A DNA stretch of 64,000 nucleotides from Stegostoma tigrinum (taxonomy: Eukaryota), in the NCBI RefSeq assembly GCF_030684315.1, contig NC_081370.1, positions 22,698,267-22,762,266 of the forward strand. Direction: 5' to 3'. This document shows, piece by piece, positions 1 to 64,000 of the stretch. The notes below the pieces were generated by a model. The model saw nothing but the letters and a program-made list of their open reading frames with translations. It made no database searches and was not told the origin of the DNA. A program made the translations under genes and the position numbers. How positions within the stretch are numbered: the stretch's first letter is position 1; each line of letters begins with the position of its first letter.

Positions 1-107
1 AAACATCAGTTTTTGTGATCCTGAGATGCTGCTTGGCCTGCTGTGTTCATCCAGCTCCACACTTTGTTATCTTGGATTCCCCAGCATCTGCAGTTCCCAT
101 TATCACT
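1..107 (+). mobile_element. 3' end (pLTR terminus plus ~35 nt tail) of Penelope-like element family A, cut by the window start
   Basis: Matches 63172-63277 (aaacgtcagcttttgtgctcctgagatgctgc...cagcatctgcagttcccattatc). Confidence 0.85.
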
Positions 108-177
108 GATGCAACTTGTCCTTGTCTAGTTTGGGAAATCACATACAGGCAGACAATCAGACTGTTAGAAACATGAG

Positions 178-545
178 TGTCTGGCATCCCAAAACCAGCC
201 CAGCTGATCCCCACCTCCCTAATCTGTTCTTCCTCTCACCTATCCCCTCCTCCCGCCTCAAGCCGCACCTCCATCTCCTACCTACCAACCTCATCCCGCC
301 TCCTTGACCTGTCCGACCTCCCCGGGCTGACCTATCCCCTCCCCACCTCCCCACCTATACTCTCCTCTCCACCTATCTTCTCCTCTATCCATCTTTGGTC
401 CTCCTCCCCCTCTCTCCCCATTTATTTTAGAACCCTCTACACATCACCCTCTCTGATGAAGGATCTAGGCCTCAAACGTCAGCTTTTGTGCTCCTGAGAT
501 GTTGCTTGGCCTGCTGAGTTCATCCTGCTTCACACTTTGTTTTCA
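178..545 (+). mobile_element. 5'-truncated PLE family A copy (pLTR only), 12 bp TSD
   Basis: Homologous to 30880-31237. Flanked by tagaaacatgag at 166-177 and 546-557. Degenerate HHR core at 453-480. Confidence 0.85.
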
Positions 546-699
546 TAGAAACATGAGCTTTTATTTATAGCCAGCAAAAGCATATAGAAATGAATTGGGG
601 AGGCTGCCGTTTGCTCCAAAATACAAATCAAACACTGGTATGGTGACCAATTACTATTCTTCATTCCACCATGGGCTGCTGAACCCAAATGCCATCTAA

Positions 700-1050
700 T
701 GGAACCAGTTGTCAATCAGGTCCTGTCTGGCTAGCAGAGCCTGGCACAGCCGAATTCTGCCATATGCAGGGATAGCTTTCTCCTCCCAATGCCTATATCC
801 TTGTTGCCAGAAGGGTGCACCCAGTTCCTCTGCATCCAGCACATTGTCTCTTTGGCTGCACCAATTGTGTAGAGCACAGCATGCCAGTATAATGTGACAC
901 ACTCTCTCCAGAGAATATTAGAGTTCTTCCACACCCCCTCACTGTCCCCACCCCCCCACCCCCAGGCCAGTCCACACAACATCTTCAGTGTTCTATTGCC
1001 TGCTCCATTGTGGCTCTGGTCACAGAATGTGCAACAATTTAGTGAAGGCG
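700..1050 (-). mobile_element. Decayed PIF/Harbinger (HARBI1-like) transposase, C-terminal fragment
   Basis: Frameshifted translation TRATMEQAI..LKM...LQYSLERVCHIILACCALHNW resembles the Harbinger DDE C-terminal motif. Confidence 0.65.
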
Positions 1051-1239
1051 CTGGCTGAGTGAGCAGCACACTATGTCAAAAGGGAACGGCTTCTGCACTC
1101 TGGTCCCTTTGACATCCCAGACCCACAGTATCTTTTCAACTTATCATTGAATTCATTGCAGTCCAGCATAATACTTGCAGGATATATAAGATATTGTGTG
1201 GGTTATAATCTGAATAGAGAAGATATTTGAAAGGCTTGC

Positions 1240-1720
1240 TGCATGGAAAATGGACAAGTAGCCGTGAAATGCACCTAGCTTATTCAGGGAAAGAAAGATA
1301 TAAATAGTGGAGGTACTGGCCACAATCTTTCAATCCTTCTCTGATGTAAAGGTAGTGCCAGAAAGCTAAAGAGTTACAAAGGAGGCCTAGTTCAAGTCCT
1401 ACCTACTCCAACAGTGTATAATGACATCTCTGAACAGGTTGATCTGAAAATATCAAAAATAAATACTTTCTTCTTCAAAGAAAAATTCAGGATAAGCCCA
1501 GTTTCCATTACCCAGCCAAACAGACATATCCGAGCCTTATGAGAGTCGCCCTCGTCCAAGAAAAGGGGGCCAATGGTTAGTTAGAAATTGTGACCGCTCC
1601 AAGGCTATGGGTCCAGTGCTGGTAAATAGACTTGGAGTAGATGGATCCTTAATGATAGGCATAGACATGATGGACCCAATGGCCTCTTTCCGTCCTGTAA
1701 AAACTGACTCATTCTATGAC
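1240..1720 (+). mobile_element. Decayed CR1-like LINE fragments (RT N-terminal piece and 3' end)
   Basis: Remnants of LAIIFQSSL.G.VPEDW / PLFKKG..DKP.NY motifs, interrupted at ~1381-1458. The 3' tail ends ...attctatgact. Confidence 0.45.
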
Positions 1721-3186
1721 TCAGTCAATGACATCGTCTAAACTCAGTTTAAATGCTTGGCCACAGTCAGTTGCTGCTTAGTGCAATGATGGTTTGGTAA
1801 TCTACATCCTTCCTGGCCAGGGATTGGGCCAGTCAGTCCTGCAGGCTAAGTCCAACCAGCCTGAGGAGCACAGATAACCCAGTTGGGGAGCTGTAGAGAC
1901 AGAAGTCAGGGACTGGGCTCTACTCAGTTGGGGCTGCCTTACAAGTCAGAAGAAAAGACCACAAGTAGTCCTGGTGGTTTGAGGTTATTAGGGCAAAGTC
2001 CATGCAGTGCTTTAGACAGTGGCAATCTCAAACACGGGAATTTAAAGCATTTTGCTGGAACATGGGGAGACAATGACAGTGAAGGGGCCCATTTCAAATA
2101 TAAAGTATCTGATATTTCATTGAAGGGTATAGGGTACTATGAGAGTGGAGTTTCTTACAAACACTTTGCCCCTGTCTTCATTAGGGTAGATAGTAAAAAG
2201 CAATATTGGGCATGACACTGCATAGACTAGGGCTATGGAGGGAAGATATGGAATACTGTCCATCAAATAAGAATGAGGCGGGAAGGCTTAGTACGGATGG
2301 GCTTCAAAGGGACAACTATACAAGATGTGTGTGTGTTAGTCTTGATGTTCAGGCAGAGCCTAGAATTCATTCTCATGAACATGACATGGATCCCCTTCCA
2401 TCTTCAACTGAATCTCAACTGTGCATTAAGTATAAATATTTGCCACCAACTCATTCACAGTGTAGAATAAGTTTCATTATCCGCACAGGCAGGATGGACT
2501 TCTTTGTATTATGAGGTAGAGTTTGGTTGTTAATAGAGTATAGGACATCCCCAAATTTAAATGTGTGTTGTAAGACACATAAGTGGAATAAATTTTTGCT
2601 GCCAGTGAAATGTGTATTCATGAATGTTCACAAAACCAAAAGTGAGCTTTAAGTGTGGCATTTGAGTTGTAAAGACTAATTGTAAGGTGTTCATTTTAAC
2701 TTTACCTTCAGACAACTTCTCATTAAAGTGCCAAGTCTTTTTACACTCATAAACTTAAGAGGTGAAGGAGATATGAAATTTATTACCATGCAGAATACTT
2801 CTCAGAGACAGGCAATGCTTCAACATTAACGTTTATCTTAAGAAGATGCTGCTTAATTCTGCCATCATAGCCATGGAATGCAATACTATGTTAAAATGAC
2901 AGTCGTTCAGATATGTGATCACCTAAAATATGTATATATTTGTAGATATGCAAAAGTACTTACAATGAAATATTACCCATGCTGTTGTATGTACACAAAA
3001 GAACATTTTGTCCTCCCACTAAGTCTAGGCACAGTCCCTTGATTCACAGCTTTGGCGGAAGGAGCCTTTTCTGTAGCAGAGGCTGTTGGCCCGAAGATTT
3101 GGGCAGATGACACTTCAGAGGAGGGGAGCAGAGCGGTACTTGTAACTAGAGGACCTAGACATGCATTTTGGGAGGTCTAAAAAGGG

Positions 3187-3840
3187 AAGGATAAGTACAA
3201 TGAATGGAAGGGCCCTAGGGAGTTCTGATTAAAAAAGGAACCTTGGTGTACAAGTCCATAGATCCCTGAAGGTGTCAGCATTGGTGGATTGGGAGGTGAA
3301 GAAGGCGTATGGGATGCTTGCTATATTAGTCAGGGCGTAGCATATAGGAGCAAGGAAGTCTTGTTCCAACTTTATAAAGTTAAGCAACAAGTGAAAAACT
3401 GATATGGTGGCCACACTATCAGAAGGATGTGAATGCATGGACACAATGCATTCACGAGGATACTATCTGGATGATAAGTCTTAGTTGTGAAGGGAGACTG
3501 AATAGACTGGGATTGCTTTCCTTGGAGCAGAGGAGTCTGAGCAGGCATCTGATTGAGGCCTACAACATTATAAAAGACATAGACAGGGTAGATAGTATGA
3601 ATCCTTTCCATGTGGCAGATGGAACATGTCTAAGACGAGAGGGTACGAGTTTAAGTGAGGAGTAAGTGGTTTAGAGGAGATCTGAGGAAATTTTTTTTCA
3701 CCCAGGGGAACCCACTGCCCGAGCAAGTAGCAGAGGCAGGTACTCTTGCAATATTTAAGGAGCATCTGGATGAACAGTTAAAATTCTACAGCATAGTAGG
3801 CTACAGAACAGATTCAGATAAATGGGGCTAGTGTAGTTTG
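3187..3840 (+). mobile_element. Decayed CR1-like LINE 3' portion
   Basis: Translation remnants EGRLNRLGLLSLEQRSLSRHLIEAYNIIKDIDRVD are typical of the CR1 ORF2 C-terminus. Confidence 0.8.
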
Positions 3841-3847
3841 ATGTTTT

Positions 3848-4565
3848 AGAGATAGTAGGAACTGTAGATGCTGGAGAATCTGAGATAACAAGGTGTAGAG
3901 CTGGATGAACACAGCAGGGCAAGCAGCATCATAGGAGCAGGAAGGCTTTTGATAGTTTGGGAGGTGATGGTTTGGTGGTCAGGGATGGGGTCATGATCAA
4001 GAGGGCGGTAGGACGAGGTATCGGAGAGTCGGCATCTGGCCTCAATGATATAGAGGTCAGTGAGCCATACTACAACCGCACCTCCCTTGTCCATGGTTTT
4101 CTTGGTGAGATTGGGATTGGAGCAGAGGGAGCGGAGGGCTGCATGTTCTGCAGGGGAGGGTTGGAGTGGGTGAGAGGGGTGGAGAGGTTAAGGCGATTGA
4201 TGTCCTGACGGCAGTTGGAGATGAAGAGGTCGAGGGAGGGTAGGAGGCCTTGGGCTGAAGTCCAGGAGGAGGGAGTGCATTGGAGGTGGGAGAAGGGGGT
4301 CAGTAGAGGGAGGGTTAGGCTCACAGTTGAAGAAGTAAGCGCGGAGGCGGAGGCAGTGGAAAAACTGTACAACATCCAAGAGTAACCGGTATTTGTTGAT
4401 GTTTGGTTGGAGGGGACAAAGGTGAGCCCTTTACTGAGGACTGACCATTCATCCTCAGTAAAGGGGAGGTCTGGGGGAATGGTGAAGACCCGGCAGGGAT
4501 GTGTGCTGCTGTCTCCTTTGGAGCTGCTGGCTGTGGAGGCAGTGGGCGGAGCGAGTTTGGTTCGA
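3848..4565 (-). mobile_element. Internally deleted PLE family A-related copy: N-terminal ORF region joined directly to the 3' terminus
   Basis: 4565-3948 encodes PCRVFTIPPDLPFTEDEWSVLSKGLTFVP / FFHCLRLRAYFF / DKGGAVVVW (PLE N-terminal region; 3948-4245 is homologous to 36165-36460). 3947-3848 is the pLTR terminus with tail. Confidence 0.85.
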
Positions 4566-5589
4566 CATGGTGCACCAAAAGGACTGTTTCTGTGTTGTAT
4601 AATTCTATAACTCTGACATGCTGTGCATATCCTGCCCAGATACAGGCCCACCCTCCTCATTTGCAATTTCCACAGCATTGCAAATCACGGGCAGTATAAA
4701 GGTAGAGGGGGTGTGGCACCTCTGGAATGTCCTGAGAGGTAACTCCTTAGAGGAGAGGGTGTGCTGTATGTGGGACCTCCTCTGTCCATGTGCCTACAGG
4801 CACCATTCTGCATCCTCGAGAGGACAGGCCATTTGAATCCGTTTGAGGCCCCTTTTCTGCCTCTCACTTGTTGCTAATGTTGAACCACAATGGCTAAGGT
4901 GATGGAGCGCAGGTCAGCATACATTCTCAGCAGCTGCTGAGTGTTCAATTAGACCTAACTTTACATGGTATCTGTCAACCTGACCATGAAGACAGTCATG
5001 CATAAGCATTCCAGAGCCAGCAATGTACTGATAACACCAGACTTATCCAACCTTTGAGACAGGTCCTCACAGGTCTCCTACAAAGCTGCCTGCTGCTCCT
5101 GTGACTGTGCGCTTCTTCAAAATTATTAATGGTTGACAACATGGAGCAATCTTTTGTCAGGGCTCGAACAAGTACCTCGTCTCTGGCAGTACTCTGCATG
5201 CCATCAGCCAGGGGTATGTTTTCCTCAACTAGCTACAAAGACGTGCCTGAGATGTGGAGAGTGTCCCTGAATCCAATCTAGAAAGACATCCTAGCAAGGT
5301 GCCAACATCTGAGCTGATGAAGGGTACAGGAGAAAACCTTGCTGGTAAATCCTCCGAAGGATATGTAGTTTCTACTTAAGAGTAGTTGATTGGCTAAGGG
5401 GCTGGTCCTTTGGGCAGTGATTGAGTAGGTACCGTTGGTGCCTGTATGAGAGAAGAGAGACTAAGGTTAGTGTGCAGAAGTGGAGAAGCTTGAACATTTT
5501 AAGATGACAGTAATGGTATGGTAGAGCCCTGCAGCACACTGCAATGCATTTTACTTGGCTGTCTTGACATGATGGTTGTGGCATTTGTA

Positions 5590-5720
5590 TATAAGCAGTC
5601 TTTGTCTCTTTCCAGCAGTTCAAGGATCTTTTACTCATGTAATGTGAACATGAGTGTCAGCCACCTCAACTTCTGGTTCTTGTCCTCTCTGTCCCAACAT
5701 GTGACGTTTTCTCCTGCAAT
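5590..5720 (-). mobile_element. Probable decayed Harbinger Myb/SANT (NAIF1/MSANTD-like) ORF exon
   Basis: After an acceptor-like ttgcag, the translation EKTSHVGTERTRT..GG...FTLHE*KILELL resembles the EK.AHN.RER..TGGG...LT..EER.LEL motif. Confidence 0.4.
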
Positions 5721-6260
5721 ATGACAAGAAGAAGAGTGAATTAAGGTGAAAGTGGCTGGAAGGCTTATTTAATGGTAGAGCAGGTAAGGCGATAATATAT
5801 TTACCCAGTGAGGGAGTAAGAAGTGTAGACAGCAAGAAAGTTTGGTCATTTGGGAAGTTGAGGTGGGTGAGAACCATTTGAGTGATGATGCAGCCTGCAA
5901 CAGTGAGAGTGATAAGCCATTGACCAGTGGATGGCAGTAGCCCCCAGCATTGGCAAGTACCTCCAACTTCGCTGTCACATGATCAAACAACAGGGGCACC
6001 CGGGAACCTGGGTGCATACTTATTGAGGTGAACAGCAGAAGACTGTTTGAGAAAAATGTCCCAGGGGTATGGTGAGAGCCCATCCATGAAACTTCTTGAA
6101 AATGACACCCAGCCAAAAAGCGGGAAAACTTAGACCATATATATCATTACTTGAGAAATGCAGATGAAGGAAAAGGACCTTAGTGGAGGATACTTCCAAA
6201 GTTTGTTTTTAACAAAAGGAAAACAAGTGAGTTAAATCAAGTAGACTAGATATCACCAAG

Positions 6261-6471
6261 TAAAAACCGAAAGAACTGTGGATGCTGTAAATCAGGAACA
6301 AAAGCAAAGTTGCTGGAAAAACTCAACAGGTCTGCCAGCATCTGTGAAGGAGAAAACAGAGCTAATGTTGCAGGTTATTCTGAAGAAAGAGCCTGAAACG
6401 TTAACTCTGTTTTCTCCTTCACAGATGCTGCCAGACCTGCTGAGCTTTACCAGCAACTTTGTTTTTGTTCA
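6261..6471. mobile_element. 211 bp palindromic mini-element made of two inverted PLE family B termini, 14 bp TSD
   Basis: Arms ~6296-6372 and ~6394-6470 are reverse complements. tagatatcaccaag at 6247-6260 and 6472-6485. Central ctgaaga...gaaacgtt HHR remnant. Confidence 0.85.
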
Positions 6472-9400
6472 TAGATATCACCAAGATTTTATGTTAAAGT
6501 CTTTGAATTGTTAAAGAAAGAGAGTAAGAATTTCCACTCTCTGGGGACCTGCGAAAGTACATATTAGAGTGGAGGAACATACAGTATACTAACGTCTGCA
6601 GTCATAAGCTGAATGGGGAGAATGCTGCATCTTTATTTTTCATAAAAAGAAAATTCAGAGAACCACTGACCATTATCCTATTAAATATTGAGAAATGACT
6701 TGAGGAGTTGGGCTGTATATGAAAATGAAGAGTACATCCCTCTAGACTACAAATTTTTAATTTTGCCCAGCGCTGTGAAAAATATATTACAGGATATGGG
6801 AATGATATATTAAGCTGGGATTTAGAAAGTGTTAAGGATAGCTGAGGGTAAAAGATTTGTTTGAACTGAAAGAGGAAACCTAATTTCTGGCAAGCAGCTT
6901 TAGCAAAGTACTTGCATGTTTTCAGAGACCTTGCTAAATGATTAATCGAAACAGCAACATAAAATAGTGTTTAACGCGGATGCTACCTCTCTGGAGCCTG
7001 TTTCAGTTTTAGCATCTGATCTCTGTTCTAATGACATAAACCAGATATGCATTTGTACTTCTGTAAAGTAGCATAACACCTGGCATGGCTCCGGAAAGGC
7101 AGGATTATAAATATTCTCTGTAGCTTTTAAATATAGAGCTTTAACATCTGTGTGGGTCAAACCCTTTCTTTCCAATCCTGCTACCTCAATATAAACATTT
7201 GCCGTTATGACTTGAAAACAAGGCTTTAAAGTGAATGTTGATAATGTATTTAAATAAATTTTCAATTACTTTTGTGCTGTACAGACGCAACAAGGGACTG
7301 CTTGGCATTGCTATGTAGCAGACTGAGAATATTGTGAGGAATTTGAGATCTCCGCTGTACAGCCAATCTTGGTCTCTGAAGAATTTTTAACAATTCTGTA
7401 GCCAATTTATGCCCTTTTCCCTTCACCCCTGTTCCCCAAACTTTCTGGAAAGTGTATGGTTCCTTTAAAGTCTGGTCCCAGATGGTAGACAAGTCCTCCC
7501 ATGATATGCATATGGTCACACTTTGCTGCAAAGACAGCAGTAAAAGGCTCAAATAGCCAATGATGTTTTTCCCTCCTTAGCTTCAATGCATCTCAGACAT
7601 AGTCTGTCAGAAACCAGGTAGCTGACCAATCAATTGAATCTGCATCTTTGAGACTGCACAGGTCAGTTTCATTTTGGGTTGTGCGTTGTATCAGCTGAAT
7701 CAGAGGGATGTCATTTAGACACCACTTACAGCCTGAAAAGCGAAATGCTGTAGGTGGCTGAAATCATCTGAAATAGAAAGAGAAAGTGTGAGAAACACCC
7801 AGCATGTCAGAGAGAGAAACGCAGGACAATTTTTTAATATTAAAAGCTTTTTTTGTTACCTTTGAAGGAAAACTGGTAATGCAAGGGCATTATTGTACAC
7901 CACATGAGATATAGCAACATGACTGAAGTCTCCCTTTTTGATGGTGGTGATGCCCACCTAGAATAGAAAAACAGAACAAGCTGAGTCAACACTGCTGACA
8001 GTCAAGGCAAAGAACACCAATAAATATGGTTGCCATCAGTATTAGCTTCTCCCATTTCCGTTTGTGAAGGCGATTCACTGCCAGACTCCTTCTGTGAAGT
8101 TTCTCTAACCTTTAAGGAAATTACCGTGTGTTGGATCAAAACACTTAGTAAAACAAATATTTTTGAAAGCCACAGTTGCTTTTAGTAAATCTAAATCAGA
8201 GGTTCAAACCCTGCACTTATCATAGGAAGAACGGCACTGTAAACTGTGAAAAAGCAACATCCAAGTGTTCTTCTTTGCACTGAAATTTAGTTGTATTCAG
8301 ACCTAATATATTTTGTTTATAATAAAATGCTCTGATGGCTAATATGGTGGGAGCAGAAGTCATGATTGTCTGGATTTTGGAGAATAAAGAATTTTGTTTT
8401 GAAGCCTCCTGAAAACTGGGCAACTTCCAAAGTTCAGAAGCTGTGGATATAGGGCCTTGTTGGCTGAGAACTCTGGACAGAACTTATCGAGTTAATTCCG
8501 GTAAATGCAATTCCTTATTGTCTGAAATATTTAAGTTAGTCCATATTTTTCAGTACCAATACAGCTAGTATTTGTATGTCATTTGTAATCTGACCTTAAC
8601 TTTATTGATGAGTGTATTTATTCCACCATGTAACCATTCAGCACCAACGATGCCATCCAGCTAAGGAATTACAAGGACAGCTTTTGGACTTAGATGAAAT
8701 CTTCAACAGAGTTTATTCCAAGAGATTGGAAAATTCCATTGTTCTATATGTTCCTTAAAAGCCACTTTTGAATGTTCAACATCGGAAATGACTGGCCAAT
8801 CGTTTTCTCAGATGTTGCAAGAACACATGCCAGTGCACTAAGCCACCGAGCATTTTCAGTGCTTAAAGAGATTCCTCTCTTAAACAGAGATGTTTTGCCT
8901 TTCGTCCCCTTGTATGTTGTTCTTCTCCTTAAATGGAGTTGGTAAGGTTAAGATGGAAGATGATGATCAACAGGAAAGGTATTTTATTTGGTTTGATCCT
9001 TTTGTTAATCTTTATCAGTGAGGGGAGGACCAGACACTAATGTCATGCCCCCTTCTCAGCCTTGTCACCTGCTTAATCACTTTCCACTCAGTTTCAAGTA
9101 CTGCTGCCTTGTGCATTAAATGGTAAAGGTTAAAGTACTTACAAGTGAACAGGATCATTCTACAAAGGAGATGCCTTTACTAAAATGGTAAAAAGAGACA
9201 AACCATCCAAAAATTGTAGCAAAGGGCCTTCTTCTCATAACTCTTATTGAAATACATAATGGACTCTGCAATGTATTAGCTGAGGAAGCATTGTTTAATG
9301 ATTTAATGGGAATCTTTACAGGCAAACCTCTGCATTGTTTTAAACACTAGATGGTCCTCTTTAATTTTCCATAACTTTTTTCTTAATGTTCCAAAAGGTG

Positions 9401-9605
9401 ACAGTTGATATCAGTAAGGAGGAGTTACAAAGCCTGGGGCAATGAGGAGTCAGCAGAGATATAATGAATAATAACGTCTACTGTTTGACAATCTGACTGA
9501 GTGGTGGAACTAGATTAACATCAGTAGAGAGAATTTGGGGAAAAGTTTACTGAGCAGAAAGGCAGGGAACAAAGGAAGATTTAGAAAAAGCAGTTTATGT
9601 TCCAA

Positions 9606-9744
9606 TAAAAACACAAACAACTGTGGATGCTGTAAATCAGTCACAAAAACAGAAATTGCTGGAAAAGCTCACTAGGTCTGTCAGCATCAGTGAAGAAAAC
9701 AATCAGAGTTAATGTTTCAGGTCCGGTGACCCTTTCTCAGAACT
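9606..9744 (-). mobile_element. Short PLE family B terminus with HHR-like core and tail
   Basis: Homologous to 6261-6375 and 44231-44335. The minus strand begins agttctgagaaagggtcaccggacctgaaacattaact. Confidence 0.8.
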
Positions 9745-10369
9745 TCCTCAGTTTACGACCCAAATTCATTTCTTCAGATTACTTTGACAATTTAGGCAGG
9801 TTGCATAGTAAAAAGATGGGGAGACATTTTGTACAGTTTCTTAATATACTCTGCCACTTCTGGTATATCCATCCTGAATGGTGCTAGAAATGTTGTTAAT
9901 GCTTAACTGTTGTACATTTTACAACATTTTCTGTCATGCACAGATTTAACAATGTTGATCGCTTGGAATGTTGGTACATTCTTGTCCTCAGGGTTTCTCT
10001 TGGCCATAAGTTAAAGGACCACCCACACTTAACGCAAACACGAAAATTCCAAAGTCCACCAGGCAAGGCACGGAATTGAAAGCGAAATTTAAAGAAAACA
10101 ATTTCATTACTTCTGTTGGCAAGTTGTCATTATACAGTTACTGCTGCAACTTACACTTCCCCCACTGCACAGGAGGCATACTATCTGGTGAGAGTGCAAT
10201 ACCGTCAAAATCTGCCCATATAATTTAGATTACAATAACCTCAGGTTCAGGGTCATATCTTGTCGATGAGCTACTGCCATTACAGCAAAGAGGAAATTCA
10301 TCCGTACACTAGATAGCCAGGAGGAGTTATTAGTTTGAACATAGGAGATGTGAGCTGTCCCAGTTGATT

Positions 10370-10570
10370 TTATTTATTGTTGTCACATGTACTGAGGTAC
10401 AATGAAAAGTATTTTCTTTTGCTCTACAGGCAGTTTATAACATACAGAGTATAGAATACAGTGTCACAGCTGCAGAGAAGATGCAGGGAGAGAAAGATCA
10501 CATTTGAGAGGTCTGGTCCAAAGTCTGATAACAGAAGGGAAGAAGCAGCCTTGATTCTGTTCGTACTCAT
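10370..10570 (-). mobile_element. Possible LINE 3' end fragment
   Basis: Reverse-oriented tail (tttatttattgttgtcacatgtac...) resembles fish LINE 3' UTRs. Family not assigned. Confidence 0.35.
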
Positions 10571-10954
10571 ATCCTGCCATATATTCAGGGCCCTGAATTT
10601 TTAAATTGTTAAATAGGGGAAGAAAGAAATTATACTTGAGAAAATGATAGGTTCCCTAAGATAATTACACTTCAATTGGTTCATACTTACATTAAAAGGT
10701 TAGAATTTGAAAGCAAAAACAATAGGTGGCGTAGTTTAGAAATGCAGCCAGCATGTCTAGTAAGATTGCAGTTGATCCCGTTACAGATGCTATTTATTCA
10801 TGTGCCTTTTCCTAGTCAAAGAAAGCAACTGGTGCACAAAGGAAATTCCTAGTGTCCAAATTATTATCGGATATAAGGACATATTTTGGAAGGTGAAGTT
10901 AATTTGTTGAAATACTGTTAGGGAATATAGTTCCAATGATGATGACTAGTTTGA

Positions 10955-11635
10955 TGGGAACTTGCAGGTGGTGGAATCGCCAAGTATCTGCTTTCCTTGT
11001 CCATCTAGGTGGTAGAGGTTTAGGGTTTGGAAGGTGCTATCAGAGGAGCCTCGGTGACTTGTTTCTGTGTCCCTGTAGATGGTACACATCTCTGCCACTG
11101 CATCAATGGTGATGATGCCATTGTTTAATGTGGTGTGACACCAATCAAGAGGGCTATTTTGTCCCAGATGGTGTTGAGCTTCTTGAGTATTACTGGAAGG
11201 CACTCATCCAAGTAAGTGTTCCATCATACTCCTTGTGCCTTGTGAATGATGAACAGGCTTTGAAGTCAAGAGGTGAGTGACTTTCCACAAGATTCCTAAC
11301 ATCTTGCGTGCTCTATTAACTATGGCATGGCTAGTCCAGTTCAGTTTCTGGTTAATGATAACACCCCAGAAGGTTGATAATAGGGAGTTTGATGATGGAA
11401 TACAAAGGAGACAAGATTAGATTCTCTATTTTTGGACTTGACCTTTGTGTGGATCAAAACATTACGTACCACATGTCAGCCCAAGCCTGAATGTTGTCTG
11501 GCCTTGCTGCATATGGCTTCAAACTGCTTCAGTATTTAATAAGTTACCAACATGCTGAAAGTTGTACAATCATCACTAAATTTTTCCACTCCTGATAGAG
11601 GGAAGGTCAGTGATGAAGCTGCTGAAGATGATCAC
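10955..11635 (-). mobile_element. Decayed LINE (CR1/L2 group) RT C-terminal fragment
   Basis: Remnants such as TLKKLNTIWDKIALLIG and AVAEMCTIYR. Homologous to 52590-52960. Confidence 0.7.
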
Positions 11636-12559
11636 ACATAGGAAACATGACAAGCAAGTGAAAGCATAATGCTCTTTGTAAGCTAATGGCTCAATGTGAA
11701 CCCAGACACTGATGTCTCTGTGAATGTAATACTTCTCAATCCACAAATGATCAGAAAGTTCCAGAAAATATATGAAAAGCTCATGAAGGCTAGATCAGGG
11801 TAAAAATGTCTTTGGAATTACAGGGTTCAACTAATGATAGGTAACAGCAGCCCCAAGAGTCTATTGACCAGTTTGTCACATGATATAGCAGCATAGGGCA
11901 TGACTTTGACTTTTCCAAATAGGAACTGTTACTGAGGTTCATTGAGTTAGTTATTGCCTCTACACTAATCAAGCCTTTAGGAAGAAAATTTTGGGCAATC
12001 AAAGGGCCGTACCATTAATACATTACTTGTAGGTGCATGGGAGTGTGAAGTCTCATATTAGCAGACCAATAAAATTTGCAGTTTTTGGTGCAGCCAACAT
12101 TATTGCTATGGTCAGGAAAGTACATGACTCAACAAAATTCGTAATTGATATGGTTTGTCACACTTACTGAAAAGCTAACCAGCTTTTCTTTATATCAGCA
12201 AAGCATGCGGTAGTAAGCAGTGTCGGGCATACATATAAGGAAACCTGGGTACTTAAAACTTAACCAGAGCCTAGAACAAAGCGTATGTAACCAAGATGCA
12301 TAAACATAAATATGTCAATGAGACTCAGATCAACAAATTTCAGAATATGGTCAAGCTTTTCATATTCCATTACTACATTTTCATGGAACACCAATAGAGA
12401 TAAGTTTACCATCGCTGTCACAATATATGATCATAAGTATGAACAATCTTGTACAGCAAACAAGTATCTAACTATTCTGAGGCAATAGATATTCTTCTTC
12501 AAAGACCAAGTAGAATGAAAGAGATACATCATCAACAAGGGAGTAAAGACTGTGCACAT

Positions 12560-13200
12560 GACTGTGCACAAAGAACAAATTGTAAGCTTGAAATAAAATA
12601 CTTAGGTATCAGCAAAGTTAACCAGTACAGATCATACGAAGTCGATATTCATCATTGTATTATATTGTGAGGGAACAGAAATCAACTTAAAATGATGTGC
12701 AACACACCAATCATACATGAAGGGACAAAGAAAGAATGCTCCAATGATGATGACTGTGTGATGATGTTAAGTGACACCAACTGCTAATAAAACAATCAAG
12801 TTGTCAAACGAGTACAACAAACGGCAAAGTGCATCTCTCCAGATGGATGAGATCACCAGATCAGGATGAGTTGCCAGTCATCTGAAATGTTATGTTGAAA
12901 TCTGAAATGTTAATCTTATAACCTTTTTATAAAATATGTTTGTATAATTATCAAATTAACAACACATGCCTATGTGCAACCATTTATATCTTCCGGGATA
13001 ATTTTTTACCTTTTTGGAAGTGCATGTCATATAATGCCTCATGGTTAGTGTACCTTTAAGAGATGTGCTCATGGTATAATCACTATGTCATAGCATGTCA
13101 CCTGAGTATGTAAACATCTCTGATGCCATCTTACCTGTGATTACTTGAAGCATGGTACACTATTAAAAGCACACTACTCTTTGTAACCAAATAGTTTAAT
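12560..13200 (+). mobile_element. Possible highly decayed Gypsy LTR-retrotransposon 3' end and LTR
   Basis: ISKVNQYRSYEVDI....L*GNRNQLK resembles the post-integrase RSY.V...RRNR..L motif. A downstream tgt...cctttaag...attaaa segment at ~13025-13200 is LTR-like. Confidence 0.3.
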
Positions 13201-13233
13201 ATGAGCCCAAGCACTAATGTGCCTTTTTTTTCC

Positions 13234-13398
13234 TTTATTCATGGGATGAGGGTGTCACCGAATAGGCAGCATTTATTGCCCATCCTTAATTGCTCAGTGG
13301 ACAGTTAAGAGTCAATCACATTGTTGTGGGTGTGGAGTCACATGTAGGCCAGACCAGGTAAGGATGGTAGTTTCCTTCTCCAAAGGACATCAGTGAAC
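13234..13398 (-). mobile_element. 3' half of tRNA-derived SacSINE1-like SINE
   Basis: Homologous to 58046-58222 and, as reverse complement, to 51350-51511. Confidence 0.8.
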
Positions 13399-13744
13399 TT
13401 ATATACTAGTGAAAAGTTTTGAATGCCCACTGAATTCTTCTTTCCTACTTTCTTATGCTATCAGAGGAAAAATAAGATTTGTTCTATCAGGTAAAACATC
13501 CTGCTGGAGACAAAATGCACACGGGTTCCAGACAAACTGAAATAGCAGAAGTTCATAAAGCTCCCCAAATTTAATTTGGGTGCCGAGCCTTTAATTAATA
13601 CTGGCACTGGCCCGTCTCACAGCAGAATAGTTGATCATTGTTGATCGTGCAAATTCATGCAATGTGCATATGGTCCAAAGAAAGGTAGCAAAGCAAATGC
13701 AAGGAAGATACACATTGTCCACAAATAAGTGTAGTTGTTTTAGT

Positions 13745-15540
13745 AAATGGCAAAGGTTTGGCAGATGGAGTATAATGTGGGAAAATGTGAACAGGAAGAA
13801 TTGAAAAGCAGAATGTTATTTAGATGGAGAGTGACTGGAGAATTCTGCAGTACACAGGGGTCTGTGTGCCCTTGTACACAAAGCAGGAAAGAAAAGCATG
13901 TGTACACAGGAAGTAATTTGGAAGACAAATGTAAAATTGGCCTTTTATGCAAGCAGACTGGAAATACAGGGCAAAAGTAAAACCATACCTGGTGCATATG
14001 AACAGTTTGGTTTCCTTAAGGAGAAACTTTTTTTTAGAAGCAATTCAGATAAAGTTCACTGGGTTCATTCCTCAGATAAAGGAACTGTCTTACGAAGAAA
14101 GGTTGAGCAGGTTGCATCTATGCTTTCGCATTTTAAATCTAAACAAGGGCAGCTTTGAAGATGTAAGGAGGAAGTTGGTTGTAGTGGATTGGCAAAATGA
14201 ATCTTAAAAGTTTGACAAAAGATAAGAAATGGCTAATATTTAACAAATGAATGCTTGCTTTTCAAAGAAGTATGCATTTGTATAAAATCAAAAATATCCA
14301 AAAGGAAAAGCGAGAGATCCATGTTAACAAACATTAAAGTTATCATTCAATCAAAGGAGGAGGCTTGTAAAGTTGCCAAAACTTCTATAAGCTTGAGGAC
14401 TGAGAGAATATTAGAACTCAACAAAAGTGGAGAAAGGCACTGATAAAGGAAGAGTGAAAAGAATATGAATGTAAAATAGCAAAGTATAAAAACACATTGT
14501 AAAAGTTTCACTAGAAATGTAAAAGCAAAGATTAGCAAAGACAAGTAGGCTCTATTACAAGCTGAGACACGAGAGATTTTAATAGGTGAGAGAAATGGCA
14601 GAGAGGGAAATAATTACTTTGTTTCTGGCTTCAGAGGGAAGACACAACAAGTGTCCCTGAAATAATAAAGATACAAGGATATAGTGAGTATAGAATGGAA
14701 AGAAATTAGTGTTGGTAAAAATAGTAATAGTTGAAGAAATTAATGGGACCAAATGTTGACAAAGTCCTTGAATCAGCAACTTTCACCCTATAGTGTTGAA
14801 GGAGGTCGTTACAGAGGTAATTGACACATTGGTGATCGTCTTTCAAAATTCTATTAATTCTGCAATGGTAGCTGCAGAACCATTTAAATAATCCATTTAA
14901 AACTGTGATGAGGAGGTATTTCTTCACTCAGAGGGTAATGAATTTCAAGTTCTCTATCTCAGAGGGCTGTTAAAATTCAGTCATCAGGTAAGTTCAAAAA
15001 GAGATTGTTTCTAGTCACTAATGACATGAAGGGATATAAGGTAGCTTTGAATTATAGCATTGAGTAGATGATCAATCAGGATATAGAATGACAGAGCACG
15101 CTTAAGCAGTTGGATGGCCCATTCATCCTCCTATGTTCTTGTACTCATTGAAGATTAGAAGAATTTGGTATGATCTTATTGAAACACATGTGATTCTAAT
15201 GGGAGCCTGACAGGGTAGATGCTGGGAGAATTCTTCCGCTTGGGGAAATTGAACACTAGGAGACAGAGCTCAAAATGAGGATCCATTTAAGTTGGAGTTA
15301 AGGAGGAATTTCTTCAGACGGCGATTAGTCTTTGGGATTTTCTTCTTCAGGGAGCAGTGGAGGGCAAGTCATGGAATATGTTCAAGCCTGAATTAGAGAG
15401 GCTTTTGATCAAAAATGGAGTTAATATGGACAGACAGGCAGCAAAGTGAAATTAAGATTACAACCAGATCAACCAAGCTCTTAACAAATGGCAGAACAGG
15501 TTTAATAGGCTGGATGGTCTACTTCTGCTCCTATTTCTGA
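13745..15540 (+). mobile_element. Cluster of decayed CR1-like LINE fragments
   Basis: Remnants WQMEYNVGKC, EAIQIKFTGFIPQIKELSYEERLSRL and LVIVFQNSI. Two separate 3' ends near 15140 and 15535. Confidence 0.75.
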
Positions 15541-17264
15541 AGATGATCTTATGCCTTACCCACTGGCATTATTTTTCAATTGAGAGAGCTAGCAGAGGTC
15601 ACCTGGTGTGGGGTTAGGGTCATCTGAGTTTTAGAGATATACGTGAGGACACTGTTTCACTTCATTTAAAGGTAGGACCATAGCAAACAACAGTTCTTTA
15701 GTTTTTAGGCTTTAGAAAAGGATGAGCTAGATAAGGATACAATACCAAAATGCTAGGTGAAAAGGATGATTCTTTGTAAGCTGACAGGCCCAGCAGAAAC
15801 TGGGAGAGGATGCAACATCCTTATTAATTAGCTGTCCTCAAGTTGCTACGTGTCACAAAATCTGTGTTTTACACAGGCTTCTTAACAGAGGCAGATTTTA
15901 CCATTGGAGTGAGAAAGGATGTTATAGCTTTGCTGCCACATTTACCAGAGTCCAAAAACTGGTCCTCACACAATTCCAACCTGTGGGCCAACAATATGGT
16001 AATCAAGCATAGGAGATAAAATATTCAGGGCCTGATTTCTTGTGGCTGATAAATTTCCAACTCTCTGTTTTCTACCAACAGTTAAAAATAGGGGGTTGGT
16101 TTTTCTTCAGTGAAAATGGAGAAAGGTGGATGTTTTAAAGATGACGACAACTGATGGCAAAAATTACAAGAGCAATTGAGTGTGTATAAGAGTTAAAAGT
16201 TTCTGAGAATCTGTAAAGTGGGATTCACAAATGAGTCATTTCCAAGTTTCTTGTACAATATGTGATCCTACTTTTCATTCAGGCAACTGGTGTGAAAATT
16301 AATTCTGAATTGGAAACTTTCCAAAATATTTGAATCACACGGTTCATTTCTCTCTTGGCTTCAAGTTACTCAAGCATGCTTGGAAATCTCATCTGTAGGA
16401 AGTAGTCCAGCCCATTTGAAACCCTATGGGGTAAAGTTCAGTTTCGGTGGGGCCACAAAATCAGTGGCAATGGATTGGCTGCCCGTTGTACACTCTTTGT
16501 AGAATGAATTGGCTGCTCTGCAGTTGCTAATGTCAAGCTCCAAGCAAGGTTGCATTTTAACCGTTCCATCTCCAGTTTTTCAGATTATGTGCAAATTTAT
16601 TTATGTAGAAATAAAGAGAAAAACATTGCATTTCTGTAGTCCAGTATTACATTCTCAGGTATGTCAAAAATAACTTTACAACCTACAACTGCAGTGAGTA
16701 CTGTTGTATTATGTCTTGTAGCAGTATATGCGATGTATATTTGAGGGAAATGCTCATGGTGTCATCACATTTTCAGGAGTGTAACCTAATAATGCAAAGG
16801 TTTCTGCCTCTGTATTAGTAAGCTCAGTTCTCTTGCTGCAGGAGCACTGAGGAAAGCAGACTATCCAAATCATTTAGCTTGAGCCGAGACGCACAATTGC
16901 CAATGAATGTACTGTGCATGTGTAGATACCACGTGCAGCAATAAAAGTTCATTTGAACTCTTCAGTATTAGGGGACCAATGTCTTTTTTGTATGTTATGG
17001 GAGCTGATGTGAGTGTCAAATCATGACTGTTCCAGGCCATCACACTATTATGCCACTTTGCATAATCCACAATTATCTTTGAAAATGTGATTGTTATTGT
17101 ATTGGGCTCGGGGTATCAACTACTGGTTGTGGTTGGTTAGCTCTCTATCACAAATCCTCCTTTGTTTGATGAACATAAGTGCCTACCTAACTATCAATAG
17201 CTGGAGGTAAACCACTATAGAATTGAGGATGGGCAGTCAATGCTGGTCATGGCTCAAAATGCTT

Positions 17265-17870
17265 TCTCCTCTTCATTGGTGAGATCAGACACAGACTGGG
17301 TGACCACTTTGCACAGCACCTTTGTTCTGTCTGTAGGAATCACTCTATCCTTCTGATTGATTGCCATTTCACAACCACTCTGTTCCCACACAAACATTTC
17401 CTTCAGTGCTCTGCTTCAATGCTATGAAGCTCAACACAAGCTGGAGAAACAAATATTTCCCATTTTCTGCTAGGTACATTACAGCCTCTGGGACTCAATA
17501 TTGAGACTCACAACTTCAGTGTATGGCCTCTGCACTCCATTTTTCTTACACTCTTCACATATCTTGGTCTTGTCTTCTTTATATCTTGTCGGCTTTGCTG
17601 TCAGTAGACCAAATCCATTTTTTTTCCATTTTATAGCTAACATTTACACATATTTTACATTACTACAACTTCTTTATCACCACTGTGTTTTGCTCTGGGC
17701 ACTCACAATCTGTTCTACCCTGTCCTCCTCTTGCTTTATCTAAAGCATTAAAAAAAATTATACCTTCTTCCATTTCCAAATAAGAGTCATACTAGATTGA
17801 AATCTTAATTCTGATTCTCTGTCCACAGATGCTGCCGACTAGCTGTGTTTCTATGAACATTTGGACGTTG
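17265..17870 (+). mobile_element. Old decayed PLE 3' portion (GIY-YIG endonuclease plus 3' UTR, family B-like terminus)
   Basis: FIGEIRHRLGDHFAQHLCSV...LGTLQPLGLNIE. Ends with cacagatgctgcc as in family B termini. Confidence 0.7.
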
Positions 17871-18346
17871 TTATCATTGTAATGCTTCCAATGCTATAAA
17901 ATGGAAGCTACTATCGTAACCATTTCAGGACTATTTTTGAAACTCACCTGAAGCCTTCCCCTCGTTTACAACGTTGGTCTGTTGCTTGACAGCTTGTCAG
18001 TTGACAGAACAAACAATACGCCAAATGAATTGACCAATATTTTCAGTCAACACAGCTTTGGAATTCTTTAAAACAGTAGGTAGGGTCCAATTCTGCAACA
18101 CCCATAGCAACCTCCACCTCCCCTCCCCCAACAACCCTTTCGTCCTTGTTCTGTATTATAGTTGTAATATGTATGTATATAGCATTGGGACAGTATTCCC
18201 TTTAAGAAGTGAGTCAAGTGGGCACTGGTGAGTTATCAACAAGGTTTGTGGACTTATTCATACTTGTTACTGAGCTCTCACAGAGTGCACAACTTCAGAA
18301 TAAAACCTTCCCACTAGGTTGTAGCAAGCAACAATGATTGTATTCT

Positions 18347-18434
18347 GGATAATAAAATGTGAGGCTGGATGAACACAGCAGGCCCAGCAGCATCTCAGGA
18401 GCACAAAAGCTGATATTTCGGGCCTGGACCCTTC
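18347..18434 (-). mobile_element. 88 bp PLE family A terminus, truncated within the HHR core, 13 bp TSD
   Basis: Nearly identical to 61756-61843. atgattgtattct at 18334-18346 and 18435-18447. Confidence 0.9.
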
Positions 18435-21400
18435 ATGATTGTATTCTCTTTACTTTGGACTGGAACCAAGTAGCTGCATGGTACAAAATAGTCCTCAGCA
18501 CCACTTTCCCATTTTCTTGACAACTTTTGCAGGTGTGGCCTGAGGCGTAGGTAACTATTCATACACAACACTTCCAGGCCTGGTGTCCCCATTGGCTGGG
18601 GACAGTTTAAACGCCATGCAATTTTCAGTAAATTGAGTCCTTTCTGTAAGAGTACTTAGTTACACAGTTTCTCAGATGATTTGTGAACCACAACTGAGCT
18701 CTCAATAAGGATTCAAAAATGTCACCTGTTCCTAGAAATCTATTACTAAAAGTCTTTGAAATAAAAAAAAACTCCTCTTTCAGTTTGAATAGTTAAGATG
18801 CTATTAAGTAGGGTAACTGTATTTTTACTGCCAATAATTGATTGTGAAGCTCTAAACTGCAAAGGCAAGTTGACCATTTGGTTGATGGAAACTCTAAGAG
18901 TTGAGATTCACTTTCTAATAGAAAAATGCTATGGTGTATATGAAATAGAATAAGAAAAATGCTATTTGGGAATTCTAGTAATCATCATCTGAAGGCTTTA
19001 AATTTCTAACTCTTTAAAACTGAGAAAGGTCTTCAGCTTGTACTTAAATTAAATTAAACTATGTGCTTGATTGCATTGATTGACAGGCTACTTAATATAA
19101 CTTGGGAATAAAAGGCCAAAACATTGCTTTTGCGATTGAAAAAGGCCTCATCATGCGTGAGCTATAATCGTTGTTCGTAATGCAGTGTTTATTATGAATG
19201 CCTGGCTGAGTTTAAAGGCTGTAGACCAACTTACTTCAGCAGTAGGGCAATGTTCCCATTTTCATGGACAATTTGGAGTAGGTATTGAAGAAGAATCTAA
19301 CTTGGTGGTTAGTGAAATATATTTTTATTTGTAATAAATTGACTAGCTGAAGGGATTTAGATATTGGAATCTATGTTATAAATGAGAGGTTTTTGTCAGT
19401 GTGAAGTGAATTTGAGTGAGAGATCTATTATACTGTCAGCATCTTACTTACTTTTACCTCTGTTTCAAAGATATTTGTCCTAAGGTCTGCTCATAGTGAA
19501 TACTGGATGGTTGGTTATGGAGGATCCATGTGGGGATGAAGGGTGGTTGATGAGTATGAGAGGATACGGAATGGGCATTGGGGAATCAGAGGGCACGGAG
19601 ATATCATGCAAGTATGGGAACTTGAGGGGATATGGTGAACGAGGGGCATGTGACATCATAAGGGAGGTTATGGAGTGAGGGTTTGAGGACATGACTTTAT
19701 TAATAGAACAGTGCCAGTGGCCCAATAAATGGCAGTGATGTGCTAAATGTACGCATCCTCCTTCATCCATTGTTGCCTTTGGCTTGCCTGGATTGGTGAT
19801 GGGCCACACCTCATCACGCACCTATCTACCTACTCAGAGTGAATATACAGGAGACAGGGACTCTTTTAAAGGATCAGAATCTGCTAGGTTGACAACCGTG
19901 TCACTTCCATGAAAATCTGGTCTTTTGTTTAACAGGTAGTTATATCTTCAAATCACATAATAACAGCACTGTCATGGTTCATCTTAATCAACACAAATGC
20001 CACTCATGCTACACAATTTCATGGCAAGCTACAAAGGAGTTAAAGCATTTTACTTATCTTTTCAACTCTTGTTTCCTCCAATCCATGGTTCACTCCTCCT
20101 GGTTGACTGAGACCGACAACATGTAGCTGGCCTGAGCGGTTACATTCCAGGTTTCAATTTTCAGTGGAAAATCTGGACAATCCTGAAATGCTTAAGCAAG
20201 GTCCAGGGAAGTTGCAGCAGTTTTCTCCACAAGTGAAATGTGAGGAATAGCTCAAATTGTCACAGGCCACACATGTCAGTCGATGGCCCAGATACAGACC
20301 CTCTGCCATCTGAGATGCCTGGTGACATCACAGACACTCAAACTGCGTCAACTGAAACTATTGAGTGGATTGTTAACCTTGACATTAAACTATAACTACT
20401 ACTTTAGTCATATGAATAAAACGAAATCCCCTCTGTGCAGCTGCTGTTAAACCTGACAGCTGCTAAAGGCTGGCTGCCTCCATGACAATTTAAAGAAGGT
20501 GGGGTTTTTGTGAATCCACAACACTGTCAATCACTCCTTAATAGGGACGAGCCTGTTTAGGGTCTGATCAGACCCCCACCATTGTGAAAGGGCTGAGGGT
20601 AAAAGCTGACCTCCAAGTGTGTAGTTGGCTGGCCATTTATTTTTTCTAGTGTTGCTTCCATTTGAACCTGATCCAGAACACAAAACTCCAACCCTGGGTA
20701 CTACCAGAAAGGGTAAAATATGAAAGAATAAAGGAGCAAAAATGAATGTGTTTCAGAAGTTAAATATCATCCTTGAAAGTTAGAATGGAAGAACATGAAG
20801 AGAGTGAATAATTAGCAACATTATGAGGTCCAAACTGGTGACAGATAGTTGTTAAATAAGACTGAGTGATTGGGAGAGTTGTAAAGGTATAATGTGTTTG
20901 ACCAAGAATAATCAGAGACAGGGGAATGGAAGAGGTTGAGAAAAACTAACCAAGACAACTCACTGGATGAGCTTGACCCTAGAAATGGTCTTCACATTTG
21001 GATCTGGATTTCAGCATGCGGGATGGTGGGGAAATGTCTTGGGGGGGCGGGGTGGTGGTGCTAGGGCTGTGAGTTCATGACAACCATTCTTTGTAAATCT
21101 TGAATAGTCCCGCTGTTTTAACTACACGGCCGCATTAAAGTTTTTTTTCGGTTGCATTCCAGTCACAGACAATCTGATTGACAAACTAAGCATATCAGCT
21201 GGGCAGCTTGATTCACAACAGCATGCACTATCAAAGCAGCTATACATACCAAAGGAGTAAATCGAAATCACTGGGGAGTGGGTGCCTGATTGCCAGTGGG
21301 GGGAGGTAGCTTCCAACAACAGTAGTTTGAAGTATAAGGTGAAAGGTGAAGTCAATTTTTATTGGGCACCTTGTTGGGAAAAGCACTACTGTTGGCTCCT

Positions 21401-22038
21401 CTGGCCCACAAGCAGTACTGTGAAAGCAATTACTTCATGGTTTCAGCCCTTCTAATCTCCTTTTACTTTTGGAAAGTAGGTCACCAATAGCTAAAATTAG
21501 ATTGTGTGCTAACATTAAGGTAGACAGCTTCATAAAGTATTAAATCACTAAATGACATCCCATGAGCAAATTGGTTGCCTGTGCATCATTTCTCCTCTTT
21601 TAAAATCAATCTGAGACATTTTTCTAATATGTGTTAATTAATCTATATTTGGCTCAGAGTATCTATGGGCAGCTTAGAGACTGAACCTTCATTTCAACAA
21701 GTGGACAACAAGCCTCTGTTCCCTAGCCATATATGTGAAACTTCATATTATTTGGAATAAGAGTGATGTTGAGTTACTCTCACTCTGACTATTCAAATAG
21801 ACAAAATGCTGAACCATGTCCTGCAGAACAGTCTTGAATTTATCCAGGAGCTCAGCTTGATTCTTTTTTCATGCAGAACAAATTATTTTGATGCAGAAAT
21901 TGATGATGTGATAAAGGGTGCAAGTGGGGTCACAGGAGTATCCAATCCCATAAACTAGAGTGGAGAGAGCTCTAATGTTCTACAAGTGATATAATCCAAT
22001 ATTCAGTTCTAACCCAGAATGTACATACATTGTTCAAC

Positions 22039-22137
22039 AACAAAACAGAAATTACTGGAAAAACTCTGCGTGTCTGGCAGCATCTTAGGAAAAAAATCAA
22101 AGTTAATGTTTCGGCTCCAGTGACCTTTCCTCAGTTC
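22039..22137 (-). mobile_element. Short PLE family B terminus with HHR core
   Basis: Minus strand ctgaggaaaggtcactggagccgaaacattaact. Homologous to 44231-44335. Confidence 0.75.
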
Positions 22138-22593
22138 TTTTAGCTTTTGTTTAGTACTTCCATTATTGTTTACTTTCTAATGTAGTGAGCCCACTACCTT
22201 CAGTAAACTGTCCAAGAGAATATCATTGCCCTGTCAAATCTGATCTGAATTTCATAAGATGTGAATGCATTTATTCAAGTTAAATCAGCAGTTGCAGAAG
22301 TTTTGATTTCAGGATACTTGATTGCCCACACAGATTGTCAATGTCTAGCTCATGTATTAGGGAATCATTCTAGGAATACCAGAGAGGATCTGGGCTTTTC
22401 AGGCTTTGCAGTTGACTAAGGTATAGAAACCACACCTCCTTTTGACCACATTTATTATTCCAAATTAATTAACATGACATTTATGGATAAGGAAGAAATC
22501 CTTTTGGCCCATTTTTATTCTTCCATTCAGAGCCAGCCCACACTATCTCCATGCTGCAGCAAATTATTTCTTCTTTTATCTTGATCCAACGTT

Positions 22594-23020
22594 GTAGAGT
22601 CGTAGTGTCATACAGCATGGAAAAGAGACAAGGGTTTGATCAGTTCATGTCGAACATAATCCCAAACTAAACTAGTCCCACCTGCCTGGTCCTGGCCCAT
22701 ATCTCTCAACTTTTTCTATTCATGTACTTATCCACATATCTTTTAGACTTAGTAACTGTGCCCGCATCCATCACTTCCTCAGGAAGCTCATTCCATACAC
22801 AAATCACCCTCTGTAAAAAAAGAAAAATGTCCTTCATGTCTTTTTAAATCACTCTGCTTTCACGTTCAAAAATCTCCCTGGTCTTGAAAAGCCCAATCCT
22901 AGAGAAAAGGTGGCTACCATTTACCTTACCTATACTTCTCATGATTTTATGAACCTATTAAAAAAATTCACCTCTCAACCTCCTATATTGTTGTGAAAAA
23001 ATGTCCCAGCCTTTCCAGCT
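22594..23020 (-). mobile_element. CR1-like LINE 3' end
   Basis: Reverse tail tagagtcgtagtgtcatacagcatggaaa followed by CR1 ORF2 C-terminal remnants. Confidence 0.7.
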
Positions 23021-24169
23021 TTTCTCACTTGAAAAAAAGTTCTGCATTCTGGAAATTGCAGACAGTTTGGACAAAATGCTCGTTAGACAATAACCTTAGA
23101 ATGACTTCACATACAATGGCAATGACCTGGAGCTTGCCACCTATCAGGCTTCTGAAAGTGCTGATGATCAATTATTCAAATGGAAATTGGACAGACATTT
23201 TAAGAAAATAAACTTATAGGGCCATGAGATAGAAGAGAGGAATAGCACCAACTGAACTGCCTCACAGAGACACGGATTTGATGGGCCAAAGGGTCTCCTT
23301 CTGTGTCAGACTGATTCTGATAGACACTATTATAGACTGTGGGTTAAAATTCGGTAAGGGCTTAAAGTTAGAAAACACCATGCTTTGATTTTAGGAATAT
23401 AAACGCTAATGTGCAGTTAGCTGCTTGAAACCAGTAGTTGGTATTTAAAAATCGCTTTTAACTTGCTCTGGAAGGCTGAATCAGACCCGATGAGTCTGTT
23501 TGAATGGATGTGGTTCTTTCTCCTGACCCACTGCTGGAGGAATGGTGTTTACTGTTGTCAGGCAGCTGGCCCCATGACTCTGGCATTCAAGTTCTTCGGT
23601 CGTGCTTTGTTGCCACCATCCAGCTCATTCCTGATTCGAGGCCTGTGTCGTCACATAAAACGCAGCTGTCTCTGGGATGAAGAAGCTACTTTTGGGGTGC
23701 CAGCCAGTCTGACTGCCTGCAATTGGAGAAATCCAGAGTCCCTGGTGGCCTTTTCATGCAACACTCATCAAATCCTGTTGGACTAGAGAGGCAGCACCCT
23801 CTACTGGCAAGACAGAAAAATGCACAGTGGAAAGATTTCACTCTTTCAAGTTTCATAGAAGCTAGTAAAAGTGGCTTTATTCTGAGATATATCTCACCTA
23901 CTCTTTTTCAGAAAGACTCCTAAATTTGCAGTTTAGTTTTAGATATTCTGATGATACGTTTCTCATAATGTGCCAAAAGGATGGAACTTGTCAGGACCAG
24001 GTCATTGCATTGAAGAGGTTCAACTATTATTCGCTTACTTTCAGGTTGTCAGTCACTGGGGCTGACTGCAATATGCCAATGAAATATTATATTTTGTTTA
24101 ATGTCCCCTCTGAGTTCATCTTGTCCACATGACCCAATTCCCACTCCCCTGTTCCTATGCCCATTAAAC

Positions 24170-24710
24170 TGTCAACTGCATATAGAATATTCCTGGCTGG
24201 TCTCCCATAACTACCTACTGTACACCTGAGGTTATCACAAACCCAAGTATTCCTGTCATCACTTGCACCAAATCTTGTTCTCCACCACTCCCCGTGCCCA
24301 TCACTCCTTTGCTTGCTAACTTATTGCCTCCTTGACAAGCAATATTTTGACTTCACAACTCTCATTCTTGTTTTATGATTCCCCATGATTTCATCCTTCC
24401 CTACCTGTGTCGTCGGTTCCAGCTTCATAACTTTCTGGGATTTTTGTCGTCGTTTAATTCTGACATCTTAAGAAACTCCATTTTAATTGCTTCACCATTG
24501 ATGGCGGCGCCTTCAGTTCCCCAAACCTCAAACTCTGGAAATAACCTCCCTGCACATCTCAGCCTCTCTCCATTGCTTTTCACCTTTGACCAAACCTCTG
24601 GCCATCTGGTGTGACATCTGTTATGTGCCTCTGTATCATGTTTTGTGCTACACTGTTCCTGTGAAATGCCTTTTGACATTTATTACCTTACAGACATTAT
24701 ATTACTGTAA
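24170..24710 (+). mobile_element. Decayed L2-like LINE 3' portion
   Basis: Remnants of the L2 C-terminal motif (LLAGLP...L.VI..P...ITPLLANL...F.FTTLILV) followed by a typical 3' UTR. Confidence 0.55.
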
Positions 24711-25432
24711 AGTGTGGACCTTTTTTTAAATTCATTTATGGTGACTTTCAGGGATCTATGGGTCTGTACTCCCAGATCCCTCTGTATGTCAATGCTCCTA
24801 AGGGTTCTGCCATTTACTGCATTATTCATACCCAAAAGCGATCTTCCAAAATGCATCCTTGCATTTGTCTGGATTAAATTCTATTTGTCATTTCTCACCC
24901 AAATCTGCAATCTATCTAAATTCCTTTGTAACCTTTTGATAATCGTCCTCACTATCTGCAAGTCCGCCAATTTTAGTGTCATGCAAACTTACTAATCAGG
25001 CCACCTACATCTTCCTTCAGATCATTTATCTATATTACAAGCAGCAAAGGTCCCAGCACTGATCACCATGGAACATTGCTAGTTACTGGTCTCTGTTCTG
25101 AAAAGTACCCTTCCACTGCTACTGCCTATCATCAGGTGTACAATTTTGTATCCATCTGGACAGCTCACTCCAGATCCCATGAGACTCTACCTTCTGTACC
25201 AGCCTTCCACGATGAACCTTATCAAATGCTTTACCAAAATCAATGTAGGCAACATCCCCTGCCCCTTCCCTCATCAATCATTCTTGTCACCTCCTCAAAA
25301 AACTCAACCAAGCTGGTGAGACAAGATCTTCCCCGCACAAACCAATGTTGCCTACCATTGACAGATCCACTTGCTTATAAATGTGAATATATCCTGTCTC
25401 AGTACCTTCTCCAACAGCTTTCCTACCACTGA

Positions 25433-25790
25433 CAATGGCTCATGGTTAGCACTGCTGTATCACAGTGCCAAAGACCTAGATTCAATTCCACCCTTGGATG
25501 ACTGTTGATGTGGAGTTTGCATATTCTCTCTGTGTCTGCGAGGGTTTCCTCCAGGTGCTCTGGTTTCCTCCCACAGTCCAAAGATTCACAAGTTAGGTGG
25601 ATTGGCCATGCTAAATTGCCCGTAGTGACCAGGGATTGCAGTCTAGCTGGATTACCTATGGGAAATGCAGCGTTACGGGGATAGCGTGGGAGATTGCTGG
25701 CTCGGAGTGGAATGCCCTTTGGGCGGTTGTTGTGGATGCATTGGGCTGAATGGCCTGCTTTCACACTGTTGGGATTCTATGATTCTATGA
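25433..25790 (+). mobile_element. HE1-type tRNA-derived V-SINE, nested in a CR1 LINE
   Basis: A/B-box head, central V-domain (tgtggagtttgcatattctc...ggtttcctcccacagtccaaagat) and tail gggattctatgattctatga. Confidence 0.85.
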
Positions 25791-26149
25791 CTGTGGTCAG
25801 GCTCACCAGTCTATAACTACCTGGATTATCTCTGTTTCCCTTCTTTAACAAAGGAACAGCATTCGCCATCTGGAACTTTGCCTGAGGCAAAGATTTCAGT
25901 TATGGCACAGCAATCTCTTCCCTTGCCTCCCATAGTATCCTGGGGTCCCATTTGAGCCCCTGGGGACTTGCCTACCTTAATATATTTCAAGGCACCAAAC
26001 AATTCCTCCTTCATTATGTTGCCTGAGAAGTATTCGCACACCTTTCCCTAAGTTCAACGTCCCTCACATGCATCTCTTTAGTGAACACCAATATACAGTG
26101 CTCATTAAAGATCTCACCTATTTCCTCTGGCTCCACACATAACACCGCG

Positions 26150-26172
26150 CCCCCCCCCCCCCCCCCCCCCCC
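26150..26172 (+). repeat. Poly-C homopolymer (~23 nt)
   Basis: Seen directly. Confidence 0.9.
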
Positions 26173-26829
26173 ACTCCCCTTTATATTCGTGTGGGTCTAC
26201 TCTCTCTGTAACTAGCCTTTTGCTCCGAATAAATGCATAAAACGCCTTGAGATTCTACTTCATCCTGCTGGGCAAGAACATTTCATAGTTCCTTCGAGCC
26301 TTCTTAAGTCTCTGTTGAGCTCCTTTCTATTTTCTCTATATTCGTCAAGGATTTCATTTGTTCTTATTTACCTAGACATTCTTCCCCTCTTTTTTGACTA
26401 AGCCAAAAATTTCCCCTGCCATCAAAGGTTCCGAAATCCTGCTATTCCTGTCCTTTCTTTTCACAGGAATGTACCTTGGTCCCGCACTCTAATCAACTGG
26501 ACTTTAAAAGATTCCCACACGTCAGATGTGGATTTACCCTCAAACAGCTGCTCCCAATCCACATTCTCCACTTCTTACCTAATTTGGTTATAGTTGGCCT
26601 TCTCCCAATTTAACGTCTTCAGCCGAGGTTCACAATTGTCCGTATCCAGGAGTATCCTAAAACCTTTGGAACTATGATCACTATTCATAAAATGCTTCCC
26701 CACTGAAACTTTGAAAAGGTAAAGCTACCTGAAAAGTTCAGAATGTTTGCTGTTCACTCTGAATCCTGCATTTGTAAACCGGCTGGAGAGGAATTTCTGG
26801 CAATACCAAGCCTCCATTAAGTAAATGTA

Positions 26830-27040
26830 CAATCACTATAGTCCTGCATTCTCATTAGAGAGAGATGACTGGTGGTGGTTTAACTTGAGGGTTACCATAC
26901 CTCAGGTGACGGGTGAAGTTGGGGAGAGTCCTTCACAGTAATCATTTGGTGGTCAATTAACTCAGTTGACTGGATAGCTGGTGTGTGTTGCAGAGTAATG
27001 TTAACAGTGTGAATTTATTTTCAACACCACCTGAGGTTAG
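26830..27040. mobile_element. tRNA-derived SINE remnant, apparently rearranged (minus-strand body followed by plus-strand head)
   Basis: 26830-26940 is colinear with 51715-51832. 26950-27040 resembles the reverse complement of 51830-51905. Confidence 0.5.
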
Positions 27041-29452
27041 ACAGAACGATAAATGAAAAGACAGCAAGTACCTGCTATCCTACAAGTGACCAGCGTCATT
27101 AATGGTTGCTGGTGGAGAATGGATTTTTTTAAAATTTTGGTGAGCCAGAATTAAGTACTCCCAGATTTGGGATAGCACATGCTTGGTCTAAAATCCAAAT
27201 TGCTCAGCAATGTACCTGCACCCTTACCTTGTGACATTTAATTTCTTGTTCTAATTTTGTCATTGCCTCTGAGGGAAGCTGCAGATTGGTATAAATAGGA
27301 CTTTTTCCCAGTAGGACCTGCTTTGAGACCTGCACTAAAAATTCCCCAATGTTTAGAATCTTGAAATTGGTAATGAGGTCAAATCTAATACTTTGAGCAA
27401 ATGATGGACTGGATTTTTATCAGAGGGAGTTCAAGATTCGTTTACTGTTTGTTTCCCGCTAGTCGCAAAATTATTGCTTGAAGCGTTTGAGTGCATGCTG
27501 AATTTGTGTAGAATGTCATTTGACTTCCTTGGAAGTGTCAGATTATGCACTTAAGACTTAAGTACTGCATGTTGCCTTACTAATGTGTTGCTTACTCAAT
27601 GCATTCACCTTACTCAAAGAGGGCTGCTGAAGATGCATTGAGGAAACTGAAGTCTTGAGTTAAGACTACTTTGCTACAAATCTATTTTCCAGGATTTAGG
27701 TTTTTGTGAAGTAACATGGTTGCATTCAGTGTTCTGTCAACATTGGATATGGAAGAGAAGGACCTGTAAAATCAGGAAAATTGTCCTAGTAACACCAGTT
27801 ACCAAGCAAAGTAACACAAATGACCTGTCATAGCATGTGCATTTTATGAACTTGGAATGAGTGATGGATACCGAAGAAGACAAAAGTTTACCAATGATGT
27901 AGTGACTAGCTCAGAAACATCACCAGACGATACATAACATTGGTACAGGGCTAACTGCGAATGCCAAGCCAAAGCCTTCAATTTGTATGTATCACTTCTT
28001 TGTATGGAAGTAAGTTCTGATAATTATGACCAGAGAAGAGAGTATATATAACACAAAGGCTTTGCTACAAATAAAACCGATATTTTTAGGATCTTGAAGG
28101 AGCGCTGAGGAGTATCCTTTGACAGTACAATATCTCCTACACTCCTCCGGATTTCTGAATAATTGTTATCCGCTGTATACTGCACTTCTCTCTACAAAGA
28201 AAATTTCATGTGCAGTTTGATAATCAAGACTGCAAACCATGCCACAACAAGAGAATGAAAATATCATTCGGAAATTACAAGTGGCAGTTGTGCAAACATA
28301 ATTATCTAGCAGTCAATCTTTCCAAGTAAACTTTGAGGTGACCCGCAGCTGCATCATTTAGTCAAGGGAGAAACCTCACTCAAATCGCAACCCTGCTATA
28401 ACCACTTTGTCGTATTCTTTCTGCATTGACTTTATGTACTTGTTAATGCTTTATTCAAGAGCAATGTTGATTTTCAGGGCTATTTCAAATGATTAACAAG
28501 AAAATAACTTCTCCCTTTACATTGTCCAGTCTACTGAATGGAAGCTTAGAACATATTTGGAGTAAGTGGGCAATATTTGAAAATGCATGGCATTGAATTA
28601 CCAGGCCATTATGCACCACATAACCAGTCAGTTCAATACTGCTCATTTTGCAACACCAGCAATTGTAAAAACTGCACAGATTATGTGCAAACCAATATAG
28701 TTTGTTTCTCTCAAACTTATAGTGGCTCACTATGAAATTTGAATAGCAATTTACAGCAATTTCTTGTTTGTCATTATTGATAGGTTAGAAGAGGGTTTAA
28801 AAATCTGAAAATCATATGCGAGTTGCAATTCACGGAATTATGAGACTTGAATTTGTTTTAACTGCAACAATTTCACACCAACAGATCTTACATTTAGCAT
28901 CGGACAGCTTTCTTCCAATGCAGGATGTATGCTTAAATAGAGTGGAGAGCATTTTGTAATCTATCTGCAACAGAACTATTCTCATTAACACTAAGTAAAC
29001 ATTTCCTTTTTTAATTGATGAAAGGTTTATGATTCTTCCATAACATTGCATTAATGTTCCTGATTGTTTTGTCCCACATTCCATCACCAAGTCATTAGTA
29101 TCATTGACCTCTCCCTTTATTCTAAAAGTTCCTCTCTTTCTACCCTCCCCCAATGCTGTTAACCATGCATTAATTATCCCTGGGTCTAAACTGCTATATA
29201 GGACTGCCTCATAGTTATCATACAAAAAATGATGCTGTGTGATAAAGAGTTACCCTTATTGATTTGGAATAATCTATTCAATGTCCAATGACCTAGCTGA
29301 GAATAGGTACCAAATATACAAACCATGTTTCCACTTTTATGGACTGATCTTGTTCGACCTTTGGAACCGAAACTTGACAAAAGCACTCTTGCAAAATCCA
29401 AAAAAAATGGTTTGTGAGAGTTGTATACCATGTAGAAAACAACTCTATAAAT

Positions 29453-31237
29453 GAACTCCATTTACTCCCCTTTGGTCCAGGAACTCCCCACCTACATCCG
29501 TGACACCACCCATGCCCTCCACCTCCTCCAGGGCTTCCAATTACCTGGCCCCCAACACCTCATTTTCACCATGGACGTCCAGTCCCTCTACACCTGTATT
29601 CCTCATGCACATGGCCTCTTCTGATTCCTCCCACTTCCTACAGACTAAGGGGGTGGCCATGGGCACCCGCATGGGACCCAGCTATGCCTGCCTCTTTGTA
29701 GGTTACGTGGAACAGTCCCTCTTCCGCACCTACACAGGCCCCAAACCCCACCTCCTCCTCCGTTACATTGATAACTGTATTGGTGCCGCCTCTTGCTCCC
29801 CAGAGGAGCTCGAACAGTTCATCCACTTTACCAACACCTTCCACCCCAATCTCAAGTTCACCTGGGCCATCTCCAACACAACCCTCACCTTCCTGGCCCT
29901 CTCAGTCTCCATCTCAGGTAACTAGCTAGAAACTGAAGTCCATTTCAAGGTCAATGACTCCCACAGCTACCTAGAATACACCTCCTCCCACCCACCCTCC
30001 TGCAAAAATTCCATCCCCTATTCCCAATTCCTCCGCCTCCGCCGCATCTGCTCCCAGGATGAGGCATTCCACTTCCGCACATCTCAGATGTCCACATTCT
30101 TCCAGGACCGCAACTTTCCCCCAGCAGTGGTCGAGAACGCCCTTGACCACGTCTCCCGCATTTCCCGCAACACATCCCTCACACCCCACCCCCGCTGCAA
30201 CCGCCCCCAGAGGATCACCCTCGTCCTCAAATACCACCCCACCAACCTCCGGATACAACGTATCATCTTCCAACACTTCCGCCATCTACAATCCGACTCC
30301 ACCACCCAAGCCATTTTTCCATCCCTACCCTTGTCTGCCTTCCGGAGAAACCAATCTATCCGCGACTCCCTTGTCCACTCCACAATCCCCTCCAACCCCA
30401 CCACACCTGGCACCTTCCCCTGCAACCGCAGGAAGTGCTACACTTGCCCCCACACCTCCTCCCTCACCCCCATCCCAGGCCCCAGGATGACCTTCCATAT
30501 CAAACAGATGTTCACCTGCACATCTGCCAATGTGGTATATTGTATCCAGTGCATCCGGTGTGGCTTCCTCTACATTGGGGAAACCAAATGGAGGCTTGGG
30601 GACCGCTTTGCAGAACACCTCCACTCGGTTCGCAATAAACAACTGCACCTCCCAGTCGCGAACCATTTCAACTCCCCCTCCCATTCCTCAGATGACATGT
30701 CCATCATGGGCCTCCTGCAGTGCCACAATGATGCCACCCGAAGGTTGCAGGAACAGCAACTCTTATTCCGCTTGGGAACCCTGCAGCCCAATGTTATCAA
30801 CGTGGACTTCACAAGCTTCAAAATCTCCCCTTCCCCTACTGCATCCCAAAACCAGCCCAGTTCTTCCCCTCCCCCCACTGCATCCCAAAACCAGCCCAGC
30901 CTGTCTCTGCTTCCCTAACCTGTTCTTCCTCTCACCTATCCCTTCCTCCCACCTCAAGTTGCACCTCCATTTCCTACCTACCACCTCATCCCACCTCCTT
31001 GACCTGTCCATCTTCCCTGGACTGACCTATCCCCTCCCTACCTCCCCACCTATACTCTCCTCTCTACCTATCTTGTTTTCTCTCCATCTTCGGTCCACCT
31101 CCCCCTCTCTCCCTATTTATTCCAGTTCCTTCTCCCCATCCCCCTCTCTGATGAAGGGTCCAGGCCCGAAACATCAGCTTTCCTGCTTCTGAGATGCTGC
31201 TTGGCCTGCTGTGTTCATCCAGCTCCACTCTTTGTTA
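29453..31237 (+). mobile_element. 5'-truncated PLE family A (Neptune-type) copy: RT, Cys linker, GIY-YIG EN and pLTR with HHR; probable 9 bp TSD
   Basis: QTKGVAMGTRMGPSYACLF, RYIDN, CNRRKCYTC, NVVYCIQC..C..LYIGET, LGTLQPNVIN. Has an internal deletion at ~29618 and a stop at ~29923. tctataaat at 29444-29452 and 31238-31246. Confidence 0.95.
31148..31175 (+). ncRNA. Minimal type I hammerhead ribozyme core in PLE pLTR
   Basis: CTGATGA-A-GGGTC-CA-GGCCC-GAAAC-ATC. Confidence 0.65.
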
Positions 31238-32008
31238 TCTATAAATATTGAGGTTTGGTACATCAAAAAAAGGAAGTGTTCTGAATAATATTATAAAACA
31301 TTATTCATTGAATGCCCTGCCTCAGTTTTTCACCAGTGCCATAATGGCTGATCAGAAACACAAAGTGCTTTTTAACTTATAATTCCAAATTATCTGTTTT
31401 ATTTCAGAAAAAGAGAACTGCTACAGGTGAGGAAAGAAAAAGACCACAGGGGTAAATTCAATACAGTCTAAGAAAGTGGCGTACTGGACACATGGAATGT
31501 TACACCTGTAGAATGTCAGAAACATTTCGAACAGGAATAGAGAGATGTAGCAGGGTGAGACATAAGAAGTTGTTATCTCCATCTTAGCAGAAAGCCACTT
31601 TCAGCATTTTTTTTTGTGCAATGTCCTTCCAGGGATTTATAAACCAAGTGCAACCCTGGTCCGGGAGTCCTTGTGGAAGAAGATGCACTAGTGAACTGAG
31701 GTCCATGTGTATTAGCCTGGATTTGAAGGTTGGAGTGTTGTGAAGGTCACAGTCAAACAATCACCCATTTAGTAACACTGCATTGTGAATGAAACAACTC
31801 ACTCACAGTCAACCAGCAAACCACATCAGAAGGAAAAAGAAATAAAAAATCAACAAAACTTCAAAAGTCAAGAATCCCAAAATCAATTGTTCAACTATCA
31901 ATGTCTCCACTATCTAAGTTTCCCAAACTATTCGGGAAGACTGAACCCGATATATTTTAACTTTTGTCTTTTCTTGGAGTCACTTCTTGATCCTAATCCA
32001 TATGTATA

Positions 32009-32314
32009 TAGATCATAGGATCCCTACAGTGTGGAAACAGGCCCTTCAGCCCAACAAGTCCACACAGATTCTCAGACCATCCCACCCAGACCCATCCCCC
32101 TATAACCCACTTAATCTACACATCCCTGAACACTATGGGCATTTTAGCATGTCCAATCCACCTGGCCTGCACAACTTTGGGCTGTGGGAGGAAACCCAGA
32201 CAGGCACGGAGAGAATATGCAAACTCCACACAGACAGTGGTCCAAGGGTGGGATCGAACCCGGGTATTTGGCACTGTGAGGCAGCAGTGCTAACCACTGA
32301 GCCACCATGCCGCC
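32009..32314 (-). mobile_element. HE1-type V-SINE
   Basis: Minus strand starts ggcggcatggtggctcagtggttagcactgctgcctcacag. Has B-box ggttcgatcc and a V-domain. Confidence 0.9.
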
Positions 32315-34138
32315 AAAAGTAAATGTTGCATAGTTCTTTCTTTTTGCATTCAGTAGCTAGCAAACTCATTCTTCCATTAACTCAAGAAAGCCTGGTTACA
32401 TTGACTCCTTTTTGAAACATAAATTCATTTGGCCTGGGAGTAAAGCATCCACAAGGGAGGGATTTAAAAAAAAAATAACCTTGTGGTAACAGACTGGGTG
32501 TTCATTTGAATAAGTATGAGGAGCCTGTTCATCCTTCCTTACTCAAGAGTTTAATGAATTAAGGTATCCATTTGGAACTATGACTTCAGGAACTTCACCT
32601 GTGTATGGTTGCAACAATCAATTCATGAATAGAAACAATGTGTGCCATATTTACAGATGGGTGCCCATTAACTATGGATTGGATAATAAAGGGGACTGGA
32701 CAAAGAGACCCTTTACTCTACTGTGGCGAAAGCTGTGTCTTATCCAAATGGTGAAGATGTCTGACATCTTCTAAGTTACTTAGTTTTCATTGAGTCAGTG
32801 ACATTTTCAAAACCCAACAGCTGGGTCCTGACATTTTAGTTTTTGGGTCAACAGTAAACCACTGAAGCAATTCTCCATTTCACTTGCAGCTCATTTACCA
32901 AGTTAAATGAAAATTTCAGAGGGTTTGGTTAATAAAACCAAAAAATTCAATATTCCAACACAAACCTCGTTCCTTTGGTTGCGGGTGGGGTTGACTGTGG
33001 TAAAAGTATTGTGTTCACAGAATATTTCAGCCTAATCAAGCATTCCCAGGTGGAAAATGAATTCATCATCAACTAGAAAAAAAGTGTACTAACAAAATGT
33101 ACAGCAAATGGATGAAAACTCTATGAACTACAGGCCTACAGTGAAGTACTAATTTAGCTGCATATGTTTGTAGTCTTGCAAAGGAATTGTCCTGCATTAG
33201 TGATTAGCTCGATTTGAAAATATATTAAGTTTCCCATACTCTATTGCTTTTGTTATGTAAAAGGGAAACAGTAGTGGTTTAAGGAGATATTGAAGTGGAG
33301 ATACATATGGAAGAATTTGAATTTGAATTGAAATTTCAATAAAAATGTGTTTAAATGCGTAAGGGTGCCTCTAATATCTTAGATAGGCAAACATGTCATG
33401 GTATGAAACCAGAGTCATCAAACCTTTGCGACTGACCTGTGAGTGGGAATGCTACAACTGGCTTCAGTCTCTGCAAGCTGAAGGGAGAAATGTTTCTGAT
33501 TTTGCATCCACTATGTCAATCTATTTCAAAAACTGAATTTCCCTCCTAAATTTTATCCAACAGTTCTGTTTTCTTCATTACTCTACTGATTGTGTGAATC
33601 ATGGCTGGTGTCCTGTTCTCTGGGTGCGAGTCTTCATCTGCTGCCTCACTTATGCATACCATCCCTGAAAGTGTGTGTTAGCAGAGACAATTCAACCAAA
33701 GTGGTATCACAGCCCTGTCTATGCTGGCCCACTGTGTTGATGCACATGAAGTACCTAAAGGGGTTGCTACCCGGCAGCCAGGAATGAGAGCTTTGGTTAA
33801 TGTTCATATCTGAACCTAGGGACACTGACATCATTTTAAAGACTGTCAGGGATAAGTGAATTCAGCGCAGTTGATGAATACCTTACCTGTATACTTCAAC
33901 TGCTTGTGAGATAAATGCACTGAGCTACTGAGGGAAATTAAGTGATTCCTGTCCAAGTTTTATGTTTTTCTCCATTTAAAATCATGACCATGGAGGCCAT
34001 TTTCATACTGAGCCATACAAGGAACAACTATGTGCTACGAGATAATGGGAACTGCAGATGCTGGAGAATTCCAGGATAATAAAATGTGAGGCTGGATGAA
34101 CACAGCAGGCCAAGCAGCATCTCAGGAGCACAAAAGCT

Positions 34139-34166
34139 GACATTTCAGGCCTAGACCCTTCATCAG
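34139..34166 (-). ncRNA. Minimal hammerhead ribozyme core (CpG-decayed)
   Basis: CTGATGA-A-GGGTC-TA-GGCCT-GAAAT-GTC. Confidence 0.55.
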
Positions 34167-34390
34167 AGACGGGGATGGGGAGAGGGAACTGGAATAAATA
34201 GGGAGAGAGGGGGAGGCGGACCGAAGATGGAGAGTAAAGAAGATAGGTGGAGAGAGTGTAGGTGGGGAGGTAGGGAGGGGATAGGTCAGTCCAGGGAAGA
34301 CGGACAGGTCAAGGAGGTGGGATGAGGTTAGTAGGTAGATGGGGGTGCGGCTTGGGGTGGGAGGAAGGGATGGGTGAGAGGAAGAACAGG

Positions 34391-36460
34391 TTAGGGAGGC
34401 AGAGACAGGTTGGACTGGTTTTGGGATGCAGTGAGTGGAGGGGAAGAGCTGGGCTGGTTGTGTGGTGCAGTGGGGGGAGGGGACAAACTGGGCTGGTTTA
34501 GGGATGCAGTTGGGGAAGGGGAGATGTTGAAGCTGGTGAAGTCCACATTGATACCATTAGGCTGCAGGGTTCCCAGGCGGAATATGAGTTGCTGTTCCTG
34601 CAACCTTCGGGTGGCATCATTGTGGCACTGCAGGAGGCCCATGATGGACATGTCATCTAAAGAATGGGAGGGGGAGTGGAAATGGTTTGCGACTGGGAGG
34701 TGCAGTTGTTTGTTGCGAACCGAGCGGAGGTGTTCTGCAAAGCAGTCTCCAAGCCTCCGCTTGGTTTCCCCAATGTAGAGGAAGCCACACTGGGTACAGT
34801 GGATGCAGTATACCACATTGGCAGATGTGCAGGTGAACCTCTGCTTAATGTGGAATGTCATCTTGGGGCCTGGGATAGGGGTGAGGGAGGAGGTGTGGGG
34901 GCAAGTGTAGCATTTCCTGCGGTTGCAGGGGAAGGTGCCGGGTGTGGTGGGGTTGGAGGGCAGTGTGGAGCAAACAAGGGAGTCACGGAGAGAGTGGTCT
35001 CTCTGGAAAGCAGACAGGGGTGGGGATGGGAAAATGTCTTGGGTGGTGGGGTCGGATAGTAGATGGTGGAAGTGTCGGAGGATGATGCGTTGTATCCGGA
35101 GGTTGGTGGGGTGGTGTGTGAGAACGAGGGGGATCCTCTTGGGGCGGTCGTGGCGGAGGCGGGGTGTGAGGGATGTGTTGCGGGAAATACAGGAGACGCG
35201 GTCAAGGGCGTTCTCGATCACTGTGGGGGGAAAGTTGTGGTCCTTGAAGAACTTGGACATCTGGGATGTGCGGGAGTGGAATGTCTTATCGTGGGAGCAG
35301 ATGCGGCGGAGGCGGAGGAATTGGGAATAGGGGATGGAATTTTTGCAGGAGGGTGGGTGGGAGGAGGTGTATTCTAGGTAGCTGTCGGAGTCGGTGGACT
35401 TGAAATGGACATCAGTAACTAGCTGGTTGCCTGAGATGGAGACTGAGAGATCCAGGAAGGTGAGGGATGTGCTGGAGATGGCCCAGGTGAACTGAAGGTT
35501 GGGGTGGAAGGTGTTGGTGAAGTGGATGAACTGTTCGAGCTCCTCTGGGGAGCAAGAGGCGGCGCCGATACAGTCATCAATGTTCCGGAGGAAGAGGTGG
35601 GGTTTGGGGCCTGTGTAGGTGCGGAAGAGGGACTGTTCCACGTAACCTACAAAGAGGCAGGCATAGCTGGGGCCCATGCGGGTGCCCATGGCCACCCGCT
35701 TAGTCAGTAGGAAGTGGGAGGAGTCAAAAGAGAAGTTGTTGAGGGTGAGGACGAGTTCGGCTAGGCGGATGAGGGTGTCGGTGGAGGGGGACTGGTCTGG
35801 CCTGCGGGACAGGAAGAAGCGGAGGGCCTTGAGGCCATCTGCATGCGGAATGCAGGTGTGTAGGGACTGGACGTCCATGGTGAAGATGAGGTGTTGGGGG
35901 CCAGGGAATTGGAAGTCCTAGAGGAGGTGGAGGGCGTGGGTGGTGTCACGGACGTAGGTGGGGAGTTCCTGGACCAAAGGGGAGAAAATGGAGCCCAGAT
36001 AGGTGGAGATGAGTTCGGTGGGGCAGGAGCAGGCTGAGACGATGGGTCAACCAGAGCAGGCAGGTTTGTGGATTTTGGGAAGGAGATAGAAACTGGCCGT
36101 GCGGGGTTGGGAACAATGAGGTTGGAGGCTGTGGGTGGGAGGTCACCTGAGGTGATGAGGTCATGAATGGTGTTGGAGATGATGGTTTGGTGCTCGGGCA
36201 TGGGGTCATGATCGAGGGGGCGGTAGGAGGTTGTGTCGGAGAGTTGGCGTCTGGCCTCGGCGATGTAGAGGTCAGTGCGCCATACTACCACTGCGCCACC
36301 CATGTCTGCGGGTTTGATGGTGAGGTTGGGGTTGGAGCGGAGGGAGCAGAGGGCTGCCCGTTCTGTGGGGGAGAGGTTGGAGTGGGTGAGACGGGTGGAG
36401 AGGTTGAGGCGGTTAATGTCTCGACGGCAGTTGGAGATGAAGAGGTCGAGGGAAGGTAGG
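34391..36460 (-). pseudogene. PLE polyprotein (reverse transcriptase + GIY-YIG endonuclease), 5'-truncated and frameshifted
   Basis: The 495 aa open frame 34391-35878 has MDVQSLHT, VAMGTRMGPSYA, LRNIDD (YIDD mutated), CNRRKCYTC and VVYCIHC..C..LYIGETKRRL. The upstream IKPADMGGAVVV lies in another frame. Confidence 0.9.
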
Positions 36461-36788
36461 ACGCCAGTTCGTCCCCTCCCCCCACTGCACCACACAACCA
36501 GCCCAGCTCTTCCCCTCCACTCACTGCATCCCAAAACCAGTCCAACCTGTCTCTGCCTCCCTAACCTGTTCTTCCTCTCACCCATCCCTTCCTCCCACCC
36601 CAAGCCGCACCCCCATCTACCTACTAACCTCATCCCACCTCCTTGACCTGTCCGTCTTCCCTGGACTGACCTATCCCCTCCCTACCTCCCCACCTATACT
36701 GTCTCCACCTATCTTCTTTTCTCTCCATCTTTGGTCCGCCTCCCCCTCTCTCCCTATTTATTCCAGAACCCTCACCCCATCCTCCTCT

Positions 36789-36816
36789 CTGATGAAGGGT
36801 CGAGGCCCGAAACGTC
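36789..36816 (+). ncRNA. Minimal type I hammerhead ribozyme core
   Basis: CTGATGA-A-GGGTC-GA-GGCCC-GAAAC-GTC, with palindromic ACGT in place of helix III. Confidence 0.75.
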
Positions 36817-39800
36817 AGCTTTTGTGCTCCTGAGATGCTGCTTGGCCTGCTGTGTTCATCCAGCCTCATATTTTATTATCCTGGAACAACTATGTGCTGT
36901 CAGTTTTCTGCCACTGATATTGATTCTGCTTTTGTTCAATCTTTTTGTAAGCAACACAAATTAATTTGTTTACTGTGCTTAATTATATACGTACTCTGCA
37001 AACAAAGATTGCTTAAGCCTGAGCAATAGTATTTGACTTTACAATCTTCTTGTATTTCTTTTCTCAGTCTTTTTTAACCACAATAGTTTTCTTCCTTCAG
37101 TTTCCCTTTCTGTGCTTTTCTTCTGTCTTTGTTTTCTTATTTTATCTCAAATGCTCAAGCTCAGGTCAAGCATGGTGTGAAATATGCCAAATTGTCTGCC
37201 AAATAATGAAGAAAAATTTCTTGGATACTCTGCAAATGCTACTATCTAAATCTTTCCCCGTGAGCTCTGGAGTGAAGTGAACCATTTGTGTTTGCTCTTT
37301 AGTTGCTTTTGCTAATGTCCAGCAGGGCCTTGACTAATTTCTGTTCAAAAAACCTTTAACATTAATATGAGGAATAACTGTTTCAAAGTAAAGCACAAGT
37401 TAAGTGAAAATGAACAATTTGAAAATATGAAAAATGTGTGAGTAAAAATGAAATAGAAGTGGACAAATATTTTATGCCTCTTTATTAAATACCAGCTGTC
37501 TTAGTATCCCATTGAGAGACACCTACATCTGCCACAAATACTGGGAATACCCTTGTCTGCATAAGTGAGAATGAGCTGGGGGCACCACATGCAACAGCTG
37601 AAGCCACGAGTCTCTGGTTTTCCTGAATCAAAATAAAGCAGGGACATAATGCTTGCAATTGGAAACACACAGGACTAGAACACAGTCTATCAAAACAAAC
37701 ACTTGATCCAAGTACCTTTTCCCTCGTTTATTGCTGCAGATCTCTTCGCTCAATCAGTAAGTTGTCATCAAAATTGCCTGTTTCTCACTACTAGCCCTGT
37801 TTGGTAAACAAGTGTTCTACACTGTTAGTTAGTAAATCCCAGGGAATGGAGAGAAAAGTCCCAAAATCCAAAATAAACTGAAAATTCTGTAGATGCGTAG
37901 CAGGTCAGCAAGCATTTGAATCGGACAATTATGGGGATACAATTGATGGTTACAAAGGTTTGAGAATGTTCCATAAATCATTATAATGCTGTCTATTTTT
38001 CAAATGGTAAAGGTCTTGCTGAATACTTACAGAATTTTCTGCTTTTGTTGTACAGCCTTTTACTGAAAAATTAATCCAGCCAGGCATGTATTTTTTATTT
38101 GTTTTTATCAGTTCGAGTCCAGTATTTCTCTTGTCTGCATGAAAATTTAACAATATTGCTGTAAGCCTAAGTCTGCACTGCAGTAAAAAATATCAAGTAA
38201 AACGAGCTTGAAATTCATTAAGTCATTGGCAAAAGTTGAGAAATTATGAGAGTACAGCTGAGAATGTAAATTCTGGAAGCGAACAACACATGTGTGGTAC
38301 TTTGTGTCTCAACGTTAACGATGATGCACAAGTCCACCCAGCTCAAATTAGTTAAAGGCCATACCTGCAAGGCCCCTAAATTAGATTGTTATATTTGGAA
38401 TTCAGAAGTCCTTGTTTCTGGATAGTCAAGCTTGAATCCACAGAAAAATCACAGTTTGGAACGCCATTTTTAATTTTAAAAATATTCATACTTTCTCAGC
38501 ATTGGAATGCACTAGCCATGATTTTCTGTCCATTAAAACCATTCACGTGTAACATTCTAATCAGCTTCAGGAACACGCAAAAGTGCCGCAAGCCACGTCA
38601 CTCTGACATGTTTTCATGCCCAGCAAAAACGTTTCTGGCTTCTGATAGTGATCTGCACACAGTTTCCCCCTGCCCTCTGCCCTCTGCCCTTCATTAAACA
38701 ACGAGTTTTGGGACCCCACAATTAGAATTGTGACTAATCTCATAACCTTCTTTATGGTTGTTTCCTTCTCCCTTGTTCACAACCATGTACAAATGCAATG
38801 TGAAACATTACGACTGTTGATGTAATAAATTCTGTCGCTACTTTAACAGTAATTTATTATACTTGTTTATTTGGTGTTAAATTGTGATCTAACCTGCATT
38901 TGTAATGTTAAGGAGCACCTAAAATGCTTTCTTAAAATTTCAATTTGTTAGTCCAAAATTTGTTTTGAGTTTGGTGAAGTCAGATTATGCTGTGGCACTC
39001 TGTAATATAACAGTTAAACAATTGCCCCAAAATACAAGATGTTTTTAATACCAGAATCGATGACTGTCAATCCAAGTATGTTCAGTTGAATGGATTAAGG
39101 AAATTTAAAATTTTGATCTAATTCTTAACTGCTGGAAATTGTAAGCCCTTACCTGATGTTCACCTCCCCTCCTTTGCAAAAACAACTTGATAATACAGAT
39201 AATAGAGCTAAAGTAAGCATACCATAAAGAAACTCTGACATACAGAATATCTGATAGTACTTGAAAAAACAGTAGTAAATAGAAGTGCTCAGCAAACTCA
39301 CCTCACTGGAGTATTAGCAATGCAATAGTTGAATGAGTATATATTGTAGATTATGTTTGTCCATGTTTCTGGCAAGCCTAATATTCATAGCTCAAACTTA
39401 AATAATAATAATTTTTTAAAAAGCAGATTCATTTGGTAGTATTAATAACCTTGAAGAAACTGTGAGATACCTCTGGGAATTTTTGACCCTCTGAATTGTC
39501 CAAGTCATGGCCATGTCTGTGTTGCGTATTTAGGAGAGAAATGTATGCTGATTGACAGTGACGGCAGATGTCTGCAGAGTGCTCCCTATCTGGACTGTGC
39601 TCTTCCACCTGTTTACTGTCGGTTCATATCACTCCCTGACCTGCTGACCAACTTACACTCCCTGGAGCATCTGAGTTCAAGCATCCTTACATATATAGAG
39701 ACTGAAAATCTTTGACAGCCCCTAAATTATTCCAGCAAGAGTGGGCTTTCTGTTCAGCCAGTTATTTTTCTTTCTGCTGCAATTTTTTTCTTCCCTTTCT

Positions 39801-40196
39801 TGCAGACATTGCCTTCTTTCTGAGATGTGATTCCACAGATATTAGTTCCCTTTCAGTTCCTAATGCATTGTGCATGTGTGAGCCTTGTTGGCAAGAGATA
39901 TCACAATTGAGCTCAATACTATCTATTTCCATTAAGCACAAACTGATAACGTCTTCATCTGATTTCCACGATTGTGTGCTTCTAGCAGATGAAGCATTGT
40001 GCAATGAAGTCAAAGGAATATCTTCAACATTGCTGAGGAAGCAATAACTGCAATGTCACTTTAACTTCAGCCAGTACCTTCAACCATCCCAAAGGCCTGT
40101 TTTCTCTTTCTTCTTAAATTGTGATGTCCAGGTGAAGTGAAAAGATCTTATCGCAGTTCATCATTATGAGTGGAAATTGTAGGCTGCGAATTATAT

Positions 40197-40496
40197 GCGG
40201 AATGGTGGCTCAGTGGTCAGCACTGTTGCCTCACAGCGCCAGGGGCCCAGGTTTGATTCTCCCTCAAGCAACTGCCTGATTGAAGTTTGCACATTTTCCC
40301 CGTGTCTGGGTGTGTACCCTCTGGGTGCTCTGGTTTCCTCCCACAGTCCAAAGATGTGCAGGCTAGGTGGGTTGGCCAGGGAAGTGTAGGTTAGGTGCGT
40401 TTTGGGAATGGGTCTGAGTGGGATGGTCTGAGGGTCGGTGTGGACTTATTGGGTCAAAGGTCCTGTTTCCACACTGTGGGGCTTGTAGGGATCTAT
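40197..40496 (+). mobile_element. HE1-type V-SINE
   Basis: Homologous to 32009-32314 and 25433-25790. Confidence 0.85.
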
Positions 40497-41257
40497 AAAA
40501 AAGTTAGGAAAATAACATGAAATCATTATTAGAAAACATTAAGCTTCAGTTTAGAGCCTGCATCATGTGTGAGATAAAGGAAATTGAGAATTTCACAACT
40601 TTGAGGTCCAAGGAAAAAATGAAACTTTGGGATGCATTTTAATTTCAAAGCAATGAAGCAATAAGCAGGAAGAATATGGAAGGTGGCATGTTTGGAACAT
40701 AGAAGGGTAAACATCGAGAAACTATGACCCACAGTTAAAACAATTAAAATAAAGAGTAATATTGTATTTAAGATAGAGCGGGTGGAATCTAAAAATCAGA
40801 GATGGATGGCAAGAGTTCAAATGACATTTTTTTCATGTTTCATGCGCAGGAATGTAAAACAATTTATAAGTTAATGCCCAAAGCTCAGTATCCACAAGGA
40901 AAAGGAGAGTACGCAAGGAGACTAAAAGTAAATGTTCCAGTCATTGCAACAGAAAATAACATTACCACTTAGCTAGATGTATGAATGAGTGCCTGGGCCA
41001 TGATGGGACTCTGCTTGCATTCTTAGAGAAGTCAAACACATCCTAACCATTGGCAGGCATACTTGTGTCTTCATGGGAAACGGGGTGGTACGAGAAATCT
41101 GGAGGAAAGTAAATTATGTATATTGAGAAAGCCATATTAGAGAATCAGAATAACTGTAGCCCAATTGGTACAGCAATACAGGGAAAAATCTAGAATTAAT
41201 CCTTAGTATTATGATTGCGAAAAACTTCGGGAGATGGACACTAATTGGTAAGAGTTC

Positions 41258-41738
41258 TTTTGATTCTTTAATGGAATGAGGGCATCGCTGGCCAGACCAA
41301 CATTTATTGCCCATCCCTAATTTCCCAGAGAGCAGTGAAGAATCAACCACATTGCTGTGAGTCTGGAGTCACATGTAGGCCAGACAAAGTAAGGATGGCA
41401 GTTTCTTTCCCTAAAGGATATTTGTGCACCAGATGAATTTTTCCTTCTCCTGGAAATCAGCAACTATTTCATAGTTATCAATAGATTTTTAATTCCAGAT
41501 CTTTAAAATTCAATTCAAATTTGACCATCTGCCATGGTGGGATTCAAACCTAGGTTTCCAAAATATTAGAAATAATGGGAACTGCTGATGCTGGAGAATC
41601 CAAGATAACAAGGTGCTCCCAAAATGCTGCTTGGCCTGCTGGGTTCATCTAGCTCCACACTGTGTTATTTCCAAAATATTACTTAGGTCTCTGAATCAAC
41701 ACAGTCCAGCGATAATACCACCAGGCCATCGTCTCCTC
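41258..41738 (-). mobile_element. SacSINE1-like tRNA-derived SINE interrupted by a mini-PLE
   Basis: Colinear with 58046-58405 apart from an insert at 41569-41667. Confidence 0.85.
41569..41667. mobile_element. 99 bp mini-PLE (two inverted family A terminal pieces), 14 bp TSD
   Basis: 41569-41614 is the minus-strand tail end and 41615-41667 the plus-strand terminus. tttccaaaatatta at 41555-41568 and 41668-41681. Confidence 0.85.
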
Positions 41739-43139
41739 TGTTATCATGTGCTAATTAAAGGAAAATGATGCCAAATCAATTTACATACATTTTTCAGATA
41801 AGTAAACGTTGTAGCTAATGTTATGATTATAGATGCAGATTTAGTTAGACATTTAATGACATGCCTCATCAAAAACTGGTTCATAAAGTTAACAGATACA
41901 ACTGGGTGGCGGGGAAATGGAGCATATTTGTGAATATGAAGGATTTTGAGTGAAAAATCTAATCAGTGTTGTCCACCTTTTCAAAAACGGATCTAGAACA
42001 GGGTGCTTGGAACCTTGCTACAAAGATTGTGACTAACATCAAAATAGGAAGTGGTAAAACTGCAGTACATCTGCAAATTATCTTCCCACTTACTTATATT
42101 TTATCTGACTCGCTTTATTGAATTTTGTTTGATTCCACTGCCCATACCAGTGTGTGGTACTATCTACATATTTCACCAGTGAGTTTCTACATTTAGATCA
42201 TTTACGTAAATAAGAAACAGGAGTGAAGCACTGGAGATTCCTGGTCAATACCTAATCTCATCCTGCCATGGCTCATCTCAAGAGCATTTGTTATTTCTTG
42301 AGTTCCACCAATTTATTGTCGATTCCTGGAGTTTACCCTGCATTGAGTTTGACTAAACCTCTTTGGAATCCAGGTACACTGGAAAGGTTGTAGGAGAAGG
42401 TTGGCACACACAAGAAAAAAGAAAGTTAGGAGTGACTGAAGGGTGAACAATGTTAAAATCTCAACCCCAAGCACAATTCACCTCTGAATTGCCTACTTGA
42501 GACAAAATGACGGGTGGTCAGCCAACCTGCTCTCAGAACATTGCTCCCATGATAAGCAATTTAATGAGGCAGGAGGCACCTGATTTAACCTTCCTCACAG
42601 TGTTTACAGTGGCTAGCCAGAATATCTAGGCATCTAGAAAGCTGGCAACTAAAGGGGGGGACAAGAACAGCTTCAGGAAAGCACTAAATGGCTTTTGAGC
42701 ATTGTGCATGGGTCAATCAGAATGAGCAAGTGTTCATTCCCCAGCTTCCCAAATCCCACAACCTCCAACTCCCAAACCCCAGACCCCAATCCTCATACAA
42801 AGCCTTCAGAGATCAGGAGTGGCTATGACAAACAGCCGATTTACTCCTCCCCTTCAACTCACCACCATTTCTCATATTGTTGTGTTGATCTCTGACCTTA
42901 TTCAGAGTCTTCCCTATCTGATCAGAAAAAAAATGTCTGTCAATTAAGGCTGATCTATGCATTGGAACATTACAAGACCAAAACATACAAGATGAGGAAA
43001 AATTTGCTGTTTCATCCACAATTTCATCTGTATCTATGCAACCTGCACCTGTTAACATCCAGGCTAATATGTCACAGCGATCTTACAGTCGACATGAGAT
43101 GTCACTTTCTTAAACATTTGAGGAGGTTAGTGGCTTGAA

Positions 43140-44170
43140 AATCAACAAGATTTGGAGCAGGAATAGAGCACGCAGGCCCTCATTAAATTAGTTCTTGCTT
43201 ATCTGGCGGTAACCCAAACTTCAAATTTCTACCTGCCCTCTTTCACCCCTGTGTTTGTCAAGATTCCTTCTCTGTTCTTAAAAAAAAATTCAAAGACTCT
43301 TCTTCCACCACTTTGAGAAAGAGTTCCATTGACTCACGGCCCTCTGTGAGGAAAAATTATTATCGCCTCTGTTGTAACGAATGACACCTTGTTTTCAAAC
43401 AATGACCCGAGATTCTCACTCAAGAGGAAACATCTTCTACCCAGCCACCCTGCCATGACCCATCAGAATCTTTCCTATTAAGACAATTCAATCATTTGAA
43501 GTATTAGCCTGGTAAACTTTTCATCAGAACTACTTCTGATGCTTTTACAAACTTCCTTAAAAAAGGAAAACAAGATTATACACACTTTTCCAGATATGTC
43601 CCCACACTTTTAGAGATGTGTCCCTACCAATGTACTGTAGAAATAATATGTAACCTCCCCACTTCGTTATTTAATTATCCTCACTAGTTAATATCACAAT
43701 GAATTTCTGTACCTGCCTACTAAAACCCTGTTGTGATTTATGCATTCGGACATTCAGATCCTCCTTCATATTTGAGCTGTGCACTCTCTCACCTTTTGTC
43801 AAAATGGACGTTTTCGTATTTTCTCATGTTATACTTCATTTGCTAAATCCTCACTCACTGAATCAATGTATCCATATCCCTTAGTAACCTCTATATGTTA
43901 CCTTCACAACTTACTTTCTCACTTATCTTTCAGTTGTCTGCAAATTAGCAACCATATCTCTAATCCCTTCATCCAAGTCAGTTATATCACTTGCCAAATG
44001 TTCAGTCTCCAGCACGGATTCCTGTGACACAAGATTCATTACATCTTGTCAACCAGAAAATGATCTATTTATACCTGTGCTCTGTTTCCTATCAGCTAGC
44101 CAAATTTCTATCCATGCAAATATGTTACGCCTGACATCATGAGCTTTTATTTTCAGTAATTGGCTTTGAA
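43140..44170 (-). mobile_element. Decayed CR1-like LINE 3' portion
   Basis: Reverse tail (aagatttggagcaggaatagagc) and ORF2 remnants. Confidence 0.65.
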
Positions 44171-44230
44171 GGTCAGGACAAACTGCCTCTTCTCAATTTA
44201 TTTTGCATTCTAATTACCAGTTATTGTTAT

Positions 44231-44335
44231 CAGGAACAAAAAAATAATTGCTGGAAAAGATCAGCAGATCTGGCAGCATCTATGAAGGAAAAAACAGAGT
44301 TAATGTTTCGGGTCTGGTGACCGTTCCTCAGAACT
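44231..44335 (-). mobile_element. 105 bp PLE family B terminus beginning at the HHR, 12 bp TSD
   Basis: agttattgttat at 44219-44230 and 44336-44347. The minus strand begins AGTT-CTGAGGA-A-CGGTC-ACCA-GACCC-GAAAC-ATT-AACT. Confidence 0.85.
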
Positions 44336-45175
44336 AGTTATTGTTATGGCTTGTAGTCTTATCCTTCAGCCTTGGCCTTTGTGTCTGCTGATGCCTGCCT
44401 GTGTATCAAAGAGTTAAATCTTTGTGTGTTGACATACTAAGAAGTCAATCATCTGTACCCAGTACAACCATGCCACAGCATTCGAAAAAGACATATTGTG
44501 GCTACTGAATGATGGTGATATTGATGGCAATGAGGTTGGTGGTGCACTGCCTTAAGAATCCTTGATTATTCCCAATCCTATTAGATTTGGAAAAAAATCT
44601 CAGTTTCATACTGCTATTCTAGCTTCTTTGTTAGCATATAACCATTTACAGAAAGAAGACCTAAATACCCTTGATGACTTGAGGGTAGAAGACTTTTCTC
44701 AGATATTCTTGAAGTTGTTATCTACTTGATAATGGATTACAATATTGCTGTACATTGCTAACAATTTTTCCTCCACGCAATCCACATTTGTTGCCCTGTT
44801 ATTTGGTACAACCCTAATGCTTCAAGACTCGATGTTCAGAAAGTCATTCTTCCTTTGAAAGCACAAATCATGAAATATAAATCCTCAGAATTATCAGCTA
44901 AGTTATGACATATGCTGTCTTTTTGGGCAGTACAATATATACATGTTGAAGATGCAGGGAGTTCCATTTTATCAAATTATGCAACATTTAGAGGGAAGAG
45001 TCTGTTTGTGCTCAATAATTTATGATCTGCCAAGGCTGTAAAATGCTCTTAAAACATGATACTCTATACTCAGCAGATCTCACAACCTGTTTTTGTCTAA
45101 CTTGGCCACAACACTACATACTTTTCTATCTTGTATGTTTCTTTTAGACATAATCTGAGTATGCCATTCCTTTTT

Positions 45176-45310
45176 TAAAACTGCAAGAACTGAGGATGCT
45201 GTAGATCAGAAACAAAAACAGAAGTTGCTGGAAAAGCTCAGTAGGTCTGGTAGCATCTGTGAAGAGAAATCGGAGTTCATGTTTTGGGTCTGGTGATCCT
45301 TCCTCAAAAC
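45176..45310 (-). mobile_element. Short PLE family B terminus with tail
   Basis: Homologous to 9606-9744. Confidence 0.8.
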
Positions 45311-47589
45311 AATCTTTTTCTTTTTTAGAACTTGTGTTTTGTGAATGTGAATTGCCTGTACTGTTGTGTATTCAGTATTCATTGTCAGTATCAATGCAAT
45401 GTCAGGTTTTTGCATGCACTGTATATAAAAAAAATCAATAAAAATATACTTTAAGCCCTCAAATCTTAATGGGCAATCTTCTAACAATCTCCACTTGCAG
45501 ACTTGGGGACCTGACAATATACTTTGAATTTGAATTTGTTGGCATTTAGACTCAACTAGTTGACAATTGAAACTGGGCACATGCTGGGGATTATGAAGAT
45601 AAAGAATATAGTCGAAACCTGCAATAGTTTCATGGGTAACAATGCAAACTCTATCAATTCCCAAAGATTTCTCTGCACAGAATCAGTTATGAAACACTTG
45701 TAGCTCCACGATGTGGACATTATTACAATAAAGCATCAATTAACACTTGCATTTTTTAGCCTGGGATGTAAAGCATTCCCCATTGGGAAACTAACCCTTT
45801 TTTTCCAGATCAAAAGTCTTCAATTATTCACAATGAAGCAACCATTAATGATTTAATTCAGTAGAATGTGCTGATTTCGTCTGTTTTTGTGTGTGTGGGT
45901 TACGTTATTATGTAGAGATAAAATCTGCTGTGCGTGGTGATTTTAAACATTGTGGTGCACCTCGAAAGTCCTGACTTACTTGCATGTTTATCCTTTCACA
46001 ACAATGACAGGCATCAAGCACTGTAAAGGTGAGAATAATAATAGTATATATCTTTATTTATAAAATAAGTTCATAATATTAATTTCCTTTGTGTATTGAT
46101 TCATGAATAAGCCAAGCCAAAAGTTCCAGGGGCGTTACAAATATACAGAAGCGATGTTGAGTAAGAATATTTTGTAGACAGTAAATGTGTGCAATGTTTA
46201 ATTTAAATAAAAGGCTATTACAAGAGAACAAAGCAGAATAATCGACCATGGTATCTTTCCTTTTCTCTGGACACCAAAGTTTGTAAACTGAAAGGTTCTT
46301 TTTCTTTTCTCTTAAAAGATTTTTAAGATTTTCAGGAGTGAACGCATGTTCATTTGTTGTTTTTCACCAATTAACGACAATCACATTTTATAAATGGGCC
46401 ACCATAATGAATCAATTAATCATGTCAAATTGGCAAAAACTAAATTACGGTCATTAGCTTCTCAGCTTCACTTTGGATGCACTTACCACAGTTTCATTTG
46501 CAACTTTTAAGACTTGAAATATAAGCCATGGTTGGAAATTCCTGTCTAGATGTATTATTCACTAATTACAAAATGTAGAATTTCAACCCCTAATGCAATT
46601 TTAGGCCAGTTTGAATTAGAATGTCTAAAATAATGCCATCTGATAACATAAGAAGAGCAAGTGAATATATAAATGGTATTTTTTGATTTGGAATTATATA
46701 AGCTTGTTGATATGAGAGGGGTCCCATTATTTCCCTGAGAAATGTGCTGCAAAGAATTCTTCAGACTGGTAAAAGCTTTGGTGAAACCAAGATTCTCCAT
46801 TAAAGGCCCATATATCATTTGGGGCATTGCTTTTCACTCCCTGAAGCTGAATTATACGTACAGAGGCAGAAAAGCGTTGGGTGCTAAAATATTGCTGCAT
46901 TTTAGCGAAATAAACAGTTTTAAGTTACATAACAACTTTTCTCCCTTTAATATGTTACCAGGAGAAGAATTATGAAGAAGAAAGTTTTAATTAAAATGGA
47001 CCTGAACTTTAGAATGTGTGAGTAATTGCATTCCTTTTACTCTGCCATTGGGATGGATACATTTTGAACACTGCTGTAATGACTATTCAGTCATCTCTTC
47101 AATCAACATTTCAATTCAGGCTTTTTTGCGGAAATTGTCACAATTGTAGATCTCAGAAAGGATCTTCCACTCCTTTTTACTGATCAGACAGAAAGTGCTC
47201 CGTGAATCCCAATTGAAAGTGTATGATCAGGCTTATGTCAGAGAAGTGTTCGTTGTATATTTTGACAAAAGGAAACTTAAGAGATGTGGGTAGATGAGTG
47301 GTACATTTGGAACAGCACTTCTGTCTTTGTCTTTACTTTCAGGAACAGAAGAGGCAAGGAAATTGACAGGATAAACCTGGATTTCTGATAAGAATTTGAT
47401 GTTGTTTCCATCTTAATTACAGTTTTGAAGTGATAAATTCTTGCAAGAACAAGCAAGGGCTGAGGGATTGAGGGTTGAATGGTTTTAACACATACAGGAT
47501 TGAAATTAATTCAAAGAGTTTGTAAAAGAAGATTGTTGAAAAACTTCTGCATTATACTCAATTTAGTCTGCAGTACTCAGTGCTCAGAA

Positions 47590-48195
47590 CGTGGTTACCT
47601 CTAGATTGGGGAGACTAAATGTAGACTGGGCAACTGATTTTATGTTCAGTTCGCAAAAATGACCCTGAGCTTCCAGTTGCTTGCCACTTCAACACACTGC
47701 CATGTTCACTTGCAATGTGGGCTTGCTGCCATGCAGAGCAAACTGGAAGACAACATCTTATTTTCCACTTGGGGATCCAGTAGTCTTCAGGACTAAATAT
47801 TAGGTTCAATAATTTTAGTGTCTGAACATCTTCCACGCTCTTACCCAATCCCTATCTACAAAGCATCATCATTACATGGGCTACTTACACCACAGCCAAC
47901 CCACTTTCACCCACTACTGGCTCCTACTAGTAGCTTTTCATTCTTCATAGCTCACCATTATCCACTCCTTTGTTTGCCCCACTATAGTTGTGTCTCTCTC
48001 TCTCTCTGGGCTCCATCTCCACTAATTGTTTACTCCTTCCCTCCCCACCCCCTCAGTCTTCAGCATAAGTACTAACCTTTTCCTAGCCACAATCAATTCT
48101 GAAGAAGGGTCACTAGACCAGAAACATTGACTCTGCTTTCTCTGCACAGATGTTGCCAGACCTGCTGAATATCTTCAGATATTTCTGTTTTTGGT
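47590..48195 (+). mobile_element. Decayed PLE family B 3' portion: GIY-YIG remnant, 3' UTR and HHR core
   Basis: IGETKCRLGN...SVRKNDPELPVACHFN...LIFHLG...GLNIRFNNF. ctgaagaagggtcactagaccagaaacatt at 48099-48128. Confidence 0.8.
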
Positions 48196-48454
48196 ACTTT
48201 GTAAATAAAGGCAGGCAAGATCCAATGTCAAGGGCAGGAACTCTTTCAGGTTATTTCCAGTTGTATTTTTTATATTCATTCTGATGATGTGGGTAGGAGT
48301 GGCAAGGCCAGCATTTGCTACCTTTGTGAAGGTGGCGCTGAGCTGATTTCTCGAACTGATGCTGCATTGGTAGTAAAGCTGCTCCTACAATATTGTTTGC
48401 TACGTCACTTTCAGCAATCTTACCCTGTAACAGTTAAGGTGACATTATGTTTGG

Positions 48455-50345
48455 GAGCACAAGAACAAAGGAATATAGGAATAGGAGTAGGCCATTAAGC
48501 CCCTTGAGTCTGTTCCACCGTTCAATTAGATCATGATTGCTCTGTGGCCTAACTGCATACTCCTTAATATTTTGGCTTAACAGAAAATTATCTGTCTCAG
48601 ATTTAAAGTTAATAACTGATCCAGCATCCTCTGCCATTTGTGATAAAACATTCTAAACATCTGTCATTCTTTGTGCATAGAAGTGCTTCTGAAAATGTCA
48701 GGCCCTAATTCTCAGACTATGCCCCTATTTCTAGAATCCCCAACTAGTGGAAATAGTTTATCATTATCTACTCTTCTTCTTTTTTCCTGTTAATATCGTG
48801 AAGACCTTGATATGATCATCCTTTAACTATCTAAATTTTAGAGAACACAGGTCTAACTTGTACAACCTCTTCTCATTTGACAACCTATCCATTATCCCCG
48901 TTTTCTGTCATCTGTCGCTCAACTGAAATTCCCAGCCATGCCAGTTTTTTGCCCTCAATTCCTTTGTTTTTTCTAAGGAATGGGAACTAAGGCTTCTACC
49001 TTAGTTAACAATCTCTCATGTGGGTCTTTAGCAAATGCTTACTGGAAGTCCATATAAATAAGATCCATAATATTCCTCCATCCACTACCTCAGTCACCTC
49101 TTAAAAAAATTCAGTAAGGTTTGTCACACATGACCTACCTGTCATAAATCTATGCTGAGAGTACCTAATTAACTGAAAATTTTCAAGGTGTTCATTTACC
49201 CATCCTTAATAATAGATTCCAACAATTTCCCCACCATGAATTTTAATCTAACTGATGTGTATTTCCCTGGTTTTTCTCTTTTACCTTTCTTAAGTGGAAT
49301 GACGTGCAATTTTCTAATCCAGAGAGACAACAACTGTATCCATGGAACTGTGAAAGATTACCGTAAGGACATCTACAATGTCTCCCTTACTTCCTTTCAC
49401 ACCCTCCAATGGAAACCATCAGGTTCCACGGATTTGTCATTTTTTGATTCCATTTATTTCCTTATTACTGATTTTTACTTAGATTATTTTTTCAGCCCCT
49501 GTTCCTGATCCACTGTTAATTTCCAGCAAGCCATCTTCCATTTCTTTTGTAAATATTGAGGAAAGTAATTATTAAAAACAACTGTCATTTCCCTTCAGTC
49601 ATTGACAATATCCGACTTTCAATCTTTAGTAGGCCAGCATTGCTCATGGCCACCTGCTTTCCCTTTACATAACTATAAAATTTCTTCTTATTGATTTTGA
49701 TGTCCGTAATCCTTTTTAGTAACTCTTATAGGTTGCTTTGTGGTCTTTTGCTAGTCTTTGTATCTTCCCCATTCAGCAGGGTCTTTTTTTTTTGCATGTC
49801 CCAAACCTCTTTAGTTGCCCATGGCTACCTTTCCTCTGTGCTGGAGTTTTTCTTTCTTGGGGCATAAACTGGTTTTGTTTTATGTTAAATTTTTTAAAAA
49901 ACATCCTTCACAGTTCTTCAGTTGTTAAACCCATTAGCAGATTTCCCAATTTATCGAGGACTGTATCTGCATCATCTTGTTAAAGTCAGCCTTACTTAAA
50001 TCTAAAACTCTTAGAGCTGATTCATGCTTTTCACTTTCAAATGCTACGCCAAACTTGATCATGTTATAGTCACTATTTGACAATTGTTCATGCACAGTTA
50101 GTCTGGTTCATTTCAAACTACTAAATTCTGTATTGATTGTTCCCATATTAAACCCAAGACATGTTGGTCTAGGAAACTATCCCAGACATACTCCAGAGGT
50201 TCACTACCTTTTTGTCAGTTGTTTACCTCTCAATGTATGTTAAAGTTCAGGTGCCCCATTAATATTGCTCTGGCTTTGCTACACATTGGTCTAATTTCTG
50301 CATTTATTCAATCTCGCACTTAAAGACTGTCACCAGGGGATCTAC
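48455..50345 (-). mobile_element. Decayed CR1-like LINE fragments
   Basis: Reverse 3' end (aagaacaaaggaatataggaataggagtaggcc) and ORF2 remnants with KSVEPDGFH and YMDFQ*AFAK motifs. Confidence 0.7.
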
Positions 50346-50429
50346 ACACAACATATTTATTATTAGCTTTTAGACTTCTAGCTAACATTCAAAGTGCCAA
50401 ATACTCCTATACAAAATAAGAGTTTATGA

Positions 50430-50970
50430 CATAAGGAGTAATATAATAGTATGGATGAAGAATTGGTTCGCTAACAGGAAGCAGGGATTAAACCTAAATG
50501 AATCATTTTGGGTTGGTAAGATGTTTGAGTGCAGGGCCACAGGGATTAATGCTGTAACTGTTGATAATTTCTAATTACATTATGACATGGTTGAAGGAAC
50601 TGAATATATGATTCCACATTTGTTGATGACCCAAAAACAGGTAAGAAAGTGTGCTGTGAAGAGGACATGAGGAGCCTATGAGTGGGCAAAAATTTGGCTG
50701 ATCAAGTATAGTGTCCACAAATGCAACTTGACCACTTTGGCAAGAAGAATATAAAAATATTTAACAGAGAGAGATTGCAGAGTTCTAAGGTGCAGAGGGA
50801 TATAAGGCATCCTGGCACCATAATCACACAAATGTATGGCACAGGTACAATGATGCAGAAGGCAGATTGAATGGCACCATTTACTGCATTGGCATTGAGA
50901 CAAGAAAATAAGGACTCTTCGCCACTATTTTACATAGTGTTAGTGAGACTATATCCAATTTATATGTGTA
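50430..50970 (+). mobile_element. Decayed CR1-like LINE RT fragment
   Basis: Remnants WMKNWFANRKQ and ISTFVDDPK. Confidence 0.65.
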
Positions 50971-51163
50971 TTAAAATAATCCATGATTATTTCCATACCC
51001 ATCCCTCAAGACCCCATTAGTTTCTCCCATATATCCTGCTTTACAGTGTGGTTACTGTTATGGGGCCCGTATACCACTCCCATATGGACAGAATGAATGT
51101 ACAAACTGGCCATGCCACAATGGTACAGAAATTCAATGCTTAAAACATGACTAGTGCACTTTA

Positions 51164-51511
51164 GGGGAGGCAACGGCCTATTGGTATCATCACTGTATTA
51201 ATAACCTGGAGAACCAGAAAATGTTCTAAACCCATACTTGAATCCTGGCATGGCAGGTGATAGAAATCAAATTCAACAAAAATCTGGAATTAAGAGTCTA
51301 ATGATGACCACGAAGCCATTTTGAACTGCCAGGGGAAAAAAAATGGATTCATTCATGTCCATTATGGAAAGAAACTGCTCTTCTTACCTGGTCTGGCCTA
51401 CATGTGACTCCAGACACAGCAATGTGATTGACTCTCACCTGCCCACTGGGCAATTAGGGATGGGCAATTAATGTTGGCCTGGCCAGTAACACTGATATTT
51501 TGTGAATGAAT
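51164..51511 (+). mobile_element. SacSINE1-like tRNA-derived SINE
   Basis: Reverse complement of 58046-58405. Head ggggaggcaacggcctattggtat, tail tgaatgaat. Confidence 0.8.
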
Positions 51512-51714
51512 ATATTTTAAAAATTAGATATAGTAGGACATGTTATGAATCTACCAGAGTTTTCTTTTTGGAGAGGGAGGTACCCTTCTGGGAGTGGATA
51601 TCATTTTGGATAGGCCCAGGGACGTGTTTGGGAAAGGGAATGTTGAAAGTGTAAGAGGAAAAGTGGTGGGTGGTGTCATGGGTTGGCATATGTTTGGCTG
51701 TAAGCTGGTAAAGG

Positions 51715-51905
51715 TAAGGTCACCATAATCCCACTCTCTCATTACAGAGAGACAACTGGTGATGTTTTAATCTGAAGTTCCAGATATCTCAGACAAGGGG
51801 AGAGGTTGAGAATGAGAGTCTTCCACAGTAACCCTAGTGAGAATTGAACCCACGCTATTGGTGGCCACTCTCCATTACAAACCAGTCATCCAGCTACCCA
51901 GCTTC
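51715..51905 (-). mobile_element. tRNA-derived SINE remnant
   Basis: B-box-like gggttcaattc on the minus strand. Homologous to 26830-27040. Confidence 0.55.
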
Positions 51906-52589
51906 TCCTAAGGTGGTAAAAGAGCTAGAAACAGCCAAAGAGGATGTGTAGATGGGCACAGGTTGGCCACAGGTTGGCCATTGAGGGTATGGGGGTCATT
52001 GGGGAGAGGGACAAAATAGCACATGCTAGCATGTATGTACATGGGATTTGTAAGGAGGCGAATTGGCGTGTGAAGCTGAGGCCTTTTGTATTTTATTCTT
52101 TCACCAACAGCTGGGAAATGTGCTCAAGCACCAAGGGAGGACTTTCCATAACCATCCTCCGTAACCAGCAGCCTCTGAACTTTTACCAGTTGCCGTCTCC
52201 CTGACAAATATCAGAATAACCAGGATATTTTATTAGCAGGTCAGGTTTATGGAACAGGAATTCTGACTCTGAACTCCTGACTGAGAGGGAATGTTTAGAC
52301 CAAAAATTTTGACTTTGTCAGTTGCTAGTTTCCAAGAATTGCAATGTGGTCAAGTTGTAGTGGAAATCAAAGAGATGGATAAGCAAGAAGATCTTGCTGA
52401 TGAAAAACATTATTCCTTGCACTCCTACTAGCAGCCACAACCCCTCATAGAGACAATGCATGTTTTTTAGAGGATCACCTATAGGCAGGATCTATACTGG
52501 TGAGACACCACTGGCGTGTAGCCAGGGCAGATGCAGCAAAGACACATGTTATGTGAGGGTAATGTCAAACACAAGGTCTGCTACATTTG

Positions 52590-52960
52590 ACTGGCACCAC
52601 ACCCACAAACATTCACCAGTGACACATAGTGGCAGCATTATGTATCATCTACAAGATACACAGCAGCAACGTAGCAAGACTCGCCCAAGAGCACATTCCA
52701 AAACTTTGACATCAACCATCTAGAAAGACAAGGCCTACAGAAACAGGAGAACATTACCAATTGCAAGATCCCCTCCAAGCCACATACCATCCTGACTTGG
52801 AACTCTTTCTTCATTCCTTCATCATTGCTGGATCAAAACCCTGGAACTCTGGCCTAAAAGCCCTCTGGCACTGCAGCAGTTCAAGAATACAGATCACTAC
52901 CATCTTCTTCAGGGCATTGGAAATGGAAAAAAAGTTCTGGTTGAGCCAGCAATGCTCAAA
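52590..52960 (+). mobile_element. LINE 3' end, same family as 10955-11635
   Basis: Homologous to the reverse complement of 10955-11150. The tail resembles the SacSINE1-like 3' end. Confidence 0.65.
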
Positions 52961-53024
52961 TTCCAGGTTTGAATTTTCACAGTTGGATAGAGTCATTATG
53001 ACAGCAGCTGTGCTGATAGTTACT

Positions 53025-53360
53025 TTGGTCCTCCTCCCCTCTTCCAGCTCAACCTCTTCATCCTCCTCCTTCCCTCTTTCTCGTCTTCATTCTTTTTCTC
53101 CTCCTTCTGCCCCTCCATGTTGTATTCCTCTGCTCCTCATTTTCTCTTTGCTTCTCCTCCTCCCTTTCCAAATCCTGCTCCTCTCCCACTCCCTCATCCC
53201 CATCCTCCTCCTCCGTTCTCTCTTTCCATTTTCCTCTTCCACCTCCTTCTTATCTTCTTCAGCCTGTTTGCTTCTTCTTCTTTCACTCTCTCTTATTCTA
53301 CTGCTTCCTCATTTTTTACCTCTTCCTATTTCCCCCATTTCCTATTCCTCTCTGCCCACT
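53025..53360 (+). repeat. Polypyrimidine (CT-rich) low-complexity tract
   Basis: About 335 bp almost devoid of G on the plus strand. Confidence 0.9.
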
Positions 53361-53384
53361 GTATAGTTGATGGCAAGAACTAAG

Positions 53385-53600
53385 CTGGCAGGTTTTGCAG
53401 AGTGCAACAGACCACGAGGAAGCTTGCTACCCCAACTGCTGCGTACTGCAGGGCTCCTCTCAAGCAGTTCAGGCATGGACATATCATTTAAGCATCCTCA
53501 AGGCCATGTGCTAGATGGTTCTTGCTAGGTGTGTGCTGCCAGGGTTACAAACTGGAGTACTGAGATATGCTCAGCAGATAATCCTTGTCACCCCAAAGAC
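53385..53600 (-). mobile_element. Decayed PIF/Harbinger transposase C-terminal fragment
   Basis: LWGDKDYL (GDKGY catalytic motif) followed by PCLNCLRGALQYAAVGVASFLVVCCTLQNL. Confidence 0.7.
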
Positions 53601-55323
53601 AAGTTTGGTTTGTTTGTGTAGTTCAAATGCTGATGATACATTGAACTGACACTGAATGAAAACATTATGACTGCTGCTGAGGAAGCAGATATTTACTTGC
53701 ATGAGTCACTGTGTTTGATTGCCCACTTTTTTTTTGTTGCAATACATCTCTGAATTAACATGCATCTGTACTGCAATGCATGTACCTTCAATGACACCCT
53801 GCATCATGAGGAAGTTTCCAAACCTCTAGAAAACACATGCACGTTTTGCCTGTTTCGCTGTGGCAAGACAGCAAAAAGTAATCAGTTGCTTTAGCCAGGC
53901 CCTTGATGAATGTCTTTGTTCTGCACAGTACAGCAAACAGGGAGCTGTTGGAAATATCACCACCTCTAGCCTGGGAGAAGAAAGGCACACACACAAGTTC
54001 CTGCTTGCACTTTCCAACAATATAATCTTGCTCAGCTCTGAACCCGCGTCAGGTGGAAGAATTCAGTGAGGATGCTCTTAATGAAGCAGAGATGGTTGCT
54101 GCATTTTCCTTGCTGAGGTCCAGGCCGGAAAATTGCTCTCTAAACATTCTGAGTGGAGGTATGTCCTTCTGACAAGAGCTTTTCCCATTTCTCCTCCTTC
54201 CTTTTCTAGCAGTTTGTTTTAGTGTGGGTCCCCTCTGCCCATTCTCTTTTACACTGTAAACCAAGGGCAATACAAACTAACGCATTCCATTGGGGTAAGG
54301 GGTCTGTGCAGAGTAAAGTTCTTCAGCATGTACCACACCACTCAGCAACTTGAGTCTCTAGAATCATTGAATACTTCTACAATTGCAGCAAAAGCCTGAA
54401 GAAATCCATCAGTAATGGATTTGAAGGTAATTAATGATTCTTTTTAAATAGTGTTGGTGAGGGATCCTTCCTGTTATTGAAACATGCTCAGCTTTGTGAG
54501 CTTAACGTGGAGTGTTATTTGAAACATTGAGCTTCAATGCTGTAACACTGCCTTCAAAGCAGTATCACAAACCAATTTAAGTCACAATCTGCCTACTACA
54601 TAATCTTATGGCCGATACCATCTGTATCTGTGGGAACACCCTCGCCAAGAGAGTTCACAGGGCCACATGTGATATTGATGTACATGATGATGTAACAGTG
54701 GCATCAGCAGTCATGTGCAAGTCTAAGAGAGAAGAAATAGTCTGTGCCAGAGAGAGATGTGCTTACCTAATGAATGTTCTGCAGTGTAAATAAACAGGCC
54801 TTGCAGAACGCTACTGGAATCAGATCTCAGTCACTCCTGTAAGATAAAATCTTCCCAAATACAAAACAGGTCATAAATCACCTGATGAGACAAACAAATA
54901 CTATTCAGTACAGAACCAAACCAAAATAAACCATGTGCACCATTTTGGAGTCAAATTGGCCCCCATCTTGTTAAAGTGTAACACATCTGAATTTTGTGAT
55001 CACTATGCCTTTGGCCCTGATCATAAGTTCTGGATTATGGATATTGTTGGTGGAATTATGTATCATGAATTGACCTGCCCTATACTTGATGCCATTTCCA
55101 ACAATGTCAACACCAAACCTGATCTGTGAGTGCCAATGATTTGTTAAAATAAAGGTTTTGCTCTAGAAAAGAATACTGAGTTAAGAGCTGCCATGTGTTG
55201 TGCTGAATGCTTTGAATATCAAATGGGTATTTTGTTGAAAAGATAATTACGTTACTTAAAATCAGCCACATAGAATCAGGATATTCAGGCCTACTTCTCT
55301 TTGCTGATGTTTAAGCTTCACAT

Positions 55324-55637
55324 GTGACATGGGGCTCAGTGGTTACCACTGCTGCCCCACAGTGCTGGGGATGCAGGTTTCATTCACGCGATGGGTGACT
55401 GTCTGTGTGGAGTTTGCATATTCTTCCTGTGTCTGTGCGGGTTTCTGCCAGGTGCTCCAGTTTCCTCCTACAGTCCAAAGATGTCCAGGTTAGGTGGAAT
55501 GGCCATGCCCATCGTGTTCAGGGATGTGTGGGTTACAGGATAATGGGGTAGGGGGCTGGTCTGGATGGGTTGTTATTCAGAGGGTCAGTGTGGACTTGTT
55601 GGGCTAAAGGACCTGTTTCCACGCTGTGGGGATTCTA
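55324..55637 (+). mobile_element. HE1-type V-SINE
   Basis: Homologous to the other HE1 copies. Tail cctgtttccacgctgtggggattcta. Confidence 0.85.
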
Positions 55638-57439
55638 ATTGTTTCCTTCCACCCTAATTCACTTATCCTCTCAGCATAGCTTTCTGTTATTTTTGTTCAG
55701 CATCTTTTTAATTGTATATGTGCTATTTATTTCAACAACTGTTTGTGTAATAGGCTCCACATTCTAAACTCACTGCATTGCCATCCAACGAAGCAGTGTT
55801 AACCTGCAGAGACAACCACACAATCCCAATTAAGACAGTCTTAAAACAAGTAGCTTAGCAAATATGCCATGCATGGAGAGATAATATTGACAGGGTAAAC
55901 AAATTCACAAAGGCAGAAGTCCAAATCACAAGGTTGTAAGTCTTGTTTTTCCCTCGCAGTCCTTTTGATTTTCAAACAGTAAGATACTGTGGCTGGTATG
56001 ATAAGAGTCATTATTCAATTCAATGGTTGATCAGGTACTTTGGTCATTTCATGTGTGAGTTCTTCCTTTTGAGTTTCTAGGGTTTTCTATTTTCTCTCTA
56101 CATTGAGTGAAATAGAGACGGGGAGAGGGAGGATGCTGTTTGTAGACTGGTCTTTTTCTGATCTTGGTACTTACAACATTTAACACACTGCAGCTCAACC
56201 AATCAGAAACATGTTGACAGGCAGAATTTTCTGAGCTCGAGGTTCTTGGTACAGTTCAGTCTCAACTTTGGCCTCTTTTTGCTTCCAAAAAACAACACTG
56301 TATGTCACAGCTCACCAACAAACAACATTTGTTTTTCAAGGTGGAAAACAATCTTATTTTCCATTGAAGCATTTGAATTTCCATTTTACTGTATAGTCGC
56401 AAAAAATGAAAAATGTCTGGTTTCTTACGCTGGATATTTGTAAAGAAATTGACAGCTCTGAGCAAGATTTTAATTTATCTGCCTTAGTTAATGAGCTTAT
56501 GATGTTTTGAGGATGACACTGCAGGATATTTTAATATTCTGTGATTGTTAAATTGGAAAATGTCATGGTTCAGAACTGATCAATTTTCTACTTCTTAAAA
56601 ATTAAATTGTCAGTAAGCGTACTCTTGCTGATGCTTGGTAAGAACCTCGTTCAGGGTAAAACTTTTTCTATACTATTATCCAATTTTCCTTAACCTTACT
56701 TTGAAGCAGACCCACTGGACAAGAGTGATATTTCATTGTTTTTACAACAGCTGAGTGAGCTTTGCAGTTTGTTGAAAAAATATGATTGGGTCAGATGATG
56801 ACTCATTAATTCAGATATCAGTCGCAAAGGGAACATCACAGAATACACTCCTTCTGTTTGGCAGAGGTTGAGGGGAGGTTTCTCTTTTGTTAGGTAATAG
56901 TTCAGAAAGGGTTAATGTAGTAGACTGTACTAAGTTCCAGCAATCTAGTAATGTAATGTAGTCTGGTTGGTGAAACCATAAGTACATATGAAACTCAAAG
57001 GGGAAGGATGTGTCATCTATGTCTCTCAATAACAATGTCTACTTAGTTAATGTAATTTGTATCTAATTGCTATCGTCCAATAAATTACTTGTTGTCAAGA
57101 TAAGAACTTCCTTGTGTTAAGACTCACTGGTGGTGGGGAGCACTGGAATGAAGCGAGTGAGTGCTATACTGAGGAATATTTTATACCTATAAAATTCTAA
57201 GCATTTTTTAGGTGCTGGTAATGCTAACAAGTTTACTAGTATTTTCACTGTAGGTGAGAAGAACTTGCTTTGGATGAAAATACAATACATTCCTGGTGGG
57301 CTGGCTTACGCCCCAATGTTCATTATTTCTTCCAGCAGATTCCTGGGCCATTAGATCGAATTTCAGTTTACCAAGATTTTTATACATCCTCTCTTAAATG
57401 TAACCAACTAGAGATAATTTTTCCTACATTCTCTGTGTC

Positions 57440-57690
57440 TTGTAAATTTCTTCTTTTTCTCTCTAGTATCTGCCATCATGCCGCTTTTTACACTATTACC
57501 ACTTCTGTTATTAAAATATTTCCTGTTCTTCACCTGATGACGTTACATGTCATTCTCTTCTCTTTTCTTGTCTACATGATTTGCTCATTTTGCTCATTCT
57601 CTTCACAAATGTTGCCAGACCTACTTTCTCCAGCACTTTCTGTTTATAGTACAGATCTTCGGCATCCACAATATTTCACTCTTATTTTAC
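57440..57690 (+). mobile_element. Old PLE 3' UTR/terminus remnant
   Basis: cacaaatgttgccagacct...ccagcactttctgtttat...cagatcttcggcatccaca. A sister copy lies at 59805-59910. Confidence 0.55.
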
Positions 57691-58045
57691 TCATTCCGAT
57701 TATTCTTTTGAGAGTTTCCTCTGTAATATCTTGCACAGGTTTTTTTTGAAATATCAACATTTCTATCCTAGTGGTTAATATTCATGGATTTACCCTGTGT
57801 TGAGAGCATTTTCTGCTTCTGTTGCATTCTTTTGGAATGAACTGTTAAAACACTTGTAAGTCTTCCGGATAAACTGTGAAAAGGTATTATGAAGCACTGC
57901 TAAACTTACAGATAGGAGTGTCTTATTCACTGGAACATTGGCTTTCAATGTTATCGGGATTTAACCGCATTGCCATCAGTGCTCTAAGTTGGACATTTAC
58001 TTATCAAAAGCACTTTTGTAGGATAGCAGACTTGCCAAGCTCTGA

Positions 58046-58405
58046 TTTTTTTCTTTATTTGTTCATGGGATGAGGGTATTGCTGGATAGGCAGCATTTAT
58101 TGCCCATCTGTACTTGCTAGAGGGCAGTTGAGAGTTAACCACATTGCTGTGGATCTGGAGCCACATGTAGACCAGACCAGATAAGGATGGCGGTTTCCTT
58201 CCCTAAAGGGCATTAGTGAACCAGATGGGATTTTTCAACAATCGACAATGGATTCATGGTCATCATTTGACTCTTAATTCCGGATATTTATTGGATTCAA
58301 ATTCCACCATCTGCTACGGCGGGATTCTAACCCAAGTCCCCAGAACGTTATCTGGGCTTCTGGGTTAACAGTCTGGTGATAATACCATGAGGCTATCTCC
58401 TCCCC
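58046..58405 (-). mobile_element. SacSINE1-like tRNA-derived SINE, full length
   Basis: tRNA-like head, conserved core and LINE-like tail. Four copies in the window. Confidence 0.85.
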
Positions 58406-59804
58406 AAAAATGATAGTGAATTACCAAGTCTTTGATAAACTTGTTTCCCATAATGCATAAACTACATATATTATTTTATGATTAGTACAAACCCAAAGAG
58501 ATGTTTTTGCTTCGCAAGTCTTAGAGACTAAACAGCTGCATTGGGCCATACACTGACCATCCAACTTTAACTGAGATATGAGCCAATTTATAAAATTAAA
58601 ACATGAACAATTTACATTTAAATTATTTTTTTCCCATAATGAACTAAGCTATGTATTTCACAGAATGATGACTGCTGGACCAGTAGCAACAACATATTTG
58701 CCAGTTTGGTCATTCAGATATGTGTTTGGACTCCACTATTAGTTTAACTGCGCGCTCTTTTTCTGGTGGTCCCTTTTAAATGTATCATAGCATTTTGTAG
58801 ATGCCCATTGCTCTGAGTTGTACTCCTGTGCCCTCTAACATGGTGCATACAATTACCAGATGGAAAATATTAGTTCTGCTGAATAAAACATGGCACAGTC
58901 TTGCTGCTAACCAACACAGGTTGGATGAATCTGTCATTTAAGCAGCATGAATTTCTGTGGCCAATTCTATAATCCATGAGCAATGTGATACTAAACAAGG
59001 AATCTAGTGTTATCCAATCAGCCCTGGTCAGAAAATCCCCGTTTAGTGGAAGTGCTGCCAAACCTCCTCACTTTTGTGAAAGCAAACTGAAGCAGGAGCC
59101 AAAATGACACTTCATCCTTAGTTCATATATCTGTAGGCATCTGACCAATTTTAACACACACCACCTTTTTCTGTCAATGCTCGCATTGACCACCTCTGAG
59201 CTCTCTGTGCTTTTAATCTTTCTTTCACCTAATTATAGGGAGAAATTGGGGGGTGACATTTAAAGAAAGAATGGTTAAGGGTCTGTTTCCATGCTGCACA
59301 TCTCTATGATTCTATGACTCTATGAGTTGAGAAACACAATTAACATGCATGATGATCTGCCCTGAATGTCAAAAGCTGGTCTCTCATCAAGTCTTATGCT
59401 ATCGTAAACAAGGTTTTTTTCTCCTCAGTACAGTTGTTGCTCTGGTATCACGAGCTGACAGGTTCAAATTAACTCTACTTTAACTATGTACAGTATTTTT
59501 TGAAATGTAGTGCACTGGAATAGGCATTAACAGATCATTAACAAATGGCAATCTAGGATCTGTTCTTATCACAATTTGCACTGATCCAAAGTGATTTCAT
59601 CTTCACACCAGTAACTCTGTAATCCTGTACAAACTTTAAGTTCAATATTCAGTGATTATTCATCCAATGCTCTAAAAACCTTTCATGCTTAATTTTATTT
59701 TTTTTTCAGTTTCAGTGGAGTGTTGTTTGCCTACTATATGAATAGTCATATTCATATGACTGTTCTTCATATGTATATGAAGAATAGTCATATTGGATGC
59801 AAAA

Positions 59805-59910
59805 CAGTGACTGTTTCTCTCTTCACAAATGTTGCCAGACTTACATTCTCCAGCACTTTCTGTTTATATTACAGATCATCAGCATCCACAGTATTTCACT
59901 CTTACTTTAT
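59805..59910 (+). mobile_element. Old PLE terminus remnant
   Basis: Near-match to 57595-57690. Confidence 0.55.
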
Positions 59911-61091
59911 GCCCATAGAGAGGTGGAATGGATTCATTGGTAACTGTCTTGCCACTGAGCTGGAAGGCTCTGTGTTTTAAGTCCCACTGCTGTGAAAGAA
60001 CCCAGCTATTTGCAAGTGAGTATGTATTGGTGCTGGTCAACAAGCCAGATAAGAAATTTAGTGGTAAGTGGGGTATCTTGCTGAAAAACTACCTGGCAAT
60101 CCAAAATATAGTTGATGTGATAATGATGAGCAAGTATAACATGGGAAAAGCCAACAGAGAAATGAAGAAATAGTACCTGGTGAATTCAGCTTGACATTTG
60201 CTCTGAAGAACCTCCATGTTCAACATGGTCAAAACATCTCATGGCACATTCCATTGGCATCATCCAGCCAGACACCACATCCATGGACATTGGCACCTGG
60301 TATGTACCAATCTCTAAAAACACTCATGGCACATCTCCAATCCACTTACAGGCCACTCCTATGCATTCAGAACTGTACTTGGGGCTGCACCAGCAATGAT
60401 CATTGCAATGCTGCTCCAATGATCCTCTGGTTCAGCTCATGGACTGGAACAGGCTGCATCTCTGAGCTTTTCATTCATTGTCATAGTACTCATTCAGTCT
60501 TATCACTATCTGGATGCTGCAAGTACCATGTTTCTGTTTTTTTTATTTTTGTGTCTTTAAAAACTGTTGACAGTAAAGGAAAGAAACTTTTTTTTCATAA
60601 GAAAACAGGGATTTATCTGGATTGCTGCATAATTTCACAGCAAGGAATTTGATATCTGTTGTAAACTCTCCCTTTGTGGTTGTATGTCCCTTCCATATGC
60701 AGATGATCAAAGCTGGGGAGTTGTTTACAAGTGAAGATGGTTGGTTCAAAACTAATTGAACAGGTTGGAACGGGAATCAAGTAACAGAGGTGCAGGCATA
60801 GAATGGCAGAGAGAGACACTGAGAGACTGTGTATGCAGTTGTTCCCCATAGCAGAAGCTGCCTGTTCTTTGCAGTAAAACAGAACTCAGTTTATACTTGA
60901 AGAAAATTAGGTACCTTTCTTGAAGCAGTTTCTGGAATCAAATTGACAAATTCTAGTGAATCAGCCACCCTATTACTTACAAACCATTGGAAGCTCCTGG
61001 AGAACGAAAACTAAACACTAAGGGCTTGGCCAGTGAAGATGGATCATTTAGATGTTGGGATTGGGAAGCAATGATGCACTGAACTGTATTT

Positions 61092-61294
61092 GTTATGTCC
61101 CGCTTTCTATTTATCTGTTTAGGTTTCCTTGGGTTGGTGATGTCATTTCCTGCATTGGTGATGTCATTTCCTGTTCTTTTTCTCAGAGGGTGGTAGATGG
61201 GCTCCAAATCAATGTGTTGATGGAGTTCCAGTTGGAATGCCATGCTTCTAGGAATTCTCATGCGTGTCTCTGTTTGGCTTGTCCTAGGATGGAT
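61092..61294 (-). mobile_element. Fragment of a third PLE family (Poseidon/Penelope-type EN C-terminus)
   Basis: SILGQAKQRHA*EFLEAWHSNWNSIN followed by HIDLEPIY, with a 21 bp tandem duplication (ttggtgatgtcatttcctg). Confidence 0.65.
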
Positions 61295-61438
61295 AGAAAA
61301 AAACAGTTATTGTTTCGGGTCCGGTGACCCGTCCACAGAACAGAGGAAAGGTCACCAGACCCAAAACGTTAACTCTGTTTTTAACCTTCACAGATGCTGC
61401 CAGGCCTGCTGAGCTTTTCCAGCAACTTTGTTTTTTTC
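61295..61438. mobile_element. Inverted pair of PLE family B HHR-bearing termini
   Basis: 61295-61341 is on the minus strand and 61342-61438 on the plus strand. They meet at the CTGAnGA cores. Confidence 0.8.
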
Positions 61439-61819
61439 TTCTGAAACTAAATATTGATGCAACTCACAATTAGCCAAAACATTTCAGACTCAGTCCAGTA
61501 TTGTCTGTTATTGTACATGTACAGAAGTGTTTCAAAGTGTTGGCCAAAAGAAATACATGGTGAGAGGAATAGCTGTAATCTTTATTATGTGGATGCATTT
61601 TAAAGAGGAACCTTGAACAGGAGAAAGAAATAGATGGGTTTTAGAAGGAAATTTTAGAAGATGGACCGTCAATAGAAGAAGACTCAGACATCTCTCCGAA
61701 AGACAATAATGGCTCACATGTTCAAATCAGAAAAACAAAAATGAGAGAATTCTGCGATAATAAAATGTGAGGCTGGATGAACACAGCAGGCCAAGCAGCA
61801 TCTCAGGAGCACAAAAGCT

Positions 61820-61847
61820 GACGTTTCGGGCCTAGACCCTTCATCAG
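61820..61847 (-). ncRNA. Minimal type I hammerhead ribozyme core
   Basis: CTGATGA-A-GGGTC-TA-GGCCC-GAAAC-GTC. Confidence 0.75.
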
Positions 61848-63150
61848 AGAGGGGGATGGGGGGAGGGAACTGGAATAAATAGGGAGAGAGGGGGAGGCGG
61901 ACCGAAGATGGAGAGCAAAGAAGATAGGTGGAGAGGGTGTAGGTGGGGAGGTAGGGAGGGGATAGGTCAGTCCAGGGAAGACGGACAGGTCAAGGAGGTG
62001 GGATGAGGTTAGTAGGTAGCTGGGGGTGCGGCTGGGGGTGGGAGGAAGGGATGGGTGAGAGGAAGAACCGGTTAGGGAGGCAGAGACAGGTTGGACTGGT
62101 TTTGGGATGCAGTGGGTGGGGGGGAAGAGCTGGGCTGGTTGTGTGGTGCAGTGGGGGGAGGGGATGAACTGGGCTGGTTTAGGGATGCAGTGGGGGAAGG
62201 GGAGATTTTGAAACTGGTGAAGTCCACATTGATACCATATGGCTGCAGGGTTCCCAGGCGGAATATGAGTTGCTGTTCCTGCAACCTTCGGGTGGCATCA
62301 TTGTGGCAGTGCAGGAGGCCCATGATGGACATGTCATCAAGAGAATGGGAGGGGGAGTGGAAATGGTTTGCGACTGGGAGGTGCAGTTGTTTGTTGCGAA
62401 CTGAGCGGAGGTGTTCTGCAAAGCGGTCCCCAAGCCTCCGCTTGGTTTCCCCAATGTAGAGAAAGCCGCACCGGGTACAGTGGATGCAGTATACCACATT
62501 GGCAGATGTGCAGGTGAACCTCTGCTTAATGTGGAATGTCATCTTGGGGCCTGGGATGGGGGTGAGGGAGGAGGTGTGGGGACAAGTGTAGCATTTCCTG
62601 CGGTTGCAGGACTGCACCTCCCAGTCGCAAACCATTTCCACTCCCCCTCCCATTCTCTTGATGACATGTCCATCATGGGCCTCCTGCACTGCCACAATGA
62701 TGCCACCCGAAGGTTGCAGGAACAGCAACTCATATTCCGCCTGGGAACCCTGCAGCCATATGGTATCAATGTGGACTTCACCAGTTTCAAAATCTCCCCT
62801 TCCCCCACTGCATCCCTAAACCAGCCCAGTTCATCCCCTCCCCCCACTGCACCACACAACCAGCCCAGCTCTTCCCCCCCACCCACTGCATCCCAAAACC
62901 AGTCCAACCTGTCTCTGCCTCCCTAACCGGTTCTTCCTCTCACCCATCCCTTCCTCCCACCCCCAGCCGCACCCCCAGCTACCTACTAACCTCATCCCAC
63001 CTCCTTGACCTGTCTGTCTTCCCTGGACTGACCTATCCCCTCCCTACCTCCCCACCTACACCCTCTCCACCTATCTTCTTTGCTCTCCATCTTCGGTCCG
63101 CCTCCCCCTCTCTCCCTATTTATTCCAGTTCCCTCCCCCCATCCCCCTCT

Positions 63151-63178
63151 CTGATGAAGGGTCTAGGCCCGAAACGTC
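63151..63178 (+). ncRNA. Minimal type I hammerhead ribozyme core
   Basis: CTGATGA-A-GGGTC-TA-GGCCC-GAAAC-GTC. Confidence 0.75.
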
Positions 63179-64000
63179 AGCTTTTGTGCTCCTGAGATGC
63201 TGCTTGGCCTGCTGTGTTCATCCAGCCTCACATTTTATTATCTTGGAATCTCCAGCATCTGCAGTTCCCATTATCTCTGAGAGAATTCTGCAATGTTTTT
63301 CTTAGCTCTGAGTGGAGTTCAGGCGTAACTAATAAAAACCTTCCTTGTACTAGTGGCTGTTTGTTGCTCCCTTTCTCAGGAGACAGCAGTTATCACCAAT
63401 AAGTGGTTTTCATTTTTGATCTTTTGAATAAAAATGGTTTTGTTGTTTCGGTATTTTTTGCAGACCATGCTCTTTCTTTTATTCTTAGTGATAGAGAACC
63501 ACCTGTCCTTTTGCAATGCGGCTTATTTGGAGACAGATTGAGGGGAACAATTCCTTTTAACAGCTGCTGGAGTCATTTATACAGCCATTTCTAGAGGCAC
63601 AGAACCATTATCTCGATACAACAGACTCTTTCCCCATCTTTCCACAACAAACACTTACGCCTTCCACATGCATTCTCTGTAAACTAGTTTCTTGCATCAT
63701 AGGATAAGAAGAGAAACCTTGCAGTCAATCCATCACTCCCCTCCTATTTGTACCTGGCCACTCCATGTAGCCTCCATGCAGCATTATTCCTCCACATGCC
63801 TCTGAGCATAATGGTGCCTTATTTTTATTATCTTTACCTAAGATAGACAGAAGTGTGCAGATTGTTTTTTGAGATGTTGCTGCCACCCCAGGCACTTATT
63901 CACCAAGGCTGAATGTTTAAAGAAATGTTTAGCATCCACTGTGCAGTGTATACAGAAACTGCCATAAATACAGTGATTTGTGGTCACATTTGATGACACC

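What the first reader, a model, noticed from the sequence alone, without database searches (positions are those of the whole stretch)
9606..61438. Family of ~100-140 bp elements whose 5' end sits at the start of a hammerhead helix I
Seen: copies at 9606-9744, 22039-22137, 44231-44335, 45176-45310 and 61295-61341 all stop within a few nt upstream of the CTGAnGA core. The consensus is AGTT-CTGAGGA-A-GGGTC-ACCG-GACCC-GAAAC-GTT-AACT, where AGTT can pair with AACT. Random 5' truncation would not normally give five matching ends. Inference: either a non-autonomous, retrozyme-like ribozyme-headed unit mobilised by PLE enzymes, or a strong RT stop or strand-switch point at the folded (dimeric) ribozyme. 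This is my best candidate for an undescribed system here.
Basis: partly seen in the sequence, partly recalled or inferred. Interest (0 to 1): 0.7.

Follow-up and report, generated by a model that had tools for sequence, protein, structure and literature searches.

The report
Penelope run-off stubs marking transcript start
These short repeats are end pieces of a very abundant Penelope-type jumping gene, not a separate family, and their shared left edge likely marks where the parent's RNA begins, so they are likely dead-end copies that ran off the front of that RNA and offer a clue to how this poorly understood class copies itself.

Summary
The pile-up is real. In 1.34 Mb of the genome sampled without regard to the element, 50 of 129 copies start within a 10-nt span at the hammerhead head. 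The copies are the terminal 'R' segment (head to 3' tail) of a Neptune/Nematis-type Penelope-like element (PLE) with a GIY-YIG endonuclease. Short and long copies are not separable on a tree, carry no diagnostic changes and form no tandem arrays, so the retrozyme-family reading fails. Three of seven copies that run from R into the ORF begin at the same spot. A second PLE family, about 65% alike in its coding part, shows the same wall. Both families have their only TATA-like site in 400 nt at -30/-31. The edge lies about 33 nt upstream of the predicted cut, on the far side of the ribozyme for the reverse transcriptase. Best reading: the edge is the transcription start, and the stubs are cDNAs primed at the transcript's 5' R copy that ran off its end (about 0.7). 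No RNA start was observed and no cap-G signal was found. The scan reached this reading before on other DNA, including this genome.

The parts
9606..9744 (-). Family A R-only copy, +1..+137, with tail; core G8 changed to A, helix III CpG decayed; no clear TSD
9707..9744 (-). Minimal hammerhead head of that copy (helix I 5' strand, core, helix II, helix I 3' strand)
22039..22137 (-). Family A R-only copy, +5..+101, tail-less, 83% identity; starts at the core; helix II mismatched; no clear TSD
44231..44335 (-). Family A R-only solo copy, +1..+105, tail-less; C at helix II position 10.1
44219..44230 (.). Left copy of the 12-bp TSD of the 44231-44335 insertion
44336..44347 (.). Right copy of the 12-bp TSD
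45176..45310 (-). Family A R-only copy, +2..+135, with tail; core C3 and G12 changed; TSD call ambiguous (two different candidates)
61295..61341 (-). Short arm (+2..+45) of a head-to-head fold-back unit
61343..61441 (+). Other arm (+7..+102) of the same fold-back unit
6261..6470 (.).
48097..48193 (+). Older relative of family A, R-only, +3..+99, 82% identity
18347..18436 (-). Family B R-only copy starting just inside the core, 13-bp TSD: the same phenomenon in the second family
34036..35993 (-). Long, 5'-truncated family B PLE (RT C-terminal part, CX4CX2C linker, GIY-YIG-type region, U3, hammerhead, tail), used as the comparison family
61745..63280 (.). Young inverted pair of family B long copies; its hammerhead at 63151 was used for folding

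Best explanation
The short elements are copies of the R segment of an autonomous Penelope-like retrotransposon, likely made when its reverse transcriptase primes at the tail site in the 5' copy of R on the element's own RNA and runs off the RNA's 5' end, which is predicted to be a TATA-driven transcription start at the first bases of hammerhead helix I. Steps. (1) Shown: the parent is R-ORF-U3-R; R occurs both before the ORF and after the 3' UTR. (2) Inferred: a promoter in U3 of a partial-tandem copy starts the RNA at +1/+2. (3) From PMC11167929, assumed to carry over: the enzyme nicks target DNA and starts reverse transcription internally at two sites about 35 nt apart. Shown here: short and long copies end at the same two 3' positions, about +100 and about +138. 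(4) Inferred: priming in the 3' R gives long, randomly 5'-truncated copies, while priming in the 5' R gives at most about 100 or 138 nt and stops at the RNA end. (5) Shown: such stubs insert with 8-17 bp TSDs, alone or as one arm of a head-to-head unit whose two arms nearly always use different tail sites. Inferred: both target strands are primed in one event. (6) Inferred: stubs lack the upstream TATA site and are dead ends.
For: The parent exists: 9 of the top 30 genome hits continue into shared U3, and from there into GIY-YIG coding sequence. Of 20 loci found with the 5' part of the ORF, 7 run from R into the ORF: 3 start at about +1/+2 with unrelated flanks, 1 at +10, 2 at +33/+35, and 1 carries 144 nt of U3. 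Starts form a wall: 5.7 per nt at the head, 0.12 per nt in U3, 0.56 per nt downstream. Family B shows the same wall: 7.4, 0.15 and 1.24 per nt. The best TATA-like site lies at -31 in family A (27 of 30 long copies) and at -30 in family B (51 of 76); apart from overlapping registers at -33 and -29 in A, it is the only such site in the 400 nt upstream in either profile consensus. Locus L194 holds a 1.4-kb arm and an inverted R-only arm starting at about +5 inside one 17-bp TSD. Tail asymmetry holds in 16 of 18 A pairs and 47 of 57 B pairs, against 8.9 and 28.4 expected. Short and long copies are not separable. Contigs of a second organism show loose ends at the same +1..+3 edge.
Against: No RNA 5' end was observed. 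No cap-derived G was found: among 27 solos beginning GT at +2, the preceding base was A 12, T 9, G 4, C 2, and among 12 beginning AGT it was C 8, G 3, A 1; family B shows no G excess either. The modal solo edge is +2 (32 of 41 match), not the initiator-like A at +1 (15 of 41). The edge keeps the same offset from the ribozyme core as from the TATA site in both families, so position alone cannot separate promoter from structure. The TATA matches have 1-2 mismatches to a recalled consensus. D. virilis Penelope has an internal, apparently TATA-less promoter and starts well upstream of its hammerhead (PMC2377424, PMC4209133). Only 7 ORF-joined 5' ends were seen, and their 3' ends lie outside the fetched loci. 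Only 10 of 42 and 7 of 27 solos showed a TSD above threshold.
Confidence: 0.7

Rival explanations
1. Structure-set end. The RNA starts further upstream, and the edge is set by the folded or protein-bound ribozyme, either as an RT stop or strand-switch point or as a block to 5'-to-3' RNA trimming.
For: The edge is 3-4 nt before the core in both families. In family A it coincides with the first pair of helix I in the predicted fold. Many fold-back junctions lie there. A stop acting at both R copies of a tandem transcript would also give ORF-joined copies that start there. No cap G was seen.
Against: By inference, an RT pause is expected at the 3' foot of the fold (+26 or +38), where family A has no peak. 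Family B's helix I has only about 2 pairs in the hammerhead register, and its predicted lowest-energy fold is a different hairpin, yet the offset is the same. A TATA-like site at -30/-31 in two different U3 sequences is unexplained.
Confidence: 0.15
2. An independent non-autonomous, retrozyme- or SINE-like family with its own master copies, mobilised in trans.
For: R-only copies far outnumber long ones: 112 of 129, about 270,000 when scaled to the genome. They have their own TSDs. Retrozymes derive from PLE pLTRs (bioRxiv 10.64898/2026.07.22.740005).
Against: Tree label changes were 27 against 27.9 shuffled (p 0.33). Nearest neighbours shared class in 63 of 127 cases against 79.9 shuffled. Subfamily variants are shared by short and long copies, and no site had p below 0.02 among 96 tested. 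There are no arrays: 4 of 129 have a same-strand neighbour and only one pair abuts. A long arm and an R-only arm occur inside one TSD. Caveat: 96 columns give a weak tree, so a small derived subfamily could be missed.
Confidence: 0.06
3. Endonuclease-defined end: the GIY-YIG domain or host repair trims a longer cDNA or tandem DNA intermediate at a fixed site in the pLTR.
For: The related PAc enzyme cuts its own pLTR DNA in vitro (PMC11167929). The edge is sharp.
Against: The sequence at the edge differs between the families, and TSDs show no matching fixed target. It does not explain the -30 site.
Confidence: 0.05
4. The edge is a 3' splice acceptor, as the Penelope intron end maps to helix I in D. 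virilis.
For: Family A has a branch-point-like motif, a pyrimidine run and CAG just before +3. G at +2 is the best-kept base. PMC4209133 reports the D. virilis case.
Against: Family B has no AG at its edge. No shared first exon precedes the short copies: 2 of 69 flanks are alike, and those two read as insertions in one host repeat. Only 0-9 heterogeneous bases separate the TSD from the head. ORF-joined copies share nothing upstream.
Confidence: 0.04

Closest known systems
[quoted passage not shown]
   Same: Type I core, 4-bp helix I, unpaired base between positions 9 and 10.1, no helix III but a palindromic pair at 15.2-16.2; most motifs are dispersed single copies that the authors call probably truncated PLEs.
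   Different: In the parts read, the paper does not map copy ends. Here the single copies start at a fixed point just before the core.
EN+ PLEs of the Neptune/Nematis type (PMC8557442, PMC3846280; passages read)
   Same: C-terminal GIY-YIG, CX2-5CxxC linker, 5' truncation, partial tandems, inverted 5' partner, optional 30-40 bp tail, TSDs; a TATA plus initiator-like motif was noted in a rotifer pLTR.
   Different: R-only copies with their own TSDs are the majority here. The rotifer solo pLTRs lacked TSDs and were ascribed to recombination or deletion. That paper favoured antisense self-priming for inverted units, whereas the tail asymmetry here favours two priming events.
PAc Poseidon of Anolis (Frangieh 2024, PMC11167929; parts 1-2 of 4 read)
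   Same: Two RT start sites bounding the tail; both target strands cut and extended; uncleaved RNA is the main template.
   Different: It belongs to the Poseidon clade, which has no Cys linker. Its ORF starts inside the hammerhead, whereas here the long frame's ATG lies about 180 nt downstream. The parts read do not address priming at the 5' R or run-off copies.
Non-LTR retrozymes (PMC7229834, passages read; bioRxiv 10.64898/2026.07.22.740005, parts 1-3 of 5 read)
   Same: Short, non-coding, hammerhead-bearing and pLTR-related.
   Different: Retrozymes are tandem arrays cut into monomers at the ribozyme site, with a canonical type I ribozyme in PMC7229834. Here there are no arrays, the edge is about 33 nt off the cut site, and there is no separate lineage.
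Minus-strand strong-stop DNA of LTR elements (recalled, no call)
   Same: A short cDNA that ends at the 5' end of an R-bearing RNA: what the stubs work like.
   Different: It is tRNA-primed and normally transferred rather than inserted. Here the cDNA is target-primed, so the run-off product is fixed in the chromosome.

Membership tests
EN+ Penelope-like element (parent, family A) | RT with C-terminal GIY-YIG endonuclease | tested here: met
   The GIY-YIG-type motif and CCHH-type residues read directly in L019, L185 and L186. Pfam GIY-YIG E 0.0043, below the curated cut-off. Pfam gave no RT hit on the two other fragments scanned, so RT rests on motifs read by eye.
EN+ Penelope-like element (parent, family A) | pLTR architecture: partial tandem, inverted 5' partner, optional 30-40 bp tail | tested here: met
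   L219 has U3 before R and the ORF; L213, L217 and L223 have an inverted R; 3' ends are bimodal at about +100 and about +138.
Neptune/Nematis clade | CX2-5CxxC linker before the endonuclease | tested here: met
   C-X4-C-X2-C in both families; definition from PMC8557442.
Neptune/Nematis clade | Placement in an RT phylogeny | not tested
   No reference PLE set was at hand, so Neptune and Nematis are not told apart.
PLE minimal hammerhead | Conserved core, helices I and II, palindromic 15.2-16.2 | tested here: met
Met in intact copies (fold).
PLE minimal hammerhead | Self-cleavage as monomer or dimer | not testable with these tools
   Indirect only: no excess of starts at the cut in family A (0 of 46 solos); a modest excess in family B solos (8 in 5 nt against 11 in 37 nt, p 0.0009, window fixed after the histogram was seen).
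Non-LTR retrozyme | Head-to-tail tandem units, each with a ribozyme | tested here: not met
   4 of 129 have a same-strand neighbour within 150 nt and one pair abuts; TRF finds no such array in the window.
Non-LTR retrozyme | Monomer ends set by self-cleavage | tested here: not met
   The edge is at +1/+2 and the predicted cut at +34/+35; 3 of 129 start at +32..+40.
Non-LTR retrozyme | Linear and circular monomer RNAs | not testable with these tools
   No raw RNA reads were offered.
Independent non-autonomous family | Short copies form their own clade with diagnostic changes | tested here: not met
   short alignment, limited power.

The most novel reading that the evidence does not exclude
Vertebrate Neptune-type PLEs make a terminally redundant RNA whose first 35-40 bases are the hammerhead. 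A dimeric enzyme primes both target strands at two different tail sites, on either R copy. About 100,000 inserted 'strong-stop' cDNAs in this genome record the transcription start to the base, and in the GUC-triplet family a second, smaller set records ribozyme cleavage in vivo, which would remove the capped front of the RNA.
Probability: 0.5. Interest if true: 0.65.

Novelty: new variant of a known kind. Interest (0 to 1): 0.45.

Why it matters
The PLE replication cycle is largely unresolved: where the RNA starts, what the ribozyme is for, and how inverted units and tails form. If the stubs are run-off copies, any PLE-rich genome maps its elements' transcription starts without RNA data, internal priming is shown to act on the 5' repeat as well, and a ribozyme at the very front of the mRNA becomes a testable decapping or translation-off switch. 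For annotation, roughly 270,000 such fragments here should be filed as PLE debris, not as a SINE or retrozyme family.

Tried and rejected
Rfam: no hammerhead family among the 8 matches at E up to 5; the weak miRNA hits at 6330-6438 come from the fold-back unit. ARAGORN found no tRNA. Sequencing runs: no RNA holder listed. Contigs of four guessed-RNA runs were laid on L219; contigs cannot show a start, and no spliced joint was interpretable. Cap-G test: negative or underpowered. Whether short copies extend further into the ORF than long ones: no clear difference, with 11 of 53 solo and 8 of 50 long ending past +142. Cut-site peak in family A: absent, although 2 of 7 ORF-joined copies start at +33/+35. 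My first label, Poseidon, was dropped once the Cys linker was seen. A complete family A copy was not read end to end. Literature searches returned no paper on this pattern: 2 papers listed, general; 1, unrelated; 0; 0; some searches gave the background papers. The library lacks most subscription journals and Repbase/Dfam entries, and no supplement was read; those of PMC4209133 and PMC11167929 may show copy ends.
Full report
Numbering. +1 is the A of the AGTT head, the hammerhead core C is +5, and the predicted cut follows +34. 'R' is the segment from the head to the 3' tail; 'U3' is the sequence upstream of it in long copies. Family A is the family of the finding; family B is the long PLE already present in the window.

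Observation. They span +1..137, +5..101, +1..105, +2..135 and +2..45. The last is one arm of a head-to-head unit. The window holds another such unit at 6261-6470 with a 14-bp TSD, and the solo at 44231-44335 has a 12-bp TSD. An intact copy folds into the proposed helices I and II, but each of the five has lost core or helix III bases.

Genome-wide test. The window lies in a 3.2-Gb genome. I fetched 134 stretches of 10 kb chosen by round coordinates or by adjacency to the window and scanned them with profiles of both families. Of 133 family A hits reaching past +50, 4 were dropped as edge-cut or misassigned. Of the 129 left, 50 start at -3..+6, 21 at +7..+16 and 3 at +32..+40. Without the 200 kb beside the window the figure is 43 of 110. 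A stricter pairwise call on copies at least 85% identical, including flank copies from search loci but not the hits the queries picked, gave 40 of 95 in 7 nt: 5.7 per nt, against 0.56 per nt downstream and 0.12 per nt upstream. The profile was trained on relatives of one window copy, so the weakest hits include older subfamilies whose U3 might fail to align. Against that artefact, only 2 of 69 solo flanks resembled each other, and TSDs were found in 10 of 42 solos against 2% of shuffled pairs. Scaled up, about 120,000 copies start at the head.

The parent. Nine of the top 30 hits continue upstream into shared sequence that runs into GIY-YIG coding sequence with a C-X4-C-X2-C linker. By the definition in PMC8557442 (passages) this is the Neptune/Nematis type. 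The longest copies followed reach about 2.8 kb. A search with their 5' part gave 20 loci; 7 run from R into the ORF. Three of these start at about +1/+2 with unrelated flanks. One starts at +10 and two at +33/+35, each beside an inverted R. One has 144 nt of U3 in front. R therefore stands at both ends of the unit, and ORF-joined copies share the stubs' edge. The long frame opens about 180 nt after the head in both families.

Not a separate family. Over 96 R columns of 127 copies (31 long, 96 short; copies under 70 matches and loci picked by the endonuclease query were left out), no site separated the classes after allowing for multiple tests. Nearest neighbours shared class in 63 cases against 79.9 shuffled, and the tree needed 27 label changes against 27.9. 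There are no arrays. Locus L194 holds a 1.4-kb arm and an inverted R-only arm inside one 17-bp TSD, so one event made both.

What sets the edge. Family B, about 65% alike in coding sequence and with a different U3, shows the same wall: 52 of 271 in 7 nt. The best TATA-like site is at -31 in A (27 of 30 long copies) and at -30 in B (51 of 76), and apart from overlapping registers in A no other such site occurs in 400 nt of either consensus U3 (motif recalled). With queries that excluded the head, solos matched the parent at +2 in 32 of 41 cases, at +1 in 15 and near background before -1. Self-cleavage does not set this edge, which is about 33 nt too far upstream. A splice acceptor fails in B, which lacks the AG, and there is no shared first exon. 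An RT pause would by inference fall at the 3' foot of the fold. That leaves the RNA's own 5' end as the simplest cause. Against this, no cap G was found, no RNA start could be read, and the edge is as tightly tied to the ribozyme core as to the TATA site.

Mechanism. PMC11167929 (parts 1-2 of 4) shows that a related PLE starts reverse transcription internally at two sites bounding the tail and extends both target strands. Short and long copies here end at the same two places. On an R-ORF-U3-R RNA the priming site occurs twice, and use of the 5' copy can only yield about 100 or 138 nt before the template ends. Of 129 copies, 58 sit in head-to-head pairs; one arm has the tail and the other lacks it in 16 of 18 A pairs and 47 of 57 B pairs, and 8 of 18 A pairs show a TSD against 1% of controls. 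This fits two priming events per insertion. The promoter, the cap and the 5'-R priming are inferred; the architecture, the end positions, the TSDs and the lack of a short clade are shown.

Ribozyme trace. Family A (GUU triplet) shows no excess at the cut: 0 of 46 solos. Family B solos (GUC) show 8 in 5 nt against 11 in 37 nt, p 0.0009, with the window fixed after I had seen the histogram. This is a hint only.

Comparison and novelty. The parent is an ordinary EN+ PLE, and dispersed single minimal hammerheads are described in PMC4209133 (parts 1-2 of 4). Retrozymes differ in being tandem and cleavage-defined. D. virilis Penelope has an internal promoter (PMC2377424, parts 2-3 of 4). A rotifer pLTR has a TATA plus initiator-like motif (PMC3846280, passages). 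Searches found no paper describing run-off R copies; the library is incomplete and supplements were not read. My reading was written down before I consulted the scan's notes. Those notes hold the same reading for other windows of this and other genomes. They are not independent support, and their cap-G claim was not reproduced here.

Verdict. The feature is real, and it belongs to a known class of element as a by-product rather than a new system. Its exact edge makes a testable statement about PLE replication. Interest 0.45.

Noticed in passing
window 63147-63280 and family A R, about +55..+62 with +115..+122: Both families keep a short inverted repeat inside R that folds into a long hairpin lying around the tail-less end; a candidate protein-binding or priming signal.
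   Followed up: no
L207, L217, L219, L228, L237, about +150..+180 from the head: In both families a pyrimidine run plus CAG sits just before the long frame's ATG, and a short upstream frame starts near +57; a possible 5'-UTR intron or uORF control.
   Followed up: partly
L150:834-1120: One head-to-tail R-R dimer next to an inverted arm; possibly a template jump from a run-off cDNA to a second RNA.
   Followed up: no
family A position +13, e.g. window 44323: A G-to-C variant at helix II position 10.1, without a compensating change, is shared by 16 of 96 short and 3 of 31 long copies; a subfamily likely spread with an impaired ribozyme.
   Followed up: partly
L027, L246, L004, L009 5' junctions: 0-9 extra bases between TSD and head, twice CA-rich; likely untemplated additions.
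   Followed up: no
window 57597-57689 and 59808-59909: Two 92%-identical copies, 2.2 kb apart, of an older R-like element lacking the head.
   Followed up: no
window 29456-31256, 34036-36897, 61745-63280: Family B is younger (96-99% between some copies) and abundant; the best candidate for RNA and in vitro work.
   Followed up: partly
L210, L211, L214, L222: Four loci share their whole flanks at 89-99.8%: a duplicated region carrying nested A and B insertions, so they are not independent events.
   Followed up: no
L219 positions 1184-1496 joined to 1015-1021, in run contigs: Several contigs of a second organism join ORF positions back to the head at +1..+5 (table 5c); tandem junctions or circles, not resolved.
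   Followed up: no
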